A stretch of 64,000 bases of DNA. Source: a virus. Lineage: Duplodnaviria > Caudoviricetes. The translations under genes were made by a program, and so were the position numbers. The stretch's first letter is position 1; the number at the start of each line of letters is the position of its first letter. A model generated the notes under the pieces. It was not told the DNA's origin. It ran no database searches and saw nothing but the letters and a program-made list of their open reading frames with translations. Location of the stretch: the IMG/VR virus record IMGVR_UViG_3300033121_000493, positions 128,001 to 192,000 of that record; one strand, written 5' to 3'. Below, piece after piece: positions 1-64,000 of this stretch.

Positions 1-715
1 ATTTGTTACACGGAAATTTAAAACCTTTAGGGCACGGGTCATAACGTAAGCGTATTAACGTTTGATTACGGTTCTTAAACTGTCCAATAGCAAATCTATC
101 TATGTCCACAGCTTTAGCGTCAGTCTTAGACTTTACTAAAACAGCTAGTAGCCGCATACCGTACAAGTCATTTGGCGCTGTGTACTTATACTTGGAGCTA
201 GGCTGTAGTATGCCAATATCTTTGGCCATAACAAACAGAAATTTGCTAGAAAACCACTTCTCAAAAACTACTGGGCAAGCCTCACCGGCTATGACCTTGA
301 ATGTAACAATGAAGCCGAGTTTAGGCTCTTTGTGGCGAGACCAGCCAACTTTAACATGGACTATCTGTAGCGGCGCAAGTATTGGCTTAACCAAACCTTG
401 CCACGGCGGTATAACTTCATTTAACCGAAAATTGTCTAAGTTTGCAGCTATGCGCCAACACACAAACTCAAACAATTTCTGATTTATAGGCTCTGTAAAT
501 AGAGACGATATTGACGATAGCATAACCGGCAAAGACGGTCTAACTGTAAGCAAGTCTAAAAAGTCATTTGCCAACTCTATTTGTCGTTTAACATCGTTAC
601 GTAAATCTTCATTATCCCATTTATGCAGTAATCCAAAAACACCGCTATCGGTGCCGTGTAGCAAACGATTGGCTACCCTGGTAACTGTTGCAACATCGAA
701 TCGTTTATTTAGCAT
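1..715 (-). CDS. hypothetical protein, truncated by the window start
   Basis: Read manually: ATG at 715-713 opens MLNKRFDVATVTRVANRLLHG... with no stop before position 1 (...RYDPCPKGFKFPCNK); absent from the ORF track because it has no stop in the window. Confidence 0.75.
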   Translation of the reverse strand, partial: MLNKRFDVATVTRVANRLLHGTDSGVFGLLHKWDNEDLRNDVKRQIELANDFLDLLTVRPSLPVMLSSISSLFTEPINQKLFEFVCWRIAANLDNFRLNEVIPPWQGLVKPILAPLQIVHVKVGWSRHKEPKLGFIVTFKVIAGEACPVVFEKWFSSKFLFVMAKDIGILQPSSKYKYTAPNDLYGMRLLAVLVKSKTDAKAVDIDRFAIGQFKNRNQTLIRLRYDPCPKGFKFPCNK

Positions 716-748
716 AAAAAGTACGACGGGCTAGTTACCCGTCGTACT
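716..748 (-). terminator. intrinsic terminator downstream of nrdJ
   Basis: Perfect 11-bp stem AGTACGACGGG/CCCGTCGTACT with a 7-nt loop, followed by a T run on the minus strand, about 20 nt after the RNR stop. Confidence 0.75.
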
Positions 749-768
749 CCTATTAAAAGTCGTAATGT

Positions 769-3700
769 CTAGCAAGACGACTGTCCACAACTGTAGCACT
801 TTTTACAACCCTCTGCTATCACTAGCGTGCCGCGACAATTAGGCGACGGACACGGCGTAGATAGCATGTCTACGGCGTTGATCTTTCTTGAAAGATCTTT
901 AACTACACTAGTAGGCGCTGTACTACTCGGCGACGAACAATTGTTGCCGTCACTAGCGGATAGACCTAATCCACTCCACGGCATACACGTAATAAGTCCA
1001 TCTGAATTGCGACAATCTATTGTCGCCGCGTAGTAGGCTAGTAAGCCAGCAGCTATTTCATTAGGAAGACTAGTAGTAAGCCCATTAACGTTATGCTTCT
1101 CGCCTAAAGACTTACCACCGCTCAACTGATCAATTATCACTTCTAGTCCTGCGCCAGTCTGAAGCAACTTGCTACACAAACGAGCAACGGCGTCTAGCAT
1201 GGCGTTCAACGGATCGCCACTGCGCCCAATCTCAAAGAATACCTGGCACTCTCGCCAAGTACCGTCTGGCAAGCTTTCAAACGAAACGTTGATATGCATA
1301 GTACCGTAAGTACACTTATGCTTGTAGTACAAACCAGGCATAAGCGTCGGCATGGTAGATAGCTTTTTATTAGTAATAGGTGGTACCTCTTCTTTATCCT
1401 TTGCCGCTTGCTTGAGCGCCATAGGCTGCCCGGCCCTACAATTATCGCGGTACACCGTCACGCCTTTGCACCGCAAATTGTAAGCAGTGATATAAGCGGT
1501 ACGTACATCATCAAGTGACGCCGACTCGGGTAGATTGATCGTCTTAGAAATAGCACTAGTCACATGCTCCTGGAAAGCAGCCTGCATCTTAATATGATCT
1601 TCAGGAGATATATCTCTAGCTGACCGCAGAATGTTCTTGATGTTGTCAGGAATGTCAGGACAGCCCTGTACCGTACCATTCGTAGCTACGTACTCATACA
1701 CTTCTGGCTTATCAAAACCATATAGCTTAGCGAGCGCTTTAAAGTTCTTGTTAACTTCAACCAGTTTCTTATCACCAAGAACATAACGATAGAACGCAAA
1801 ACTAAACAACGGCTCAATACCACCAGAACAATCAGCGATAATGCTGATAGTACCAGTAGGAGCAACCGTCGTGACGCACGCGTTACGAATAGGCGCACCG
1901 TTAAGGCGTTTTGGCCAAACACTCTTATCGTAGTTAGGGAACGCTCCACGCTCCTTCGCTAGATTGATACTGGCGTTAACAGCTCGGTTGTTGATAAACG
2001 ACATCAAGTTACGACCGAACTCAATACCTTCTGGCGAGTCATAACGAATGCCTAGCTGCACCAGCATGTCAGCAAAGCCCATAATACCCAAACCGATTCG
2101 TCGATTAGCGTCGTTAGCGGCGACAATTTCCTTTACAGGGTGATTGTTTACGGTAACAACATTATCTAGGAATCTAACAACCATATCGACGTCGTCACCA
2201 AGTGCGACCATGTCAACGTCGTCAAACGATCCCTGTTCGGTGATTCTATCGGTAATTGGCTTAACGTACTTAGCAAGGTTTATTGATGCTAGGTTGCAAC
2301 TTTCCCACGGGCCAAGTGGCTGCTCCCCGCAAGGATTTGTGGCCTGAATCGGCATAACATCTGGTAGCGCCTCAGTCTCTCGTACGCGAGAAATAAAGAA
2401 CAAACCAGGCTCACCAGTCTGCCACGCATTCTTAAGAATGATATCAAATATATCACCAACGCTTAAGCAATCGCTGATATCTGTAGTTGTGTCAGGCACT
2501 AAGTCGCTAAGCTGATAGCAAGTATCAAGCGTGCGTGGATGCACCTTACCGGAGATACCATCCGCTACCGCAGTCTTACATTTATCAACAATAGCACGAG
2601 GAATATACCAATTCTTATCCTTCCAGCTAACAACGTGTAGAGCAGCAGGATTTTCTTTCAACTGCTCCATAAAGCTATCTGGAACTTTGACTGAGATATT
2701 GTAATTCTCAAATTGCTTGAGGTCTTGCTTAGCAAATAGGAACTTAACTATATCTGGGTGGTGGACCGACATGACAGCCATGTTGGCTCCACGTCTAAAG
2801 CTTCCTTGCTGAATAGCACTGGTTGCCTCGCTGAACACACGCCAAAAAGACAATGGACCACTGGACTTTCCACCAGAGCTAGCCACGTATTGTCCGCATG
2901 GGCGTAGCTCGTCAAATGCGTAACCTGTGTTATGTACAATAGCCGGTAGGCCGCCACAGACAACAACATAACGAGAAAACTCACTAACAGTCAGATCATA
3001 CAAATCTGTGGCTACATCAGACGTCACCTCTTTGACAGATATAGCGTTAGCCAAATGCGATATAGCACTATCGTCAAGATTATCAGCAATGCTACTAAGA
3101 TTACGCCGTGAAGTAGACTTAGTCTGCGAATATACTAATGACTGTACATCAGGACCGCTACCCAAAGTTCCTCGGGTATCGCTACGCGTACTATCAAATT
3201 TTCCACTAGCCAAAATCTTATCGCGTACCCAGTCAGGCGTCTGGACCACACGGCTATCTGGAGACGCTAACCAATTTACTAGTCTATCTTTACGAAATTT
3301 CCTGTTTAACAAAGCTGGCAGCCAGGGTACATCGTGTGCCGCAAACGTAACTTCATAGCAATTACGTGTACCACGTTTACCCGGCAAACGCTCGCGCAGA
3401 CGTGTAGGACAGCCAAGAACACCAAGAACACCTTGTACACGCTCACACAGCTCGCGATGGACGGACGAAATAGAAACTCTCGGTCTGCTAGCTTCAACAT
3501 GTCCATCACTGTCTATTAGACCAGCGATGTAACTAGCCGCCTCATGTAACGAGGCTGGATTAAAACCAGGTATATCATTCTTAGCGCCAACACCAATCCA
3601 CTGTTTAGCTTCGGCTATTAGACTTTTATCTAATACCGTTAATTCATACACAGTTGCACCCGAAGCGTGAACAGAATATGGCTTACCACACAAATTAAAC

Positions 3701-4566
3701 ACGTAATCTTTAACAACATTTAACGTTGCTTCGTCGCCAGAAAAAATGCGCAGCCTGTCTGGACGACCATTCTTACCCTCTGATACTAGACCATCGCCTA
3801 CAATCACACCTGCAAGATACGCACGCTGGTCTAATTCTATCTGATTCGTGTACGGGGTGGGCCGGACAAGCGCCGTACCAGCTCCTGTGTCTTCAGCCGG
3901 TACAAATGACGGCCCGTCTTTACCTACAACAAAACACGGATGCTCTTTACTGGCTGTTAGTGTGCCATATGAGGTAGCAATATTGCGCGTCTTTTTATCA
4001 ACAAATCGCCAAACACGCGTAACTGGTCTAAAGCAAATTTTACCGAAATTATCGGCGGTTAGAACTTCTATATCCTTAACGTCTACGAAAACGCCATCTA
4101 CGTCCGGACGCGGCAAAATAGCACAAAGATCTGCAATGCGGGTAAGACCCTTACCACGCACAAATACTTGAGCATCACCGGCCACACATCCACCGCCTGC
4201 GCGTTGGACTAGCCCTGTCGCCTTAACAGAATCAAAGATGTTGTCTATAGAATCGCCAACAGGCAACACATAACACGCGCTAAGCAGATTGTTATTTCTA
4301 CCAGCGTTCATGAGAGTAGGCGAGTTGGGCATAAATCTGCCCTCAAGCATACCATTAAGGAACCGCTGGTACCACAGCTCCTCATCAGCGTCATTCTGTT
4401 CGGCTGACGCTACGTAGCGCGCTACGCGCGAGAAAAGCCCAAACGGCTCTTCTGTTAAAACGCCATCTTTTCTATTAAGATACCTGTCTTTAAGAACAAC
4501 CAACGCATTTTCTGTCAGCATAGGGACAGCAGGATCTACCACTACCTCAGTAGCAACTTGAGACAT
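769..4566 (-). CDS. nrdJ: class II (adenosylcobalamin-dependent) ribonucleotide reductase, intein-containing, with C-terminal TSCPD-like/zinc-ribbon extension
   Basis: FMPNSPTLMNAG, LSACYV, RRGANM, TGEPG, TNPCGEQPL, CNLASINL, RRIGLGIMG, APTGTIS, ISKTINLP, KGVTVYRD and terminal EGCKKCYSCGQSSC; GGAG RBS upstream; no small-subunit gene nearby. Confidence 0.95.
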   Translation of the reverse strand: MSQVATEVVVDPAVPMLTENALVVLKDRYLNRKDGVLTEEPFGLFSRVARYVASAEQNDADEELWYQRFLNGMLEGRFMPNSPTLMNAGRNNNLLSACYVLPVGDSIDNIFDSVKATGLVQRAGGGCVAGDAQVFVRGKGLTRIADLCAILPRPDVDGVFVDVKDIEVLTADNFGKICFRPVTRVWRFVDKKTRNIATSYGTLTASKEHPCFVVGKDGPSFVPAEDTGAGTALVRPTPYTNQIELDQRAYLAGVIVGDGLVSEGKNGRPDRLRIFSGDEATLNVVKDYVFNLCGKPYSVHASGATVYELTVLDKSLIAEAKQWIGVGAKNDIPGFNPASLHEAASYIAGLIDSDGHVEASRPRVSISSVHRELCERVQGVLGVLGCPTRLRERLPGKRGTRNCYEVTFAAHDVPWLPALLNRKFRKDRLVNWLASPDSRVVQTPDWVRDKILASGKFDSTRSDTRGTLGSGPDVQSLVYSQTKSTSRRNLSSIADNLDDSAISHLANAISVKEVTSDVATDLYDLTVSEFSRYVVVCGGLPAIVHNTGYAFDELRPCGQYVASSGGKSSGPLSFWRVFSEATSAIQQGSFRRGANMAVMSVHHPDIVKFLFAKQDLKQFENYNISVKVPDSFMEQLKENPAALHVVSWKDKNWYIPRAIVDKCKTAVADGISGKVHPRTLDTCYQLSDLVPDTTTDISDCLSVGDIFDIILKNAWQTGEPGLFFISRVRETEALPDVMPIQATNPCGEQPLGPWESCNLASINLAKYVKPITDRITEQGSFDDVDMVALGDDVDMVVRFLDNVVTVNNHPVKEIVAANDANRRIGLGIMGFADMLVQLGIRYDSPEGIEFGRNLMSFINNRAVNASINLAKERGAFPNYDKSVWPKRLNGAPIRNACVTTVAPTGTISIIADCSGGIEPLFSFAFYRYVLGDKKLVEVNKNFKALAKLYGFDKPEVYEYVATNGTVQGCPDIPDNIKNILRSARDISPEDHIKMQAAFQEHVTSAISKTINLPESASLDDVRTAYITAYNLRCKGVTVYRDNCRAGQPMALKQAAKDKEEVPPITNKKLSTMPTLMPGLYYKHKCTYGTMHINVSFESLPDGTWRECQVFFEIGRSGDPLNAMLDAVARLCSKLLQTGAGLEVIIDQLSGGKSLGEKHNVNGLTTSLPNEIAAGLLAYYAATIDCRNSDGLITCMPWSGLGLSASDGNNCSSPSSTAPTSVVKDLSRKINAVDMLSTPCPSPNCRGTLVIAEGCKKCYSCGQSSC
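2929..4188 (-). mobile_element. 420-aa intein with LAGLIDADG homing endonuclease in NrdJ
   Basis: Splits the conserved GGG|TG motif: begins CVAGDAQV, block B TASKEHP, LAGLIDADG motifs YLAGVIVGDG and YIAGLIDSDG, ends YDLTV...IVHN followed by Thr(+1). Confidence 0.95.
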
Positions 4567-4586
4567 TTTTTACTCCAACTGGCTAA

Positions 4587-4871
4587 TTATGAATAAGTTT
4601 GTTGCGTTAAATCGCGTTTATTGATTACAGCAAAAACAGATACCGCAAACGAGTAAGTACAGTCATCGACTTGTGCCTCTGTAATAGTAGACACTGGCGA
4701 GGAAATTACGGCGTGGCTGTCAAGGGCCAGAAAATCATTAATCTGACTCGATATAGGTCTACTAACCAAAAAATTGGCAGTTTCGTTTAGCAACGAGCCT
4801 TTTACAGGCCGTGAAATGCGTTTTTCCGAAAACCGTACTACACGAATGCCACAAAGTTTCTGCTGTGTCAT
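4587..4871 (-). CDS. hypothetical protein
   Basis: 94-aa ORF with GAGG RBS between a predicted promoter and nrdJ. Confidence 0.6.
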   Translation of the reverse strand: MTQQKLCGIRVVRFSEKRISRPVKGSLLNETANFLVSRPISSQINDFLALDSHAVISSPVSTITEAQVDDCTYSFAVSVFAVINKRDLTQQTYS

Positions 4872-4900
4872 ACAACTTTCCTCGTTATTAGCGGTGCGGC

Positions 4901-4929
4901 ATTATAGCAAAAACGACTCAAGCTACAAA
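4901..4929 (-). promoter_or_regulatory. sigma70-like promoter (extended -10) upstream of the 94-aa ORF and nrdJ
   Basis: Minus strand TGC-TATAAT at 4909-4901 with TTGTAG 16 nt upstream. Confidence 0.55.
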
Positions 4930-5198
4930 GCCACGAGATAGGTATCGTCGGCGATTGTGAACGGTCCACTTAATCCATACGTCACAAAATTGAAAAGAAA
5001 GCCACACAACTTGCACTCTATGTACTTATTCGCGTGCGCGGTACTAACAATTAATTTAGAGTTTTTACAAAACGGGCAACCGTTCGTAATAACGTCATCG
5101 ACTATAACGTATTTGTTTATGTCTGGTAGGTATATGCATAGAGACAGGTCTTTAAGCATAGCTGCTTCTTTTCTAATGGACATATCGCTGTCTCGCAT
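4923..5198 (-). CDS. small zinc-ribbon protein, array member
   Basis: CPFC...CKLCGF; C-terminus DDTYLVAL. Confidence 0.7.
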   Translation of the reverse strand: MRDSDMSIRKEAAMLKDLSLCIYLPDINKYVIVDDVITNGCPFCKNSKLIVSTAHANKYIECKLCGFLFNFVTYGLSGPFTIADDTYLVAL

Positions 5199-5517
5199 AT
5201 CTGGAACATAAAGCGTACGTTAAAATATTGTTCGGTAACGTGAAAGTGAATAACAAAAAATCAGCGGGATACATATCCTTGGCGGTTACCAACACTACAG
5301 AAAAACCACAGGTAGAACATTCAAAATCAACGAATTCCCTAACGCGTATGAGGTCACAGTTAATGTCTAGTGTCCATGACTTACTCTTTTTAAGCGATAT
5401 ACTACCGCGGCATAGCCAACATTCCGTAGCTAGACACAGATCTTCGATTTTGATAGCTAGCTGGATAGAGGCTTCATCTATGGTTAGTATGTTGTTTACA
5501 ACACGACACGTTGCCAC
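5173..5517 (-). CDS. small zinc-ribbon protein, array member
   Basis: CWLC...CSTCGF; tail ILTYAL. Confidence 0.7.
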   Translation of the reverse strand: MATCRVVNNILTIDEASIQLAIKIEDLCLATECWLCRGSISLKKSKSWTLDINCDLIRVREFVDFECSTCGFSVVLVTAKDMYPADFLLFTFTLPNNILTYALCSRYARQRYVH

Positions 5518-5528
5518 TACGGATTGAC

Positions 5529-5891
5529 CTACTCAGCTGAGCAACCGAGAAGATATGGTAAAGTGGTATCGTATATTGATACGATTGCAATATCACGATG
5601 ACCGTAACTGTAACCGTAACTATTGTAGTACATTATAAATACATCAAAATTACACACCGTACAAACAGACTGCCTAGTGGCAGAATATACGAATATCTCC
5701 GTACGCCCACCACATAACGCACATGTCGGGTATTCGTCGTTAATATACGCACGCTTAAATTTATACACACTATCCGAGTACGTAAAGTAGAATGAATCTT
5801 CATCAACCACAAGTCGCCATGTTTTTGAATCAGCAAACCAACCAGGCTCAGAAATATATTTAGCTACTAGTTGCTTCGCTTCAGGTGACAC
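5529..5891 (-). CDS. small zinc-ribbon protein, TLPYLL family
   Basis: FYFTY..VYKF, CALC...CTVCNF, YDTTLPYLLG. Confidence 0.8.
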   Translation of the reverse strand: MSPEAKQLVAKYISEPGWFADSKTWRLVVDEDSFYFTYSDSVYKFKRAYINDEYPTCALCGGRTEIFVYSATRQSVCTVCNFDVFIMYYNSYGYSYGHRDIAIVSIYDTTLPYLLGCSAE

Positions 5892-6255
5892 GTGCTATAG
5901 ACTCGTAGGCTAGGAGGTATGGTAAAGTGGTATCGTATAGATCGACGAATAAAATGGCGCTATAGGTAAAGCCACTACAGACAGTACTTCTTTCGCGCCT
6001 ATGTGCTTTAATTACGCTGAAATCACATATATCACAAAGATAGTGAACGCTATTAGGGTACTCTAATGTCGTAACTAGCCCGCCGCAAAGTAGACAGTTT
6101 TGACCCTGCAAGCGGCTAAATTTGTACGTATTACCTAAATACTTAAACCAAAACGATTCCTCGTCAGTATTAAGACAATATGTACTTCCATCTCCAAAAA
6201 TAGGATTAGAGGCATATCTAACTACCAGGCGTGAGCTAGTCGACACGTGTGACAT
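5881..6255 (-). CDS. small zinc-ribbon protein, TLPYLL family
   Basis: FWFKYLGNTYKF, CLLC...CDICDF, YDTTLPYLLAYE. Confidence 0.8.
   Translation of the reverse strand: MSHVSTSSRLVVRYASNPIFGDGSTYCLNTDEESFWFKYLGNTYKFSRLQGQNCLLCGGLVTTLEYPNSVHYLCDICDFSVIKAHRRERSTVCSGFTYSAILFVDLYDTTLPYLLAYESIARVT
5902..5939. repeat. 38-bp exact direct repeat, copy 1 (copy 2 at 6603-6640)
   Basis: CTCGTAGGCTAGGAGGTATGGTAAAGTGGTATCGTATA identical at both sites; encodes YDTTLPYLLAYE. Confidence 0.95.
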
Positions 6256-6592
6256 TCTTACACGCTAATAAATACGGTAAAGTTCCTGCAGCAAGCCACA
6301 TTATCTCCATACACCGTATATCTCCTGGGCTCCTGCCGCTCCAGCCAAAATAACAACATTGACACTCCTCATAGTAATAATCAGCTGCTATGTGGCCCAT
6401 CATTGTTTCTAGCCGCGCGTCGCCTCTACATACCGGGCAAGTGGGCCAACCAGAAAATTTGAATTTATATCGATATTCGCCATATATAAACGAAAACTCA
6501 TTGTAGTCTTTATCTAGACGGCTAAGTAAAGAAGTATTCGTAGAGTCATTGTTTACCGAATAAACTGCAATAGTCTCGCTATCCGGTAACAT
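6236..6592 (-). CDS. small zinc-ribbon protein, TLPYLL family
   Basis: FSFIYGEYRYKF, CPVC...CQCCYF, GTLPYLLAC. Confidence 0.8.
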   Translation of the reverse strand: MLPDSETIAVYSVNNDSTNTSLLSRLDKDYNEFSFIYGEYRYKFKFSGWPTCPVCRGDARLETMMGHIAADYYYEECQCCYFGWSGRSPGDIRCMEIMWLAAGTLPYLLACKNVTRVD

Positions 6593-6929
6593 TCGCTGTA
6601 GGCTCGTAGGCTAGGAGGTATGGTAAAGTGGTATCGTATATCTGTACACCAGTAACTTCAAAAACTGGATTAGCATAAGTACCGGCTAGCATCGAAATCC
6701 GGACTACGTACTCAAAGTTACAACAGCTGCATGCTACTACAGCATACAGGGTCGTAGGGTTAAAGCGTAGCTTAGTACCACATAACTGACATTTTTCAAA
6801 TTCTTTAATACGGAACGTATATGCATTTCCTAAGTATTTAAACCAGAATACTTCATGGTTGTCCGTTACTAAACCAGTTGCACCGTTAAATAGTACAAAA
6901 GCACTTGTATAGCTAGCTACTAGTTGCAA
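6579..6929 (-). CDS. small zinc-ribbon protein, TLPYLL family
   Basis: FWFKYLGNAYTF, CQLC...CSCCNF, YDTTLPYLLAYE. Confidence 0.8.
   Translation of the reverse strand: MQLVASYTSAFVLFNGATGLVTDNHEVFWFKYLGNAYTFRIKEFEKCQLCGTKLRFNPTTLYAVVACSCCNFEYVVRISMLAGTYANPVFEVTGVQIYDTTLPYLLAYEPTANVTG
6603..6640. repeat. 38-bp exact direct repeat, copy 2
   Basis: Identical to 5902-5939. Confidence 0.95.
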
Positions 6930-7314
6930 TGTCCGCAGGCTCGTGCGCTAGAAGATATGGTAAAGTTGATGTCCGTATACACGCTGTTTTTATCTGGTAT
7001 GGCTGTGACCTAGTCGGTGTCGTAAACGCGGTATAGCCTGAAAAGCTAAAACCACAACACGTACAAAAATTATGGTCTACATATTGAAGGTCGCTAACAC
7101 CTGTGTGATCGAGTACACCATTACACACCGGACAGCAGTCAGTAGGCGGTTTAAACTTATAGCCGTATACCATGTAGTAGAACCAAAAACAGCCGTTATC
7201 CGCAATAAAAAGTTTCCCCCAGCCCGGATACGGCAAACACTTATCAGTATGCGGGATATCGCGCAGGGTAGCATACTGCGCAACAATAGCAGAAGAAGAT
7301 AAGCAGTCGTTCAC
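6913..7314 (-). CDS. small zinc-ribbon protein, TLPYLL family
   Basis: FWFYYMVYGYKF, CPVC...CTCCGF, STLPYLLAHE. Confidence 0.8.
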   Translation of the reverse strand: MNDCLSSSAIVAQYATLRDIPHTDKCLPYPGWGKLFIADNGCFWFYYMVYGYKFKPPTDCCPVCNGVLDHTGVSDLQYVDHNFCTCCGFSFSGYTAFTTPTRSQPYQIKTACIRTSTLPYLLAHEPADIATSS

Positions 7315-7637
7315 GGTGTGCTCTCAAGACCAAGAAGATACGGAAGAGCTTCAGGAGCTAGTATCAACGTCAATAAATAGGTTTCCTTTATAGCCCAGTA
7401 AGCAGTTTTACATACTGTACACCTCACAGAAAACTCACCTGTGAATATTGGACTAATTTGGCTTAATGTATCACCTTTACATATAGGACAGTGATTACGT
7501 GGTAAAAAATTCTTGTTAATAGTGTATTTACGCTGAGCGTACATAAACGATATAGTATCGTCGGTTTGTGCTAAAATTTTAGATTCAAGACTACTAGTAA
7601 AAGCCGCATACCTAACTAGTTCGTCGTAGCGTTGCAT
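7311..7637 (-). CDS. small zinc-ribbon protein, TLPYLL family
   Basis: ISFMYAQRKY, CPIC...CTVC, ALPYLLGLE. Confidence 0.75.
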   Translation of the reverse strand: MQRYDELVRYAAFTSSLESKILAQTDDTISFMYAQRKYTINKNFLPRNHCPICKGDTLSQISPIFTGEFSVRCTVCKTAYWAIKETYLLTLILAPEALPYLLGLESTP

Positions 7638-7651
7638 TTTTGATTAGCGCA

Positions 7652-7972
7652 CTATAGTGTCATCACATACAGTCTAAACGCGAGCTCGTTATGTAACTTG
7701 ACTGTAAACTTAGGTACATTATTTAGATTATACCCTAATACCGCTATGCCACACGTTGAGCACGCCGCCTCGAAGGTATCAAGAGTATCAAGAACAAAAT
7801 AGCTTACTGGTGTACCGCACATCGCGCATCGGTGATAAAATAACTCTGAACACACATCAAATTTTTTCAATATCTTTTTACCAAAGCGTATAGTCACATG
7901 GGCTATGTGCGGATCATTTTTGTCTACGTGTATATTTGCTACAAGATCAGCTGTTAGTAACTTTTTTATCAT
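7652..7972 (-). CDS. small zinc-ribbon protein, array member
   Basis: CAMC...CSTCG; divergent tail. Confidence 0.7.
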   Translation of the reverse strand: MIKKLLTADLVANIHVDKNDPHIAHVTIRFGKKILKKFDVCSELFYHRCAMCGTPVSYFVLDTLDTFEAACSTCGIAVLGYNLNNVPKFTVKLHNELAFRLYVMTL

Positions 7973-7977
7973 ATAGA

Positions 7978-8367
7978 CTACTGTTTACCGGCAAACCCGA
8001 GCAAGTACGTGAGGCTGTCAATTGTCAGCTTCTCCAGAGAGAACACACCATCTACTATAGTAGCGTAATAGTATAGATGACATTGATTACACGTACCAAA
8101 AACAATCGGCGCAGGCTTATCCGCAAACGGGCCAAGCGTAATTCTAGCCACACCTACGACGAACGCCGCGCCTTCTGTATCGCCGACTCCGACTTTGTAC
8201 ATATCTTTTAGCGGTAGAGTAGCTGAGATATACCGGTCTGACTGACAAATAGGACAACGCCCAGTAAACTCGGTGAACGCTGAAATAGGTAGTTTACCTA
8301 CTTCTACACCGTCAGCCAGCAGAGTTACGGAGCATGCCTCTAAGTCTACGGCATACGCTATCGTCAT
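7978..8367 (-). CDS. small zinc-ribbon protein, array member
   Basis: CPIC...CNQC; tail DSLTYLLG. Confidence 0.7.
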   Translation of the reverse strand: MTIAYAVDLEACSVTLLADGVEVGKLPISAFTEFTGRCPICQSDRYISATLPLKDMYKVGVGDTEGAAFVVGVARITLGPFADKPAPIVFGTCNQCHLYYYATIVDGVFSLEKLTIDSLTYLLGFAGKQ

Positions 8368-8713
8368 TATTCGTACACTCTTCGTTTGCGTTTTTTGCTG
8401 CTATAAATATATACGTTAAATCTTCTATCATACACTTTTCTACACTTATAAACTGCGTTGCATTAATCTTACCTGTTAGTAATAAGCCACAATTCCTACA
8501 TGAAAAAGTAACATGATGCCCATTATGACGACGAAATGCTTTTTTCTCCCACACGCAATCCAAGCTAGTGCATACAAAGCACTTAGGAGAAGCGCGGTGG
8601 CGGTAACGCTGCGGTGTCCAGCTTTCTGGCGGTAACGGCAGTTCAACAAAGTATACCTGGTCGTATACTAAAAATGACCTTGTTCCAACAAGCGCCCACG
8701 AAAGAGTCGTCAT
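8312..8713 (-). CDS. small zinc-ribbon protein, array member
   Basis: CFVC...CRNCG; EDLTYIF; start moved to ATG 8713, directly after the thyX stop. Confidence 0.7.
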   Translation of the reverse strand: MTTLSWALVGTRSFLVYDQVYFVELPLPPESWTPQRYRHRASPKCFVCTSLDCVWEKKAFRRHNGHHVTFSCRNCGLLLTGKINATQFISVEKCMIEDLTYIFIAAKNANEECTNNDDSVCRRLRGMLRNSAG

Positions 8714-8714
8714 A

Positions 8715-9539
8715 TTATACCTTATAGTATGTCGGCACCCAGAAACCGTCAACTTCTTTAAAGTCCCCCATCAGTGACGGCAACCTGCCTGAAATAAGTT
8801 TTAACATACACCCAACAATACATGCGATTTCCTCTTCAGCGTGTGGCGATGAACGCATAGTTATAACGTGCCGAATGGCTCGAATATTGAATGACCACAT
8901 TCCGCCAGTGCATATTCCCATAGGAAGAATCCGGCGAAGCATGGACGTTACAGTCTTTTTATACTTGAAATCCTTATCAGGTTCGTCAAGACCCCACAGT
9001 TTAACTAGCTCAGTATATGTTTCTTCAGTCTTAGCAAGTAACTTACTGCACTCATCTAGGGTAGCCTTTTTCTTCTTGGCCTCTTCCTCAGTGTCATTAG
9101 GGTTTTCACGGAGTGACGGCGGCACCCAAAAAGGAATTTCAGTAAATCGAACATAGCGTAACGACTGCTCACTGATAGCGACACCGGCTCTATGCCGATT
9201 CAGTTCTGCTGTAGCTACACGAGTAAGATTTTCAATACCAAAGTTAAACATAGCATGCTCAAAAACAGAGCCGTGTCCTTGCTTCAGAACATTACCTAGG
9301 TGGTCAGCAAGACTTTCTCTTACCTTAGTAACGTTTGGATTCGCGCCGGGTTTAAAGCTGTTGTAACACCGTTTAGCGGCAAGCGACACCAGCATTTCAC
9401 CCTGGTTAGGCATAGTATCAATGTCAGGCGGCAACTTATAGTCACTGCAACCGTTAATGCCGCGAATCCAATCTTCGGCAGCCGTAGTATCGATAGTTGG
9501 AAATCCGATCAAACTAACTTTGATTTCTTTAAACTGCAT
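8715..9539 (-). CDS. thyX: flavin-dependent thymidylate synthase
   Basis: GHGSVFEH, ThyX motif RHRAGVAISEQSLRY, RRILP, NIRAIRH..MR, HAEEEI. Confidence 0.95.
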   Translation of the reverse strand: MQFKEIKVSLIGFPTIDTTAAEDWIRGINGCSDYKLPPDIDTMPNQGEMLVSLAAKRCYNSFKPGANPNVTKVRESLADHLGNVLKQGHGSVFEHAMFNFGIENLTRVATAELNRHRAGVAISEQSLRYVRFTEIPFWVPPSLRENPNDTEEEAKKKKATLDECSKLLAKTEETYTELVKLWGLDEPDKDFKYKKTVTSMLRRILPMGICTGGMWSFNIRAIRHVITMRSSPHAEEEIACIVGCMLKLISGRLPSLMGDFKEVDGFWVPTYYKV

Positions 9540-9566
9540 GACGTTGGTCTTCCTACGCGTAGCGCG

Positions 9567-10337
9567 CTACACGCGATACACTTTGTAAGTTTCTTGTATT
9601 CCGCCAACCCTGTTAATGATATTAGCCATAAACGGGTGTACAGACTTGTTTTCTTGTGCTAATTGCAAATGACGTAAAAAAATCGCTGGTGATCTTGGCT
9701 GTTCTTTACTTACGAAATGCTTATTGCGTAAGTCATCGGTATGACTATTGTGACTAGTCAACTTTGCGGCGTAGCTATCAATACTACCACCGGCTAATTG
9801 CGCACGAACTATTATATCCGTGTCCTCATACCCCCAAGCAGTATCAAAGGACTCGTCATAATGCCCAATGCGTTCAAACAACCACTTACTAATAGCTAAC
9901 GTACCAGTTGAGCCGCCAGCGTCTCTACCGTGTAGTAAGAAATCGTTTACAACAATACCGCCTCGCGGCATATTGGCCAATTTTGTAGCGACAACGGTAC
10001 ACCACGATTTGTCCAACCATACGTCACAGTCGACGAACGCTATATCGCGCCCTGTAGCTAGTCTTCCGCCGATATTACGAAATCGACTAGCTCGGTAACA
10101 CATATCGTTAACGAGCTCAACAATCGTGACGTCTTTACCTGTAGCGTGCAGTATCTTAGATTGGGCTACATCGTTGTGGCCAATAACAAAAATATACTCA
10201 ATGTTAGGATACGATTGATCGAAGAAATATGGTAAAGCAAGTTTAAGAAATTCCCAGCGATCATAGCAAACAGATACTATACTAAGTTTCCTTAGTTGGT
10301 TTAGATTTAGCTTGTTTTGCAGCTTGTCGCCTACCAC
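9567..10337 (-). CDS. GT-A glycosyltransferase (GT2/GT7-like)
   Basis: LSIVSVCYDR, RNIG, FVDCD (DxD), YDESFDTAWGYEDTD (WGxED motif). Confidence 0.85.
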   Translation of the reverse strand: MVGDKLQNKLNLNQLRKLSIVSVCYDRWEFLKLALPYFFDQSYPNIEYIFVIGHNDVAQSKILHATGKDVTIVELVNDMCYRASRFRNIGGRLATGRDIAFVDCDVWLDKSWCTVVATKLANMPRGGIVVNDFLLHGRDAGGSTGTLAISKWLFERIGHYDESFDTAWGYEDTDIIVRAQLAGGSIDSYAAKLTSHNSHTDDLRNKHFVSKEQPRSPAIFLRHLQLAQENKSVHPFMANIINRVGGIQETYKVYRV

Positions 10338-10902
10338 GCTCTTCTTCTCGTTTTATGAAGTAATCGTACGCCGCGTCCTCATCTTTACTTGTGTATACGC
10401 CACCTTTAATCAAAAACTCAGAAAACACTACAGCAAAACGCACGGCAGTATAGTCACGCCACGAAGATTCAAGTATCTCAGCGTACAGCTTATTGTAGCG
10501 GTCCGCCACTGCCGGATCTGTGCCATTTTGCGCGAGCAGTATAGCATGCTTAGCTGCTGTAGCTTTTGCTTTATATGCCTTACCTATTAGCAACTTAATT
10601 ATGTTATACAAGTACTCTACGGGTGCGTCTCGAATATCTATAAACTTACCGTCTGCAGTTCGCCATTTGTATGCGTTGATAACTACAGCACGACCACTAT
10701 GGCCGATACTGTTAAACATTTGATGGCGGTGTAGCCAAGTTTTGGGCGTACCACACGTAGGACAAATCCGGCCTGGTCCACCTTCGTACACACCGGCTTT
10801 TTTGCACAAAGGGCACGGACGTACACTATCTGACTTCATACGTATAAGCATTTTCGTCTGCACGCGGTAACCCGCCTTTTCCTGTTTCGCCTGGCAGTTC
10901 AA
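10282..10902 (-). CDS. hypothetical zinc-ribbon protein
   Basis: CPLC...CPTC followed by WRTADGKFIDIRD; true start uncertain. Confidence 0.6.
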   Translation of the reverse strand: MNCQAKQEKAGYRVQTKMLIRMKSDSVRPCPLCKKAGVYEGGPGRICPTCGTPKTWLHRHQMFNSIGHSGRAVVINAYKWRTADGKFIDIRDAPVEYLYNIIKLLIGKAYKAKATAAKHAILLAQNGTDPAVADRYNKLYAEILESSWRDYTAVRFAVVFSEFLIKGGVYTSKDEDAAYDYFIKREEERGRRQAAKQAKSKPTKET

Positions 10903-11719
10903 ACCCAGATGTGACTATGCACGAGTTCGAAAACTTCTTATGTGCAGTATAAGATTGAGTAATATCATGTGTTGGATACGGCTCAAGCCTGGACTCATCC
11001 GAATGTGTTAAAAATGATAACCTCGAAGAATCGTAGTACTTAACAACTTCTCCGCAATCATCAGCTGCTAACCGTAATCTAGTAGTATAGTCTTCAAACT
11101 CATAGCCCCATCCAACAGGAGTTTCCATCATCAATTCGTTAAACCCGTTTACGCGGGTATGCAACCATCGCTTTACGACTACTAGCTTACCGGCTTCAGC
11201 GTTATGCGGTACGTTGTGTAAAAACACGTCATTAATATAAGCAGCCCACGAGAAGTTGTGGAGGTTTAAATCAGACAAAAAGTTATCGGCTGGCAAAATA
11301 TCAGCTGTTGTAAAAACAATGATCTCGCTGGTGGTGGCGCGAGCTCCGATATTAAACGCATTAGCTATATTCCAATTAGGTGTATTAATGAATACGTTAC
11401 GCGTTGTTTTGTCATTAAAAATGATAGAATCAGTCGAATAACTGGCCACAACGATCTCTAACTTGCCGTCGTATGTGCAACGTTGCCAGGCTGTAAGTGC
11501 TTCTCTGAGGTGATCAGATCTAGAATAGAACGGAATAACAACTGAAATGCTAGGTTTATTTTTAGGAGAACTGCTAATATCTAGGGGTACTTTACGTACC
11601 GACGCCGAAATCTGGCTCGTCGTCCTCATCATCGGGGGTCTTAAAGGGCTCATCAGTTTCTTGCTTCCCAGCTTCGGCCTCAGCCTCGGCAGCGTTAACT
11701 TGACGCGCAAACTCTTCAA
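10826..11719 (-). CDS. GT-A glycosyltransferase (GT2/GT7-like)
   Basis: ISVVIPFY, AFNIGA, FTTADI, GFNELM..VGWGYEFED; N-terminal about 40 aa overlap the upstream ORF and may not be translated. Confidence 0.75.
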   Translation of the reverse strand: MKSLRVKLTLPRLRPKLGSKKLMSPLRPPMMRTTSQISASVRKVPLDISSSPKNKPSISVVIPFYSRSDHLREALTAWQRCTYDGKLEIVVASYSTDSIIFNDKTTRNVFINTPNWNIANAFNIGARATTSEIIVFTTADILPADNFLSDLNLHNFSWAAYINDVFLHNVPHNAEAGKLVVVKRWLHTRVNGFNELMMETPVGWGYEFEDYTTRLRLAADDCGEVVKYYDSSRLSFLTHSDESRLEPYPTHDITQSYTAHKKFSNSCIVTSGFELPGETGKGGLPRADENAYTYEVR

Positions 11720-11870
11720 AAAAGAGATTCACCAAAGTAGTGCTTTGGCTTAAACTAAACGCCGGTAAAGACGCAGCCTCATCGTCTGTGATAAACCCTT
11801 CGTCGGCTTCATCAAGTGGAAACTCGTGTTCCATTTTCCTGTTCCTTGTTGTGTTTCTTGATTTTGTCAC
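11592..11870 (-). CDS. small acidic protein
   Basis: D/E-rich (DEADEGFITDDE...DDEDDEPDF); likely start at MEHEF. Confidence 0.55.
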   Translation of the reverse strand: MTKSRNTTRNRKMEHEFPLDEADEGFITDDEAASLPAFSLSQSTTLVNLFFEEFARQVNAAEAEAEAGKQETDEPFKTPDDEDDEPDFGVGT

Positions 11871-12453
11871 GGATACGATTGCATATTAGTTGCGTTAACA
11901 AACAGTGAACAGACTCAACACAATACGAGGATACTGGATCAGTATCACCTATGGCTTGAACGCGCATAGCTGTATGTGCAAACTTAGCTATTGGTGTACC
12001 AGGATATGACGTTGATACTATAACAGATATACCGGAGGCATGAGCTACACTAGCGGCCTCTATGATATCGTCAGAAGAAGGATCATAGGCAAAAGCCCAA
12101 AAACAATCACCGACTGACGCTTGTCTAGATATATCCATTGCTGGTATTCCATGTTTCTTAATTCGCCTGTTGGCTGGATTAAAAAAGTCTGTACCTACCA
12201 GTGAAGCACGCAGCCAGCTCTGCTTAATTTTATTGTTAGGCTCGTATTTAGTTAATAGCCTAGCTGCTTCTGCTGCCATCAAATATCCTGAATCCGATCC
12301 GTATAGCCATAATGTTCTATTAGCTGTGTAAGTTTTAAACAATAGTGCACATGTGGTGTCAACTGCTTTAATTAGCATATCGTCGTTTAATTGCTGAAAA
12401 ACAGTTTCACACGTTACACGTGCCGCTCTGAGATCAATAAGATTAGCTGCCAC
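11812..12453 (-). CDS. SIS-domain, phosphoheptose isomerase (GmhA)-like protein, apparently degenerate
   Basis: Layout matches GmhA (TLWLYG, VGDCFWAF, IIEAA..A...GISVI, ESVHCLLTQLIC), but GNGGS is GSDSG and STSGNS is absent. Confidence 0.65.
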   Translation of the reverse strand: MAANLIDLRAARVTCETVFQQLNDDMLIKAVDTTCALLFKTYTANRTLWLYGSDSGYLMAAEAARLLTKYEPNNKIKQSWLRASLVGTDFFNPANRRIKKHGIPAMDISRQASVGDCFWAFAYDPSSDDIIEAASVAHASGISVIVSTSYPGTPIAKFAHTAMRVQAIGDTDPVSSYCVESVHCLLTQLICNRIRDKIKKHNKEQENGTRVST

Positions 12454-12460
12454 AAAAGCC

Positions 12461-12922
12461 TCAAATATGAAAGGTACGTTTATTTACAACTACATTAGCT
12501 TTATCACCCAGCACAGCGAGCGCTACAATAGTTGGCAACCATGAAATATCGCCAAATGCGTGCTGTAGATAGTCTTTTGCTTGTTTGATAGTACAAGCGT
12601 TAGCCATTAAGTCAAATTGTATTTTCGATAAGCTAAATCTTGTTACCGATATAAATGTCAGTATTCTGGTTAGACTAATCTCACAATGCTCATTGAGGAC
12701 TTCTGCGCCATAAATGTTATCGTCATTTTTAGCAGATGACTCTGTCGCATCGTTCACCAAGAGCATCGCTTTGTCTTGCAGCAATTTATTCAGTTGCTGT
12801 AACAGTAGCACAAAATCTAAAACGGGACCGTCTTCTGGGTAGTCTACAATAGTATTATAAGCGCCAAACGCGGGCTGTAGCGCAACAGTGGCAATAGAGG
12901 CGCTTACTACTGGTCTATCCAT
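12461..12922 (-). CDS. hypothetical protein
   Basis: 153-aa ORF coupled to the tmk stop. Confidence 0.6.
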   Translation of the reverse strand: MDRPVVSASIATVALQPAFGAYNTIVDYPEDGPVLDFVLLLQQLNKLLQDKAMLLVNDATESSAKNDDNIYGAEVLNEHCEISLTRILTFISVTRFSLSKIQFDLMANACTIKQAKDYLQHAFGDISWLPTIVALAVLGDKANVVVNKRTFHI

Positions 12923-13655
12923 TACTCACCGGCAAAAGTTTCACAAAAGATTGCTCCTGCAACAATCTGTTCAAAATAACAGTACGCACGTCCTCCACAG
13001 ATTCTAACGGACTGTACGGTACACCAATCACAGTTTTACCGCACATCTTGTACTGAGAGCCAGTAGCTAAATAGGCTACTGCGTTGTAGTCTTTTGCTCT
13101 AGCCTGGTATTCTTCAAACCCGTTAGCTTCGTATTTATCTTTTACGTTATCTTTACCAGCTGCTGCCAACGCGCGCGAATAAGCTACTTTATGATCCAGC
13201 ATTAAAATCATAGTTATGTCAGGAGGCTCTAAGCGCACAGCTGTCATCATTGAATACAACTGTCCAGCTAAATTATACTGCCCTGATGTTAACGTAGCGT
13301 CAGGCCAATTATTAAGCTTCGCTAGCGCCTGCCAGCCGTACACATAAAAGCCAACAGCAAACCTGTCTAACACAATTATGGCACCAGGATTATCAGTTTG
13401 TATTTTCTTAATCGCAGAAGCGCACTCTAGCTTAGCGGCAAGAAATAGCATCAATCTAGTAGCGGGATTTTCAAATTCAGAATAGCGGCCTAAACGTCTA
13501 AGTTCTTGCGCCGCCGTATGATTATCGTCAACGCCGGGATCGCGAAAGCTATAAACGCTATTAGGGTTACCAGTCTTTTCTTTAAGCCAGTCTACCAGAA
13601 GTTTAGCTTGCGTACTTTTGCCGGTTCCGTGTGGTCCTTCTAAGCAGATTACCAT
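12915..13655 (-). CDS. tmk: thymidylate (dTMP) kinase
   Basis: LEGPHGTGKSTQ P-loop, RDPG, LMLFLAA, VLDRF, PDITMIL, DKYE. Confidence 0.88.
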   Translation of the reverse strand: MVICLEGPHGTGKSTQAKLLVDWLKEKTGNPNSVYSFRDPGVDDNHTAAQELRRLGRYSEFENPATRLMLFLAAKLECASAIKKIQTDNPGAIIVLDRFAVGFYVYGWQALAKLNNWPDATLTSGQYNLAGQLYSMMTAVRLEPPDITMILMLDHKVAYSRALAAAGKDNVKDKYEANGFEEYQARAKDYNAVAYLATGSQYKMCGKTVIGVPYSPLESVEDVRTVILNRLLQEQSFVKLLPVSNG

Positions 13656-14161
13656 ACATCTTGCTCCATTAAATAGAACGGACTAAGCATATCAGACGAA
13701 GGAATCAAACTAGCTATCTTACTAACAATATTAGCATGCCTGGCCTGTAACGATTGTGCGCTGGTGGCCGTATTAAAAAGTTGCGGATTTGTAAGCATAT
13801 TATAGACGTATATTAAGTCATGCACAGTTAGTTTAAGCACCCTAGTTTTAGCGAGCTCGTCTACGGTGACTGGTTTAAGTCGTTCAGACAAAAAGGCGGC
13901 TTCTTTCTTTTTACGCAACAACTCGTCAGGACGTATTCTGTAGTATGAGGACGATTTTGGAAGTCCCAGGCTATTGAGTATTGTTGCCATCTCTGAGTAA
14001 GTAGCGCACTCTACATCAAAACTACCGTAGGCTACGCCCCTGAGCTCTCTTGCCCGCTTATCACCATTAATTCCACATTTAGCTTTTAGCTCGTCTACAC
14101 TATGCCAGTTACCGTCTTTCAAAATATTAAACGCGTCGAACGGTGAGGCTGTTTTACGCAT
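13649..14161 (-). CDS. putative helix-turn-helix protein
   Basis: N-terminal ILKDGNWHSVDEL...KRARELR resembles a winged HTH. Confidence 0.45.
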   Translation of the reverse strand: MRKTASPFDAFNILKDGNWHSVDELKAKCGINGDKRARELRGVAYGSFDVECATYSEMATILNSLGLPKSSSYYRIRPDELLRKKKEAAFLSERLKPVTVDELAKTRVLKLTVHDLIYVYNMLTNPQLFNTATSAQSLQARHANIVSKIASLIPSSDMLSPFYLMEQDVW

Positions 14162-15017
14162 GGCTTAGCTCAGCTACAAACTTAGTCATGGCAGCGTGAA
14201 GAATATCACGTTTGACGTACCACATAGGTGTCAAAAATTGACATGGGGTATTATGAGGATTCCAGTGTTTGGTGTACCTATCACGGATATTGTCACTTCC
14301 GCCACCCCATACTATATGTGGCGTTTTAGTATACGCCGCTAGATGCATAGGTCCAGATGACGACCCTATAACAAAACTAGCACAGTTATAAATGGCGATA
14401 AGATCATCTAGAGTAGTAGAGTTAGTGAGATTAATACCACACTCGTTATGAAATTTATCGTTTACATTACCTACAAAAATCAGCTTTTTACCATTATGAT
14501 CACACCACTCAGACACAGCGTCAATCGACAACTGAGAAGTATTCTTTTGCGGGCTTCTATGTAGCATACGCAAGTGCATAACGACAGCGTCGCCTGCTAT
14601 CTCGCTCCATTTGTCGCGATGCGCGGTGTCCGGCTTTAGCGTAATCGCCGCTTTTTCATTATTACGAAAACCAAACATACGATACGCGGCACGCGGCAAT
14701 TTAATAGTAGTAACTGTATGCCCTAACAGTTGTAAGCGTAATACTGCTTTGTCAGCGGCAGCATACAGTTCTCGAAAGTAATCGTGAGCTTCTGGTTTAT
14801 GTGTGAGAAAAGCGTTACACTCGGTAAACGCTTCAAACTTAGTAACACTAGTTATTTCAGGATTAAATATCCGGTATAAACCTTCTCTAGATACGCGTGT
14901 ACCTGCGTGTACTGCGTCAAATTCATGTGAAATAAACTCATGGTATACGCGCGGAAGCCAATTACCTAGCTCCCAGCCGAGTTCACCACAATATGGGTAT
15001 GCATATAGAATTTTCAT
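14154..15017 (-). CDS. GT9 (heptosyltransferase)-like glycosyltransferase
   Basis: GELGWE N-terminal motif; INLTNSTTLDDLIAIY..ASFVIGSSSGPMHLAAY..TPHIVW matches the GT9 signature. Confidence 0.75.
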   Translation of the reverse strand: MKILYAYPYCGELGWELGNWLPRVYHEFISHEFDAVHAGTRVSREGLYRIFNPEITSVTKFEAFTECNAFLTHKPEAHDYFRELYAAADKAVLRLQLLGHTVTTIKLPRAAYRMFGFRNNEKAAITLKPDTAHRDKWSEIAGDAVVMHLRMLHRSPQKNTSQLSIDAVSEWCDHNGKKLIFVGNVNDKFHNECGINLTNSTTLDDLIAIYNCASFVIGSSSGPMHLAAYTKTPHIVWGGGSDNIRDRYTKHWNPHNTPCQFLTPMWYVKRDILHAAMTKFVAELSHA

Positions 15018-15844
15018 TGGCTTTTCAGTCCAAACTGCTCGGTAATATCCGAGCCAATAGTCTCACGAGTTCCACCGACCGATGTCACTTTTGATATGTT
15101 AGACCCGTTGTTGACTACGTATATAACAGCGCGAAATGGTAGCGGAAAAGTAACTTTACCTGCTTGCCTAATCCGCTCAAACACACTCGCGTGCCCCGCA
15201 AACAACCAGTGCGTTTTACGATCAAACGCATTTACGTTTCCATGCGTATTAAACAACTCACGGTCTTGTACTGTTATTCTATTGATATTACAAGAGCCAC
15301 ATGTCTTATGAAACGCGTCAAGTAGTCTTAGCTCATTAGTACCTAAAACGTGGCTATAGCCTTTAGTTACGGTATAACCGCCACAATCAGGCTGGTTACT
15401 AGTCATAACGTAACTAGCTAAATTGCGGTTTACCATGTCGTCAGCGTCTACTAACATAACGTATTCACATTCCGGATCTTTGAGTGCTTCTGTTAGGCAC
15501 ACTTTAATCTTTGAATACTTATCGTTAACTTTGCGACGTGTTATATCTGGCAAAGCAGGAAGTATTTTACCTGACAACTCGTTGTACTCATCCAGTTCTA
15601 TCGTTTTAGGTGTTGAAAACGTTACGCGATGATGTTTCAATCTGCTGTTCGCTAACAACTCAGTATCGGCTATTGGAAGATCGTCATGAGAAGCCACGTT
15701 GACCTGAACACCGTCGTACGACTGGCGCAGCAAAGACTGTAGACATAACGTAAACGTAGTCTCTACCGAGTTTAATTTACCGCTCCAATTATCTTGTACC
15801 ATGACACGAGGCATGAGAGGAACCAGAAAGTGGAATTTAGCCAT
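15014..15844 (-). CDS. GT-A glycosyltransferase
   Basis: FLVPL, CLQSLLRQS, DKYSK, YVMLVDADD, CGS. Confidence 0.75.
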   Translation of the reverse strand: MAKFHFLVPLMPRVMVQDNWSGKLNSVETTFTLCLQSLLRQSYDGVQVNVASHDDLPIADTELLANSRLKHHRVTFSTPKTIELDEYNELSGKILPALPDITRRKVNDKYSKIKVCLTEALKDPECEYVMLVDADDMVNRNLASYVMTSNQPDCGGYTVTKGYSHVLGTNELRLLDAFHKTCGSCNINRITVQDRELFNTHGNVNAFDRKTHWLFAGHASVFERIRQAGKVTFPLPFRAVIYVVNNGSNISKVTSVGGTRETIGSDITEQFGLKSQ

Positions 15845-16808
15845 TAGGCACCTGTCTAAGGCAGTTCAAGATGTTATCTACTGCTCGATCTATAGATAGA
15901 TGATTGGTGTAATGATTTCTCGGACTAAGTTTATTGTAATTACGCAGCGCCCAATCTAAGTCGTCGCTAAATGTGGTTTCATCAAAAACTCTACCGACAT
16001 TCTTAGGGCAGTATAAGTCAAAGTTTAGCCTGGTAGAATTACTTACCAGAATAGGACAACCACACGCTAACGCTTCCGGCACGACACGCGGGCATGAATC
16101 TTGTCCGCGCGTATGTATTACAGCAACTTTAGCTTGCGCGTACAACAGTGGTAATTCTTTGCGCGGTACCCAGCCCGTAAACGTACCAGTAGGACAAGTC
16201 TTTGCCCATTTACTGCGACTAATGCCTACGTGAATAAACGGCACGCCTTTCAGGGCGTCTAGCACAAACGTATGACCTTTATAGGCGTGCTTACTGTAAT
16301 TAGCCACAAAGATAACGTCATACCGTTTTTCAGCTGGCATCGGCATAAACACATTATCAGCAGCTGGCTTAACAAACAACGACGCGCAGTAGCCATTATT
16401 CTGCGCGGCCATTAGCTGTTTAAGAGTATCTACGAAAACCAGATCCCAAGGACCACCGGCTGGCGGTACAGCGCGGGCACCGGCACCATAGTAAATCTTT
16501 ACTGCAGACTTGTGTCTGGCAGCTTCAACAGTCATAAAGTCGAAACCGCCGCGCGCAAACACTACGTCTGGTGTGAATAAACACTTAGTTTTAGCGTATC
16601 TATCCACCCAGCGCTCTTTGAACGCGTCCGAATAGTCTACAACTCGGTTGCCTTTTTCGTACCACAGCTCGCCATACCCGTTTGTTTTAGTAACAAGTCT
16701 ATTAGCGAGCTGTAACCACATATCGTCATTTTCAGACAATGTATTAAACGTTATCTGACTCGCTGGGCGGTCAGACGGCACTTGTCCTCGTAGAAATAGG
16801 AGACGCAT
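15837..16808 (-). CDS. GT-B glycosyltransferase (GT4-like)
   Basis: KRYDVIFVA, KGH, GWVPRKEL..LY, DSCPRVVPEALACGCPIL; start moved to MRLLFL at 16808. Confidence 0.85.
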   Translation of the reverse strand: MRLLFLRGQVPSDRPASQITFNTLSENDDMWLQLANRLVTKTNGYGELWYEKGNRVVDYSDAFKERWVDRYAKTKCLFTPDVVFARGGFDFMTVEAARHKSAVKIYYGAGARAVPPAGGPWDLVFVDTLKQLMAAQNNGYCASLFVKPAADNVFMPMPAEKRYDVIFVANYSKHAYKGHTFVLDALKGVPFIHVGISRSKWAKTCPTGTFTGWVPRKELPLLYAQAKVAVIHTRGQDSCPRVVPEALACGCPILVSNSTRLNFDLYCPKNVGRVFDETTFSDDLDWALRNYNKLSPRNHYTNHLSIDRAVDNILNCLRQVPNG

Positions 16809-16815
16809 TCTTATA

Positions 16816-17517
16816 CTATCCTGCAGGTTTACCGTCAGAGTAAACCCAATGAGTAAACTTGTCCTTAGAAAATCCAATATCTCTAGGCTTTAATAAACCA
16901 CGTTCGGCGCGCCAATCTGCGCCATTGTCCTTAACTATGCCTTTTTTGTTAGGATAAATAACGGCCAATAAGTGTGTACCGTATGTGTTTATCAGATGTC
17001 GGCAAAGTTGCTTCTCGGGATCACCGTCGCCGTGAAACGATTTTACCATAGCGTATATTAAATCGCTGCGTAAAACGCTAGGAGTCATACACACAGCAGG
17101 CTGATTAGCGGAATTTACTTTAGGCAATCTGCATTGCCACACAGGTCCGCTTTTATGCTTTGCTGCTTCGAGCGCAGTAATCATGTCGTCTAAGTTCACC
17201 TTACGTAACATCAGCCAGTCGTCTTCTAGATGAAACGTATATTTGTAATCCGCTACCTGCGACCACAACCACTTTACCGCTAATGGGAATGATGGTGAAT
17301 TAGTCAGGTTAGCTTTAACTTTACCAAAGAACTGCTCAGCCACGGCTACAACATCTTCATAGGTGTAATTTGTAGATACGGCAACGTTATCTATATTGAG
17401 AAACAAAGTAAACTGCTTAAAGTCTACGCCTAGATTTTCCTGAAACGAGCTATACGTCTCGCGCAGGATATCCGGTCGTATTACGGTAGGAGTAGTAAAA
17501 CACAGCGTAGTATTCAC
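16816..17517 (-). CDS. GT-A glycosyltransferase
   Basis: RPDILRETYSSF, LNID, YTFHLEDDW; paralog of 17514-18227. Confidence 0.75.
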   Translation of the reverse strand: MNTTLCFTTPTVIRPDILRETYSSFQENLGVDFKQFTLFLNIDNVAVSTNYTYEDVVAVAEQFFGKVKANLTNSPSFPLAVKWLWSQVADYKYTFHLEDDWLMLRKVNLDDMITALEAAKHKSGPVWQCRLPKVNSANQPAVCMTPSVLRSDLIYAMVKSFHGDGDPEKQLCRHLINTYGTHLLAVIYPNKKGIVKDNGADWRAERGLLKPRDIGFSKDKFTHWVYSDGKPAG

Positions 17518-18227
17518 GGCTTACTTCCGAATACGACTCCAGAACTGTCACACCATTTAGTAAATGATGTTTTCAGCCCGCCCAGCTCGTTAGGTTTAAA
17601 TATCGAACGAGTTTTTCGCCACGCTCTACCTATATCAACAACCATATTGGTTTTTTTAGCGTAGGCAGTAATAGCGCACTTTCTCGTGCCAAACTGTGCC
17701 TCTACTAATTTCTTTACCTGCGACTCAAACGCCACAGCAGTATCTAACTTAGACGACACTAAATTGCACAAGGCGCGAGAGTATATACCTGGCGACGTAC
17801 ATATCACCCTGTCGTTCATTGGCTTTTCACGCGGCAATCTAACTTGTAGCAGCGGCGGACTAGTTATAGTGTAATCAGCAAAGATCTTTAACATCTCGCT
17901 TATATTAAATGGCGCTTTAGCTTCCCAATCATCTTCTAGCCAAAATACATACGGCTCGTTACTTCGAGTCATAAGATGTAAAGCTGAAGAAGGATAACCC
18001 AAATTTGTAGTATGGATGCAACTACGCACATTTTTGAAATACTTTTTGGCGCAGTTAATAACGTCATCAGCAGTACAATCTGGGTTTAGCGGCGCATTAT
18101 CAATACAGATATTTGCGTCAAATTCGCTAAGACCGGGCGTACAGTGTTTACTAAAACTAGACAGTGTTTTGTCTAGTACACTAGCCCGCAATACAGCCGG
18201 GATACAGAACACTAAATCGTTAGCCAT
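17514..18227 (-). CDS. GT-A glycosyltransferase
   Basis: RASVLDKTLSSF, ICID, NLGY, YVFWLEDDW, DIG..WR. Confidence 0.75.
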   Translation of the reverse strand: MANDLVFCIPAVLRASVLDKTLSSFSKHCTPGLSEFDANICIDNAPLNPDCTADDVINCAKKYFKNVRSCIHTTNLGYPSSALHLMTRSNEPYVFWLEDDWEAKAPFNISEMLKIFADYTITSPPLLQVRLPREKPMNDRVICTSPGIYSRALCNLVSSKLDTAVAFESQVKKLVEAQFGTRKCAITAYAKKTNMVVDIGRAWRKTRSIFKPNELGGLKTSFTKWCDSSGVVFGSKP

Positions 18228-18245
18228 GATAGCCTCAAGTTTCGA

Positions 18246-19184
18246 TTAAGCTGACAGTATAGAATCAATAGATTTTTCTATAGAAAACTGATTAACGGCA
18301 TCTGATCGACAAGCAGTGTGGTTAGCTTCACGGCGTAAGGTTTCAGCCAAAGCTACTACATTTTTGCTGTTTGCCCTGACGGATATGTTAGGTGAACCGT
18401 AGCAATCTGACCACGGCGCAGACTCATGATAAACAACGGGCAACCCGCACATAGCCATCTCAAGATAACTTTGTGGAAATCCTTCGTCTTCGTACGTGGT
18501 GAACACGGCCCCTACTTTACATTGCGCGAACAACGCCGGTAAACAATCAGTAGCCACATACGGAATAGTAAGACAGGAATGTTGGCTGATTTTTATGTCT
18601 ATGACCTCTTTGCTACCACCTATCCACAAAAACGATCTAGGTTCAGCCAGGTTGTCCGCTAACTCATTGATAAACCAACCCTGGTTCTTACCAGCTTTAG
18701 GTTTTCCTATGACGCAGTAGTCATACTTACGTTCAGCCGTAAGCAACGGCCACTTGTCCGGATCTTTACCTTTTATCCAAGTACGCATAGATTTGTGGTA
18801 TATACGTTGTTCACAATCTACAAGACTGACGTCACAGTGCGGATTATACAAGTCATGTGCGCCGCACGAGTAGTGGATTTTTCTATTGCGTATGCGCTTT
18901 AACAAATCGGCTTTAGCGTCAGTCCACTTTTTAAGTGACCAAACAACGGCGTTTGGCCACGTGTTACAGTAATCGACAATAGCGTCCGTATCCGAAGTTG
19001 CCAACTCATACGATGCCATATCTCCGTCAATTTCAAACGGAAATATCAGTGCTCCAGCTAGACGAGCGTAGTCACGATAGCCGAACGTTATGTTCTTGGA
19101 GAATATCCGATTGTATTTCGGGCTGATCTCTTTGTGCGGATTGCCACATATGATTATCAATCGCGGATTCGCTGGGAGACTCAT
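18246..19184 (-). CDS. GT-B glycosyltransferase (GT4-like)
   Basis: KYDYCVIG, KNQ, EGFPQSYLEMAMCGLPVV, FSIE. Confidence 0.85.
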   Translation of the reverse strand: MSLPANPRLIIICGNPHKEISPKYNRIFSKNITFGYRDYARLAGALIFPFEIDGDMASYELATSDTDAIVDYCNTWPNAVVWSLKKWTDAKADLLKRIRNRKIHYSCGAHDLYNPHCDVSLVDCEQRIYHKSMRTWIKGKDPDKWPLLTAERKYDYCVIGKPKAGKNQGWFINELADNLAEPRSFLWIGGSKEVIDIKISQHSCLTIPYVATDCLPALFAQCKVGAVFTTYEDEGFPQSYLEMAMCGLPVVYHESAPWSDCYGSPNISVRANSKNVVALAETLRREANHTACRSDAVNQFSIEKSIDSILSA

Positions 19185-19824
19185 CTGCTACCTCACGCGC
19201 GGACTCGGCACAATTGCATGGTTTATCTTTAATACAGAACAAAGTATGTCGTTTCTTAAACTCGGTATCTTGAACTTTACGAGACGTGTAGCCGGAGCAG
19301 TAACTGGTGATATCCGCATAACACGATAGTAGCTCAGGACGCTTGTCATTGATATCGTCAACAACCAGTGTACTACCATGTGCCAAAACGTGCTTTACAG
19401 TAGCTAGCCCGGCAGGAGCAACACGTGACTTCCACCTATCGGGACCATCTACAATAACTAAATCATACACGTCTTCGGCTGACGGCGTCCACGCGTACCA
19501 TCCAGTAGCCGAGTCAACGTCGACAACGACAAAGTCAATAGCCGGTAAATCTTTTGGCCACAGTGCTAAAAGCTTGTCATGCCACTCCCCAGGCATATTC
19601 AACGATTTTACTTTACAGCCAGTAGCTTTGGCGTATACTCCTAACAGCACAGATGACAGCCCAGAACCTAATTCAAGCACAGTTTTTGGTTTTGTAGCTA
19701 CAAGAACATCAATCAGCTCGCGTAACGCCTGAACCGACATCACATGCGATCCAAATACTTCGCGAAATGCTTTGACGTTAGTATCTAGTGCTGCGTTTAA
19801 TCGTTTAGCTAAACCACGTATCAT
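19072..19824 (-). CDS. class I SAM-dependent methyltransferase
   Basis: VLELGSGLSS (motif I), YDLVIVDGP, LVVDD. Confidence 0.85.
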   Translation of the reverse strand: MIRGLAKRLNAALDTNVKAFREVFGSHVMSVQALRELIDVLVATKPKTVLELGSGLSSVLLGVYAKATGCKVKSLNMPGEWHDKLLALWPKDLPAIDFVVVDVDSATGWYAWTPSAEDVYDLVIVDGPDRWKSRVAPAGLATVKHVLAHGSTLVVDDINDKRPELLSCYADITSYCSGYTSRKVQDTEFKKRHTLFCIKDKPCNCAESAREVADESPSESAIDNHMWQSAQRDQPEIQSDILQEHNVRLS

Positions 19825-20753
19825 TTATTTTCCTTAATCGCTGTAAGTTTACTAACAAACTGAGTCATTTGACTAGCTCTAGACCCAAACTTGTCACTAA
19901 GTAACTTAAGCATATTGCTGTTTAACTCTTTACGCAACTTGTCGTCTGATAAAAGACGATTGACGTATTCTACAGCTTTATCTAAATTTCTGCTAGGATA
20001 CACCAGCGCCGTCTGCTCGTGTATTGCGTAGTCTTGCATACCGCTACGGGGATGGTCAGTACACACCAAAGCACATCCAGCTAGCGATGCTTCAATAGGT
20101 GGGTTGTGTAACCCCTCTAGCTCGGTCGGTGCAAACCATACCTTAAGCCCGTTATACCATTTATTTAAAGCACTAGGGTTTGGACTCTTTATATCCTTAT
20201 TCAAAAACAGCATTTTCTCATCGAGGCGCGACGCTATGTCAAGCGCATCTTTTGAACGCTTAGTTTTGTGTTTATTGTGCATTAGTGAGCCGACGCCAGC
20301 TCTACCAGTATCTTGGTTTACAAAAAACAAATCTGTATCTAGTCCGGGGTACTGCAAATGCGCCGAAATTCCATTATCGCGCATATAAGTCTGTAGCCAC
20401 ACAGAGTTAACAAAAATATTTGGAATAGCTGTAAATGACTTAATCAGATTTGATTCTTGTGTTTTCCATAGCTCCAGCCCACGTACGTAGTAACACTGTA
20501 GCGCGCTACGGTAAGCTGCCACAGTTTTCCAACTGTTATAGCCTGTCGCTATTGTCACATCGCACTTTGGGTGGTCTTTACCCGCTACAAGTTGCACAGC
20601 ATGTTTGTGCCACGTATATCGGCTTTTACCGGAGTGGAAAAACGCGTAATGCCCAAGTGAGTTAAGTGTCTCAGCACACCTTATAAGCGTTCTAGACCCG
20701 CCGTTATTAGCTAGCCCAACAGCGTACACATTAAAGCAAATGTTCACGCGCAA
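19821..20753 (-). CDS. GT-B glycosyltransferase (GT4-like)
   Basis: NNGGSR, DVTIAT, NSVWL, EGLHNPPIEASLAGCALV, DYAIHEQTAL. Confidence 0.88.
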   Translation of the reverse strand: MRVNICFNVYAVGLANNGGSRTLIRCAETLNSLGHYAFFHSGKSRYTWHKHAVQLVAGKDHPKCDVTIATGYNSWKTVAAYRSALQCYYVRGLELWKTQESNLIKSFTAIPNIFVNSVWLQTYMRDNGISAHLQYPGLDTDLFFVNQDTGRAGVGSLMHNKHKTKRSKDALDIASRLDEKMLFLNKDIKSPNPSALNKWYNGLKVWFAPTELEGLHNPPIEASLAGCALVCTDHPRSGMQDYAIHEQTALVYPSRNLDKAVEYVNRLLSDDKLRKELNSNMLKLLSDKFGSRASQMTQFVSKLTAIKENK

Positions 20754-20755
20754 CT

Positions 20756-21496
20756 CTACAGTGGTGGGTAAACCGTTGTTGATATGCCGTTATATCTATT
20801 TGCAAGCTCTATCGCTAAACGGCTCACTGCATCCGCATCAAACTCCAAGAGAGTTACAACAGAATTGTCCCCAGGCTGTACCATACTTTTTAGCATAGTA
20901 TCATGCTCGATGTCTTGCACAGACTGTTCAGGATGCGTGTTAACAGCATAAAGTTTACGTATATCTATATCAATCGTATACGGTACATAGTCACCGCCAG
21001 TATACAATTTAGCCGTTGATGGAAAAATAGCATAGCGGCGCTCTCGGAGCATTGTCGTAATTTTAACAGTAGGCCACTCACTGGAGAACTTTAAGCTTGT
21101 AAACGGGGTTTTTTCATCTTTAAACATTTTCTCTGCGCGCGTAAGATTTTTGGCCGCAGGGTGAATTTTGATACACATATTATAGTTGTCGTATAGATTA
21201 GTCAGTGCTAGCCAAAAATAGTCAGGCTCGCCTAGTTTACAATCATCTTTAGACCTAGTGCTAATGTATGTAAGCGACGTCCAGCGAGAGTGCGCCAGCG
21301 CACGTACATAAGATATATGCTTAGCGGTAGTTTTAGAGTAAGTGTTAGTAGTTATAGAAACACCATTAAAATTGTTCCACCTGGCTATTTCATACCAGCC
21401 ATACGAATATAGACTGGCTCCATCAGATACTAAGTTCTTTGATTTAGCAGAATCTCTTTGGAAAAAAGCTTCGACTACACTTTTATTCGTAATCAC
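20756..21496 (-). CDS. phage hypothetical protein
   Basis: N-terminal LYSYG..IA...YSKTTAKH pattern recalled from phage proteins of unknown function. Confidence 0.6.
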   Translation of the reverse strand: MITNKSVVEAFFQRDSAKSKNLVSDGASLYSYGWYEIARWNNFNGVSITTNTYSKTTAKHISYVRALAHSRWTSLTYISTRSKDDCKLGEPDYFWLALTNLYDNYNMCIKIHPAAKNLTRAEKMFKDEKTPFTSLKFSSEWPTVKITTMLRERRYAIFPSTAKLYTGGDYVPYTIDIDIRKLYAVNTHPEQSVQDIEHDTMLKSMVQPGDNSVVTLLEFDADAVSRLAIELANRYNGISTTVYPPL

Positions 21497-21918
21497 TCAA
21501 ACCCCGTAAATTTCTTTGGCCTGTTGCCACGTGGCTGATCCGCAGCCGTACCTCCAATAATGGCCATAGCTATATCATTATCAAAGTTTGAAAAAACATC
21601 TTGTCTAAGTTTACTAAACAAGTCCGCAACGGCTGGCATGTTACTTGAGTGGAAACCGTAATACGAGCCAGCGTATGTAGTCATCGTTATGTCTAAACCA
21701 TCTATATTACAAGATCTACCATGTGATTTAATAAGATTTGCTATAGCGTCAGCTATGAGCGCTAACTGTATGGTTTCGCCCGTTTTGGGTGGGCTTTCTT
21801 TAGTTATACGTACAGTGTTTAAAACAGCTTTCTTGTAGTCTCTTACTGCTTCAACTACTTGAGTATACGACAATTGCATCTGATAGCTTCCAACACGAAA
21901 TAACATCTTTAACTGCAC
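21493..21918 (-). CDS. hypothetical protein
   Basis: ORF in operon, ATGA-type coupling to the next gene. Confidence 0.55.
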   Translation of the reverse strand: MQLKMLFRVGSYQMQLSYTQVVEAVRDYKKAVLNTVRITKESPPKTGETIQLALIADAIANLIKSHGRSCNIDGLDITMTTYAGSYYGFHSSNMPAVADLFSKLRQDVFSNFDNDIAMAIIGGTAADQPRGNRPKKFTGFE

Positions 21919-22225
21919 ATTCGATTGCTACTATCATATTGTTTGTGTACAAGAATGTAAACGTAGCGTACGCCACAGGCCGCACAAAGAATTCACCCTG
22001 TACACTAATGTGCGTACGTGATCGACGTTTTGATACGCGCAATAAAGCGCCAGCGGCCATATCCAGCAAGACTTGCTTTGTCGCTTTGTTGCATTTAAAC
22101 ACTTCAGACGAAAATTTATCAAACACTACGATTGATAGAGTGTTCCGTCGAAAATTTTCCATCTGGGTATCTCTTGTACAGCTTTTTGAGATTTTCTGCG
22201 ACAATATCGGCAAGAGTACCGGCAC
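21851..22225 (-). CDS. hypothetical protein
   Basis: Fills the gap between flanking genes; start uncertain. Confidence 0.4.
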   Translation of the reverse strand: MPVLLPILSQKISKSCTRDTQMENFRRNTLSIVVFDKFSSEVFKCNKATKQVLLDMAAGALLRVSKRRSRTHISVQGEFFVRPVAYATFTFLYTNNMIVAIECAVKDVISCWKLSDAIVVYSSS

Positions 22226-22703
22226 CAGTAATGCTGGCGATTGTAACTATTTTAGAAATAATTGCGTGCGCAGAAACATTAACTTCAGATTTAACTTCAT
22301 CAGTTATTGGATGCCCGTGAAAAGCTGTTCTTTTCGCGTGCCGTATAAATGGATTAGAGATAATTAGCAGCGTATGAAATTCTTGAATGGCGTCATCGTC
22401 ATACAGCCAACTTGAGGCACTAGTTGTTATTCGCGCAGGATCAAACGTAGTCAACCCATACTGATACATGCCAACGCAGCAGTACCACAACAGGTCACCT
22501 AGCTCCTCACGTATATGAGCGATCTTAGTATCTTTATCAAGCCCAGCTTGTAGGCCTGCATCTGTAAAAAATATCTCAGCCAGCTCACCGAGCTCGTCTG
22601 CTACGCCTAGTCCGCAATTTGCAATCTTATCATTGATGGCTAGATTTTCGTTCATCAGACCAATCGCTTTAGCCTGATATTCTTGCAGTACTGTCATTAC
22701 CAA
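22119..22703 (-). CDS. MazG-like nucleotide pyrophosphohydrolase
   Basis: EYQ, LGVADELGEL, EELGDLLWY, NLKKLYKRYPDGKF. Confidence 0.85.
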   Translation of the reverse strand: MVMTVLQEYQAKAIGLMNENLAINDKIANCGLGVADELGELAEIFFTDAGLQAGLDKDTKIAHIREELGDLLWYCCVGMYQYGLTTFDPARITTSASSWLYDDDAIQEFHTLLIISNPFIRHAKRTAFHGHPITDEVKSEVNVSAHAIISKIVTIASITGAGTLADIVAENLKKLYKRYPDGKFSTEHSINRSV

Positions 22704-22715
22704 AAACTCCTATTG

Positions 22716-23174
22716 TTAACCTGGTCGAGCGCGAGAAGGTAGACGGTCTATGATACTGTCTAGCCGTCTACGTAGCGCTTCAAACTCTTCTGTTGCAGCT
22801 GATTGCTCTTTCAATGTATTAACAATCGTAGGATAGCTATGTACGAATGCCACGATTTCTTTGGTTATATCCAGCAAATTATCGTACTTGGTTGTTAACG
22901 TAAGCATCGCAGTAGTGATGGTACGACACTCGACGGTTAACGCCGCGTTTATTTCTTTGATCGATTTAAGATCCGCACTCAACGTGCGTATTGTCTCTAT
23001 GAGAATTTTAGTTGAATCGTCATTGTTTTCTTTTTTCTTTATTATGCCAAAGTCCATTAGACCTTTTGCAAATATGAACAAACATACTGCAATATAGGCT
23101 ACGTCCTGTGGTGACCAATCAATAGCGGCTAACAGACTACTGGACAATAGTACCCCCGACATGTATCCCAGCAT
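22716..23174 (-). CDS. membrane protein with C-terminal coiled coil (holin-like or membrane anchor)
   Basis: Hydrophobic N-terminus and TM segment VAYIAVCLFIFAKGL followed by KKKE and heptad-like repeats. Confidence 0.5.
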   Translation of the reverse strand: MLGYMSGVLLSSSLLAAIDWSPQDVAYIAVCLFIFAKGLMDFGIIKKKENNDDSTKILIETIRTLSADLKSIKEINAALTVECRTITTAMLTLTTKYDNLLDITKEIVAFVHSYPTIVNTLKEQSAATEEFEALRRRLDSIIDRLPSRARPG

Positions 23175-23304
23175 AATACCACCGCCATTTGCTAACGGAC
23201 AATCATGTTATGACAATTACAACTTTGATATCACATGTAAAGTTACGATAATCGTAAACAAAAACAGTGTCGTATCAAGGCTGCTACATCGCTTCGCGCG
23301 TTCG

Positions 23305-23334
23305 ATTATATCACGCATAAAGCACACTGTGCAA
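23305..23334 (-). promoter_or_regulatory. sigma70-like promoter
   Basis: Minus strand TTGCAC-18 nt-TATAAT with TG extension (TGATATAAT) in the intergenic gap. Confidence 0.65.
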
Positions 23335-23347
23335 TTTTACGCAACCA

Positions 23348-23614
23348 CTAGAGTTGGATGTCAAGATCGTTAAAAAGTGCCTTGCCGTCATCGTCAGTCT
23401 CCTTATTTGGTAGACCGGCATTTATATTAGCCTTTACGGCAGGCGGCGTATAAGGAATGTTTAACTTATTAAAAACACGTTTCTTATCATCTTCATTATC
23501 TAGAGCCGACACAATAAGCCAATGTGTTCCGCATAAATTAACGCCCAAGTATCTTACAGCGTCGCCTTGTTTTGTACATTTAGGCCAACCGCACATATCG
23601 GACTGGTCAGACAT
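23348..23614 (-). CDS. small protein with putative C/C/C/H zinc site
   Basis: CGWPKC...LCGTHW; GGAGG RBS. Confidence 0.6.
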   Translation of the reverse strand: MSDQSDMCGWPKCTKQGDAVRYLGVNLCGTHWLIVSALDNEDDKKRVFNKLNIPYTPPAVKANINAGLPNKETDDDGKALFNDLDIQL

Positions 23615-23623
23615 ATACCTCCA

Positions 23624-24730
23624 TTAATACTCAATAATTCGGCTACCAGCCGGATTAGAAGTTTGTAGGTTGATTGGGACAAACGCAGCGCTAAGCACAG
23701 ACGTGTAATAGATGTTTGCCGAGGATGGCGTCATAGTTACACCGTCTAAAGTTATATTGTTACCGCCGTCGATATCAACTGCGCGTGGGTTCGGATTACC
23801 TATCGTGTTTGTGTACTCAATAGTCAGATTCTTCAACCAAGTAAACCCAGGATACCGCACAGTACCGGACTGGTTACGCTTTGAAAGTTTTACGCCAATA
23901 GTGGGTTTTGTTGTGTTAGGCCGCACAACGGTGTCTTCCACCACAGAATTACCGATATATCCGTAAATGAAAATCTCGGAATCGGTTACGCCATCTTGGC
24001 AATTGTACGTCACGGTACAGTTACTTATTGCGTTGTTAATACTATTACCTACGGCACTTGACGACGCATCTAAGTAAATACCATGTTGCATATTTTGAGA
24101 CGCTGTGAACTTATTAGCTAGAAATCCGTGTAAGTCGTAACCTACGACGTGTAATCCGTCTCCAGCACAACCTGTAGCAGAACACGAATACAGACTAATC
24201 CGCTCACCGGCATAAGTTGCGCCATTAAAGAAAAACCCATGCTCTGGAGCGTTATATACGTCTACATTAGATATAGCCGAAGCTGGTCCAGCTTTATCTA
24301 TGCGTATCCCGCCACCATACAGCTTAAAATTAGATACATAACAGTCATATAGCGATACGCCTGACTCGCCAAACAGGATGGCGTAACTACCAGTGCCAGT
24401 GTAGTTTATTGTAGTGCCTTCCGGATGTCCGCGTAGCAAATTGTTAAAGGATACCGTAATAGGCTTATCTAGTGTAACTATGCCTGGTTGCAGATTAACA
24501 GGGCGATTAGCGTCTAGCTCTGTCTGTATCTGATCGGCCGATGTGTACTGCGTATACGCACTAACGGTAGTAACCTGCGTTAGTTGTTCGCGATCGCCGC
24601 GTCGCGTGTCTGGTCGGATAATAGCAGCGCCGTCCAGCGATACTATGTCGCGTTCAGCTACAGGATTAGGTGCTTTTGGTCCAGCATTTGGATCAAATCC
24701 TAGTAGATCTGCAACAGTTTTAGTACCCAT
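23624..24730 (-). CDS. right-handed parallel beta-helix protein (pectate lyase/tailspike-like)
   Basis: IQTELD..RPVNLQPG, LRG, repeated N/G-rich coils (NAPEHGFFF, CAGDGLHV, NMQHGIYL). Confidence 0.75.
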   Translation of the reverse strand: MGTKTVADLLGFDPNAGPKAPNPVAERDIVSLDGAAIIRPDTRRGDREQLTQVTTVSAYTQYTSADQIQTELDANRPVNLQPGIVTLDKPITVSFNNLLRGHPEGTTINYTGTGSYAILFGESGVSLYDCYVSNFKLYGGGIRIDKAGPASAISNVDVYNAPEHGFFFNGATYAGERISLYSCSATGCAGDGLHVVGYDLHGFLANKFTASQNMQHGIYLDASSSAVGNSINNAISNCTVTYNCQDGVTDSEIFIYGYIGNSVVEDTVVRPNTTKPTIGVKLSKRNQSGTVRYPGFTWLKNLTIEYTNTIGNPNPRAVDIDGGNNITLDGVTMTPSSANIYYTSVLSAAFVPINLQTSNPAGSRIIEY

Positions 24731-24739
24731 CCGTAACCC

Positions 24740-25864
24740 CTAGACATTAACAATTTTATTGTCGGCCAGTAAATTTGTATTCAAATTAGTTGGCTTATAG
24801 TCATTTTGTGGCGATCCGTGCCAGCTAACAAGGGCAGACGTATTGCCTGCTATAAACAACGACTGAATAATAGACCTATACGCGTTCGTAAACTTAGCGG
24901 CATATGTTGTCTGCGCGGTAACTGTATTGGCGTATACAAATACGGCCTGGCCTATCACAACGTTTCGCGGCTGTAGATTCGTAGAAGATATTGTTGTGTC
25001 ACTAAAATCCATAGCTGTGATAGGAACGGCGGTACGATACGACTCGAAGTGCGTTGTTGTGATTAGTGCGTCATGGAATCCGCCCACAACCTTTAATTCA
25101 GCTGGATAGTCAGAATTTGAACCGTTACTCTGTAATGTTGAGTGGTCTATTTTGAAGTTTGTAACTATGCCGGTAGCTGCGACTGATCTGATAAATAGAC
25201 CGTATCCAGCATTATTTTCACTGGCTAAATGGGTAAACGTTAACCCATCTAGTGTGTGCGACGCTTCAACCAATACACCGTGTAACGGATTACCGTACGT
25301 GCCAAACGACCTAATCGTGACTGGACCGTCAAACGCCCCATCGGCGTCAGTGACGTATAACGCGGCTTGCGCGGCGTCTGTTACATAGACACTCGACACA
25401 GCGCAATCTGTGCCGCCATTGACAATCTTTAATCCGGCATCGTCTATATTTATGTCTTCTATTAGACCTGCGTTACATGGGATACCAGCTTCACCCAGCA
25501 CAACTGCGTAATTGCCAGCTCCAGTGTAGCGCAAAAGTGTGCCAAAATTATTACCAACGAGCCGCTGTCCGGCTCTAACTACAATGGGCGTAGATACGTT
25601 TATTGTTCCTGTAGGCAGCAAAGCGTAACCACTAGAATCCAGTGCTGCCTGAATCAGCGCCGCATTAGTCAAACCTGACGAATAATCTTCTTGTACCACT
25701 ACAAGTGTCGGTAATCTACCACCACGGCGCATATCTGGAGCTGGACCAGTGCCACCAGGATTACTTACTGGCTGAATAAGACCTGCCCTAGGGGTAAGGT
25801 TAGGAGCCAGATACGGTAACACAGTAAGGCCACCGAGCTCCTGCATCGCTGTTCTGGTTCCCAC
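24740..25864 (-). CDS. right-handed parallel beta-helix protein (pectate lyase/tailspike-like)
   Basis: NAALIQAALD..GYALLPTG, LVG..GTLLRYTG, NPLHGVLV, NNAGYGLFI; paralog of 23624-24730. Confidence 0.78.
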   Translation of the reverse strand: MGTRTAMQELGGLTVLPYLAPNLTPRAGLIQPVSNPGGTGPAPDMRRGGRLPTLVVVQEDYSSGLTNAALIQAALDSSGYALLPTGTINVSTPIVVRAGQRLVGNNFGTLLRYTGAGNYAVVLGEAGIPCNAGLIEDINIDDAGLKIVNGGTDCAVSSVYVTDAAQAALYVTDADGAFDGPVTIRSFGTYGNPLHGVLVEASHTLDGLTFTHLASENNAGYGLFIRSVAATGIVTNFKIDHSTLQSNGSNSDYPAELKVVGGFHDALITTTHFESYRTAVPITAMDFSDTTISSTNLQPRNVVIGQAVFVYANTVTAQTTYAAKFTNAYRSIIQSLFIAGNTSALVSWHGSPQNDYKPTNLNTNLLADNKIVNV

Positions 25865-25904
25865 ATATAGCTCCAGCTAACATTAAACCCGAGTATCAAA
25901 ATGC

Positions 25905-25934
25905 AGTATAGCCCGTTTTTTACTACAACGCCAA
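25905..25934 (-). promoter_or_regulatory. possible sigma70-like promoter for the beta-helix genes
   Basis: Minus strand TTGGCG-18 nt-TATACT upstream of a GGAG RBS. Confidence 0.4.
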
Positions 25935-25938
25935 AACT

Positions 25939-26163
25939 TTACAGCTGACGAACTAAGCCATAACGGCGTAAGAGACCGGCTCGTCTAAGTTTTCGTGATT
26001 TTTGATAGCGCAACGCTGTAAGAGATTTAGTATAAGTAGCTATGAGATCTTCTAAATTTTTGATCTTATCATCAAGATCGTCAGTAGTGCCGACTATATC
26101 ACGAGGGCACCACGTGCCTAAACGCTTTAAAATACTAGACTTAACGACAGCACACCGACTCAA
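25939..26163 (-). CDS. small basic coiled-coil protein
   Basis: TTG start overlapping the upstream TGA; basic C-terminus. Confidence 0.55.
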   Translation of the reverse strand: MSRCAVVKSSILKRLGTWCPRDIVGTTDDLDDKIKNLEDLIATYTKSLTALRYQKSRKLRRAGLLRRYGLVRQL

Positions 26164-26195
26164 CGAGTTTTCCTTTTCTGTTTGCGTTTTCCAAA
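26158..26195. repeat. 38-bp direct repeat (37/38 identical to 26577-26614) spanning gene end, RBS and next start
   Basis: ACTCAACGAGTTTTCCTTTTCTGTTT(G/A)CGTTTTCCAAA; encodes FGKRKQKRKTR-stop with an overlapping TTG start. Confidence 0.92.
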
Positions 26196-26582
26196 GCTAG
26201 ACCTGAGCCGCAGTCTAAAGGCGTTAATACGCTTTAAGCTCAGAACACTGGCCCGACTAACGCCTTCTATAACGCGGAACAGATTAATGTATTTCTCGCA
26301 AAAACTAGACTCGTAAAAAGTATCATTAAGCCTTGAAAATGGGTAGTCTATTGGCGACGAATCCTCAAATAAACCAGCAATTTCATCCAGCATAAGCGAA
26401 GACTTCGCACAAACCTCATCACCTACAGACTCAAATCTAATAGCGAAGCTTTTTTTACTACGGTATATACGCCGATCATTACAGTCGTAATCACGTGCGT
26501 CAAGATGAAATATTACTGCTGGATTGCTTTGCCCGACTGTTAACCATTCCCAGGCCAACTTATCATGACGACTACTACTCAA
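26160..26582 (-). CDS. hypothetical protein, paralog family 2
   Basis: YRSKKSFAIRF..VGDEV; C-terminus FGKRKQKRKTR. Confidence 0.7.
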   Translation of the reverse strand: MSSSRHDKLAWEWLTVGQSNPAVIFHLDARDYDCNDRRIYRSKKSFAIRFESVGDEVCAKSSLMLDEIAGLFEDSSPIDYPFSRLNDTFYESSFCEKYINLFRVIEGVSRASVLSLKRINAFRLRLRSSFGKRKQKRKTR

Positions 26583-27016
26583 CGAGTTTTCCTTTTCTGT
26601 TTACGTTTTCCAAATAACCGTCTAACCTCCAACCTTATTAAATTAGCAACTTCTAACATATAAGCATGGCGCAAACCAACTTGACCTATATGTGCACACA
26701 GACGTCCAAAGTTATCAAAAAATAACGAATCATAATCGGCATGTCTTGCCGAGTAGTGTAGTCGTAACACACCACGTACCCAATATCCAATTCCAGTTAT
26801 GTACGATAACTGTTCAGAATTAGTACATTCTATTTCGTCACCTGTGGGCGTAAATATAACAGCAAAACTTTTTTTCTTTCTATAGAATTTTTGCCATTCT
26901 TCCTTAGCGTTTAAGACATCGTGAGGTGAAAAACCGGCAGAGGTTAAACGCAGCACGACTGTGCGGGTGGTATCTACAATTAACCGCCAATATAGCTGGT
27001 ATAGTTCGCTATTCAA
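26579..27016 (-). CDS. hypothetical protein, paralog family 2
   Basis: YRKKKSFAVIF..TGDEI; C-terminus FGKRKQKRKTR. Confidence 0.7.
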   Translation of the reverse strand: MNSELYQLYWRLIVDTTRTVVLRLTSAGFSPHDVLNAKEEWQKFYRKKKSFAVIFTPTGDEIECTNSEQLSYITGIGYWVRGVLRLHYSARHADYDSLFFDNFGRLCAHIGQVGLRHAYMLEVANLIRLEVRRLFGKRKQKRKTR

Positions 27017-27020
27017 TTAC

Positions 27021-27458
27021 TCACTCCTCGAATAGTATTGTGTAAAGCTGTGACCGTAACTTGTTAACCCGATGTAAAGCCTCCAAATTTGCGATACTGG
27101 CAGCGCTTATACACATGGCAAGCGCATGAAAATTGCTCCAGAAAATTTTAGCGTACATAGCAAGTCGCGCCGACTCGTATGTATCGTTAAATATAGTTGA
27201 TATGGCTATGTTGGTTTGCATCTCCATATCGCGAGAAAACAGTGACGTTATTTCATCACCATTTGACGAAAAAGTAATACTCCAGCTTTGCGGCCGAGTA
27301 GAAAACCGTCGCGCGTATATCGGATGGTTTGACGAGTCGGCAACGAGTTGCTGGGCGACTGATGACTTAGGAGCGCGTAGCATGCACACTACAGTTGCAA
27401 TATCCGTATTGTATATATTCCAAACAAATTTAGTGTTCATATACCACGAATAGCGCAT
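27021..27458 (-). CDS. hypothetical protein, paralog family 2
   Basis: RPQSWSITF..NGDEI, FWSNF, VNKLR shared with the two downstream genes. Confidence 0.65.
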   Translation of the reverse strand: MRYSWYMNTKFVWNIYNTDIATVVCMLRAPKSSVAQQLVADSSNHPIYARRFSTRPQSWSITFSSNGDEITSLFSRDMEMQTNIAISTIFNDTYESARLAMYAKIFWSNFHALAMCISAASIANLEALHRVNKLRSQLYTILFEE

Positions 27459-27664
27459 ATATACGCAACTCTGACAGCATGGCCTACAAGATAACCGCGC
27501 CTAGCAATTGCGGTAATTATAGTTCTATCCCAACTGTAGGCCGTAGAGATTAAAGACAAATTAATCTGCATGTCGTATGACCTTGGGCTTGCCACATTAA
27601 AAAACAGAGAGTTCTCAATTTTAATATAAGGCACGCCCAGGTAAGATAATATATTTAGCATCAT
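27437..27664 (-). CDS. hypothetical protein
   Basis: 75-aa ORF coupled to its neighbours. Confidence 0.45.
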   Translation of the reverse strand: MMLNILSYLGVPYIKIENSLFFNVASPRSYDMQINLSLISTAYSWDRTIITAIARRGYLVGHAVRVAYICAIRGI

Positions 27665-27957
27665 TGACGCTTTTTACTAAACGCGTCTTTACAAAAGTCT
27701 AGTACAGAATCAGTGATAACCGTAACACGGATAGAGACCGTCAAACGTGTAAGATCAAAAAACAACCGATCAAGATGAGCACGTGTGTCTAACAGCCTTT
27801 CAAAACAGTAATCTAAGGCGTAGCTATGACGCCTAGCTAGCGCTGTAGAGCTATTGTCCTCAAACTCGCCGGGCATAAATCTAAAGAAGTCAGACTGGCG
27901 ATTACGTAAAGATAATGCTTCCCAAATCTTAATTGTTGCTTCAGTCGGCTTTTGCAC
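27661..27957 (-). CDS. hypothetical protein (MQKPTEATIKIWE family)
   Basis: First 13 aa identical to 28302-28598; RRHSYALDY motif. Confidence 0.7.
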   Translation of the reverse strand: MQKPTEATIKIWEALSLRNRQSDFFRFMPGEFEDNSSTALARRHSYALDYCFERLLDTRAHLDRLFFDLTRLTVSIRVTVITDSVLDFCKDAFSKKRQ

Positions 27958-27959
27958 GG
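27919..27959. repeat. 41-bp direct repeat (40/41 identical to 28560-28600) spanning a gene start
   Basis: TTCCCAAATCTTAATTGTTGCTTCAGT(C/T)GGCTTTTGCACGG. Confidence 0.92.
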
Positions 27960-28014
27960 TGTAGGCTAGCCCTGGCTCGTGGGGTTTACATAGGCTGTGA
28001 AAACATAGATCTAA

Positions 28015-28326
28015 CTAAACAACACGAAAATTCATTCTAACGCTCCTTGCAGCACGCTTTAGTATAGTCACTATACTGTCGACGTATACGCCAAGTGGAG
28101 CAGCGTATTGCGCAGTATTCCACTTGCTAGCAGAATAAGTATCAAACTCGACAAAACAAATCTCCAGGGCTACATCGTAAGACAATGCTTGCATATTACC
28201 CTTATTACCATGAAAAAATGTAGCAGTACCGATATAAATAGAGGTACGATCACTCTGTATCGAGGCTTGAGCTATAGATAACATGCCTACTTTAGACAAC
28301 ATCACGACCATGCCTTTGCGCAACAA
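28015..28326 (-). CDS. hypothetical protein
   Basis: 103-aa ORF between the repeat copies. Confidence 0.5.
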   Translation of the reverse strand: MLRKGMVVMLSKVGMLSIAQASIQSDRTSIYIGTATFFHGNKGNMQALSYDVALEICFVEFDTYSASKWNTAQYAAPLGVYVDSIVTILKRAARSVRMNFRVV

Positions 28327-28598
28327 CTACTGTGTATCTCGCTACAGACTGTCGAAGTGTAGTTACCCACGACGTGCGAATGAGTAGATTGGTTAAAAAG
28401 CTCAGTAAAACCAGTAGGTACGCTAGTTTCAACCACGTCACACACGTAAAAATTCAAACCAAAGCTACGCTTTCGGTATATAGCCGGTTGAGTACCGTCA
28501 TGTCCAGATAGCACAAATGTAAAATTTGTCGAACAGCGTGGGTCGCGGTTTAATATACTTTCCCAAATCTTAATTGTTGCTTCAGTTGGCTTTTGCAC
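28302..28598 (-). CDS. hypothetical protein (MQKPTEATIKIWE family)
   Basis: YRKRSFGLNF resembles the family-2 motif. Confidence 0.7.
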   Translation of the reverse strand: MQKPTEATIKIWESILNRDPRCSTNFTFVLSGHDGTQPAIYRKRSFGLNFYVCDVVETSVPTGFTELFNQSTHSHVVGNYTSTVCSEIHSSCCAKAWS

Positions 28599-28905
28599 GG
28601 CGCAGTTTTGATCTCGCTCTCAAGGTTTTGTATGCGCGATAAAAATATGGCTCAAAGCTTAATTGGTCGCACGGTATCCACACTTCGCTACACTCGTTAG
28701 CTATTGAAATGTTTTTATGCCAGCTGACATGGCGACACTTTGCTATCTTGTAATTGGCGTGCTCTAGCACTTCTAAAACAACGACACGGCGTACACCGCC
28801 CTCAGCCCACATGAGCTCAGATGCGATATACGCCGTGTCGCCTGGTTTGACATCAGCGACGACAACAGCCTGTTTAAATTTTCTGGCTTGACGCGCCATA
28901 GTCAA
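28582..28905 (-). CDS. hypothetical protein, possible SH3-like barrel
   Basis: VKPGDTAYI...RVVVLEV...VWIPCDQL. Confidence 0.55.
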   Translation of the reverse strand: MTMARQARKFKQAVVVADVKPGDTAYIASELMWAEGGVRRVVVLEVLEHANYKIAKCRHVSWHKNISIANECSEVWIPCDQLSFEPYFYRAYKTLRARSKLRRAKAN

Positions 28906-29183
28906 AGTACATTAACAAGCTCGTCTGACACTAGTACCCACGTTTGCGGCGGGTCATCAAACGTCTCTATATTTACAGAAAAATTGCCAGACTCTTTACC
29001 AGCCTGCGCAGCTAAGATGCTGACAATTTTTACAAGTTTACCATGCGTGCTGTGACCTTTTTTGTTAACGTAAACTAGACTGCCTTCTTTCAGTCTACTA
29101 CTGTTCTTGTTGTAGTTTGACATCTTGAAGCAACCCGTCGTCACTAGAACAAAGATCATCAAACAATTTAAAATCGGCATCAT
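28902..29183 (-). CDS. hypothetical protein, possible KOW/SH3-like
   Basis: LKEGSLVYV..G..HGKLVKIV. Confidence 0.5.
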   Translation of the reverse strand: MMPILNCLMIFVLVTTGCFKMSNYNKNSSRLKEGSLVYVNKKGHSTHGKLVKIVSILAAQAGKESGNFSVNIETFDDPPQTWVLVSDELVNVL

Positions 29184-29646
29184 TATCTGTTTGCATAGCC
29201 TCTACTGTAACCGTAGGCGCAGGAAACTCTGATACAGTTAAGTATTTAGACGATGCGCCTGCGTACTTAGTGGCGTACACTTTATCAAAGTATAGTCCAA
29301 AGTCTCGGGCGGTTCCGTGTACGTTGAATCTGGCGTTCGCTATCTTAAGAATGCAACCTATGATGCGTACAGTTCCGTCCCCGTCAAGCAATCTTACCGA
29401 CAAGACACCAGTTAAATAATCGATCAGAAATTGAAACCTGGAGTCTGACGGCGCAATCTTATTAAAATCACCTTTACCTAACGCTACAGGAACACCTGTC
29501 GGGTCGGCAAAGAAAAACGCTACACCGTTACTGGTGATAAAATGTAAACGATATACACCTTTGTTAATACGGTCGTTATCGGTGTCCACAAATACATTTA
29601 CTTGTGGATATTTTAAGAGTTTATGTTCAGGTATCAGCATCGACAA
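29098..29646 (-). CDS. hypothetical protein
   Basis: 182-aa ORF in operon. Confidence 0.6.
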   Translation of the reverse strand: MSMLIPEHKLLKYPQVNVFVDTDNDRINKGVYRLHFITSNGVAFFFADPTGVPVALGKGDFNKIAPSDSRFQFLIDYLTGVLSVRLLDGDGTVRIIGCILKIANARFNVHGTARDFGLYFDKVYATKYAGASSKYLTVSEFPAPTVTVEAMQTDNDADFKLFDDLCSSDDGLLQDVKLQQEQ

Positions 29647-29869
29647 TACCTGCTACTAAATCGTTATCCGCTCGCGTACATTCGCTGTCCTCGACTTCAA
29701 CGGTAAACAGACCACTGGCGATTTTGCCAATAGGTTTACCGGATTTGTCTACAAACTGGATGATAACTGAGGCTGCACTAATAGTTCGCTCTATGTCACT
29801 GGTACTACCAGACATAACAAACATACGCATGCAGCCTTCAATAATAAGAGATACTTCAAATTCACGCAT
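29627..29869 (-). CDS. hypothetical protein
   Basis: 80-aa ORF in operon. Confidence 0.55.
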   Translation of the reverse strand: MREFEVSLIIEGCMRMFVMSGSTSDIERTISAASVIIQFVDKSGKPIGKIASGLFTVEVEDSECTRADNDLVAGIVDADT

Positions 29870-29871
29870 GG

Positions 29872-30576
29872 TTACTCGGCTTCAACGACCGCCTTAACCT
29901 GGTCGATACGAGCATCAATTGCCGCTTTAAGCTCTTCAAGTTTAGTCAGCACATCCGTACTAATAGTAATGGTATTCTGCTTAACCTCAGCGTTATCAAT
30001 GCTGTTAACCTTGTCGCCGATACCGTCCAGCCAGCAAATTTGCTCTACGGCTTTATCTGCCGTACGTATGAACTTGGCTAACGCAGCCGTAAGCTTAGCT
30101 GGCTTACGCGATTTTTTAGCCGTTCGCCCGGTGAGCTCGTCAAGCTGGTCTGGAAACTTATCGTTAGTAAGGTTGCCCTCTTTTAGTGCTTCAATAGCTT
30201 TGTTTTGCTTATCTTCGTCCTTAATGGACATAATAAGATTCATCATTCTTATTGACGGCGGGTTGTCAGACTTAGCTAGCGTTTCAATCTCTTCAACCGT
30301 CATCTTACTGGCTAGCCGCATAGACAGTTTAATAGACTGCTTTTTACAGTTAAAATTAGCGGCAATATCGTCTAACGATCGCTGCCCGTAAACGTTAGGC
30401 TTAGTCAAAATAGTATTAGCTGCATTACCGCGTAGATACATTAACTTGATATTAGATCCCTGAACCTGATTTTCTTTCTGCTTGAGCTCTTTGACGCGGT
30501 TAATAAACGCCGTGTTCTGATCCGACGTAATAGCCACAGCCGCTTGCTTAGCAGACTTTTCTTTCTTCTTAGCCAT
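29872..30576 (-). CDS. hypothetical helical, basic protein (possible DNA-binding)
   Basis: K-rich; YGQRSLDDIAANF..KQSIKL HTH-like segment; GAGG RBS. Confidence 0.6.
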   Translation of the reverse strand: MAKKKEKSAKQAAVAITSDQNTAFINRVKELKQKENQVQGSNIKLMYLRGNAANTILTKPNVYGQRSLDDIAANFNCKKQSIKLSMRLASKMTVEEIETLAKSDNPPSIRMMNLIMSIKDEDKQNKAIEALKEGNLTNDKFPDQLDELTGRTAKKSRKPAKLTAALAKFIRTADKAVEQICWLDGIGDKVNSIDNAEVKQNTITISTDVLTKLEELKAAIDARIDQVKAVVEAE

Positions 30577-30578
30577 GC

Positions 30579-31880
30579 TTATTCTTCCTCTTTTATCTTA
30601 AACACTTTGCAAACCTGTGCGTCCGATATGCCTGACGCAACTTTAGCTACCTTTTCCCAGTCCAAGTTGACCATCTTACCTGCGATCATATTCAATTGAA
30701 TACGACGAAGATGGTCATCCGTGGCGCGTGCTACACGTGTAAATGCGTTTTGAACAACAAACGCCGACAATTCGGACGTGTTAAGCGCGCTGCGCTCAGC
30801 GGCAGTCGCTACCGCCATTAGCCGAATATCTTTATTAGCCAACATGCCTCTAAAGAAAGATGCGGTAGCAATACACAGCCGCTCTAACGCATACTCGCTA
30901 TCAGTAGTAAAAATAGTAGTCTTTAGCGCAAGCAGTTTTTCAATCGCAATATCGACTAAAGGAATCTGCTCGTGAACAAAATCTTTCAACTTACTACGCA
31001 AGCTATCAATATTCGACACTGCGTTGTGTGTAACGTGCCAGCTAGAATCAAAGACGGAAACGCCTCGATTCCTAACACGAAAAACAAACGGCATAACACC
31101 AGCGCGGCGGTTGCCTACTTCCCCCGAGAAAAAGTACAGACCGCCGCCGTACTCACTCTCTTGCTCTACACGGCAGATGTCAGGCAACAACATCGCACCA
31201 GTAAGCAGATCGCCGTCAAAATACAAATCCGAAACATTACCGGTTGGACATAACTCAAATAATTGCTCCATGAGCCACAGATGACTAATGTCATCTCTGA
31301 AAGCCGAGTTAAGAACAGCTCTAGCGGCCCAATTGTTAGGCCACACGCCAGACACATCTGGCTTAAGCATACGCAGCTTAATTTGTTTATGCTGTCGGTC
31401 TTTGGTAACAAACTTCTTATTAAACTCGGCGCACAAGTGCTCCAAAAGAAGTTTAGCTGTTTCTAGCCCACGCTCGGCGTTTGGATTTCCAAGCGTACGA
31501 AGAAAAGTACCAGACAGTGACTTAATATGAGTGTTTGTGACGATAAACCGAGACAGCGTGTTAAAGAAGGCTGGCGACATTTTCATCGTACGGTCGCCAA
31601 GCTTTAACTGTATCTGACGCTCGTCAATAACAAACTGCAAATCACTAACAAATCGTACTTCATCGTGTATGAGCGATGAGAACCGCTTAACGTTGAGAAC
31701 TACGTCGGAGCACGGCAATGTGTTTGCGGCAACGTGTCCTGTCAGAGTATCGAGCCCGTCTACAGTCTGAACGCGTAACTTAGCGCGATCAAACTGAGAC
31801 AATTTAGGTATTTTCTTAGCACGCTCGATGAGTGTGCCTGTTTCTTTTATTGGCGCTGGAGCGACAGTCAAAGTAGTCAT
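30579..31880 (-). CDS. DUF932-like phage protein
   Basis: RAVLNSAF and GGLYFFSGEVGNRRAGVMPFVFRV resemble the DUF932 RAxLSxxY and GxxxxNSEVG...PxxxRLVC patterns. Confidence 0.5.
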   Translation of the reverse strand: MTTLTVAPAPIKETGTLIERAKKIPKLSQFDRAKLRVQTVDGLDTLTGHVAANTLPCSDVVLNVKRFSSLIHDEVRFVSDLQFVIDERQIQLKLGDRTMKMSPAFFNTLSRFIVTNTHIKSLSGTFLRTLGNPNAERGLETAKLLLEHLCAEFNKKFVTKDRQHKQIKLRMLKPDVSGVWPNNWAARAVLNSAFRDDISHLWLMEQLFELCPTGNVSDLYFDGDLLTGAMLLPDICRVEQESEYGGGLYFFSGEVGNRRAGVMPFVFRVRNRGVSVFDSSWHVTHNAVSNIDSLRSKLKDFVHEQIPLVDIAIEKLLALKTTIFTTDSEYALERLCIATASFFRGMLANKDIRLMAVATAAERSALNTSELSAFVVQNAFTRVARATDDHLRRIQLNMIAGKMVNLDWEKVAKVASGISDAQVCKVFKIKEEE

Positions 31881-31898
31881 GTTTCACCATGTGTATAG

Positions 31899-32480
31899 CT
31901 ATATAGCCGGAGTCCACGAGAATCGTAAGATGTTTACAAAATCTTTAAATGGCTGCATTATGAGTTGTGTATGTTTAGTGTTCCAGGTCAGCATAGTGCC
32001 TTCTACTGGATACTCGGCTGATGGCGTATGCTGCAACGCATTAGTGTAATTATGTAGACATAACTGTACAGTCGCCCAAGGCGCTGTAAAACATACGCAT
32101 ACTTTAGTATTGGCACCATGCCTATCTATCGTTTCTTCCCACACCGTACGCCAAAACTTAGTGCTTTTATATCCGTCAATCCTATGAGTTAAGAACCAGT
32201 TAAAGTTAGTTATTTCCGCTACAGCATTTTGGTCTTTAACAGCTCTAAATATTACCGGAGAAGAAATACGCTCAGAAAGCCACTCTGGCGTAAAACCAGT
32301 AACTTTACTAGCGCCTTCTTCAGCCTCGCGCCGCAGAGCTGCTATCTGTAGCGCGCTAGCGCCAAGATACTTCAACAAAGCGTTGCACACCCGAACTTCA
32401 AACTTTTCTTGTTTGGCCGAGTTCAAATTTTCGAAAAACGCATCAACCTGTTCCGATACAGTCGTCAGTCCGCCACGCAC
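31899..32480 (-). CDS. hypothetical protein, weak Hjc-type resolvase resemblance
   Basis: KQEKFEVRVCNAL N-terminus and W..T/PFKDFV C-terminus; directly downstream of the recA-like gene; no clear PD-(D/E)xK. Confidence 0.3.
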   Translation of the reverse strand: MRGGLTTVSEQVDAFFENLNSAKQEKFEVRVCNALLKYLGASALQIAALRREAEEGASKVTGFTPEWLSERISSPVIFRAVKDQNAVAEITNFNWFLTHRIDGYKSTKFWRTVWEETIDRHGANTKVCVCFTAPWATVQLCLHNYTNALQHTPSAEYPVEGTMLTWNTKHTQLIMQPFKDFVNILRFSWTPAI

Positions 32481-33724
32481 AGTTTTTCCTTGTGAAAGAT
32501 GTCAGGCGAGAATTTAGTACAGCGTGCAATGTGTAGATGATCTTGTAGGTCGCTCATCAGTTTACTATCCTGGCGTAACGCAATGCCAAAATCTTCACCT
32601 GATACCTTATCAACGCCTAGTTGCCTACAGCTAAACGTAGGATTTTTTACAGTTGGGCCTTGTACTACATTACAAATATCTTTAAGCCCGGTGTCTAGCT
32701 CGTAGCCAGCTAAAAATTGCGCCGTAGCTAGATCCCATTCCCACTTCGGTACTTGCTTTTGTTTTCCAGTCGCTGGATCGATTATCCAAGTCCAGCCAAA
32801 TCGTACATCGCACTGTAATTTATCAACGCCAATAGCGTTTTTGTGGCATTTAATGCGAACTAGGTTATAGCCATAATCCGCGTCGCCACGTTCACGCTTG
32901 ATAACTGAAAATCTTAGATCAATAGTACCCTGATAGTCTGGAGCTTTACCGCCTGGCGTATTACTCTGTGGTTGTCCCATAGAGAATCCAGTTGCAACGC
33001 CGCCATCTTTTTCATGTCGTACAACAAGTACAATCCACGGCAAATTTTTAAATGTCTCAACTTGCAACCATCGACTGATAGCATTGGCTATCTGCATACC
33101 TTGGGCTAAGTTAGTTTCACCCTTAGTTTCATACTTCTCATTGATGTCGGCGGTGGCTCGCCCAGTTAGCGAATCAATAATAATACAAGCTGGTATTAAC
33201 GGTATACCAGTACCTAACTTATCGCCTTCTTGTAACTTAAACGTTTTACGATAAAGACTAACGTCGCCGCTTAGCGAAGTAGCCCACTCGTCAATATTAC
33301 TGGGCCTGCGGTACTGCCATTGACGGTCTGTCACATCGCCAATGATGCCAGCAGACAGCTCAGGGTTATACTTATGCTCAGCATCAAACAAGCGCGCGTA
33401 TCCGCCATTTGCAATTACCCACTTAGCGAGCTCAAAGCAAAAGCTGGACTTGTGCGAAGCTGGTTTACCAGCGAGCATAGTCAAAATGCTCATAGGAAAA
33501 ATATCGTTTTGCAAAACATACTGTAATGCTAGCGACGGTATCGGTATCCCAAACTTAAAAACCTGGTCTGCTGATCCGACAAGCACATCGTCACTTCCCA
33601 TTACAGCACGAGCTTGTTTTAGCTCAGCTGCAAAAAAAGCATCTAATGCGTCAGATCCGTCTGTCAACGATTTTGCTGGTTTTTTAGCCACAAAAGCCTC
33701 AAAAAGCCAGAGGTGCAAAAGCAC
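32465..33724 (-). CDS. RecA/UvsX-like recombinase
   Basis: Walker A variant AGKPASHKSS, FDAEH, IIIDSLT, TPGGKAPDY, VRIKCHKN. Confidence 0.85.
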   Translation of the reverse strand: MLLHLWLFEAFVAKKPAKSLTDGSDALDAFFAAELKQARAVMGSDDVLVGSADQVFKFGIPIPSLALQYVLQNDIFPMSILTMLAGKPASHKSSFCFELAKWVIANGGYARLFDAEHKYNPELSAGIIGDVTDRQWQYRRPSNIDEWATSLSGDVSLYRKTFKLQEGDKLGTGIPLIPACIIIDSLTGRATADINEKYETKGETNLAQGMQIANAISRWLQVETFKNLPWIVLVVRHEKDGGVATGFSMGQPQSNTPGGKAPDYQGTIDLRFSVIKRERGDADYGYNLVRIKCHKNAIGVDKLQCDVRFGWTWIIDPATGKQKQVPKWEWDLATAQFLAGYELDTGLKDICNVVQGPTVKNPTFSCRQLGVDKVSGEDFGIALRQDSKLMSDLQDHLHIARCTKFSPDIFHKEKLCVAD

Positions 33725-33754
33725 CCCTGGCTGTAGTTATACTGTACGGTTTAT

Positions 33755-35128
33755 TTAACCTGGTTTATTCGGCATATTGGCCATCATAGCCGTCAACGCC
33801 GACAAATCAATAGGAGCCGGGTTAACACCGGGGATATGCGACTGTGACTGCACTGGTGGCGTTGTAGCCGTTGGACCAGAAGCAGTTTGCGGTACCCGCA
33901 ACGGCTCAGCGACTGTCTGGCTATCAAAAACCATACCGCCGGGCACTGCAGCCGGTTTTGGCTGCTCAGCGGCTGTCTGGCTATCAAAAACCATACCGCC
34001 AGGCACTGCAGCCGGTTTTGGCTGCTCAGCTGGCGTAGTCGCAAAATTAAACTGTATTGGAGCATTATCTGCTGCAGCGTGTTTAAACGAACCGCCACGT
34101 TGCATTGTCATTAACTTTTGTTTCAGACGATCAGGAAGAATGTTAGGAGTATCGCGGAATGACCACGCAAGTAGATCGTCTGGTAACCCAACCGACAACG
34201 CGTTAATCATAGCCGTTTCGTCGGAGTGTACGCGCAGAGCTTTGTCCCACGGCAATTGCCAGGTTTTTCTGACAATGTCAACTGGAATTTTCTGAACGTC
34301 ACTGACCGTGATTGCCACGTTAAACGCATCGTCGTCGTCAAATTTACTGCTTGTTTTATTGGCACTGAAATTAAGGTTACCAGCGTTTGGCTGCTTAAAC
34401 TCTCCAAAAGCTGTACCTGGCTTATGGAATTGTAGCATCCTACCAGTGTCCAATCCTATCACGCCATTATTCTTGAAAATCTTATCCCACTCTTGAGTAT
34501 TAAGCGAAACAGCACTTTCGTACTCTTCCATCACAAGCTGCTGAAGCGCGGATACGGCACGCGATTTCATGCCGATAATACACATCAACTGCGGCTTCTG
34601 ACGACTAACGTACTTAGACGGACCTTGCGCGGTCATCTTACCTGTTATAGCACCGCGTATAAACGCCATAAGTTTAGCTTTAGTTTTGGACTTTGGTCCA
34701 AAGACCGCATCTCTAGCTTCTTTAACCCAGCCATACCACCGCGCATCTGGAGCATTGCCAGTCTCAGTAAGACTATACAGCGTGTTGCGGATTGTCTCCC
34801 ACACACGCAGACCGCGCTTCTCACTATCGTCGAGCGTATCGTCGCCTTTGATATGAATCAAAGTTGACAACTTTGGCTTGCCGTCGGCACCGCCGATGTA
34901 ATCAACAGCGCGATACTTATGGCATACCCAACTGCCAACATCAGACGGCTCTCGCCCTGTACGAATAGGCAACTCATTAAGCCCGTCAGCTGTTAGTTCT
35001 GGGTAAATACGCAATTCAGTACCGGATTGAGTCACATTGTGGTACGATAGGCCAGCTGCTTTAGCTGCTTCAGAAAGGAAAAGAACGCCAGCAAGTCCAG
35101 TATTACCAGTGTCTGTAGAAAAACTCAT
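33755..35128 (-). CDS. hypothetical protein, candidate ssDNA-binding/recombination protein with a P/A/Q-rich tail
   Basis: First gene after a strong promoter and directly upstream of the recA-like gene; ELRIYP strand; low-complexity C-terminus. Confidence 0.45.
   Translation of the reverse strand: MSFSTDTGNTGLAGVLFLSEAAKAAGLSYHNVTQSGTELRIYPELTADGLNELPIRTGREPSDVGSWVCHKYRAVDYIGGADGKPKLSTLIHIKGDDTLDDSEKRGLRVWETIRNTLYSLTETGNAPDARWYGWVKEARDAVFGPKSKTKAKLMAFIRGAITGKMTAQGPSKYVSRQKPQLMCIIGMKSRAVSALQQLVMEEYESAVSLNTQEWDKIFKNNGVIGLDTGRMLQFHKPGTAFGEFKQPNAGNLNFSANKTSSKFDDDDAFNVAITVSDVQKIPVDIVRKTWQLPWDKALRVHSDETAMINALSVGLPDDLLAWSFRDTPNILPDRLKQKLMTMQRGGSFKHAAADNAPIQFNFATTPAEQPKPAAVPGGMVFDSQTAAEQPKPAAVPGGMVFDSQTVAEPLRVPQTASGPTATTPPVQSQSHIPGVNPAPIDLSALTAMMANMPNKPG
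33904..34030. repeat. 60-bp tandem repeat (about 2.1 copies) encoding AEQPKPAAVPGGMVFDSQT(A/V)
   Basis: Lines 33901 and 33961 are nearly identical. Confidence 0.95.
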
Positions 35129-35187
35129 AATGTCCTCATGTTTTGTGTGTTGTAAATAAGCCCTAAATTAATTTAGCGGGCGATTAA

Positions 35188-35216
35188 ACTATAGCAAACA
35201 CACGATAGTTAGTCAA
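35188..35216 (-). promoter_or_regulatory. strong sigma70-like promoter for the SSB-like/recA operon
   Basis: Minus strand TTGACT-17 nt-TATAGT with TG extension, followed by a short hairpin (35160-35181) and a GAGG RBS. Confidence 0.75.
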
Positions 35217-35838
35217 ACTCAAGGCGATACAAAACCGTATCAAAATCGAGATTCTTATTGCTACAATAGGCTTTAAGCTCATTGGCAAACGTAGTGTATG
35301 CTTCTTTAACGTCATGAAACCAAGATTGAATCTCGTCAAGCTTTAAAAATGGCTTAATCGCTAAACCTGAAATATCAATAGTGTCAGTATCAGCTTCGGC
35401 CTGTTCGCGCAAATCAAATGACTTATTCAAAGGACGAAGAACATCCACATCTCGGATATTGTAAGTAATGTTAGCGGCAGAATCGAACCCAAACGTGGCA
35501 TTGTTAGCATGTAGATTAGTCTCGCTCAAACTTAGCTTTAGATCGAAAACGACATTAGCCGGAATAGAAATGACTTCATCAAGACTAAATGTGTTAGTGT
35601 CACGAAGATTGGTATACGATCTCCAATTTGTAATTTCATCAACCGCATTAGCGTAATCGGTATCAGTCGGTTTTGACTGAGCTGTTAGCGGACAAGCGGC
35701 ATTAGAGCACGAGTCACCACGTATAGCAGCAAGGACTTCGTTAACGATTGCTTTACGTGAGGCGGCATCGAGAGTAATGCCTAAAGGCTTATTGTCTTGT
35801 CTTGACATGTTCGTTGTAGCTCCGGATGGCAGTTTCAA
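35209..35838 (-). CDS. hypothetical protein
   Basis: 209-aa ORF; probable start MSRQDNK. Confidence 0.6.
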   Translation of the reverse strand: MKLPSGATTNMSRQDNKPLGITLDAASRKAIVNEVLAAIRGDSCSNAACPLTAQSKPTDTDYANAVDEITNWRSYTNLRDTNTFSLDEVISIPANVVFDLKLSLSETNLHANNATFGFDSAANITYNIRDVDVLRPLNKSFDLREQAEADTDTIDISGLAIKPFLKLDEIQSWFHDVKEAYTTFANELKAYCSNKNLDFDTVLYRLEFD

Positions 35839-36061
35839 GTTGATCGACGTACGTGAACAACAATTCCTGGTTGCGAGTTAACTTATTACGAATAGGCTGC
35901 GGTAAAGCTGCCCACTCGTCGTACGTTATTGGGTCTAACTTAGGGCGATCCTGTACTTGAATTTTAGGATAATTAGCTACGCCAGGACATCCGGCGATAT
36001 TAATCGCGATGAGTATTCCAGCGGCGGATACCAAGAGGATCTTTACTAGTCTCAGACTCAT
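35789..36061 (-). CDS. lipoprotein, o-spanin-like
   Basis: From ATG 36061: MSLRLVKILLVSAAGILIAINIAG-C lipobox, Pro-rich segment, C-terminal helix; overlaps the upstream gene in another frame. Confidence 0.6.
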   Translation of the reverse strand: MSLRLVKILLVSAAGILIAINIAGCPGVANYPKIQVQDRPKLDPITYDEWAALPQPIRNKLTRNQELLFTYVDQLETAIRSYNEHVKTRQ

Positions 36062-36239
36062 CCAGCTCGACTGGCTTAATTGACTGTACAGCATCAGTAA
36101 TATCCTTTTCAATTTTTAACGCAGCTTGCTCGCGCTGTAATTTTTCTTGGTCATCCTTGATTTTTTGCTCAGCCGACTGAAGGCGTATTAGCCCAAAAAT
36201 TCTACCGATAAACTCAAGAACTAGTGTGAGCCAGCGCAC
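36000..36239 (-). CDS. i-spanin-like protein
   Basis: Hydrophobic N-terminus then coiled coil (AEQKIKDDQEKLQREQ); 3-prime end overlaps the lipoprotein gene. Confidence 0.5.
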   Translation of the reverse strand: MRWLTLVLEFIGRIFGLIRLQSAEQKIKDDQEKLQREQAALKIEKDITDAVQSIKPVELDESETSKDPLGIRRWNTHRD

Positions 36240-36245
36240 TGTACG

Positions 36246-36662
36246 TCACTTCTTATCGATATAGGTTGCCTGAATGCAGTCAGCCAACTCGCGGAAATTG
36301 AGACTGTACACGTCGTTTAACTCTCCAATACTCTTAAACAAACCTTTACCTTTTGTGTTAACTTTAATCTTGGTCTTATGCTCTTTGACGAGCCGCTTAT
36401 TAATGACATTAACGGTCTCATACGGTACGTAAATGTATGGGTCTGAAGAATTAAACCCGTAGTGCTTGCGTGCTTCCTCGGGAAGCGTACTGGCTTGCGG
36501 AGAAAAATCAATCCCGGCAATGACGCACGCTACGCCAAGTGGGTCAAACCGATTCTTGTGCTTAAGCGTACCGGTTGTAGTCTGCTTATACTTATCAGAC
36601 CGAAGCGCTTTAATCCACGAACGAATACGAGTAATCTTTTGTTGCTTAGAAATTCTTGCCAC
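36246..36662 (-). CDS. conserved phage hypothetical protein
   Basis: WIKALRS..YKQ..G.L...LGVAC...LND...F.ELAD.I pattern recalled from many phages. Confidence 0.65.
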   Translation of the reverse strand: MARISKQQKITRIRSWIKALRSDKYKQTTTGTLKHKNRFDPLGVACVIAGIDFSPQASTLPEEARKHYGFNSSDPYIYVPYETVNVINKRLVKEHKTKIKVNTKGKGLFKSIGELNDVYSLNFRELADCIQATYIDKK

Positions 36663-36671
36663 AGTTACACA

Positions 36672-39600
36672 TCACTTTTTTGGTTTAGGCCACCAGCGCT
36701 CGTTTACGCCGAGCGCTTTTAATTGGTCAGCTGTAGGTTTTTCATCCCATCTAATACACAAACTCTTATCGGTTTCTAATCCAAAGCCATCAGGCATAAA
36801 AAGTTCTGGATTTACGTTGGCGTAAAGTCCATCACATATTTTTCTATCTGGTAAAGCAACTTTAGCGTTAGTAGTCATGCAACAATCTATGACGCCATCT
36901 GGTAACAACATAGCGTCGACATGCTGCGGAGCAACCTCTAACATCATAGCGTCATGAATACCCAACAACAGCCGGTATGGTAAATCAATTCCAGCCGCTT
37001 TTAACTGACGCCTAGTCATATAGAAATTGTACGTTGCCTTATTAAGACATTCGGCTACAAAAGACTGAATAGGAAAGTTACTGGCTTCACGCTCATTGGC
37101 AACTTGTAGCATCCTATCATCAGTCTTAGGAAATCTACGCAATCGCCCAAGTGCGTTTGCAACATAGCCGAGATTAGTAGCCGCCCATTTGCACTTATCT
37201 AAAAAGTATGCAACTAGATAAAACTCAGACAAAAATCCATTAATCATTATCTGCGCGTCAGATTCGGCAAGGAGTACCCCTTCTTGCTTTACCTCGCGGG
37301 AAATAGCAGCTGCGCCACGTCCGTATGGAATTCCAAAATTTACAGTTTTAGCTGCCACGCGCTTGTCTTCGGCTGTCGCTTCTACGAAGCCTTTGGGAGG
37401 ACCATGTAAGAATCCTGAATATGGCATTTTGAAACCTGCGATAGCGCGCTCAGCATGTAGATCTCTGCTCCACTTAGTGCGTGTGACTTTTATAGGTGTA
37501 GTAGTGGTGAATTGCTGCCACTTACTTCGATGATCGACGTATTCACCTATACTAACGCCAGCGGGAATAATATCATCATCTTTTACAGTAAACCCGCGAC
37601 AGTAGTCTGGGTGTAGCCACCCTACAATTTTATTGTTTGTAACATCGACTAACGTCTGGTATATCGGCTTCTCGGTTAGGGTATTCCAAAATTTAGTGTC
37701 ACCTGACACGACGGCCAAAGTCAACAACTCAGCCTGCTTATAGTCAGCCTGAATCATTACCATACCTGGCGTAGCCGTAAACACAGAGCGAATGCCGGGT
37801 GGTTTATTGTCTGCCGGAAAAAGACTCTGTAATTCACTTTCTCTACGTTTAGGTATATTTTGTAAATTAGGTTTTGACGAAGACCAACGACCAGTCTCAG
37901 TCATCTGATAGATTGACGTACGTATTCTATTATCTGGGTCTATATACGACAGTAACCCAGATTCTTCAATTTCACCAGTTGATTCGTCTACAGACGGAGT
38001 AGACGTAAACATTTTTATTACCTGGTCTACAAACTTAATCTTACGTAGCTTGTTAGCAAAAGGTGTTTGCTCTGCAAGAATACCAAGCGTTTCTTTATCT
38101 GTGCTGGGTGAGTGCGTAGCCTCCTCGTTTGCCGCTACTACTCTTGCCCAATCTTTTGCTGGTTTATCTGTAGTCTTAATCGGTATAAGTCCGCAGCATA
38201 CAGCGCCCTGCGGTCTAAGCCTGATTGTATTTCCATACTGGTCGCGCTTGCCATTGAGCTCTTCACCATACAAAAACTCTTTAACGTGCTGCACACTTCT
38301 AAAGTTAAACTCAGGCCATGCAATTTCACGCTTAAAGTCGTCAAAGAGCTCGTCGCGCTTACTGGTATACATTTGGGCAAGCTTTAGCAATCTATCTCTA
38401 TCGACATAGATGCCGTTAGCTTCCATTTCTTTAATACCAATACAGGCAAGCATATCGTTTTCAATACGCTCGCGTAGCGCGCTACCGAACGTTTGATTTG
38501 CGTCTAGTTCTTTATTTAGGCATTCGTCAATCCTAAACGTAGCGTCTACGTCAGTCATAGCGTATGGGTATAGCTCAAACTCTGGTATAAGGCCGTAGCC
38601 AGATACTGCTTCATCAGATAGTGACTTAAGCTTATCAAACCATGAATTAACACCGTTATCGTATCTAGGGATATCGGTGTATTTTAGAGTGAGCGTAGAT
38701 AGATCCTGCTTTTGCGACTCGTACAGCATATGATGCTTGATCATAGTGTCGAAGCCGTTAATGTATTGTTCGGTTAAATCAAATCCTAAATTGGCTAGTG
38801 CGTGCCAGTCGGCTCTAAAGTTGTGTCCACCTACAGATACGTTAGGACGCTCTAGTAGTCGCTTGAGCTCGGCTATAACTTGCTCAAATTCAGAGCTGGC
38901 AAAGTGCGGAATAAGTACGTTCAGCACTTCTACTGCGTTAGTATCCAAACTTGCAGAATACGTTACGAATTTATGCTTGCCAACAGGCACTCTGTAGCCA
39001 ATGTTATCTATGACGTCGGTATGAAAGGCTACTAGGTCTGAATTACGTAACTTTTTAATTGAACTCTCTACTATAGCGTCTCTGGTTACGCGAGCGTGTT
39101 TGTGAACAGGGATAAGAACCGCGTGACCAGAACAATCCGAAATTTGAATAGTTAGTAGTTTAAAGTCGGCATATGCGTTTTTGCCGTGCCACTCACAGTC
39201 AATAACGAACTTTTGTTTGCCGCTTTGAATACTATTGGTTACATATTCACGCACCTGCTCAACAGTACGTAGCTCTGAATAATCTAACTTAGCCTTCGCG
39301 CTAAGGGTATTGGTTACAAACTTGTAGCCGCGCAACAGATCTTGTGCTAGCGCGCTACGCAAATCTGGGTCACGCAATACAGCATTTGGGCTAAACGTAC
39401 CTAAAACGTTAAATGAAATCTGCTCATCGCCTACGGTTATGGTGTGTGGCTGTAACATTCCTCGACACGAGTTAACAGACGCCGACTTGCCGCAAAAATA
39501 CTTTATCGGCTCAGACCCCAGCGCTATAACAAGTTTAGGGCGGATAATGGCCAATTCAGCCCACAGTAGCCAGCTAGCTTCTTTGATGAATATCTGCTTT

Positions 39601-40082
39601 AGCGTACCAGGAACTGAATGCTTTACTAAACCTGTTACATAAGCGGTGTCAAGAAAATAAGGTATTCCAGCTTCTGCCAGAGCAGAACGCATTACGTGAC
39701 CTACTTCTCCGGACAAGTAATACTCTAGCATCTGGCTAGTAATCTCTGGTGTTTTGCAGACTACAACTACGTCTGCGCAACCTGGGGTCGGTCCACGCTT
39801 AAACGTAAACGTCGGAACTGTAAATAGCACAGTAGATGGATCGATGTTAGGAAAATTGATATGACCTGGAATGAAGTAAGCCGGTAAATCATTACCAGGC
39901 CCAGCACCATTTTCAATAGGTATATTATGTGGCACAGACAACAGGTTGTGCAACGTATCCGCCGCCGATTGGCCTGTAGCTGCGTTGCATAACAGAATAA
40001 ACTTAATAATGGAAGACTGTAATGGCGGACCATAAACTTGGCCGTCATCACCTATTAATTCTTGTATAAAATCAGGTGTCAT
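36672..40082 (-). CDS. family A DNA polymerase with N-terminal UDG-like domain and 3-5 exonuclease (SPO1-type architecture)
   Basis: ExoI FVIDCEW, ExoII GHNFRAD, ExoIII YAMTD; TETGRWSS..PNLQNIP; motif A ADYKQAE; motif B RVAAKTVNFGIPYG; NFPIQS; motif C IHDA; N-terminal AELAIIRPKLVIALG UDG-like fold. Confidence 0.95.
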   Translation of the reverse strand: MTPDFIQELIGDDGQVYGPPLQSSIIKFILLCNAATGQSAADTLHNLLSVPHNIPIENGAGPGNDLPAYFIPGHINFPNIDPSTVLFTVPTFTFKRGPTPGCADVVVVCKTPEITSQMLEYYLSGEVGHVMRSALAEAGIPYFLDTAYVTGLVKHSVPGTLKQIFIKEASWLLWAELAIIRPKLVIALGSEPIKYFCGKSASVNSCRGMLQPHTITVGDEQISFNVLGTFSPNAVLRDPDLRSALAQDLLRGYKFVTNTLSAKAKLDYSELRTVEQVREYVTNSIQSGKQKFVIDCEWHGKNAYADFKLLTIQISDCSGHAVLIPVHKHARVTRDAIVESSIKKLRNSDLVAFHTDVIDNIGYRVPVGKHKFVTYSASLDTNAVEVLNVLIPHFASSEFEQVIAELKRLLERPNVSVGGHNFRADWHALANLGFDLTEQYINGFDTMIKHHMLYESQKQDLSTLTLKYTDIPRYDNGVNSWFDKLKSLSDEAVSGYGLIPEFELYPYAMTDVDATFRIDECLNKELDANQTFGSALRERIENDMLACIGIKEMEANGIYVDRDRLLKLAQMYTSKRDELFDDFKREIAWPEFNFRSVQHVKEFLYGEELNGKRDQYGNTIRLRPQGAVCCGLIPIKTTDKPAKDWARVVAANEEATHSPSTDKETLGILAEQTPFANKLRKIKFVDQVIKMFTSTPSVDESTGEIEESGLLSYIDPDNRIRTSIYQMTETGRWSSSKPNLQNIPKRRESELQSLFPADNKPPGIRSVFTATPGMVMIQADYKQAELLTLAVVSGDTKFWNTLTEKPIYQTLVDVTNNKIVGWLHPDYCRGFTVKDDDIIPAGVSIGEYVDHRSKWQQFTTTTPIKVTRTKWSRDLHAERAIAGFKMPYSGFLHGPPKGFVEATAEDKRVAAKTVNFGIPYGRGAAAISREVKQEGVLLAESDAQIMINGFLSEFYLVAYFLDKCKWAATNLGYVANALGRLRRFPKTDDRMLQVANEREASNFPIQSFVAECLNKATYNFYMTRRQLKAAGIDLPYRLLLGIHDAMMLEVAPQHVDAMLLPDGVIDCCMTTNAKVALPDRKICDGLYANVNPELFMPDGFGLETDKSLCIRWDEKPTADQLKALGVNERWWPKPKK

Positions 40083-41095
40083 TTTATCACTTTTGCTATA
40101 GCGGCCTGTAGCTCTTCAGTAGTGTGGTCCCCAGGGTCTTTATCTGTCAAGCCAGCATCAGTGACCGACAAAAACGTGTCTGGCATAAACGGATCTTTAT
40201 TTGTAAGAGCATTTACAATTTTTTTAGCGTCATTACTAGCGTCAGGGTCGAGCATCACGATAATATGCTTACCTGCGCACGTAAGCTTTAGTAGTCGCAC
40301 CTGCTCAGTTGATATGGATTTACCGAACATGCACACGCCGCAGGCGCCAATTTTAGCTACGTCCATTACACCTTCAGATATTACTATTACGTTACAGTCT
40401 ACAGTATTGTGTAGATTGTAAAGCACACGGCTCTTTTGAAACCCGCGCATTGTCCAATACTTCGGTTTGTCTGTTGCGCTAAGGAGTGGTACTGCTCGTG
40501 TTTGACAGCCAACTAGATGTAGCCCATCGTCAAATTTATGATATACCGGAATTACAATTCGTTTGGATACCATGTATTCGGACGAATTTATGCAATACAA
40601 CCAACCAAACTGCCTGTCTATGAATTCTATGTCGAACCCGCGCGTCATTAAATATTCTATAGCTGGATGATCAGCATTAAGTTCAGTCAGTTTTACATAG
40701 TGACCTTCTGGTAACGTAACTTTGTTTATCGGTATAGTTGTATTTACTTCTTCAACATTACTCAATCGTACTTGCTTACCAAACGGCGGTGCGACCCTAT
40801 CGAGTACATCTGCGCCAAGCGGTTCATTACATCTATAGCAAATAGCTGTGTGTCTAATTTGAGTACTTGACACCGGGTCATAAGTACCTAGCAAGTACGA
40901 TATCCATAGTTTAAATTCAGTATCATGGCAATATGGGCAATTAACTCTATAGTATTCGCCACCGTGTACATTTATTCGCGTGCCTTTACCGTATTTAACA
41001 CGAGAGATAGTAGCACGAGTACCGTTACCTGTTACTTTAACCTGATTAAAATACGACTTTAGAGCCATATACAGAGTAGGGTTTAGTACTTCCAT
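40079..41095 (-). CDS. DNA primase (DnaG-like)
   Basis: Zinc finger CPYC...CYRC, YLMTRG, RIVIPV, PKY, TOPRIM SEGVMD and MLDPDA, KDPGD. Confidence 0.9.
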   Translation of the reverse strand: MEVLNPTLYMALKSYFNQVKVTGNGTRATISRVKYGKGTRINVHGGEYYRVNCPYCHDTEFKLWISYLLGTYDPVSSTQIRHTAICYRCNEPLGADVLDRVAPPFGKQVRLSNVEEVNTTIPINKVTLPEGHYVKLTELNADHPAIEYLMTRGFDIEFIDRQFGWLYCINSSEYMVSKRIVIPVYHKFDDGLHLVGCQTRAVPLLSATDKPKYWTMRGFQKSRVLYNLHNTVDCNVIVISEGVMDVAKIGACGVCMFGKSISTEQVRLLKLTCAGKHIIVMLDPDASNDAKKIVNALTNKDPFMPDTFLSVTDAGLTDKDPGDHTTEELQAAIAKVIK

Positions 41096-41097
41096 AA

Positions 41098-42510
41098 CTA
41101 CTCCACTACCGGTCCAATAGCGCCGTCACGTGCACTACGACCGTAGTCATTGTCTTCTTGTCGCATAAACGCACCAGTTGTTTCATTTTCCGTAAAACCT
41201 TCTGCTACGTCAACGCGGCATTTCCATCCGGCTACGTGCACGTGAATAGCTCGCGGCTGTGTCGTACGGCTACATGACAGATTCAACCACGCAATATTAT
41301 CTTCTGCGTTTCGTACGCCTAGCGCAGTTACGTCATGAAAATACTGAGGTAGCAACTTACATTCTGCTGCATCCATATGCGTAGGCTGCCGCAACGGATC
41401 TTTATTACCCTTAGCGTCCATCTGGTGAGCCATGATACCGGCAACATCGCACGCAGCTATAGTCTCAACAAAAGACTTAGACGCGTCGAGAATAAAATGT
41501 CGCATCTGCGTCTTGTCAGCGCCTTGCGCTGCCATATGGCTTGTTACCATAGGATACAAGTGATCGACTATTACTAACTTACCTAGTCTACCGGCTTCAT
41601 GTAACGACATAAGACATTGCTGTAATTCAGCCGGACCACCATGTCCTTGACCGCGCGTACCAGACATATCCACAAAATTGATTCTTTGATTAACATACGT
41701 TGCTGCTACTTGTAAGTCTTTTTGTATCACAGCAGGCATATCAGAAAATTTCTTACCGTTTAAATCGTCCAACTTATACTTATTCATAAACGATACGTAC
41801 ATCTTTGGAATTTGCTGAGCAGCTGGCTCTTCGTACGATACAAACGTTGCCCTGTTTTCCGGCGACATCTTGATAAAATCAGTTATTATGCTATGGGCTA
41901 GTGACGTTTTTCCGCCTTTCATTGGGCCAAGTAAACATATAGATTCTTTAAACCGTATACCGCCCATTAACTTATCGACAGGGCGATTCCCGGTCATAGT
42001 TCTAGCGCGTTCAGCAAACAGGTCTAAGCCCAGCGACGACAGGTCTTCAACCATTACCGAAGACACAATAGTGCGTTTAGCAACTTTAGATATGTCATCA
42101 AGTAACTGCGTATAGTTTCCGCCGCTAAATGCAACGCTGTTTAATTTAGGCGTAAGTTGTCGCTCTATTAAAAATTCGCGAAGCCAATCAGCTACAAAAT
42201 TGTAGCCAATAGATTCTTTTGGGTACGAGTAGATAGTAGCTAACGCCGTAGCTAGAACTTCAACGGTTACGCCGCTTTGTGGAAACTCTTCATTGATTAT
42301 TTTACCTACTTCAGCGCCAAATACTTCTACTGGAACTATTTGGCTATGTTTAGCAAAAAGTGTTCTGGATACACGCCAGAACACTAACGGCAACGTTTCA
42401 TTCGTAGCATCAAAGAGGTAGTCTTCAAGCTTGCCCGCTGCTGCCCGAATAGTTGCCGGGTCACGGACAAGATGAATGACCAGCACCCTCATCTGCTCTG
42501 CTGTTAGCAT
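41098..42510 (-). CDS. replicative helicase, DnaB/RecA-family
   Basis: GPMKGGKTS Walker A, FVSYE, VIVDHL Walker B, AHQM; adjacent to primase. Confidence 0.85.
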   Translation of the reverse strand: MLTAEQMRVLVIHLVRDPATIRAAAGKLEDYLFDATNETLPLVFWRVSRTLFAKHSQIVPVEVFGAEVGKIINEEFPQSGVTVEVLATALATIYSYPKESIGYNFVADWLREFLIERQLTPKLNSVAFSGGNYTQLLDDISKVAKRTIVSSVMVEDLSSLGLDLFAERARTMTGNRPVDKLMGGIRFKESICLLGPMKGGKTSLAHSIITDFIKMSPENRATFVSYEEPAAQQIPKMYVSFMNKYKLDDLNGKKFSDMPAVIQKDLQVAATYVNQRINFVDMSGTRGQGHGGPAELQQCLMSLHEAGRLGKLVIVDHLYPMVTSHMAAQGADKTQMRHFILDASKSFVETIAACDVAGIMAHQMDAKGNKDPLRQPTHMDAAECKLLPQYFHDVTALGVRNAEDNIAWLNLSCSRTTQPRAIHVHVAGWKCRVDVAEGFTENETTGAFMRQEDNDYGRSARDGAIGPVVE

Positions 42511-43153
42511 GCTGGGAGACTCCAGATAAAACGCCAGGAAAAACAGTATTTAGTGGTTTTACGTAGCCAGGATTAGTAGCAAGTTCTACTTTGGCACGTT
42601 CAAAAAATTTATTAGCTACGTCTGACAATCCAGCCCGCATAGCCGCGCAGTAGCGAAACAGCGGAGATAACGAATTACCGGTGTCCAGCAATACTTCAGC
42701 CGGGTCTCGGCCAATCGCCAAAAGTCCGGCCAAATGCGCAGCCTGTGAATGAATGTCAAAAATGTAGTCTACAGCTAGATTTTTTACATATGTTTGCGTC
42801 CTATGTACTGCAACCGGCCCTAGTAACATGTACGGGTACGGGTTGCGAACTTGAGTCAATAGAGCCCTTACATGTAAATCGTAAGGAAGACCATTAGCTA
42901 CACACAAGTCCGCCGCACTACGCCAAACGTGCTCGTGGTTTTTACTAGGGCGATAATGAGCGTAAGATCCACCGCGTGCCTGCATAGTCGTCGTATACAG
43001 GCGCTTGATTTTTAAAGCTAGGTCTTCCAGCTCAAGTGGTGATAACGCCTTGCGGTGTTCTGTATTCAATATTCCACCCTTTAGCCGAATAGCTTCTAAT
43101 TCTATCTTTGGATCTGCGTGCAAATCTATCGTCAAACTTATCGATGAAATCAA
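42461..43153 (-). CDS. hypothetical protein in replication operon (helicase loader candidate)
   Basis: Position between the SF2 and DnaB-like helicases; start uncertain. Confidence 0.5.
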   Translation of the reverse strand: MISSISLTIDLHADPKIELEAIRLKGGILNTEHRKALSPLELEDLALKIKRLYTTTMQARGGSYAHYRPSKNHEHVWRSAADLCVANGLPYDLHVRALLTQVRNPYPYMLLGPVAVHRTQTYVKNLAVDYIFDIHSQAAHLAGLLAIGRDPAEVLLDTGNSLSPLFRYCAAMRAGLSDVANKFFERAKVELATNPGYVKPLNTVFPGVLSGVSQHANSRADEGAGHSSCP

Positions 43154-44522
43154 CTAATAGGCCATATTTACCTCGCGCTAAACGGCCTGGGATTTGAGTA
43201 CTAGGAATCTCAGACGCCATAGCGTCGCAGCGAATTAGCACATCTAAATGTTTAAAGTCAACGCCCTGAGACCAAACGCCCGTGGCTATAGCCGTACGCA
43301 GCGCTCCGCGTTCAAAATTCTTACGATGCGTTTCTCGGCTTTTCTGATCGCATAGTACACGATCACCGGCCGGTAGTAAGCCTATATTCTTAAAATACGT
43401 TATTTGTTCATCGTCAACAGGGCCATGCACTATTTGCCACGTAGGTAGCAGCATTTTTAGTCTAAGCAGATGCTCTACCTTCGATGTAATGATAAGTACC
43501 TGCTTACCTTCAAGTTCATATTTTAGTGCTAATTTAGCTGCAAGACGGTTTCTAGGCTCGTTCGCCCAAATTCCAAATCGCTCTCGCAGCGTATCATCGT
43601 CGTACGGTATAGGGTCACCAGTTACAGTATACAAATGTACGTCGATAGAGGCAACGTTGCCTTCCGCCTGTGCCTGTGCGTACGTAATATCACAGATAGT
43701 AGGACCGAACATCGCTTCAGTTGCTAAATTAGACCCATCTGAACGTCCGGCTGGACTAGCAGAAAACCCAAACCGTCTGGCGTTTCGAACAGCCTGAATT
43801 TTTACGGATCTACCAGGCGACGCGGCTTCGTGTACTTCGTCGTAAATAAACAACGCACATTTTTCTGGCGAAGTGCTATGGAGAGAATCTACCGTGCATA
43901 CAGTCACGCGGCGCGATTCACCTTTACCGCCGCAACGTAAGCCTACCTGATGTGACGGTACAACACTTTTAACGCGCTCATATATCGACTTAACGACGTC
44001 TGTTCTATAACTTGTGATAGTAATAGGAATCGTAGGGTAGACCGCAGCAACTTGGCATATCAAAAAAGTTTTACCCCACGCAGTAGGACAACTTATGACG
44101 CCCATATCGTGGGATAATATTGCCTGCAACGCCTGCAACTGATCAGGGCGGTTAGCTAGCGCTGCGTGGTCAAGTAATTCCAGTTTAGGCGCTGGAAATA
44201 CCAAATTACGTAAATCTTGAAAATCAAACTTGACGTTTATCTTGGTCAGAAGATCAACAAACCGTTTAGTAAGTCCTGCCGGAAACAGAATTACCTTTTG
44301 ACCGTCATTTAAAGTGTTGAGCTGAGATAGCTTATGAGTTTCTACGACATACTTTTTACCGCCATTAACTTGTTTTGTTTTCCAGTCGGCCCTAACGCGC
44401 TTACTATAGCGTAGCAGCGCGTCTACAGTAGGATAGATGGTAGAAGCGCAGAGGCCATTTTGGCCCCGCGCTTCTACCAAAAATCCTGAACGGCGTAGCA
44501 AAATATTATTCATATGTACCAC
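43032..44522 (-). CDS. superfamily 2 DNA helicase (UvsW/XPB-like)
   Basis: RPDQ, CPTAWGKT, DEVHE, SASP, QGVD, QIPGRLAR. Confidence 0.9.
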   Translation of the reverse strand: MVHMNNILLRRSGFLVEARGQNGLCASTIYPTVDALLRYSKRVRADWKTKQVNGGKKYVVETHKLSQLNTLNDGQKVILFPAGLTKRFVDLLTKINVKFDFQDLRNLVFPAPKLELLDHAALANRPDQLQALQAILSHDMGVISCPTAWGKTFLICQVAAVYPTIPITITSYRTDVVKSIYERVKSVVPSHQVGLRCGGKGESRRVTVCTVDSLHSTSPEKCALFIYDEVHEAASPGRSVKIQAVRNARRFGFSASPAGRSDGSNLATEAMFGPTICDITYAQAQAEGNVASIDVHLYTVTGDPIPYDDDTLRERFGIWANEPRNRLAAKLALKYELEGKQVLIITSKVEHLLRLKMLLPTWQIVHGPVDDEQITYFKNIGLLPAGDRVLCDQKSRETHRKNFERGALRTAIATGVWSQGVDFKHLDVLIRCDAMASEIPSTQIPGRLARGKYGLLVDFIDKFDDRFARRSKDRIRSYSAKGWNIEYRTPQGVITT

Positions 44523-44532
44523 GATTAGAACA

Positions 44533-45549
44533 TTACGACACGGCGGCGTTGTAAGCCGTTTTGGCTACTGCGCGTTCTGCAGCAAAAAATCGAGTTTCGT
44601 TCATCGGAGCAATACTGTTACCCGAGTACATATAGTCCATCCATGACAAATAGATAAAGTTCAAAAGATGGATACCGTACTTAAACATTGCCGCAACAAC
44701 AGCATCGTACGGAGCTACACCCTCAGCTTGTAACTTTTGGGCATGCCGTAACGCGTAACGCGCAAAATAGAAACTAGGGTCTATAGCAGATGCAAACGAC
44801 AAACCTTTCAGCGAATCGTGCCACATTTTCAAAATCGCCATCCACAATCCACGCTCAGGCGATTCTAGCATGACAGCTGAGTCTGCGTCTACGTCATTGT
44901 TGGTTAACTCATCAGCAACAACGATACAAGCTTTACAAAATTTTGTTGTCGTGCGTGGACTACTTTTATCAAGGTACCACATAGGGTCAACAAAATTTTG
45001 AATTATGCTAGCTACCGTTAGAGGATTTATACCGTGAATCCAAGACACACGTTTCCACAGTCCGTGGTTAGACGTGGCGACAATTGCGTTAGTTATCTCT
45101 TTCTGCATACCGTTTTGCGCGGCCGCTAATATACTAGGAGTTAACGGTCGCCCATTTGACGTAGCAGACGCTATAAAAGCCTTATACTTATCAGAGCACG
45201 CTTTAGCGGTAAGAAGTACACGCGCATTCAGCACGTCAGTCTCAGACGCTTCTTTAAACCCGCCTAAATTTGTGGCAACCGGCTCAAACCAGGCTGCACG
45301 GATTGCATTATTGGCTTCTTCAAACGTAGTCGGAGGACTGTCTGTTGGAAAGACTACATAAACTCCAGTATCAAAATCATTTGTTTCGTAGAGCGCGTGC
45401 CAAATATCAATCAGTAAATTCGCGTTATTCGCTGTAGGAATAATGACATGCATTTTCTCTAACGTATGGATCTTACTGTACGAAGTCTTAAAAGTATCTA
45501 TATGTGTTTTGCCGGTGTTGTCGACAAAATGATGCGTGATTTCTGGCAT
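44533..45549 (-). CDS. hypothetical protein with HhH-like motif
   Basis: WIHGINPLTVASIIQNFVDPMWY; start overlaps the Rad50 stop (TAATG). Confidence 0.55.
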   Translation of the reverse strand: MPEITHHFVDNTGKTHIDTFKTSYSKIHTLEKMHVIIPTANNANLLIDIWHALYETNDFDTGVYVVFPTDSPPTTFEEANNAIRAAWFEPVATNLGGFKEASETDVLNARVLLTAKACSDKYKAFIASATSNGRPLTPSILAAAQNGMQKEITNAIVATSNHGLWKRVSWIHGINPLTVASIIQNFVDPMWYLDKSSPRTTTKFCKACIVVADELTNNDVDADSAVMLESPERGLWMAILKMWHDSLKGLSFASAIDPSFYFARYALRHAQKLQAEGVAPYDAVVAAMFKYGIHLLNFIYLSWMDYMYSGNSIAPMNETRFFAAERAVAKTAYNAAVS

Positions 45550-47795
45550 TAAACCTTTGCCTCTTTGCCGCCATTTAACACAATGGTTTGATCAAAAGCT
45601 GTGCGTAACTGGGGCAAATGCGTAATAATGAATATTTGCATCCCTGAATTCATAGCGTAACTTTGAATATACGTTAAAACGTCCAATAAATGTTGCTTGT
45701 TATCCTCATCCAGTGCGTCAGTTGGTTCATCAAGCGCCATCATACCAAAATTACTAGCAAACGTCTCGTTGATTGCCAGTAACAGACTTAGAGAGAATCG
45801 CACTTTCTCGCCGCCAGACAGTGAAATCGCGTCTCTAACTGTGCTGTCGTCAAACGTGCATTTGAACGAGTAGCCATCTTCATTAAGGCTAGCTGTAGCT
45901 GTAAACCTAGACTGCATCAGAGTTAAAAAGTACCTAAGCTTTGAATCAATCAAGTCTAACTTAGCCGTAGCCAGAACTTTAGGTAACGCGTCTCTGTGAA
46001 ACACGTCACGCGCATCTGTAAATAGCTGACGCGCAAATTTACATTTAGCCGCACGCTTACTCAGCTCGTTAACGCGCGCGAGTTGAGCCGTCAACGTGGT
46101 TAGACGTAGCTGTAGCGCGCTATGCTGCTCTTCCAATCGAGCAAGTGCTATACGCGCCGCTGAGTTTTTTTGCAATAAATCTTGACAATTAGAAATGTAC
46201 TGAGCGGATAATCTCCCAATATCGCCTAGCTTATTTATATCAATTTGGCACGTTTCATATTCTGCAGCCACAGCAATAGCGTGCGATTTCGCGGTATTAA
46301 GCTTTGTACTGAGCGCGTTTAGACGTATACGCTCAGAATTACACTGGCTTTTAATAGTAACGTAGGCGTCAGTTATACCTTTGTAAACGGCAACGTCTAC
46401 ATTAGCAAACTCGCTTAATTTAGCAGAAGCTGCGCTGAATTCGGCAGCCTGCTCTGAGTAAAACTGCGCTCGCTGCTTAAACATTGCAGCTTTGGCGTTG
46501 TACTCAGCAACTGCAATATTGTACTCCGTAACCGCTACATTATACTGTCGCTGTTTTGATAGCAGCGCGTCAAATTTAGGCTGCAAATCAGCAATTGCGG
46601 CTTTATGGTTTGTCACGTGCGTAGCTACGTCTGGAACTTCCTGGTCGCACGTAGGGCATTTGACAACACTACCAAGCGTATACTTACTGTAGGCTGCCAG
46701 CGCAGTTGTATGCCCTCTAAGTTCGGTATCCAACTGCGTAAGCAATGCTGCGTCTTCTGGTGTCCACGTCAACGTAACCGGGCTAGGCACTTTTGTGCTG
46801 TGAGCCGTGTACTCAGTCTGAAAAGCTACAACTTGCTTTTTAAGCTCTTCAATCCGTGTATTGATTTTTGCGTACTCAGCGGCACCATTTAACTTAGTTT
46901 CAGCGTCAGCTGCCGCAGCGGCGTAAGACGTCACCTGGTTTGATATTTCATCAATTGCCTTAACTGTGACTGCAACTTCAGCTTCGGCCTGAGTAACCGC
47001 AGTATTCGCTGCGGCTAATTTAGTACTGAGCTCAATGTTGCGTTCGCGTAATACTGTGTTTTTGTTAAATAAGTCAATGTCAGCCAACAACGCGTCGCGG
47101 TCAATAGTCGCTACTTCAGCCTGCTGCGCTCGTATAGCTGTTACTAAGTCTGTTAACTGTAAGTTACACGCGGTAATGTCTTTAGATAACTGTTCAGCGC
47201 TGTCCGTTAGCTGTACGGTAGGTATTGTTGTTACATGGTTACCAAGTAGTGTCCAAATAGATTCGTATTTATCTAGCCCTAATAGCCCATGCATTAATTT
47301 AGTTCGCGAAGCTGGGTCGCTGTGAATGATATCGTTAATTTTGCCTTGTTCTATAAACGCGTAACCGCCAAGTGTCGATGGTACTGTACCTAGTATTTCA
47401 GATAAACGTTTGTCTACATCGTTAACGCCTGTTATTTTTTCGAGCTCTTTTCCGCTAGCTGTAATCGTCAACGTCGCGGATTGACGAGCGCGTGTATATG
47501 TATCATCTTTTTTTACGGCAGTCAAGGTACGCGTTATGGATAACTCTAACCCATCATGAGCTACCTCTAAATGGATAGAGCCGCTAGAGGCTTTACCGTC
47601 TGGAGTATCCCTGACGTAATCAACCAGGTTGGCAAAACGTCTAAAATGCCCCGTTATGCCAGAATAAATAGACTCCAATAACGTAGATTTGCCAGAACCG
47701 TTATGCCCAACAAACCCAATTATGTTACCGGTTAACTCAAATTTAGCGTCCGTAAACGTACCGATGTTCTTTAAGCGTATAGACAATACTCGCAT
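45549..47795 (-). CDS. SbcC/Rad50-like ATPase
   Basis: GHNGSGKST, Q-loop IEQG, long coiled coils with CPTC zinc hook, LSGGEK signature, LDEPT, IITH. Confidence 0.95.
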   Translation of the reverse strand: MRVLSIRLKNIGTFTDAKFELTGNIIGFVGHNGSGKSTLLESIYSGITGHFRRFANLVDYVRDTPDGKASSGSIHLEVAHDGLELSITRTLTAVKKDDTYTRARQSATLTITASGKELEKITGVNDVDKRLSEILGTVPSTLGGYAFIEQGKINDIIHSDPASRTKLMHGLLGLDKYESIWTLLGNHVTTIPTVQLTDSAEQLSKDITACNLQLTDLVTAIRAQQAEVATIDRDALLADIDLFNKNTVLRERNIELSTKLAAANTAVTQAEAEVAVTVKAIDEISNQVTSYAAAAADAETKLNGAAEYAKINTRIEELKKQVVAFQTEYTAHSTKVPSPVTLTWTPEDAALLTQLDTELRGHTTALAAYSKYTLGSVVKCPTCDQEVPDVATHVTNHKAAIADLQPKFDALLSKQRQYNVAVTEYNIAVAEYNAKAAMFKQRAQFYSEQAAEFSAASAKLSEFANVDVAVYKGITDAYVTIKSQCNSERIRLNALSTKLNTAKSHAIAVAAEYETCQIDINKLGDIGRLSAQYISNCQDLLQKNSAARIALARLEEQHSALQLRLTTLTAQLARVNELSKRAAKCKFARQLFTDARDVFHRDALPKVLATAKLDLIDSKLRYFLTLMQSRFTATASLNEDGYSFKCTFDDSTVRDAISLSGGEKVRFSLSLLLAINETFASNFGMMALDEPTDALDEDNKQHLLDVLTYIQSYAMNSGMQIFIITHLPQLRTAFDQTIVLNGGKEAKV

Positions 47796-47797
47796 GG

Positions 47798-48961
47798 TTA
47801 ACCTAGGCTACTTGCGTCTGGGATGTCATTAACATTTCTAAACGACAGCAAATAATCATTTGGCTGGCGAGCACCGGCCAGATTACTAACAAATTCGTGT
47901 AAATTAGGCGATACAGTCTTATCGACAAACGTATCAATGACGTCTTGCGTGTTTATACCCACAGCTGCTCTAGGTAAATCACCGCTGGACGCTCTATCGT
48001 GCATAGGCATCATATGGAGATGCACCCTGTTTTTAGCTATTAGAGGGCTTATAGCGCGTTTAACCTCTGCTGGTACTTCAGGTACCGAGGTACTGAACTT
48101 AAGGGCTATAAAAGGCGCGCATAAAGAATCTGGCACCTTTACGCCGTAAGTATCAAACGTGCCACTTATCGACTTTAAACCATCTATTAGTTTAGCAATA
48201 CGATCTGGCAACTGATCGCAGAATGTTAGCAAAGAATCGCGAGTTGTCACAGCAAAACCTATAAACGGACGTGTTACAAGTTTACGCCGAGACACAGACA
48301 ACGTGCCTTTAGATTTTTCTACTGTAATAAACGATTTAAGAGTTGGCTCACTGATACTACGCATCGACGAACTACCGGTGTAAAACCAGTTAACGTCGCC
48401 TGTGACGCCTGAATCTGGGTTACCATGATAATCACCAGCCAAAAGTAACTTAGACTGTTTAACCCAGGCAGGATCAAATGTCCAAGCACCTTCTAGCCCC
48501 ATTGCTTGTGGAAACAACTGGTGAACGCAGACAATGTCACAGATAGGCGCGCGCGACATAGTAGCTTCAGCTTGATCTCTAGGTAGGTTATCAAAACCCC
48601 ATAAAGATACGCCGTCAGCTGCCGTATACGGAGCGACGGAGTCACCGCTCAAATGGGTAACGCTAGCGCTGCAGTGCTTGGCCAAATCTAGCCACTGAAA
48701 ATCACCGTATTGGCGGTCATGCTGGCCAACTATGTATACGACGTGTAAGCCACGCAGCTTTTGTAAAACCCAGCCTACGGTTTCAGCAGGTGGATGCTGT
48801 TTATCAAAATTATCACCAAGTAATACTAGAGGTGTAGTTACGGGCTGAGACCTACAAAAAGCCGTAAGCTGCTCAAGCGCGAACTCAGAGTCGCCTCGCA
48901 TGCTTGGGTATGAGCTGTAGATCGTTTCAGACGCGTGTAAATCACCAGCAAAAACTAGCAT
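47798..48961 (-). CDS. SbcD/Mre11-like metallophosphoesterase nuclease
   Basis: GDLH, LGDNFD, GQHD, HQ, GDYH, YTGS. Confidence 0.92.
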   Translation of the reverse strand: MLVFAGDLHASETIYSSYPSMRGDSEFALEQLTAFCRSQPVTTPLVLLGDNFDKQHPPAETVGWVLQKLRGLHVVYIVGQHDRQYGDFQWLDLAKHCSASVTHLSGDSVAPYTAADGVSLWGFDNLPRDQAEATMSRAPICDIVCVHQLFPQAMGLEGAWTFDPAWVKQSKLLLAGDYHGNPDSGVTGDVNWFYTGSSSMRSISEPTLKSFITVEKSKGTLSVSRRKLVTRPFIGFAVTTRDSLLTFCDQLPDRIAKLIDGLKSISGTFDTYGVKVPDSLCAPFIALKFSTSVPEVPAEVKRAISPLIAKNRVHLHMMPMHDRASSGDLPRAAVGINTQDVIDTFVDKTVSPNLHEFVSNLAGARQPNDYLLSFRNVNDIPDASSLG

Positions 48962-48973
48962 AGCGCGCTACGC

Positions 48974-49321
48974 CTAAAAATCATCGTCATGGAAAGTGTA
49001 GTTATCTTCATCAGTTTCATCAGCCCATTCAGTTGAATTGTCAAAATCGTCATCCTCAAAATCGTCCTCATCGTCCTCAAAATCGTCATCATCGTCATCA
49101 TCGTCATCAAAATCTGCATCGTCATCAAAATCTTCGATGTCGTCACGGGGGTCTGGTTTGTTTGGATGCATTGGATGCTCGCGAGGATCGTACTCGCCTC
49201 TGTTTAAAGGTGTGGCGTCAAATGGTGAAATATCATTATCAAATTCACTGCTATGTGGGATGTCAGAATTAAGCATAAAACGAAACGCTCCTGGGGCGCT
49301 CCCTTGGAAAGTGCATCGCAC
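48974..49321 (-). CDS. highly acidic low-complexity protein
   Basis: C-terminal half is D/E/F repeats (EDFDDDADFDDDD...). Confidence 0.6.
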   Translation of the reverse strand: MRCTFQGSAPGAFRFMLNSDIPHSSEFDNDISPFDATPLNRGEYDPREHPMHPNKPDPRDDIEDFDDDADFDDDDDDDDDFEDDEDDFEDDDFDNSTEWADETDEDNYTFHDDDF

Positions 49322-49352
49322 GTTTTTGGTTTACGCACTGCATATTACTGAA

Positions 49353-49586
49353 TTTGGATTTAATAGCTAGTACTAAGTTCAAAGTTTGATGTTAGACCAA
49401 AGTACTATGTGAAACGCTGTTTTATAAAATGGCGTTTCAAAATCCAAAATCTAGTAAGTCAACTTATCTAAATATAAACGTGGCGACAACACCCCCCGTG
49501 GGGGTTGTCGCCGTTATTTCGTTATAACTCCCTATGTTTAAAAGATTGTTATTTAAGGGAGTTATAACTGTAACTGGAGTTATAAC
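49353..49586. other. hairpin/inverted-repeat-rich non-coding spacer (candidate origin or structured RNA)
   Basis: Stems at 49353-61/49440-48, 49368-74/49401-07, 49411-38 and 49482-512; 13-bp inverted repeat 49521-33/49556-68; three GTTATAAC palindromes. Confidence 0.6.
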
Positions 49587-49591
49587 AAACT

Positions 49592-50416
49592 TTACTTATT
49601 AGAATTTGCTACGGTAGTTAACCGAAGCATCGGTAGTACCTGTAATAGAACGTTTACATATCTAAGTGGCGATTCGTAAAAAGACTTAGACAAACCAAAT
49701 TTACTTAATACCTGGTCACCAGGTAATGAAAATCTAGTAGCTTGAAAGTCACTACGTCTATGACTGAGCTTTATTCCTGCCGCGATAAACTCATGTATGA
49801 TTTGAAAATTTTCAACGTACACACGGCAGCCAACTAAACATCTGTCGCTTTGGCTACGATACGCTGCTGTAAACTTTTTCTTAGTAGCTAGTAGTACTTT
49901 TTTGACTTGCGCTTTATCGTCATCGAACGTATCGACGTTTACGATATTAGTTTTGTAAACAGCTAGCTCTACGCGAATTGCCGTATCTATCCACGCTAAG
50001 TTTTTAGCGATGGCTACGATTCTTCTGTACTCGCAATTAGGACAAACTCGCAAGTCACAAGACCGGCGTTTATTCCATCTAGGAGTTGCGACTCCTGCAA
50101 TACGACAAAGTTTAGCTCTAGTATATGTTTTCTTATTTAGCCCTTCATGCTGCCAGAGATCTACGGCTGGCTGCCACATCTCATTATTAACTGTCACAAC
50201 TTTAGCTGCTAGATCTAGATTACGAGCATGTAGTTCTTCATTGTTAGTGCGATCTGCAAAATTTACTAAGTCATAAGTGTTTGGCGACCCTTCAGTTAAA
50301 CTTCCAAACGTCATTTTATGCGCAATTAAGTTGTGTTCATTTTGCCAGACCGCAGCTACGTTATTTGGATCTATAAGTAGTGGTTTTTGTTTTATTGAAT
50401 TGATACTCGCCGTCAT
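49592..50416 (-). CDS. hypothetical protein with Rep_1/IS91-like zinc motif
   Basis: RAKLC...RSCDLRVCPNCEYRR; no intact HUH motif. Confidence 0.5.
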   Translation of the reverse strand: MTASINSIKQKPLLIDPNNVAAVWQNEHNLIAHKMTFGSLTEGSPNTYDLVNFADRTNNEELHARNLDLAAKVVTVNNEMWQPAVDLWQHEGLNKKTYTRAKLCRIAGVATPRWNKRRSCDLRVCPNCEYRRIVAIAKNLAWIDTAIRVELAVYKTNIVNVDTFDDDKAQVKKVLLATKKKFTAAYRSQSDRCLVGCRVYVENFQIIHEFIAAGIKLSHRRSDFQATRFSLPGDQVLSKFGLSKSFYESPLRYVNVLLQVLPMLRLTTVANSNK

Positions 50417-50419
50417 GAC

Positions 50420-51859
50420 TTACTGAATAACGTTAAGTGATATTCTCTTAGGCAGCGAGGCCAAGTAGTCGGTCAAAGTGGTATTATAGCTACGGTCTGC
50501 TCTTACTAGCCTAGCCCAGTCAGACACTTCGGCGTTAAGGTCTACATGTCGAGCCAGCGCATGGTCGCTTGTTGTGCTACCGCAGCATGTTGGATATAGT
50601 TTATTTACATCACGTAGCCAAATTCTATCACTTTCGACGGCCCATATGTACAATTCCTCTTTTATCACGCGGTCAAAGCCTACGCTAAACTTCCAATCTA
50701 GTGGTTGATCCCAGTTTAACATATTACACGCGTCAGCCACAGTTGTCGGAGGCGTAAATCCTGTTATGTTAAACCAGTCGTCTATAGTCACGGCTATATT
50801 CCACCGATTAGTTCGCATCGCAGGTCTAAGTATCACAAGCAGCGGATTACTTTGCTGCTGCTCGTCGGTCATTTTACTAATGGTGCTTACCTCGAAGCGC
50901 CGTACGTTTTTGTATCTGCGCAGTCCAATTGTCTTGCAGTCGTAATTTTTGGTATTTATACCCGTAACTTTTTTAATCTGTTTATCGTCTAGTGTTACAT
51001 TATAACTGCCTAAAATAAACAGCAGTACCGGATCGATCTCTGGTACACGTATATGTTCATCTTTGATCGGCCCTGCACAATAGTCGGGTGTCTGCCGACA
51101 ACTTGTTACTTTTGTGACTTTATCGCAAAACATACAGTTGCTGCACAGCATTTTCTTTAGTCGTTTTGTATTGGTAGCGTTGCTGGCGTTTACTTTTTTA
51201 TTAGCTAGATTTTGAGCTATTGCGTCGTCGTCCATACTCAAGTTTATGAACGCTTTAGGCTCAAACGGCGCTACGTTAATAGCGTGTTTATTGTCTACAA
51301 AATTATCACCAAAGAATGCTTTGTAGTTAGGCTGCTTTTGCATCCGTAGGTCTGTAGCATCTGGCATCCCGGTGCACGCTACTGTTGCATCATTGCGCCG
51401 ATTTATTTCGGTAATTCCAAACTTACAATTACCCGCAATATTATCGAACATACCAGGACAAGCCGAGCACCAATGATCTGTTGCATTACTTTTGCTATCT
51501 ATAACCAGCGCAATTTGCCGCGTGATATTTTTTATGCCATATCCCCAATATTGCTCACGAAGTCGTAGCAAAAATTTTGTCATAAACAGCGGCGCGGCTA
51601 CTAATAGATATCTAGGCTTTGAATCGTTCCATTTTTCAAACCGTAACGTTATTACTATAGCGTTTTCCAGTAGGCTAAACGGATACTGAAATAAGCTGTC
51701 GTTATACGCTATAGCGCCAGCAAAGCTATATGCGTTTAAGTCAATGCCGGTGTAATTTTCCTCGCCGCGATTGTTTACATACCCTGTTACAGGACATCTT
51801 GATTCGACTACTGCCTTTGTAACTGGCAGCGTCGTCCAACGTGGAGAATTTGCATTCAT
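50420..51859 (-). CDS. Cys-rich hypothetical protein
   Basis: Clusters CSAC..C..C and CSNCMFC..C..C. Confidence 0.65.
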   Translation of the reverse strand: MNANSPRWTTLPVTKAVVESRCPVTGYVNNRGEENYTGIDLNAYSFAGAIAYNDSLFQYPFSLLENAIVITLRFEKWNDSKPRYLLVAAPLFMTKFLLRLREQYWGYGIKNITRQIALVIDSKSNATDHWCSACPGMFDNIAGNCKFGITEINRRNDATVACTGMPDATDLRMQKQPNYKAFFGDNFVDNKHAINVAPFEPKAFINLSMDDDAIAQNLANKKVNASNATNTKRLKKMLCSNCMFCDKVTKVTSCRQTPDYCAGPIKDEHIRVPEIDPVLLFILGSYNVTLDDKQIKKVTGINTKNYDCKTIGLRRYKNVRRFEVSTISKMTDEQQQSNPLLVILRPAMRTNRWNIAVTIDDWFNITGFTPPTTVADACNMLNWDQPLDWKFSVGFDRVIKEELYIWAVESDRIWLRDVNKLYPTCCGSTTSDHALARHVDLNAEVSDWARLVRADRSYNTTLTDYLASLPKRISLNVIQ

Positions 51860-51981
51860 CGTTTTCTTTTATACCGTTTTACGAACACAGATTTTACGTG
51901 TGTTCTAGGTCTGCTTCTGTAATGTTGATTTACAGGTTGTCTAAACCAGCTGTCCAACAATTCAAATAACCAATTAAGCAT
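51856..51981 (-). CDS. 41-aa small protein missed by the ORF track
   Basis: MLNWLFELLDSWFRQPVNQHYRSRPRTHVKSVFVKRYKRKR; fills the gap and ends in an ATGA overlap with the next start. Confidence 0.6.
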   Translation of the reverse strand: MLNWLFELLDSWFRQPVNQHYRSRPRTHVKSVFVKRYKRKR

Positions 51982-51996
51982 ACGAAACCTACATTA

Positions 51997-53364
51997 TTAG
52001 TCTTCTACATCGACTACCGCTACGTCTCCCCAGCTAGCTACACGTGCTTTAAAATCGTTGGCGTTCATGCCAGTTGATGTTAACAGCCATAGAACAGGAA
52101 AACTTGGTGGATTAGCCGGAGCCGTACCGTAACCGTCGGTAAAATACACCATCATACTAGGCCAAGGCCGCATGTTCTCTGCGGCTTCAAACGCAGGAAT
52201 AAAGCTAGTACCCCCGCGCCCAAAGAAATTATTCAGCTTAGAGAAGGCTTTAAACTCTACTGGATCGTGTGCCACGCTGGCGTCAACTTGCATAATCATG
52301 ACAGTAGCGCCATTATTTGTCATGTACTTAGCTTCAGCTTCCACGCAGCGCAATTCTTTTGCGCCCATGCTGCCAGACGTGTCTACTACCAGTAGTACTG
52401 TAGTTTGATTTTTTCTTACAAGGTCGCCCTTATAGAAGTTATATTTTTCTCCACCTGGAACTTTGATAGGTGGACGGCGTGCAGGACGCGTGGGATTTTT
52501 TTCGCGCCTACGCGACTTAGCTTTAGCGAATGCCCCACGTAATATTCTAGTCCATTTAACTTTAGGCGGGCGATTTAACGACTCAATGAACTCACTCGCC
52601 TCGCTCGGCATGTTGCCTTGCGTCTTGAGCGATTGCCCCATGTTGTTGAGTTTTTCTTCAACTTGCTGTACGAGTTGTTTAGTTTGCTGGTCTAACTTAT
52701 CGGCAGTGTTATCATTTAACCCCGCAACTTCATCCATCCGCGCAATGCCGCGATTGTCTTGGACTTCTTGCACGTCAGGATTAGGTTTAGGATTAGGCTT
52801 TGGGTGGTTGCCGTCTTGCTCGCCAGCTTCCTCCAGCATTTTGCAGTAAACGTCAGTCGTTTTACCGCGAGGAAATCCAAACAATTCTGGTACCGGCAAG
52901 ACTATGCCGTTATCTAGTAACTCGGTAACTACCAAGCTCTGACTGATAACTATTTGACCGGCGAGCGCCGCTATCTCTTTACCGTAGCGCGCTACAAGTT
53001 TTTGCATTCTACCGCTGCAATGCCCCAGCGGAATCTTAAACATGAAGAATTTGATAATCTCAGCCTGGCAAGCCTTATTTAACTTTAGAAACACTTTAAA
53101 GTTCAGCAAAACTTCAAATCTGCCGTCGGTCAATGGCCGCATAACACCAAAGACTTTTGGCTCTTCTCCGTTTTGCTTTGTTAATTTCCTAAATGTTACA
53201 AACTGCGCAAACGTAGCCATACCAACCTGCTTGTGTTGGATTAGCCACAGTCTGGCACCGTTCAATTGTACTACTTCGTCTGAACCAACTACTAGCGGCT
53301 CAGACTCGTACGTACTATCGTTGTTAGCTTTTAGATACAATTCTAGTTGTTCGTAACTGTCCAT
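51997..53364 (-). CDS. VWA-domain protein (DUF2201-like), partner of the MoxR-like ATPase
   Basis: VVDTSGSM MIDAS, GRGGTSF, YFTDGYG, PVLWLL; PPKVKW..IL. Confidence 0.88.
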   Translation of the reverse strand: MDSYEQLELYLKANNDSTYESEPLVVGSDEVVQLNGARLWLIQHKQVGMATFAQFVTFRKLTKQNGEEPKVFGVMRPLTDGRFEVLLNFKVFLKLNKACQAEIIKFFMFKIPLGHCSGRMQKLVARYGKEIAALAGQIVISQSLVVTELLDNGIVLPVPELFGFPRGKTTDVYCKMLEEAGEQDGNHPKPNPKPNPDVQEVQDNRGIARMDEVAGLNDNTADKLDQQTKQLVQQVEEKLNNMGQSLKTQGNMPSEASEFIESLNRPPKVKWTRILRGAFAKAKSRRREKNPTRPARRPPIKVPGGEKYNFYKGDLVRKNQTTVLLVVDTSGSMGAKELRCVEAEAKYMTNNGATVMIMQVDASVAHDPVEFKAFSKLNNFFGRGGTSFIPAFEAAENMRPWPSMMVYFTDGYGTAPANPPSFPVLWLLTSTGMNANDFKARVASWGDVAVVDVED

Positions 53365-53373
53365 GTGGTGTGT

Positions 53374-54630
53374 TTACTTCGTGGGTCGGCCGACTCCGGC
53401 GGCAGCATTCATTACACGCGTAACGATTGGCTTGACGTCACTCTTCATGGCTTCAGAGAAGATCAAATCTTTACTGCGGTTATTCTTAAAGGCAGACGAA
53501 CAGATCATGAAAACAAGATCGTCCATACCGCTCATCTTTTCAATGACACTAAGGAGATTACGCACAGCCTTAGCGTCAAACGTATTGTTAGAGTCGCCCA
53601 TGAACTGCGCGATATCGTGGCCGGTGGCGGCAATCAAACTGGCACGATTGCCATTGCGCATCCACTGCTCAACAATACGTACGTGATCCTTGTGATGCGC
53701 TTCGTCTGCTGCTGCAATATTCTTTGCAAGGATCGGATACTCGGCTGGGTTGTCGCCGATTCGCAAAAACGTACCGAATGCAGCTGCGGTTTCGGTAGGG
53801 AGCTCCAGGCTGAGGAAATTGACAAACTGATCAATTGTCAGATTCCGCAACGCCTCCCAGCGAGCAACGTACTGTCCCAGCTGCTCCCACTTACGGGCAG
53901 AGACCGCACCCATGAGGCCGGTATTCATCAGCAAAAACTTAGTAAGAGTATCAGGAATTTTATTGGTGCTTTGCAGGTGATAGATGATCTCTTCTGACGT
54001 CGGCGAATAATACACCACAGTGAATCGATCGCGAACGCGAAGATCCAGCTGCATGTTCAGATGGTAGTCAACTTCGTCGGGGTTGGTAGCGGCGACCCAG
54101 TACCAGCCAGCTTTCACAAGGTGACCGTAGTACCCAGTCTTGTAGCCAGCCGTCAGAAGGGACGCAATACGGTTCTGATCCATGTGGCTGCCGGTGCCAG
54201 CCTCGTCGATGAACGCAATGCCGCGTCCATTCTTAGGCGGACTGATTGGCAAATGCTTTGGCAGTGTGAACTGATGGTGGCCTGTGTCGTCGTACACAAA
54301 GCCGTCTTTGTCAGTCTTCAGCGCGCCGGTACTATCAAGATCGTTGGCTTCGCCCATCATGACACGACGGAAATCCATGTTGTTACGGTTAGCAAAATCG
54401 GCAACGAGTTGCGATTTGCCGCCGCCTTTGGGGCCGACAATCAGCAAACCCCAAGACGTCGTACAGTTATCGTCCCACGGATCGTTGAAGTTGCTGCCTT
54501 TGACTTTTGGCATACAGTGCAGTTCAAGCACTGCCGTCAGCTCGTTGGCAGACAACGGCCGCTGTGCGGCCAAAGCTTCAGAATCAAGAACAGCAGATCC
54601 AGCGGCGCTCTTTTGGGCTTTCTTACTCAT
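53374..54630 (-). CDS. MoxR-like AAA+ ATPase
   Basis: GPKGGGKS, IAFIDE, VAATNP, RDRF; adjacent VWA gene. Confidence 0.9.
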   Translation of the reverse strand: MSKKAQKSAAGSAVLDSEALAAQRPLSANELTAVLELHCMPKVKGSNFNDPWDDNCTTSWGLLIVGPKGGGKSQLVADFANRNNMDFRRVMMGEANDLDSTGALKTDKDGFVYDDTGHHQFTLPKHLPISPPKNGRGIAFIDEAGTGSHMDQNRIASLLTAGYKTGYYGHLVKAGWYWVAATNPDEVDYHLNMQLDLRVRDRFTVVYYSPTSEEIIYHLQSTNKIPDTLTKFLLMNTGLMGAVSARKWEQLGQYVARWEALRNLTIDQFVNFLSLELPTETAAAFGTFLRIGDNPAEYPILAKNIAAADEAHHKDHVRIVEQWMRNGNRASLIAATGHDIAQFMGDSNNTFDAKAVRNLLSVIEKMSGMDDLVFMICSSAFKNNRSKDLIFSEAMKSDVKPIVTRVMNAAAGVGRPTK

Positions 54631-54662
54631 GTACGCTCATGTTCCTTGACTGGTGCCCAGAC

Positions 54663-54696
54663 AATGAAACATGGCGTACGCACGCCACGTTTCATT
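54663..54696 (-). promoter_or_regulatory. 15-bp stem-loop upstream of the AAA+ gene
   Basis: AATGAAACATGGCGT-ACGC-ACGCCACGTTTCATT; the single mismatch is a G-U pair on the minus strand; no U-tract. Confidence 0.55.
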
Positions 54697-55051
54697 TATC
54701 CGGGTCTAATTCTTCTACTACAAGGCCGTCTCTAGACGGCGTACGACTGTACGGCTTGGTTATATCGTTAAGTAGATTTGCGCATCTCACACTAGCCAGC
54801 CAAAATATCAGCACATTGAACGGATTAACGATATATCCGTAACTGTGTGCGGCTAGATTAAAAAGCGCGCAGATTGTGATGACAAAGGCGGCGGTATGAC
54901 TAAAACAAAAACCACAATTAATCCACTCTGAGAACATTGCGCCCTGGGCTTCTATTTTAGCGCGTATGCCGCTAAATATACTTCCATGACGAAACGTTTC
55001 AGCTAGTTGGCAAGTGGCTAAGCTACTCAGAACAAATAACCAAACATCCAC
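54692..55051 (-). CDS. DUF1360-like membrane protein
   Basis: LA..QL.E.F..GSIF..IR...INCGFCFSH; hydrophobic segments; AGGAG RBS. Confidence 0.65.
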   Translation of the reverse strand: MDVWLFVLSSLATCQLAETFRHGSIFSGIRAKIEAQGAMFSEWINCGFCFSHTAAFVITICALFNLAAHSYGYIVNPFNVLIFWLASVRCANLLNDITKPYSRTPSRDGLVVEELDPDK

Positions 55052-55208
55052 GACTATCTCCTACCTATACAGTACCAAAAATTTACAGCCGCATCGGCCA
55101 AAAGAAGGCCAGCGTACAACTTATAGTTTAAAACAAACAAAGCCAGATTTACAACAGCCATACCTATCAGAAGGAAATGTAATCTTACAAGAAACAAGTG
55201 GTTGTCCT

Positions 55209-55406
55209 TTATTCACCTATAAAATTAGATTCTACGCCTTTTTGACTCGGAGACGGGTTGGTCCAATTTTCTTGGACCATTTCACCAGCTGGTGTGTCTG
55301 CGATAGGCTCTGAGTGGAGTTTATGTGTACCGCTTTGATAAGTGTCTGCGGATTTCTTAATGTGCCGTAATGTTTTATGTCGCTTTAAAAACCTGTCTGG
55401 TGACAT
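55209..55406 (-). CDS. small hypothetical protein
   Basis: AGGAG RBS a few nt upstream of the ATG at 55406. Confidence 0.5.
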   Translation of the reverse strand: MSPDRFLKRHKTLRHIKKSADTYQSGTHKLHSEPIADTPAGEMVQENWTNPSPSQKGVESNFIGE

Positions 55407-55480
55407 TACTATACTCCTATATTATACGTAATCGTAGCTTATTTAGTATACTCCTATGCTTCTACTTTAGCGAGTTTTAT

Positions 55481-57490
55481 GTGATTAAGGGCAAAAACAA
55501 ACAGGAACCGCAATCCACAGACTTTAATGTTGCCGAACTAAAGTCTATCGCAGACGGATTCCAGGCTTACCTGACTGATAAACGTCAGAACGATAATACC
55601 GCTAATACGAAAACAGACCAGGATATAGCGCAACTAGATGCTGATATAATACAACGTGAACTTAATCTAGACGTAGTTGACGTGATGGACAACTACGCTA
55701 AGTTGTTTTCTCAAACGTCCAAAGATTCAGTAGTTAGCGCCCTACCTATCCTTCTGCGGTTACGCGGTAAGCCGTACTCACTTAGCGACCATTATCCGAT
55801 GGAACCGCTATTTAAAACACAACAACCAGTTCAATTTTTGTTGAAAAGCGGCCGTCAGGTATCAAAGTCTACGTGTCTGAGCGCAGCTGGAGTTATCCAA
55901 AGCAGCGCAAATCCGTTTTTTAACTCGTTATTTGTTACGCCCTTATTTGAACAATGCCGTCGGTTCTCATCTAACTACGTACGCCCGTTTATTACAGATA
56001 GCCCAATCTACGAGCATCTAGTTGACTACAACTGCGAACAAAACGTGTTACAGCGTACGTTTAAAAACCGAGCAACAATGTTCTTTCAATACTGCTTGAA
56101 AGACGCAGATAGAGTGCGCGGTATTGCAGCGGATTGTGTAACGTTAGATGAAGTTCAAGATATTGACTGGGATTTAGTGCCTATTGTGCTTGAAACTATG
56201 TCTGCTTCAAAGTGGTCATTGTTTCGCGCAGCTGGCACGCCGAAAACCCTAGACAACACAATTGAACGACTATGGGAAAAATCGTCTCAAGGAGAGTGGG
56301 TTACACGGTGTACCGCCTGTAACCATTTTAATATTGCATGTGTTAGTCAAGATCTTTTGAAAATGATCGGCAAGGAGACCATTGTCTGCGCTAAATGTGC
56401 ACGGCCGATAAACCCAAGGCCAGCCGCGCATCCTTCTCCAGAACTACGTGGAACTGGATTCTGGCTGCACACTTACCCAGACAAAGCAACTGAATTCCCA
56501 GGTTATCATACGCCTCAAGTAATTTTTCCTATGCACTTTGCAAATGCATACAAGTGGAAATTACTTCGAGAAAAGATGGATACGACAAAAACGCCTCATA
56601 ACGTTTTTGTAAACGAAGTACTCGGCGAATCGTCCGACGTTGGCGCTAAGCTGATATCACAAACAGATCTTGTTGAGGCGTCTAAAATATACGGTAAGGC
56701 TAATAAGTATGCCGAAATGTTAATAGCAAAAAACGCATATGTTGATGTCGCTATAGGTGTAGACTGGGGCGGATCAACTGCACCATACGGTAGAGATAGG
56801 GCTACTCGTTTAACTAATTCTGACTCGCAGTCGTACACTGCTATAGCTGTCGTAGGTCTACGTGCCACAGGTAAAGTCGACGTGCTGTACGTCACTCGAC
56901 TTGACCTGAACAACGATCACCACGAAGAAGCCAGCGCCTGTATCAGAGCCTGGACAGACGTTGACGCTAATAAAAGTAAAACGTTGTTCTGTCACGATTA
57001 TGGTGGAGCAGGCAGCATCCGTGAAACTTTAATGGTGCAGTACGGGCTGCCTGTTAAGAACATAATGGGTTGTTGTTATGTTAGCGCGCCGCAATCAAAA
57101 ATGCTTGAATCTAGAGCGGAAGGCGGACGCGTATACTGGTCACTAGACAAGGCGAGATCTCTGACGCTGTTATGCCATGCAATCAAAGCTGGCTTTGTCG
57201 GATTACCGGAGTGGGAATCATCCAAGCGGTTTACTACTGATTTTTTGGCTCTGATTGAAGACTATATTGAGCGTCCTGGCGCAGCTAACATTTTACGAGT
57301 TATACGCAAGCCTGGAGCTCCAGACGATATCGCGCACGCGATCAACTTTGCTACAGTTGGCTTGTGGCATCGTCACGGCTATCCAAACTTTAAAAACATA
57401 AGAGCAGCTGAATTAGCGCTAGACAAAATTAGCGCTTCAGCTGCTCTGGTGGAAGAGGACGCGTTGTACTTAGACTCAATAGCCGATTAG
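55481..57490 (+). CDS. terminase large subunit (GpA-like)
   Basis: KSGRQVSKST Walker A, RVRGIAAD..LDEVQD Walker B, GTPKT coupling motif, CTAC/CAKC zinc site, NEVLGE, nuclease GVDWGG and PDDIAHA; start placed at GTG 55481. Confidence 0.88.
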   Translation: MIKGKNKQEPQSTDFNVAELKSIADGFQAYLTDKRQNDNTANTKTDQDIAQLDADIIQRELNLDVVDVMDNYAKLFSQTSKDSVVSALPILLRLRGKPYSLSDHYPMEPLFKTQQPVQFLLKSGRQVSKSTCLSAAGVIQSSANPFFNSLFVTPLFEQCRRFSSNYVRPFITDSPIYEHLVDYNCEQNVLQRTFKNRATMFFQYCLKDADRVRGIAADCVTLDEVQDIDWDLVPIVLETMSASKWSLFRAAGTPKTLDNTIERLWEKSSQGEWVTRCTACNHFNIACVSQDLLKMIGKETIVCAKCARPINPRPAAHPSPELRGTGFWLHTYPDKATEFPGYHTPQVIFPMHFANAYKWKLLREKMDTTKTPHNVFVNEVLGESSDVGAKLISQTDLVEASKIYGKANKYAEMLIAKNAYVDVAIGVDWGGSTAPYGRDRATRLTNSDSQSYTAIAVVGLRATGKVDVLYVTRLDLNNDHHEEASACIRAWTDVDANKSKTLFCHDYGGAGSIRETLMVQYGLPVKNIMGCCYVSAPQSKMLESRAEGGRVYWSLDKARSLTLLCHAIKAGFVGLPEWESSKRFTTDFLALIEDYIERPGAANILRVIRKPGAPDDIAHAINFATVGLWHRHGYPNFKNIRAAELALDKISASAALVEEDALYLDSIAD

Positions 57491-58020
57491 TTGCCAGTAG
57501 CTTTTAGCACGGCTTGTGCTTCTTTAACTTTAGCTCGTTCGTTTGCGTCAGCAAAGTCCTGTACTATTACAGTAAATGGATTTTGCTGCTCCCAGACAAA
57601 CCGCATAGTCACACGAAATAGCTCTTGCGTTCTTTCGTGCTGCGTACGCGACAAGAAAGTGATCTTGTCTATTTTTGTAGCGAGCGTCGGAATAACGCCA
57701 TTATTCTCGTCCGTTACGCTTGCCATCTGAGCCTTGGCTTTGTTGATTTTAACCATAATAGCGTCGCGCTCGTCTGGCGTAGTAGCAATTTGGTATTGCC
57801 GCTCCAGTCCTGGTATTTGCGCGAACGCCTCTACAGCGCTATCAAGTTTCGCTGCGCCAAGATTAACAGCGTCTTGTATAGCCATTGTTTCTAGATCTTT
57901 AACAATATCTCGATCATTAGCGAGGGCTTTGTTACCTGAGTCAGCAGCAATTTTCAGGTGCTGCGAGCAGCCGGTTAACATAAGCAACGTGATGGCAACT
58001 GATATAAGCCGCATTGGCAC
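57487..58020 (-). CDS. lipoprotein
   Basis: Signal peptide with LTG-C lipobox; helical body; AGGAG RBS. Confidence 0.7.
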   Translation of the reverse strand: MPMRLISVAITLLMLTGCSQHLKIAADSGNKALANDRDIVKDLETMAIQDAVNLGAAKLDSAVEAFAQIPGLERQYQIATTPDERDAIMVKINKAKAQMASVTDENNGVIPTLATKIDKITFLSRTQHERTQELFRVTMRFVWEQQNPFTVIVQDFADANERAKVKEAQAVLKATGN

Positions 58021-58023
58021 TCC

Positions 58024-58314
58024 TTAAGCGTGCATAGACCCAATAATTAAACCTTTAACAAATTCGATAAACTTATCCATAACAACAGAATCGGCTTCCA
58101 TTTTAGTAATGGCATCCAGATCTTCGGCCGAGATACCACTTGTGTGAAGCGGGTGGTCTTCTCCGACAGCCCACTTACGCGGGCCATCTGTTGGCGCGTT
58201 GTTAGGGAGGGCTTTACCAGCCGCATACTCGCGGACAACACTGGCGAGATGCGCAAGTGCCGTTTGGCTGGTCTTAACAAACTCAAAAAAATCAGGCTTC
58301 AAATTTGCGCTCAC
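58024..58314 (-). CDS. hypothetical protein
   Basis: 96-aa ORF with GGAG RBS. Confidence 0.55.
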   Translation of the reverse strand: MSANLKPDFFEFVKTSQTALAHLASVVREYAAGKALPNNAPTDGPRKWAVGEDHPLHTSGISAEDLDAITKMEADSVVMDKFIEFVKGLIIGSMHA

Positions 58315-58316
58315 TG

Positions 58317-61034
58317 TTATTTCTCCAGTTGTGTAACCGTCCTATTCCAAAACTTACCGCTAATAACCCAAACACTGTTACTTTCGCCCGTCTCGCCTTC
58401 AAGTATACCCTCGTTAGCGAGATTACTTGTAATAGCCAAAGTATCTATCTCTGGCGCATTAAGTCTTTTACACGTTGTGAGTAACTTGCGCTTAGAGACG
58501 TATACTCGACTATCGTCTTCTGTAAGAATTATCGTATGCGTAGTCGTTATTGTATCCAGGTTATTACTTCGTTTACTTGCTAAATACCCCGCTTTTAGCA
58601 TCTGATAAAGCATCACGACAAACCGTTTACCAGGTGACATAACGGAGTAGTCTGTGATTATACTGTTAACATAGTCAAATAGCTTAGTGCAATCTCTGCC
58701 AACTGTATCGGTAATCCACGTATGTACAGCGCCGATAACTGAGCTCACACTGTCTGTTGCAGTTAAATTGATTTTGGTCTGTTTCTGATACCAGGCCAAA
58801 AAGTTTAACACTATATCTACAACAGAAGTTTGTCGCTGTAGAGCTCCAGTATCAGATTTTGTGTTTATTAAAATCCACTCTCCGCTATTTGTTGCAACGC
58901 CTATTTGTGCTGGCTGAATTGGCATAATTACATTCTTACTTACACCTGCCAGCACCCACGCGGATGAATTTACGGTGTTTTCGGTCACGTAGACTGGAAG
59001 ATCATGGCTAAATTGTTCTACTTCAAACTTGTTTACGTCATCAAGTATGTCACTTGTTTTTTTACAAATAAGCTCAAAGTCACTGTAGATTCTTGCAGCT
59101 ACACGTTCTGCTAGCGGTCCCAGCACGCCTATTCCTTTTTTAGTACATCCTCGAATAGGCGCTAGAATATTATCAATGAGAGCTATTAGTACCGCCCATA
59201 CAGTTCCGTTTGCTTCTGAAAAATCCAGCCAATCATTAATATCAAACTCAGGATTACGACTGACGTTGACGCACGGCATTTTCTTGTTACTAATTAAGCT
59301 AGTTTTAGTCGCCAAGATCTCGCCATTCCTAATGCTGCAGTTAGGCATGACAAACTCTAATTGGTCCTTGCTCCACCCTACTTTACTGATACCTGGGTAT
59401 GTCTTACTGACCGACGAAAATCTGAATATGATGTCCCATAGGCGACTTTCGTAAAATCTGGACACAAACGGCGTACCACCGCCAGCCTTTTCAATGACTT
59501 TGATTATTGTGTCCACTGCAGAATGTTTTAGCTGGTACGATGTAGCTGAAAACGGGTACCGTTTACCTTTGTAAATGGCTGTACCGCTGTACACAGTCGT
59601 ATCTACGTCTTCGTCTATTGCACCGCTGTCAATGTGTACTACAACATCAGATATTCGCTCTTCATTAGTCCCCTTTTTAAAGGACCAATAGCACTCTTCA
59701 TTACTGACGCGCTGGATAACTGTTGAGCCGAACATGTGACACGTTACAGCGTCGTTTACTTTGTTTAGTCTGTCATGCATCAATTGCTTAATGTTTGTGT
59801 CGGCAGCTCTGTCTAATATTCTAGCCAAACTTTCAGGCTGTAAATTCAGCGTACTCATTATTCCGTTTAGCTCTTCATTAGACGCTTTAAACAAGAAATC
59901 TAGCGCTACAGCGTACGGGTCTTTAGCCCCATAACTGAACTGAGCAATACGCTGCTTAGACGGCATCTGTACGTCAATGATTGCTTTGAATTTTTGAAAT
60001 GTAGCCGGGTGTTCTATAGACCCATCCACGTACGCGATATCAAACACAGGTTTTTCTATAGTAGCAATACTAGTCTTACACCTAGCATTTAGCGCTTGTT
60101 TTAATAGGCCTGGTGTTACCTTATAACTCCAAAACACAATCTCTTGTATGCCAAGTTGCTCCCAGACGCTACAATCAGTGTTATCGTTCCATACCACTAC
60201 AGGAGCCGCATCACGTGTTTCAAAGAAATTCTTATGGTGTAGCCACAGCGCTAAAAACGGGCTACTAACCGCCAGTACTTTTTTAGGTTCTGGCTTTAAA
60301 GCGTCAATAAACATTATGCCGGTACTACTAGAGCTACTTGTTTCTGGTCTCCATGTTTGAAATTGGTTTTTCCATCCCATAAGAAACAGCGAATCTATTT
60401 TTCCAGGGCGTTTACACCAAGGTAGAGCAATACATGTGCTAAACGCGTCTTGTCGCAGCCCTGGAGCTATATTGTTGTTTAATTTAGTTTGTATGGCTTT
60501 TCTAGTTGTAAAATGTAGCCATTGGCTTTCTTTAGCGTTTACGTCACTGGCGCTTTCTGCTATTTTTATGTTTATACCGGTATGCTGTGATAGCATAGCG
60601 TGGCTGTCGCGATCCCGTATCCAGTCAGCATTAGATTCAGCTGCCCACGCTCTAAAGTTGGCATTTGGCATGCTGTACCAGTACGTATACGAGCTCAGCG
60701 CGTCCGCTGTCGTGTATTCTTTTGGAATAAATATCTCAGGATTTGAGCACAGCATGTCAAAAACTGCGCGTAAATCCTTAAACTTGTCAGTGGCGGCAAG
60801 TAACTCAATAGTATCAAACCCACGTTTACAGTTATAGCAGTACCAGTATAGCCCGCCGTCTGGATGGTCCATTACGCGCATAGTCCATGTAGCGTTATTT
60901 GCTTTACAATCTTTGATTCCGCATAATGGACAGGGTACTATTCCAGGTATTGATCTTACAGGAACTGATTGGCCAAACAGGATGCGTACTATTGGTCCGT
61001 AAGATATAAACGAGTTGATGGATGGTCCACGCAT
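58317..61034 (-). CDS. large protein with primase-like zinc finger and degenerate TOPRIM/DUF927-like regions
   Basis: CPLC...WYCYNC..GFDTIEL; IALPW..PGKI; TOPRIM-like strands lacking EG and DxD. Confidence 0.5.
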   Translation of the reverse strand: MRGPSINSFISYGPIVRILFGQSVPVRSIPGIVPCPLCGIKDCKANNATWTMRVMDHPDGGLYWYCYNCKRGFDTIELLAATDKFKDLRAVFDMLCSNPEIFIPKEYTTADALSSYTYWYSMPNANFRAWAAESNADWIRDRDSHAMLSQHTGINIKIAESASDVNAKESQWLHFTTRKAIQTKLNNNIAPGLRQDAFSTCIALPWCKRPGKIDSLFLMGWKNQFQTWRPETSSSSSTGIMFIDALKPEPKKVLAVSSPFLALWLHHKNFFETRDAAPVVVWNDNTDCSVWEQLGIQEIVFWSYKVTPGLLKQALNARCKTSIATIEKPVFDIAYVDGSIEHPATFQKFKAIIDVQMPSKQRIAQFSYGAKDPYAVALDFLFKASNEELNGIMSTLNLQPESLARILDRAADTNIKQLMHDRLNKVNDAVTCHMFGSTVIQRVSNEECYWSFKKGTNEERISDVVVHIDSGAIDEDVDTTVYSGTAIYKGKRYPFSATSYQLKHSAVDTIIKVIEKAGGGTPFVSRFYESRLWDIIFRFSSVSKTYPGISKVGWSKDQLEFVMPNCSIRNGEILATKTSLISNKKMPCVNVSRNPEFDINDWLDFSEANGTVWAVLIALIDNILAPIRGCTKKGIGVLGPLAERVAARIYSDFELICKKTSDILDDVNKFEVEQFSHDLPVYVTENTVNSSAWVLAGVSKNVIMPIQPAQIGVATNSGEWILINTKSDTGALQRQTSVVDIVLNFLAWYQKQTKINLTATDSVSSVIGAVHTWITDTVGRDCTKLFDYVNSIITDYSVMSPGKRFVVMLYQMLKAGYLASKRSNNLDTITTTHTIILTEDDSRVYVSKRKLLTTCKRLNAPEIDTLAITSNLANEGILEGETGESNSVWVISGKFWNRTVTQLEK

Positions 61035-62094
61035 GATGATTGATCACATTGCAGACAAAAACTTACGCGTACTCAACCTCATATCTCAATTGGTTGAGTT
61101 GCCGACCTTTGTCAAGTCAGCAAGTATCAATAACATTGACAACCTACCTAGCGATTCGTTCGCAGACAGTGTGTCAAGATTATTCCCGTGCCACACGCGA
61201 CAGGATACTTGGCTATCATACGCGTATTTCATCAAACAAGCCAACTCCGCTAGCAAAGACTATTTTACCAAAGTTAGTTCCAAGTTTGATGAATTTATAC
61301 GTCTATGGAATCTGAGCAGCGACTGTGCCACAATAAAGCAAGAATTACAAAAGCAAGCTAATGGCTTGGATTCTTTGTCCGACGCCGATTTTGCTATAGT
61401 CCAAACTTACAATGGCCAGCTATACCGCGCGCTCCCAATCACAGACGAAACAACTGTCGCAAAAGCCGCCGAGCATCTAACTATATACAGAGATAAGTAC
61501 CCTGTAGCCTGGCGTAAAGAGGCAGCGGCTAGAATCTTGGATAAAGCAACCAAATTAAAAGTAACTATTGACAACCCGTACATTACAAAAGCAGCTGGTG
61601 TAAATAAGCTGGCTTCAGCCGTAGACGTTGCCGCGCATATTATGCAAAGAGTTCTTCTTGCCAAGAAATATGAATTAAGCGATAGCCAAACTGCTATTGT
61701 TAAATACGCTAAGAATATTGCCGACTCTGGTACGTTTAATCCGACAGAAGTCGAACAAGTTGTGCATCTATTTGATAAAGGCTATTCGCTAACCAAAGAA
61801 TACAACAGAGGTATACCAGCACCGGAAGAAATATGCTATACGGCTACACCCAAGTCCGCGAGTGACGCTACAATCAGATTGACGAATGGCGCAATATACG
61901 GTAAAGATAGTTTAGCTAAAGCGGGTTTAGCTCCATTTCGCGTCTTAGGAGACGATTTTGTCGCTGCCGTTACTGGACCTGAGATGCAGTTGGATATGAC
62001 AAAACTAGCTAGTATCGCCACAACGCTACCGCTACCAGATGCCAAACTTCTTTGTAGCGCGCTAGCAGTTGCAGGTATAGGTAAACTCAAATGA
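61033..62094 (+). CDS. hypothetical protein, possibly virion/head morphogenesis
   Basis: Same strand as terminase; repeated FA...R..P motif (FAD...RLFPCHT, FAIV...RALPI) and KxA-rich. Confidence 0.5.
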   Translation: MMIDHIADKNLRVLNLISQLVELPTFVKSASINNIDNLPSDSFADSVSRLFPCHTRQDTWLSYAYFIKQANSASKDYFTKVSSKFDEFIRLWNLSSDCATIKQELQKQANGLDSLSDADFAIVQTYNGQLYRALPITDETTVAKAAEHLTIYRDKYPVAWRKEAAARILDKATKLKVTIDNPYITKAAGVNKLASAVDVAAHIMQRVLLAKKYELSDSQTAIVKYAKNIADSGTFNPTEVEQVVHLFDKGYSLTKEYNRGIPAPEEICYTATPKSASDATIRLTNGAIYGKDSLAKAGLAPFRVLGDDFVAAVTGPEMQLDMTKLASIATTLPLPDAKLLCSALAVAGIGKLK

Positions 62095-62411
62095 TAGTCG
62101 ATGTGTTTGAAGAGAACGGATCAGTTGTCGTATGCGACGACACTAAAGGCCGAACTTCAATGCTATGGCAAGACGCGCTAGAGCGTTGTAAAGCCGTTAT
62201 ACAAACTGAAGAAGCAATGTATAGCCGCTACCATACACGTAAGTACGAATCGCCTGCCCGTAAATGGATTCCACATATCATTCGCGCAGCTGTTGCCGCC
62301 AGAAAATACCATGAGCCTGACTGGGTAGCACCAGCTTGTGTTCTAGACATACCGATAACGCCAAAACCTAGTCGTATAAGAGTACCAGGGCTCATCCTAG
62401 CTGATAGCTAA
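62091..62411 (+). CDS. hypothetical protein
   Basis: ATGA-coupled to the upstream gene. Confidence 0.6.
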   Translation: MIVDVFEENGSVVVCDDTKGRTSMLWQDALERCKAVIQTEEAMYSRYHTRKYESPARKWIPHIIRAAVAARKYHEPDWVAPACVLDIPITPKPSRIRVPGLILADS

Positions 62412-62431
62412 AGTAAAACGCGCGAAATAAC

Positions 62432-62471
62432 AAAGAAAAAGCGGCGGGCACTACACCCGCCGCAACTTTTT
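62432..62471. terminator. bidirectional intrinsic terminator between convergent units
   Basis: A-tract, GCGGCGGG-7 nt-CCCGCCGC stem, then T-tract. Confidence 0.85.
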
Positions 62472-62546
62472 AGTGACATACTGCTTTGAGGCATACGAAT
62501 AGCAGCCAGATCCCAAGCAACATTCCGAACACCTTGGAATGGAAAC

Positions 62547-63149
62547 TCAATTTGCACCTTCGCTAGTCAGCGTCGGCATACCAGTGAAACCGCGCAACCA
62601 GCCGTATTGCCACAGCTTGATATCATTCAGAATATCGCCGGGCAGAACTTTAAACGTCACAGGGCTGGTACCTGGTAAAACAGCGGCAGGATCATTGCTG
62701 AGCCCGCGCTTGTTGGAAAACGCAACTTGAGTCGTCTGGCTGCCACTACCTGCCACCGTCACCGATTTTTGCAATTTGCTGGCAAGGAGTTCGCCGGGAA
62801 TACGTGAAATGTAAGCCATGAGTAGTGCGTTCTGCGCTGCCTTACGGAAAATTGCTGGCGCGGCTGACTCTTCAAGTCCAGCGTACGTTGTGGCGAGATC
62901 GAAACTCGCGGCTACTGGTACGTAGAAACGCGTGCTAAAAATAGTGTTACCGTTCTCGTCGATAACATTCCAGTACCCATCAGCACCAACAACGATGTTG
63001 GCCACGCGGTCGGGGCTCATACCACATCGCCGGGCAATGCAAGCGGCGACAAGAAACACTGGAAGCGTAAGCATAAGCGTAGTAAGCGTATAAAGATACG
63101 CAACGACGATACCAGTGTACGACAGTGCGCGCAGCGAGCGATTGAACAT
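62547..63149 (-). CDS. hypothetical membrane-anchored protein
   Basis: N-terminal hydrophobic stretch; AAGGA RBS. Confidence 0.6.
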   Translation of the reverse strand: MFNRSLRALSYTGIVVAYLYTLTTLMLTLPVFLVAACIARRCGMSPDRVANIVVGADGYWNVIDENGNTIFSTRFYVPVAASFDLATTYAGLEESAAPAIFRKAAQNALLMAYISRIPGELLASKLQKSVTVAGSGSQTTQVAFSNKRGLSNDPAAVLPGTSPVTFKVLPGDILNDIKLWQYGWLRGFTGMPTLTSEGAN

Positions 63150-63172
63150 TTGTGTTCCTTGGGTTGGCGGTT

Positions 63173-63224
63173 TTTGTTACAGGCGGAAGTGGTCACACAG
63201 ACAGTGCAAGCTTAGCGGAGGGAG
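63173..63224. repeat. 52-bp direct repeat (46/52 identical to 63559-63610)
   Basis: TTTGTTACA.GCG.AAGTGGTCACACAGA..G.GCAAGCTTAGCGGAG.GAG; the copies bracket the wHTH gene. Confidence 0.88.
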
Positions 63225-63513
63225 TAAGTTTGAAAAACTTAACGTTACCTTTTGTCTTAGTGACAGTTATCAGTTTTGCTGCGCGCAATCTACGTAGTAT
63301 GCGATTTCTGTACGACCGGTCGATGCGCTTTCCAGTTTTGCCGATATACAATCGGCCAATCTGATCTCCGAAAGCTTCGTCGACGCTGTTGATACTCAGC
63401 AAGATAGCCCTGGCATTTGATGAAATATGTAACGGTTTATGGTTTTTGGGTTCAGTCTTTGCGATAGTTGTCGTAGCGAGCCAACTACGCATTGGTGAGT
63501 TCGTTTGGAGCAT
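63193..63513 (-). CDS. winged helix-turn-helix protein (PadR/MarR-like)
   Basis: AFGDQI...NRILRRLRAAKLITV..GNVKFFKLTPSAK. Confidence 0.65.
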   Translation of the reverse strand: MLQTNSPMRSWLATTTIAKTEPKNHKPLHISSNARAILLSINSVDEAFGDQIGRLYIGKTGKRIDRSYRNRILRRLRAAKLITVTKTKGNVKFFKLTPSAKLALSV

Positions 63514-63562
63514 TTGTCGCCTTTCACGTACGGTGAGAGTTTGTCACGGTCGAGGGTCTTTG

Positions 63563-63868
63563 TTACAAGCGAAAGTGGTCACACAGATCGCGCAAGCTTA
63601 GCGGAGCGAGCCAGACAGATACTAGTATCTTTTTTAATTTGTTAGTTGTAACACTGTGGTAATTTTCTACATTTAATCGTATGTGGTTATCCAGCGAAGA
63701 AAATGGGTACTGCCTAGAGCGATCTGAGGCTACTCCAATACAACGTAAAGACATTGCTGTCAGTTTAACAAATGAAATGGATGTTTTCATTGCGTTACTA
63801 TATGGACCACATCTCATTAACGCTCCAATAAGCTCTTCTGATTCTACCCAGCGCTTTTTACATATCAT
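63563..63868 (-). CDS. hypothetical protein
   Basis: 101-aa ORF abutting the upstream stop. Confidence 0.5.
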   Translation of the reverse strand: MICKKRWVESEELIGALMRCGPYSNAMKTSISFVKLTAMSLRCIGVASDRSRQYPFSSLDNHIRLNVENYHSVTTNKLKKILVSVWLAPLSLRDLCDHFRL

Positions 63869-64000
63869 TCATGCTCCAGGGTGTACTACTGATACGAGAC
63901 AATCGCTCGGAATAACCGCTTCTCCACTAACTTGAATTACATCATCCAGGCGATCAAACACGCATTGCCAATATCCCATTAAGATATCTGATAACCTGGA
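63869..64000 (-). CDS. hypothetical protein, 3-prime end only
   Basis: Open frame from the window edge to TGA at 63871-63869, directly before the next ATG. Confidence 0.45.
   Translation of the reverse strand, partial: SRLSDILMGYWQCVFDRLDDVIQVSGEAVIPSDCLVSVVHPGA

What the first reader, a model, noticed from the sequence alone, without database searches (positions are those of the whole stretch)
4923..8713. Eleven-gene tandem array of hypervariable zinc-ribbon proteins with a conserved TLPYLL-type C-terminal tail
Seen: 11 consecutive, mostly overlapping 90-135 aa ORFs between thyX and nrdJ each carry CxxC-(variable)-CxxC, often followed by GF/NF. The central ones also have an aromatic FxFxY...YKF strand before the first CxxC, and most end in TLPYLL or a variant (LTYLL, LTYIF, LTYAL, DTYLV). 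N-termini and inter-Cys loops are very divergent while the tail is fixed. Inference: a diversified effector family with variable target-binding surfaces and a common docking or sorting helix (anti-defence arsenal, adaptors for a shared partner such as the MoxR/VWA machine, or a packaging signal). I do not recognise a named family.
Basis: partly seen in the sequence, partly recalled or inferred. Interest (0 to 1): 0.85.

Follow-up and report, generated by a model that had tools for sequence, protein, structure and literature searches.

The report
Phage array of orphan zinc-ribbon genes
A 203-kb uncultivated phage carries eleven back-to-back, anciently diverged copies of a small zinc-binding protein found almost nowhere else; the array is real and kept by selection, but what the proteins do is still a guess.

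Summary
Eleven minus-strand genes (86-133 aa, window 4923-8713) lie between thyX and nrdJ. They share four invariant cysteines (CxxC...CxxC) and, in ten of eleven, a C-terminal hydrophobic-[T/P]-Y-hydrophobic-hydrophobic motif (LPYLL in six). A family profile hits only these eleven genes in the 202,582-bp phage.

Searches of 5.8 billion and 1.84 billion proteins found nothing else credible. Synteny found one more member, a single copy after thyX in a related phage (thyX 55% identical). Two other relatives have none in that slot. This is therefore a lineage-specific tandem expansion in a variable accessory slot.

Synonymous sites are saturated, yet every frame, the cysteines and the tyrosine survive, so selection is purifying. 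"Hypervariable" cannot be shown. One 38-nt identical tract marks gene conversion at the tail.

AlphaFold2 gives a confident all-beta zinc-ribbon domain whose tail is a short, well-placed helix directly after the last strand. No known fold matched (best Z 3.9).

All conserved non-cysteine residues are aromatic or aliphatic. I read the tail as scaffold, not a proven docking tag.

The best guess is diversified host-factor binders (anti-defence or takeover), at moderate-to-low confidence.

The parts
8312..8713 (-). member 1 (133 aa), thyX-proximal; CFVC...CRNC; tail DLTYIF followed by 30 more residues that overlap member 2 by 56 nt
   Evidence: (HMM E 6.8e-22)
7978..8367 (-). member 2 (129 aa); 51-residue loop between the Cys pairs; tail SLTYLL
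   Evidence: (E 9.9e-12)
7652..7972 (-). member 3 (106 aa); zinc ribbon kept; ends at ...YVMTL, so it lacks the Tyr-containing tail
   Evidence: (E 3e-19)
7311..7637 (-). member 4 (108 aa); tail ALPYLL
   Evidence: E 1.8e-26
6913..7314 (-). member 5 (133 aa); tail TLPYLL; GTG start
   Evidence: E 1.4e-35
6579..6929 (-). member 6 (116 aa); tail TLPYLL; TTG start; this is the protein that was modelled
   Evidence: pLDDT 82.4, pTM 0.74; E 4.7e-36
6236..6592 (-). member 7 (118 aa); tail TLPYLL
   Evidence: E 2.9e-35
5881..6255 (-). member 8 (124 aa); tail TLPYLL; closest paralogue of member 6 (44% identity in the pairwise alignment)
5529..5891 (-). member 9 (120 aa); tail TLPYLL; GTG start
   Evidence: E 1.1e-34
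5173..5517 (-). member 10 (114 aa); 30-residue inter-Cys loop; tail ILTYAL
   Evidence: (E 2.3e-19)
4923..5183 (-). member 11 (86 aa), shortest; tail DDTYLV two residues from the end; the only member with a Pfam Lar_restr_allev match, and that is below the cut-off (20.5 bits against 28.6)
   Evidence: (E 9.3e-12)
5881..5939 (.). 59-nt tract at the tail and junction of member 8. It is 88% identical to 6582-6640 (tail of member 6) and includes 38 identical bases (5902-5939 = 6603-6640), in genes that are otherwise 52% identical. This is a gene-conversion or unequal-crossover footprint.
   Evidence: (D1, D2)
6582..6640 (.). partner copy of the 59-nt tract, at the tail of member 6
8715..9539 (-). 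thyX, upstream boundary of the variable slot
   Evidence: PF02511, E 2.5e-36
4587..4871 (-). conserved 94-aa gene of unknown function (RPV.G ... Y[GS] end). It is not a family member. It is present directly upstream of nrdJ in relatives L004, L005 and L008, and marks the downstream boundary of the slot.
769..4566 (-). nrdJ (class II ribonucleotide reductase) with a LAGLIDADG intein and a Cys-rich C-terminal end

Best explanation
SHOWN. One ancestral small gene, lying in a variable slot between thyX and a conserved 94-aa gene upstream of nrdJ, has been tandemly duplicated to eleven copies in this phage lineage. One relative has a single copy and two relatives have none. The copies diverged until synonymous sites were saturated. 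All of them keep an open frame, four zinc-ligand cysteines, an aromatic beta-hairpin (in the six central copies) and, in ten of eleven, a hydrophobic-[T/P]-Y-hydrophobic-hydrophobic element that starts a C-terminal helix. So all eleven are under purifying selection. The tail-coding DNA is also where paralogues still exchange sequence.

INFERRED (structure). Each protein is a single compact all-beta zinc-ribbon domain. The cysteines, the aromatic residues and the tail helix form the invariant core. Three length-variable segments carry the differences: the N-terminal loop, the hairpin between the Cys pairs (16-51 residues) and the hairpin before the tail (17-35 residues).

INFERRED (function, my best guess). 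The family is an opened and diversified 'genomic accordion' of small accessory binder proteins made together with the replication and nucleotide-metabolism genes. Each copy presents different loops on one scaffold to bind different, or variant, host proteins such as defence or takeover targets. The proteins do not act as enzymes. They do not dock to a common hub through the tail.
For: Family and expansion: the HMM hits exactly eleven places in the 202,582-bp genome and nothing else in the window. Searches of 5.8e9 proteins and an exhaustive hmmsearch of 1.84e9 representatives return only the phage's own copies plus marginal generic ribbons. Synteny gives one orthologue, P0143, right after thyX in L005 (31 bits, E 1.4e-8). 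L004 and L008 keep the thyX...94-aa gene...nrdJ frame without a member.

Selection: pS is 0.66-0.81 in all pairs tested, with dN/dS at most 0.33-0.43 where it can be computed. All eleven frames are intact and the four Cys are invariant. The tail codons differ synonymously between members (TTA/CTT/CTC, CCA/CCG, TAT/TAC), so the constraint acts on the protein.

Exchange: a 38-nt identical tract lies in a 52%-identical background.

Structure: the AlphaFold2 model has pLDDT 82.4 and pTM 0.74. It has eight strands plus helix 102-107, and pLDDT is 93 over residues 91-110. The 14 invariant columns of the central six are the start Met, 4 Cys and 9 aromatic or aliphatic residues.

Not enzymes: there are no conserved polar residues besides Cys, and no HNH-type His/Asn.

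Precedents (literature): T4 escapes toxIN by tandem amplification of the 85-aa inhibitor gene tifA (PMC9391042). Homing-endonuclease-driven amplification of anti-defence loci is described in PMC13096335. A 52-aa zinc-ribbon phage protein inhibits AbiH and a retron (bioRxiv 10.1101/2024.06.14.598830). Accordion-like expansion in large phages is reviewed in PMC13359090.
Against: No target, partner or phenotype is known, and the host is unknown. No homology links the family to any proven anti-defence protein. Because synonymous sites are saturated, positive selection on the loops cannot be tested, so plain relaxed divergence on a stable scaffold fits equally well. The structural reading rests on one model built from an 11-row alignment. 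The outgroup modelled poorly (pLDDT 59.7). I could not inspect coordinates, so burial of the tail is inferred, not measured. The array was identical in three other assemblies, so no ongoing copy-number change is seen.
Confidence: 0.4

Rival explanations
1. The proteins are adaptors or effectors whose variable bodies recognise different targets, and whose shared C-terminal LPYLL element is a short docking, sorting or packaging motif. It plugs all of them into one common partner, such as a clamp-like hub, a chaperone/MoxR-type machine or the capsid.
For: The tail is the most conserved non-Cys element, and it is conserved at the protein level despite synonymous change. Its Tyr is nearly invariant, including in the outgroup. 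It lies near the C-terminus and is followed by a short variable, low-confidence stretch. From memory only, and untested: hydrophobic C-terminal peptides such as clamp-binding motifs look loosely similar.
Against: The motif follows the last beta-strand with no flexible linker and is modelled as a confident helix (pLDDT 93). It consists only of hydrophobic residues, like the other invariant positions. No other protein of the phage ends in it; the one other LPYLL is internal and expected by chance. Member 3 lacks it. In the outgroup it is the start of a long 26-residue helix. No partner was identified.
Confidence: 0.12
2. The proteins are small nucleic-acid-binding zinc-ribbon regulators. Each paralogue recognises a different DNA or RNA site or polymerase surface and tunes phage middle-gene expression or replication.
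For: Zinc ribbons are common in transcription and translation factors, and the weak sequence matches are to such ribbons (TFIIB, TFIIE, L37Ae, S27e, UvrA). The array lies in the replication and nucleotide-metabolism gene block.
Against: Predicted pI runs from 4.75 to 8.86. Eight of eleven are neutral to acidic, and no conserved basic patch exists. All matches are below the family cut-offs. A core regulator would not be absent from close relatives.
Confidence: 0.15
3. The proteins are diverged members of the Lar restriction-alleviation zinc-ribbon family and act against type I restriction. This is a special case of anti-defence.
For: Member 11 matches Pfam Lar_restr_allev at E 5.8e-4 and PHROG 599 at E 0.013. 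The marginal hits of the exhaustive search look like Lar-type ribbons. The same phage has two bona fide Lar-domain genes elsewhere.
Against: The member 11 score is 20.5 bits against a cut-off of 28.6. The other ten members and the outgroup have no Lar hit. The Lar model does not find the array in a genome search. The match covers only about 27 residues around the two knuckles, which any CxxC...CxxC ribbon can give. The flanking strands and the tail have no Lar counterpart.
Confidence: 0.08
4. The array is evolutionary debris: neutral duplicates left by recombination near the intein-bearing nrdJ, with little or no present function.
For: The family is absent or single in relatives. Divergence is extreme, at 9-39% identity.
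Against: Synonymous sites are saturated, yet all eleven frames stay open. All 44 Cys ligands are kept, and the hairpin and tail are kept with synonymous variation. Gene packing is tight, with overlapping stops and starts.
Confidence: 0.05

Closest known systems
Segmental ('accordion') amplification of small anti-defence genes in T-even phages: T4 tifA against toxIN (PMC9391042) and SegB-driven amplification in T6 (PMC13096335)
   Same: Both involve tandem head-to-tail copies of a gene of about 100 aa or less, in an accessory region of a large lytic phage. Copies arise by recombination at short homologies. Here a 38-nt identical junction tract lies in the array, and a homing-endonuclease-bearing intein lies in nrdJ about 1 kb from the array's end.
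   Different: Those amplifications are recent, identical repeats selected for dosage in the laboratory. Here the copies are ancient (synonymous sites saturated, 9-39% identity) and individually maintained, which is diversification rather than dosage. No defence target is known, and there is no sequence similarity to TifA.
Lar restriction-alleviation zinc ribbon (Pfam PF14354, PHROG 599)
   Same: Both are small phage proteins built on a CxxC...CxxC ribbon. One member gives a sub-threshold match.
   Different: Ten of eleven members and the outgroup do not match. The proteins here are about twice as long, with an N-terminal aromatic hairpin, a long post-ribbon hairpin and a Tyr-containing C-terminal helix that are absent from the Lar model.
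Enki, a 52-aa zinc-ribbon anti-defence protein of an autolykivirus (bioRxiv 10.1101/2024.06.14.598830)
   Same: It is a precedent that a very small phage zinc-ribbon protein can neutralise unrelated defence systems by binding.
   Different: No homology was tested or claimed. Enki is a single-copy gene with a different size and architecture.
Hyperplastic regions and host-takeover modules of large phages
   Same: Both are runs of co-oriented, tightly packed, fast-evolving small genes without database relatives, in slots that vary between sister phages.
   Different: Here all genes are demonstrably one family with a metal-binding scaffold and a confident predicted fold, rather than a mix of unrelated ORFans.

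Membership tests
Lar_restr_allev (Pfam PF14354) | Whole-protein score at or above the Pfam gathering cut-off (28.6 bits) | tested here: not met
   Best member (4923-5198) scores 20.5 bits, E 5.8e-4. The other ten members and P0143 have no hit. A genome search with the model finds two other genes but none in the array.
Lar_restr_allev (Pfam PF14354) | Alleviation of type I restriction | not testable with these tools
   Needs expression in a restricting host.
Generic zinc ribbon (two CxxC knuckles on beta-hairpins binding one Zn) | Four Cys ligands as CxxC...CxxC, each at a hairpin turn | tested here: met
   The four Cys columns are invariant in all 12 sequences. In the model each pair sits between strands (E35-40 / C47,C50 / E53-58 and E62-67 / C67,C70 / E73-80). 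Metal binding itself was not measured.
HNH / His-Me finger endonuclease | Conserved His and Asn/His catalytic residues between the Cys pairs | tested here: not met
   No invariant or nearly invariant His or Asn in the alignments. Only one weak PHROG hit, E 0.045.
Accordion-type tandem amplification of a phage accessory gene | Head-to-tail copies of one gene, with copy number differing between related genomes | tested here: met
   Eleven copies here, one in L005, none in the same slot of L004 and L008.
Accordion-type tandem amplification of a phage accessory gene | The amplified gene counteracts a host defence | not testable with these tools
   Host unknown and no assay possible. No homology to known anti-defence proteins.
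Any solved protein fold | Structural match clearly above background | tested here: inconclusive
   Foldseek against PDB and BFVD: no hit at E <= 0.001. VIA-align against 48,161 chains: best Z 3.9, none at 5 or more.

The most novel reading that the evidence does not exclude
The array is a combinatorial adaptor set. Eleven different recognition bodies all carry the same Tyr-centred C-terminal peptide, which docks them onto a single phage or host hub. The phage could then redirect one machine to many targets, a viral analogue of substrate-receptor families. The tail-coding DNA would double as the recombination site that lets the set expand and shuffle.
Probability: 0.1. Interest if true: 0.75.

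Novelty: new variant of a known kind. Interest (0 to 1): 0.42.

Why it matters
If the binder reading is right, this is a natural record of what happens after a phage accordion opens. The copies were neither collapsed nor lost. They were individually kept for so long that silent sites are saturated, giving eleven variants of one tiny metal-stabilised scaffold. The scaffold has no relatives in about 1.8 billion protein clusters and no matching solved fold, so it could be a new compact binding platform and a source of new inhibitors of bacterial proteins. If it is only relaxed divergence, it is still a clean example of how jumbo phages grow by local gene-family expansion. Until the host and a target are known, it remains an ORFan family.

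Tried and rejected
1. DNA search of the array against 50,697 phage records (blastn): no match.

2. IMG/VR scans. The full and six-member alignments were too variable to seed a scan. The three-member alignment and P0143 found no relatives. thyX found none in IMG/VR.

3. Searching the whole records behind L004, L005 and L008 was not possible because the records are not held.

4. ESM Atlas: best score 0.83, which is within the noise range.

5. NCBIfam: only scattered hits at E > 0.01.

6. PDB sequence profile search: only generic ribbons such as UvrA, L37Ae and TFIIE, E >= 1e-3.

7. Phylogeny of the 12 sequences: no branch supported, so the duplication order is unresolved.

8. dN/dS: uninformative because dS is saturated.

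9. Promoter and terminator scan: counts no higher than in shuffles, so no internal transcription units can be proposed.

10. Homodimer prediction of member 6: the job returned 'no answer' (score 0.01 against a mark of 0.42). It counts neither for nor against self-association.

11. Outgroup structure: low confidence (pLDDT 59.7), so fold conservation beyond the ribbon is unconfirmed.

12. Rejected idea: the conserved tail is merely the ribosome-binding site of the next gene. The LPYLL codons end 15-20 nt or more before the next start codon, and they vary synonymously. Only the Glu (GAG) after the motif could serve as a Shine-Dalgarno element.

13. Rejected idea: a redox helper for NrdJ or ThyX. 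All four Cys fit a structural zinc site, eleven copies are unexplained by it, and relatives lack the gene.

14. Literature search for TLPYLL/LPYLL: nothing relevant.


Full report
**What is there**

The window is bases 128,001-192,000 of a 202,582-bp IMG/VR virus record that CheckV rates complete. Between thyX (8715-9539, PF02511, E 2.5e-36) and an intein-bearing nrdJ (769-4566) lie eleven minus-strand ORFs of 86-133 aa, plus one unrelated 94-aa gene at 4587-4871.

An independent gene call on an identical metagenome contig gives the same eleven gene lengths. Seven of the ten junctions overlap by 4-56 nt and three have gaps of 5-14 nt.

All eleven share four invariant cysteines arranged CxxC...CxxC. 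The six central genes also share an F-x-F-x-Y...Y-[KT]-[FI] hairpin before the first pair, and [TA]LPYLL near the end. Four outer genes have LTYLL, LTYIF, LTYAL or DTYLV. One gene (7652-7972) stops just before the motif. The motif is best written hydrophobic-[T/P]-Tyr-hydrophobic-hydrophobic, and the Tyr is the only nearly invariant non-Cys residue.

A shared N-terminal (L/I)VAxY strand in seven members supports the GTG and TTG starts, and therefore the overlaps.

**Is it a family, and how wide is it?**

A profile of the eleven hits exactly those eleven places in the whole phage, at E 4e-35 to 3e-12. In the window the next-best ORF scores E 0.05.

- A search of 5.8 billion proteins returned only the phage's own copies.
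- An exhaustive hmmsearch of 1.84 billion cluster representatives returned the eleven. The rest were a long Cys-rich protein matched over 20-residue stretches and generic Lar-like ribbons at E > 1e-5.
- Pfam, PHROGs and NCBIfam give nothing above threshold. The best is Lar_restr_allev for one member, at 20.5 bits against a cut-off of 28.6.
- No phage record matches the DNA.

**Relatives found through synteny**

ThyX homologues of 52-57% identity led to three contigs with the same frame: glycosyltransferases, thymidylate kinase, GT2, thyX, a small-gene slot, a conserved gene of 80-102 aa ending in YG, then nrdJ.

- In L005 the slot holds a single 110-aa gene, P0143. It has CPVC...CSQCGF and a DFTYLL tail. 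It scores 31 bits (E 1.4e-8) against the family HMM built without it.
- L004 has no gene in the slot. L008 has an unrelated 72-aa gene there.
- More distant thyX contexts have no member.
- P0143 has no relatives of its own in the 5.8-billion-protein set or in IMG/VR.

The family is therefore known from two phages: once in one, eleven times in the other. The slot is a variable accessory position.

**Evolution**

Pairwise identity is 9-39% in the 12-sequence alignment, and the closest pair (members 6 and 8) reaches 44% when aligned on its own. No tree branch is supported.

In every pair tested the proportion of synonymous differences is 0.66-0.81, which is saturation. Where dN/dS can be computed it is 0.33-0.43, and that is an upper bound. 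The copies are old and under purifying selection. Whether the loops evolve adaptively cannot be tested with these sequences, so 'hypervariable' is a description, not a result.

The tail codons use different synonymous codons in different members, so the constraint acts on the protein. On top of that, members 6 and 8 share a 59-nt tract at 88% identity, including 38 identical bases. Members 9 and 5 carry related versions. The background identity between members 6 and 8 is 52%. It points to gene conversion or unequal crossing-over at the tail and junction, which is the sort of short homology that expands and contracts tandem arrays.

The array was identical in three further assemblies, apart from one mismatch. 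No current copy-number variation is seen.

**Structure**

AlphaFold2, using the 11-row alignment, gives member 6 a confident model with mean pLDDT 82.4 and pTM 0.74.

- The order of elements is: an N-terminal strand, a low-confidence loop (residues 11-17), the aromatic hairpin, the first knuckle, a hairpin, the second knuckle, a long hairpin, then a short helix at 102-107 that is the LPYLL motif.
- Block pLDDT is 93 for residues 91-110. The last residues are disordered.

No solved or predicted viral structure matches. Foldseek found nothing at E <= 0.001 in PDB or BFVD. VIA-align against 48,161 chains gave a best Z of 3.9.

The outgroup modelled poorly overall (pLDDT 59.7). Its ribbon reached 72-83, and its tail motif begins a 26-residue C-terminal helix.

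The 14 invariant columns of the six central genes are the start Met, 4 Cys and 9 aromatic or aliphatic residues. The length variation sits in the N-terminal loop, between the Cys pairs (16-51 residues) and between the ribbon and the tail (17-35 residues).

I read the cysteines, the aromatic residues and the tail helix as the core of one small domain, with the three variable segments as its surface. I could not inspect coordinates, so burial of the tail is inferred.

**Function**

Nothing measured bears on function directly. The indirect evidence is as follows.

- No polar residue other than Cys is conserved, which argues against catalysis.
- Predicted pI ranges from 4.75 to 8.86 with no common basic patch, which argues weakly against a shared nucleic-acid-binding role.
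- The motif is not used as a C-terminal tag by any other protein of the phage.
- The genes sit in a long co-directional block of replication, nucleotide-metabolism and glycosyltransferase genes, with no internal promoter or terminator signal above shuffles.
- Close relatives do without the family, so it is accessory.

The nearest documented behaviour is tandem amplification of small anti-defence genes in T-even phages: tifA (PMC9391042) and SegB-driven amplification (PMC13096335). Small zinc-ribbon defence inhibitors also exist, such as Enki (bioRxiv 10.1101/2024.06.14.598830). Accordion-like growth of large phage genomes is discussed in PMC13359090.

My best explanation, at about 0.4, is an old, diversified accordion of small binder proteins aimed at host factors. 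The rivals are:

- nucleic-acid-binding regulators (0.15);
- diverged Lar proteins (0.08);
- neutral debris (0.05).

A homodimer prediction gave no verdict and is not used as evidence.

**Verdict**

The protein family and its predicted fold have no known counterpart. I rate it a new variant of a known kind, of moderate interest. Interest would rise sharply if a common partner or a set of defence targets were found.

Noticed in passing
window 4587-4871 (-); L004:10930-11172, L005:11301-11609, L008:2043-2327: A gene of 80-102 aa of unknown function lies immediately upstream of nrdJ in this phage and three relatives. It has a conserved R-P-V-x-G motif near the N-terminus and ends in Y-G or Y-S. 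It has no Pfam family. Its fixed position next to the class II reductase suggests a functional tie to nrdJ.
   Followed up: partly
window 769-4566 (-): NrdJ here (1265 aa) carries a LAGLIDADG/Hom_end intein (about residues 343-410 by Pfam). The nrdJ of L005 is of similar length (product of at least 1277 aa, running to the end of its contig, not scanned). L004 has an intein-free 873-aa nrdJ and L008 a 1034-aa one. The protein also ends in a Cys-rich CxxxxC...CxxCxxC tail after the TSCPD domain.
   Followed up: partly
window 9567-20753 (-); L004:1-10004, L005:1-9781: The glycosyltransferase-rich block (GT2, GT9, GT4-like) interleaved with thymidylate kinase and ending at thyX is syntenic in the two closest relatives, so it is a conserved module of this phage group. 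L004 adds DegT/FdtA/epimerase sugar-nucleotide genes.
   Followed up: no
window 10282-10902 (-): A 206-aa protein with an N-terminal CPLC...CPTC zinc ribbon and no Pfam family, next to the GT2 genes. It is unrelated to the array by HMM.
   Followed up: no
genome G000:C1:2809-2961 (-) and 199981-200142 (-), outside the window: Two genes of this phage contain bona fide Lar_restr_allev domains above the Pfam cut-off (35.4 and 30.4 bits). This shows that the Lar model works in this genome and still does not pick up the array.
   Followed up: partly
genome G000:C1:125677-126222 (-), about 2 kb before the window: The only other LPYLL in the six-frame ORFs of the phage lies inside a 182-aa ORF, 70 residues from its end. 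One such occurrence is about what chance gives.
   Followed up: yes
window 55370-57490 (+): The large terminase is only 27% identical to its best match among 50,697 phage records (Salmonella phage Arash; next are Vibrio phages of about 187 kb). The phage therefore belongs to a lineage without close cultured relatives.
   Followed up: no

Follow-up and report, generated by a model that had tools for sequence, protein, structure and literature searches.

Four pairs of short, near-identical direct repeats were identified at the junctions of tandem small ORFan genes in a 64,000-nucleotide stretch (hereafter the window) of a complete 202.6-kb genome of an uncultivated phage, which contains many back-to-back arrays of such genes. 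We consider it probable (roughly 60%) that these pairs are junction patches of about 40 bp that are homogenised by homologous recombination and that serve as joints for it. Recombination at gene junctions is a known phage way of shuffling accessory genes, and the islands described here most likely represent the same process acting inside coding sequence. The arrayed small ORFan genes of this phage are fast-evolving.

Four repeat pairs at gene junctions

The repeats, with the identities and spacings originally predicted, were reproduced by direct count and by self-BLAST of the whole genome. Pair 1 (5902-5939 and 6603-6640) is identical at 38/38 positions with a spacing of 701 bp (E = 6e-13), pair 2 (26158-26195 and 26577-26614) at 37/38 with a spacing of 419 bp (E = 1.5e-10), pair 3 (27919-27959 and 28560-28600) at 40/41 with a spacing of 641 bp (E = 2.4e-12), and pair 4 (63173-63224 and 63559-63610) at 46/52 with a spacing of 386 bp (E = 5.7e-7). 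The pairs are unrelated to one another, as had been proposed: nhmmer profiles searched over the 202.6-kb genome matched only the copies of their own island (two per island, four for island 1), and no motif common to all four islands was found. All islands lie on the minus strand, and each is the end segment of small ORFan genes arranged in tandem. Their predicted location at junctions was also borne out, every island lying 0-12 nt from a called start or stop, in 5′-proximal gene regions spanning about -97 to +39 relative to the start codon. The repeats had been described as bracketing one or two diverged genes; they proved instead to be homologous termini, belonging either to tandem paralogs or to gene units that have been duplicated. 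Preservation of translational coupling across the junctions, a further part of the prediction, is seen at pairs 1 and 2 and not clearly at pairs 3 and 4.

Anatomy of the islands and a variant junction

Island 1 belongs to a tandem array of at least nine (9-12) zinc-ribbon ORFan genes (CxxC...CxxC; 106-133 aa) at 5173..8367 on the minus strand, flanked by thyX (8715..9539) and, on the opposite side, by an intein-bearing ribonucleotide reductase gene (769..4566). The array was confirmed by independent gene calls on contig L004, and a database search returned no homologs of the family outside the phage. A TLPYLL-type motif or a close variant terminates 7 of the 9 aligned members, and in an AF2 model of an array protein (pLDDT 80) it forms the C-terminal helix. 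Pair 1 encodes this helix in two members. Copy 1 (5902..5939) encodes YDTTLPYLLAYE in 12 codons close to the C-terminus of gene 5881..6255, with the start of gene 5529..5891 located 11 nt downstream; copy 2 (6603..6640) repeats these codons close to the C-terminus of gene 6579..6929, with gene 6236..6592 starting 11 nt downstream. All 12 codons are identical between the copies, and nhmmer detected weaker extra copies at 5546-5576 and 6928-6978. The bodies of the two genes are homologous (z = 19.3). The genes are each other's closest paralogs by body sequence and therefore offer no phylogenetic incongruence by which conversion could be proved. Other members of the family encode the TLPYLL motif with different codons, which indicates that there is no rigid constraint on the nucleotide sequence.

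Island 2 is associated with a set of three tandem ORFan paralogs at 26160..27458 on the minus strand (140, 145 and 145 aa; body homology z = 13.8), for which a protein database search found no homologs elsewhere. Copy 1 (26158..26195) contains the last 11 codons and the stop of gene 26160..26582, which specify a basic C-terminal tail peptide (FGKRKQKRKTR), together with an AAGGA Shine-Dalgarno sequence, the TTG start and the second codon of gene 25939..26163; stop and start of the two genes overlap by 4 nt. Copy 2 (26577..26614), at the junction of genes 26579..27016 and 26160..26582, repeats these elements from the tail and stop to the Shine-Dalgarno sequence and the TTG start. The third paralog lacks the basic tail.

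One natural mosaic boundary was observed at this island. In contig L014, 910 bp long and assembled from a different sample, island 2 follows unrelated sequence: the contig is 100% identical to the reference from window position 26610 downstream, over about 820 nt, then has three mismatches at 26611-26615, and further upstream it has no similarity to anything in the genome. The homology boundary thus falls at most 4 nt from the upstream edge of island 2 copy 2. In this contig, the island is preceded by the end of an unrelated ORF and a dead 18-codon tail remnant, and its sample has no recorded protein corresponding to reference gene 26579..27016. Such a passage from identity to unrelated sequence at the island edge is what the proposed crossover in junction homology predicts, and to this extent that proposal is supported, by a single variant, a Logan contig assembled at k=31 in which only 80 nt are novel. 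A small chance remains that the contig is a graph chimera, and its boundary could have been set by selection on the ribosome-binding site of the downstream gene rather than by crossover in the island.

Island 3 lies at the 5′ ends of two 98-codon ORFs. Copy 1 (27919..27959) contains the GTG start and first 13 codons (MQKPTEATIKIWE) of A1 (27661..27957), and copy 2 (28560..28600) contains those of A2 (28302..28598), which is not called by some gene callers. Between A1 and A2, homology of the bodies is weak (ungapped z = 3.2; 9/5000 shuffles score as high). The 5′ end of A2 overlaps the live C-terminus of gene X2 (28582..28905) by 17 nt, and copy 1 has a weaker extension to 27987 (69 nt at 81%) corresponding to 14 dead codons left from the tail of an upstream gene that resembled X2. 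Genes X1 and X2 have no detectable homology, yet the dead X2-like tail persists upstream of A1. The 13-residue leader ends in I-W-E, resembling the (L/I)-x-E site of prohead proteases; a search for a T4-type prohead protease gave no Peptidase_S77 match, its controls also being silent.

Island 4 spans 63 nt at 84% identity, with a core of 46/52. Copy 1 (63162..63224) contains the 3′ end and stop of gene 63193..63513 followed by non-coding bases, and gene 62547..63149 starts 13 nt downstream. Copy 2 (63548..63610) contains the 3′ end and stop of gene 63563..63868 in a register that differs from copy 1. The bodies of these genes are not homologous (z = -1.4), so that two unrelated genes read the junction in different frames; gene 63193..63513 has a weak match to an HTH phage family (phrog_10086, E = 0.003). 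Being only 84-88% identical, this island is not recent.

Origin and maintenance of the islands

The original prediction set synonymous identity in the islands against diverged gene bodies, and this contrast holds statistically for islands 1-3. Codons for identical residues are the same in 12/12, 10/11 and 11/12 cases inside the islands (33/35 in total), compared with 11/35, 12/31 and 7/20 outside them (30/86 in total; 31-39%; Fisher p = 3e-5, 3e-3 and 2e-3, respectively). The bodies match the random expectation for codon identity (0.32-0.39), that is, synonymous saturation, and at conserved residues just past the island edges the synonymous positions already differ. Protein constraint alone therefore cannot explain the identity. 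Elsewhere in the genome, one family is a plain duplication with uniform 85% identity, and another is a mosaic of islands at 95-97%.

These patterns may be explained as follows. Old tandem duplication would have produced single-gene units at pairs 1, 2 and perhaps 4 and two-gene units at pair 3, whose bodies would then have diverged to synonymous saturation. The junction of about 40 bp, which also carries a conserved terminal peptide and/or the translation-initiation region of the next gene, presumably stayed similar enough to remain a substrate for the T4-type system of the phage (UvsX-like, Mre11/Rad50-like). Recurrent crossover or gene conversion over short patches would have erased synonymous differences, giving rise to sharp-edged islands of identity, and the same patches would act as joints for the replacement, loss or gain of neighbouring genes. 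The recombination genes proposed as catalysts are present in part as predicted: a UvsX-like recombinase, a candidate catalyst (32465..33724, minus strand; phrog_97, E = 8e-14), a Rad50/SbcC-like ATPase (45549..47795, minus strand; Pfam SMC_N, AAA_23 and SbcC_Walker_B) and an Mre11-like phosphoesterase (47798..48961, minus strand; Metallophos, E = 2.8e-4). The Pfam RecA model had no match anywhere in the genome, and the recombinase is UvsX-like by PHROG only. T4-type recombination needs less than 50 bp of homology according to PMC2839356, which cites Singer 1982 on this point. We infer that recombination, rather than a nucleotide-level function, keeps the islands identical, and likewise infer the enzymes, direction and topology of the events.

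A purely nucleotide-level function, in which the islands are cis-acting elements of the downstream gene (acting in translation initiation or coupling, for example, or bound by a regulatory protein or RNA) held by purifying selection and not by recombination, appears unlikely. It would suit the 5′-proximal position of every island, but initiation regions tolerate many substitutions, and 38/38 or 40/41 identity is far beyond need. AAGGA stands 7 nt before the TTG start in island 2, whereas the genes downstream of islands 1 and 3 lack a Shine-Dalgarno sequence. Island 2 is kept in L014 although the upstream ORF that read it is gone, and island 4 is conserved despite its two reading frames; against this, the other junctions of the island 1 family use different codons for the same motif, and the four islands have no motif in common. 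Of the eight folded island-region stretches, three (one copy each of islands 1-3) are less stable than about 96% of shuffles (193-194/200 shuffles equal or exceed their stability), as would be expected of open initiation regions. Seven of the eight folds have z = +0.3 to +1.9, not above the shuffle-mean stability, and the eighth is marginally more stable (z = -0.45). No sigma-70 promoter overlaps any island, promoter counts not exceeding those of shuffles, and no terminator, Rfam family or conserved fold was found within the islands. Given the Shine-Dalgarno sequence and start in island 2 and the low structure of three stretches, a nucleotide-level function may contribute to island conservation.

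Also improbable, and somewhat more so, is excision by crossover between island copies of a circle (701, 419, 641 or 386 bp) that can re-integrate at an island, whether in the phage it left or in a different one. This would be a counterpart, lacking an integrase, of integrons or of PeSL (promoter-early stem-loop) mini-circles, and the bracketed genes would be acquisitions. T4-type recombination can work on direct repeats of 38-52 bp separated by 0.4-0.7 kb, and PeSL mini-circles provide a precedent (PMC2839356). Pairs 3 and 4 place common junctions on non-homologous genes, and L014 places island 2 in a foreign context. However, at pairs 1 and 2 the genes between the repeats are clearly paralogous to those next to them (z = 19 and 14), the base composition of the bracketed genes is ordinary, and a search of billions of proteins found neither the island-1 nor the island-2 family anywhere else, leaving no visible donor pool. 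The predicted empty sites and deletion junctions were not found in other contigs, none of which is a single-copy variant and all of which except L014 keep the reference layout. No circles were found among the assembled contigs, and a tyrosine integrase (PF00589) was absent from the genome in a profile search with positive controls. The contigs included no relatives at a useful distance, all but L014 being 99.9-100% identical with both copies kept, and no gene conversion, gain or loss was directly visible at islands 1, 3 and 4, which weakens the main reading as well; the SNPs in these contigs lay outside the islands. A more elaborate form, doubtful to the same degree, is an integrase-free cassette system in coding sequence, in which the first 40 bp or so carried by each small accessory gene, its head, would at once be the tail of the gene before it, and UvsX-type recombination between heads excises, circularises and re-inserts genes or swaps alleles with co-infecting relatives. 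If true, it would explain about one-tenth of the genome as hyperdivergent microgene arrays with coupling intact.

Recent tandem duplications whose bodies were driven apart by a fast targeted process (hypermutation or diversity generation) that spared the ends would produce the sharp contrast between bodies and ends, but this is very unlikely. A diversity-generating retroelement was rejected because reverse transcriptase (PF00078) is absent from the genome and the differences between the bodies include many indels and affect all base types; with their synonymous saturation, the bodies are unlike products of adenine-targeted diversification. Moreover, the 85%-identical duplicate elsewhere in the genome decays uniformly, and other-sample contigs are 99.9-100% identical across the bodies. 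Several short contigs end at or near islands, showing that the repeats do confuse assemblers, but an assembly artefact or chance has a negligible probability, since independent assemblies from other samples (L004, L012, L010, L011 and L028) span both copies of every pair unchanged at 99.9-100% identity and self-BLAST E-values range from 6e-13 to 6e-7.

Comparison with known systems

The junction patches can be compared with several known systems. Poxvirus gene accordions and integron cassettes share the idea that a gene array can change in copy number or exchange cassettes. The gene accordion originally suggested is not reflected in any recent whole-unit duplication at these loci; with no recent identical whole-gene copies there, nothing suggests a poxvirus-type accordion. 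Unlike integrons, the phage has no integrase and its islands have no attC-like folded site.

T-even internal-protein loci encode highly diverse injected proteins that have only an N-terminal capsid targeting sequence in common (PMC3012670), and associated repeated elements are thought to mediate their shuffling (Repoila 1994, as cited in PMC2839356). Island 3 is comparable as a conserved 13-codon N-terminal leader on otherwise barely related small proteins, but it occurs in two copies only, and nothing marks A1 or A2 as virion proteins. Short tracts with identical synonymous sites inside saturated paralogs also recall concerted evolution by ectopic gene conversion. Conversion is generally recognised by incongruent phylogenies or in population data. 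Here, neither incongruence among the island-1 paralogs nor polymorphic conversion tracts among the SNPs of other contigs were found, and pair 4 differs in involving non-homologous genes.

In modular phage evolution, conserved "linker" sequences (Botstein/Campbell, as presented in PMC2839356) and short boundary sequences (as described in PMC3029335) have been proposed. Homologous recombination at such short gene-boundary sequences produces sharp mosaics, and the L014 boundary is of this type. Linkers are known between the genomes of temperate phages, whereas the present repeats lie within one genome, in tandem paralogs and in coding sequence.

PeSL cassettes occur in the hyperplastic regions of T4-type phages, where the repeats supply less than 50 bp of homology through which genes next to them can be inserted, deleted or replaced (Arbiol et al. 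2010, PMC2839356; Comeau et al. 2014, PMC4122927). PeSLs are intergenic, with a sigma-70-type promoter and a stem-loop terminator, and follow one consensus at about 50 sites per genome, whereas the islands are mostly coding, pair-specific and unstructured, with no promoter or terminator match. For the indels between relatives and the mini-circles of PeSLs, the only counterpart here is the L014 boundary at the edge of island 2. The likeness lies in short repeats at small-ORFan junctions of a large lytic-type phage with T4-like recombination genes, and the 3′ part of a PeSL, like island 2, takes in the start of the gene that follows, along with its Shine-Dalgarno sequence.

Repeat pairs at the ends of array genes

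All four direct-repeat pairs of the original prediction were recovered by whole-genome self-BLAST, with E-values of 6e-13 to 6e-7: island 1 at window positions 5902-5939/6603-6640 (38/38 identical bases, spacing 701 bp), island 2 at 26158-26195/26577-26614 (37/38, 419 bp), island 3 at 27919-27959/28560-28600 (40/41, 641 bp) and island 4 at 63173-63224/63559-63610 (46/52, 386 bp). The pairs also proved mutually unrelated, as claimed, each occurring in two genome copies except for island 1, which has two weaker extra copies; a 9-mer common to islands 1 and 3 yielded no genome-wide motif. The repeats are not artefacts, because in every pair both copies are covered by contigs of other samples, at 99.9-100% identity. 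In addition, a genome-wide scan for local exact repeats of at least 16 nt found 22, of which those in small-gene arrays lie mostly 0-27 nt from gene boundaries and the others are internal to large genes; the association with junctions therefore reaches beyond the four pairs. The four-pair observation is real and statistically solid.

Every repeat forms the terminus of a gene when read on the minus strand, in agreement with the predicted junction location. Rather than bracketing one or two diverged genes, however, the repeats are better described as the homologous ends of successive tandem-array units. Island 1 encodes YDTTLPYLLAYE close to the C-terminus of two array members, 5881..6255 and 6579..6929 (minus strand). 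This array (family 1, 5173..8367) comprises at least nine zinc-ribbon ORFans in tandem, each 106-133 aa long, in the interval from thyX to the reductase gene, and a TLPYLL-type motif or near variant ends 7 of the 9 aligned members. In an AlphaFold model of family 1 (pLDDT 80, pTM 0.74), the body is all-beta and the TLPYLL motif forms a well-packed C-terminal helix; no PDB fold matched this model at E <= 0.001. Island 2, also on the minus strand, takes in the stop and the final 11 codons, which encode a basic tail, of the adjacent paralogs 26160..26582 and 26579..27016, two of the three tandem paralogs at 26160..27458 (family 2). It further contains a Shine-Dalgarno sequence, AAGGA, and the first two codons, beginning with TTG, of the following gene, whose start overlaps the stop by 4 nt. 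The AF2 model of family 2 had a pLDDT of 46 and was unusable.

In two minus-strand ORFs of 98 codons, A1 (27661..27957) and A2 (28302..28598), island 3 holds the first 13 codons with the GTG start. A1 is called as 98 or 71 aa by different gene callers and A2 is uncalled in complete contexts; exact-protein look-up found no record of A2 as a called gene. In a weaker 69-nt extension of this island, copy 2 is the live C-terminus of the upstream gene X2 (28582..28905), and copy 1 is a dead 14-codon remnant of such a tail behind X1, the gene upstream of A1; similarity between X1 and X2 is undetectable. What was duplicated long ago was therefore a pair of genes. Island 4 forms the 3′ ends of two neighbouring minus-strand genes, read in different registers and with different stop codons. 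Between the paired genes, body homology is clear for islands 1 and 2 (z = 19.3 and 13.8), weak for island 3 (ungapped z = 3.2) and undetectable for island 4 (z = -1.4). Pfam and PHROGs gave a single weak match for the array families, an HTH for 63193..63513, and an ESM Atlas search on family function returned nothing.

Synonymous identity and its possible causes

The original prediction had further stated that identity extends to synonymous positions while the gene bodies have decayed. This was borne out in protein-guided codon alignments, in which codons were compared at residues identical in both copies' genes. Outside islands 1-3, the same codon was used at 31%, 39% and 35% of such residues, where genome codon usage predicts 32-39%; since this equals random expectation, synonymous sites there are saturated. 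Inside the islands, the same codon was used at 12/12, 10/11 and 11/12 residues (Fisher p = 3e-5, 3e-3 and 2e-3), and the probability of all island codons matching under random codon choice is 1e-6 to 1e-5. The island edges are sharp, conserved residues directly outside already differing synonymously. Other family-1 members carry the TLPYLL motif in different codons, and the nucleotides are therefore not rigidly fixed by function. Island identity thus exceeds protein constraint.

The reading that we favour, at a probability of about 60%, combines old duplication, constrained junctions, recurrent conversion or crossover of the T4 type and the occasional swap or deletion of a neighbour. The arrays would have arisen by old tandem duplication, and similarity of the junction stretches would have been preserved by what they encode, a constrained terminal peptide and/or the initiation region of the next gene. 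The phage's T4-type recombination machinery, which reportedly needs less than 50 bp of homology (PMC2839356), would then repeatedly convert or cross over in these patches, so that synonymous differences are erased and a neighbouring gene may occasionally be swapped or deleted. The gene content includes a Rad50/SbcC-like ATPase, an Mre11-like phosphoesterase and a UvsX-like recombinase; searches of the genome for a tyrosine integrase and a reverse transcriptase found neither. Two further families, at G000:C1:88216-88799 (in coordinates of the whole record) and window 64170-64873 (partly past the window end), allow a comparison inside this genome: one is a plain duplication with a uniform identity of 85%, as left by decay alone, and the other a mosaic, as left by patchy recombination, in which islands of 41 and 60 nt at 95-97% lie between diverged stretches about 50% identical.

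A purely functional explanation, in which the islands are initiation regions or regulatory sites, is unlikely. It would account for where the islands lie, for the Shine-Dalgarno sequence within island 2 and for island 4 being independent of frame, but not for the perfect identity. The islands contained no sigma-70-type promoter, terminator, Rfam family or stable fold, and 3 of the 8 folded stretches were less structured than about 96% of their shuffles. Dual coding was rejected for the four islands, where the second frame is closed or unused, and foreign origin found no support in composition, the GC and GC3 of all array genes departing from the genome mean by no more than about 1 to 1.8 sd. 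Dual coding does explain the conserved junctions of two more tandem microgene families outside the window, with a 235-bp period (G000:C1:80360-80834 and 84582-85261): in both, each gene ends in 29 nt that also open the next gene in another frame, and this overlap is the best-conserved part of the unit.

The phage, its relatives and a variant junction

The virus record of 202,582 bp was rated complete by CheckV, has 45% G+C and carries nearly all genes on the minus strand. Its ribonucleotide reductase (window 769-4566, 1265 aa) is interrupted by an intein with a LAGLIDADG homing endonuclease and has a TSCPD domain at its end, and its family-A DNA polymerase (36672-40082, a 1136-aa ORF) is fused to an N-terminal domain of the uracil-DNA-glycosylase superfamily (UDG-like). 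A primase, a DnaB-like helicase and a gpA-type terminase were also found; a RuvC-like identity for the gene at genome 125674..126210 received no confirmation from Pfam. A 60-nt tandem duplication, 97% identical, lies at window 33904-34023 within a 457-aa gene (33755..35128) adjoining the UvsX-like gene, and a run of degenerate 15-21-nt repeats at 49041-49127 would be translated from the minus strand as an acidic Asp/Glu-rich tract. The first 77 bases of the record (G000:C1:1-77) recur at 100% at 202443-202519, 63 bases short of its end; this recurrence may be an overlap left by assembly, if the genome is circularly permuted, or may belong to a terminal repeat.

No close relative was found by nucleotide match among 50,697 phage records, and the best identity of the DNA polymerase, to SPO1-like phages, is only about 24%. 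Families 1 and 2, those with demonstrable paralogs, had no homolog outside the phage among 5.8 billion clustered proteins and none elsewhere among 1.8 billion HMMER-searched representatives, IMG/VR and JGI metagenomes; their profiles matched nothing but proteins of the phage itself. When IMG/VR and JGI metagenomes were scanned by pattern and by protein, ThyX, a 374-aa neighbour and the family-1 profile had no match, nor did island-1 DNA, island-2 DNA or the novel part of a variant contig described below. No donor pool for the array genes was visible in these protein and metagenome searches.

Exact-protein look-ups identified contigs of near-identical strains in several wastewater samples. Samples in which the phage is present include SRR23702477, SRR32380191, SRR6747781 and the WANG18 wastewater runs underlying ERZ28655916, ERZ28656156, ERZ27309394 and ERZ27309396. 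All but one of the contigs show the layout of the IMG/VR record, with both island copies and few SNPs, all of them outside the islands. The exception, a variant contig of 910 bp (L014, run SRR23702477), matches the reference at 100% over about 820 nt from window 26610 downstream (genes 26160..26582 and 25939..26163), differs at 26611, 26613 and 26615, and matches again over the next 8 nt. The boundary between shared and unshared sequence lies within 4 nt of 26614, the boundary between the two reference copies. The first 80 nt have no match in the 202-kb genome or IMG/VR; they contain the end of an ORF, followed by an AT-rich spacer, a dead 18-codon remnant of a family-2 tail and island 2. Positions 1-135 of the contig are a variant of window 26577-26703 with gene 26579..27016 replaced, and the product of that reference gene is not on record for SRR23702477. 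This architecture (foreign gene, dead tail remnant, island, downstream gene) is that of copy 1 of island 3 in the reference.

Such a signature is exactly what would be expected from homologous crossover within the island between diverged donors, as seen in a short contig from a k = 31 assembly. Alternatively, a boundary just upstream of a ribosome-binding site could be simply what selection lets survive. Other contig ends cluster near the islands (record positions 133931/133945, 154577/154635 and 156582) and at 154403-154409; they do not count as evidence for structural variants, since k = 31 repeats, low coverage and possibly shared read sets could each give rise to such clusters. At the last of these sites (window 26403-26409), three contigs from two samples end inside 26160..26582 just past a conserved internal family motif, which may reflect a polymorphic breakpoint, or else shared read data or a coverage gap. 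The interpretation given in the original prediction is partly supported: in one orphan 203-kb phage, several independent junction patches look, by their statistics, as recent homogenisation would leave them, and a natural mosaic boundary coincides with one of them. Circle integration, a gene accordion and acquisition of the bracketed genes from outside are candidate processes within that interpretation; neither a recent whole-unit duplicate nor a single-copy allele was seen in this genome and the recovered near-identical contigs.

Comparison with known systems

If the joints are confirmed, the four loci, with predicted deletions of 701, 419, 641 and 386 bp, would allow turnover of accessory arrays to be measured. 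For annotation, a conserved terminal peptide such as the basic tail of island 2 may be in part a by-product of the initiation region that serves the following gene. Island 3 resembles, by analogy only, the internal-protein loci of T-even phages, where diverse proteins have only an N-terminal capsid-targeting leader in common (PMC3012670). Because most mosaic boundaries of phages lack conserved sequence, they are usually attributed to illegitimate recombination (PMC3029335). The closest described system is that of the PeSL cassettes in T4-type hyperplastic regions (PMC2839356, PMC4122927), which follow the same logic as the islands but whose defining promoter, stem-loop and genome-wide consensus are lacking here; the remainder is covered by the boundary or linker sequences of modular phage evolution (PMC2839356, PMC3029335) together with ordinary concerted evolution of paralogs. 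The mechanism is of a known kind; what this case adds is an orphan phage lineage and junctions that are coding and pair-specific. Confirmed joints would mean that shuffling of the PeSL or lambdoid-linker type also proceeds through pair-specific protein-coding junctions, in a lineage unrelated to T4.
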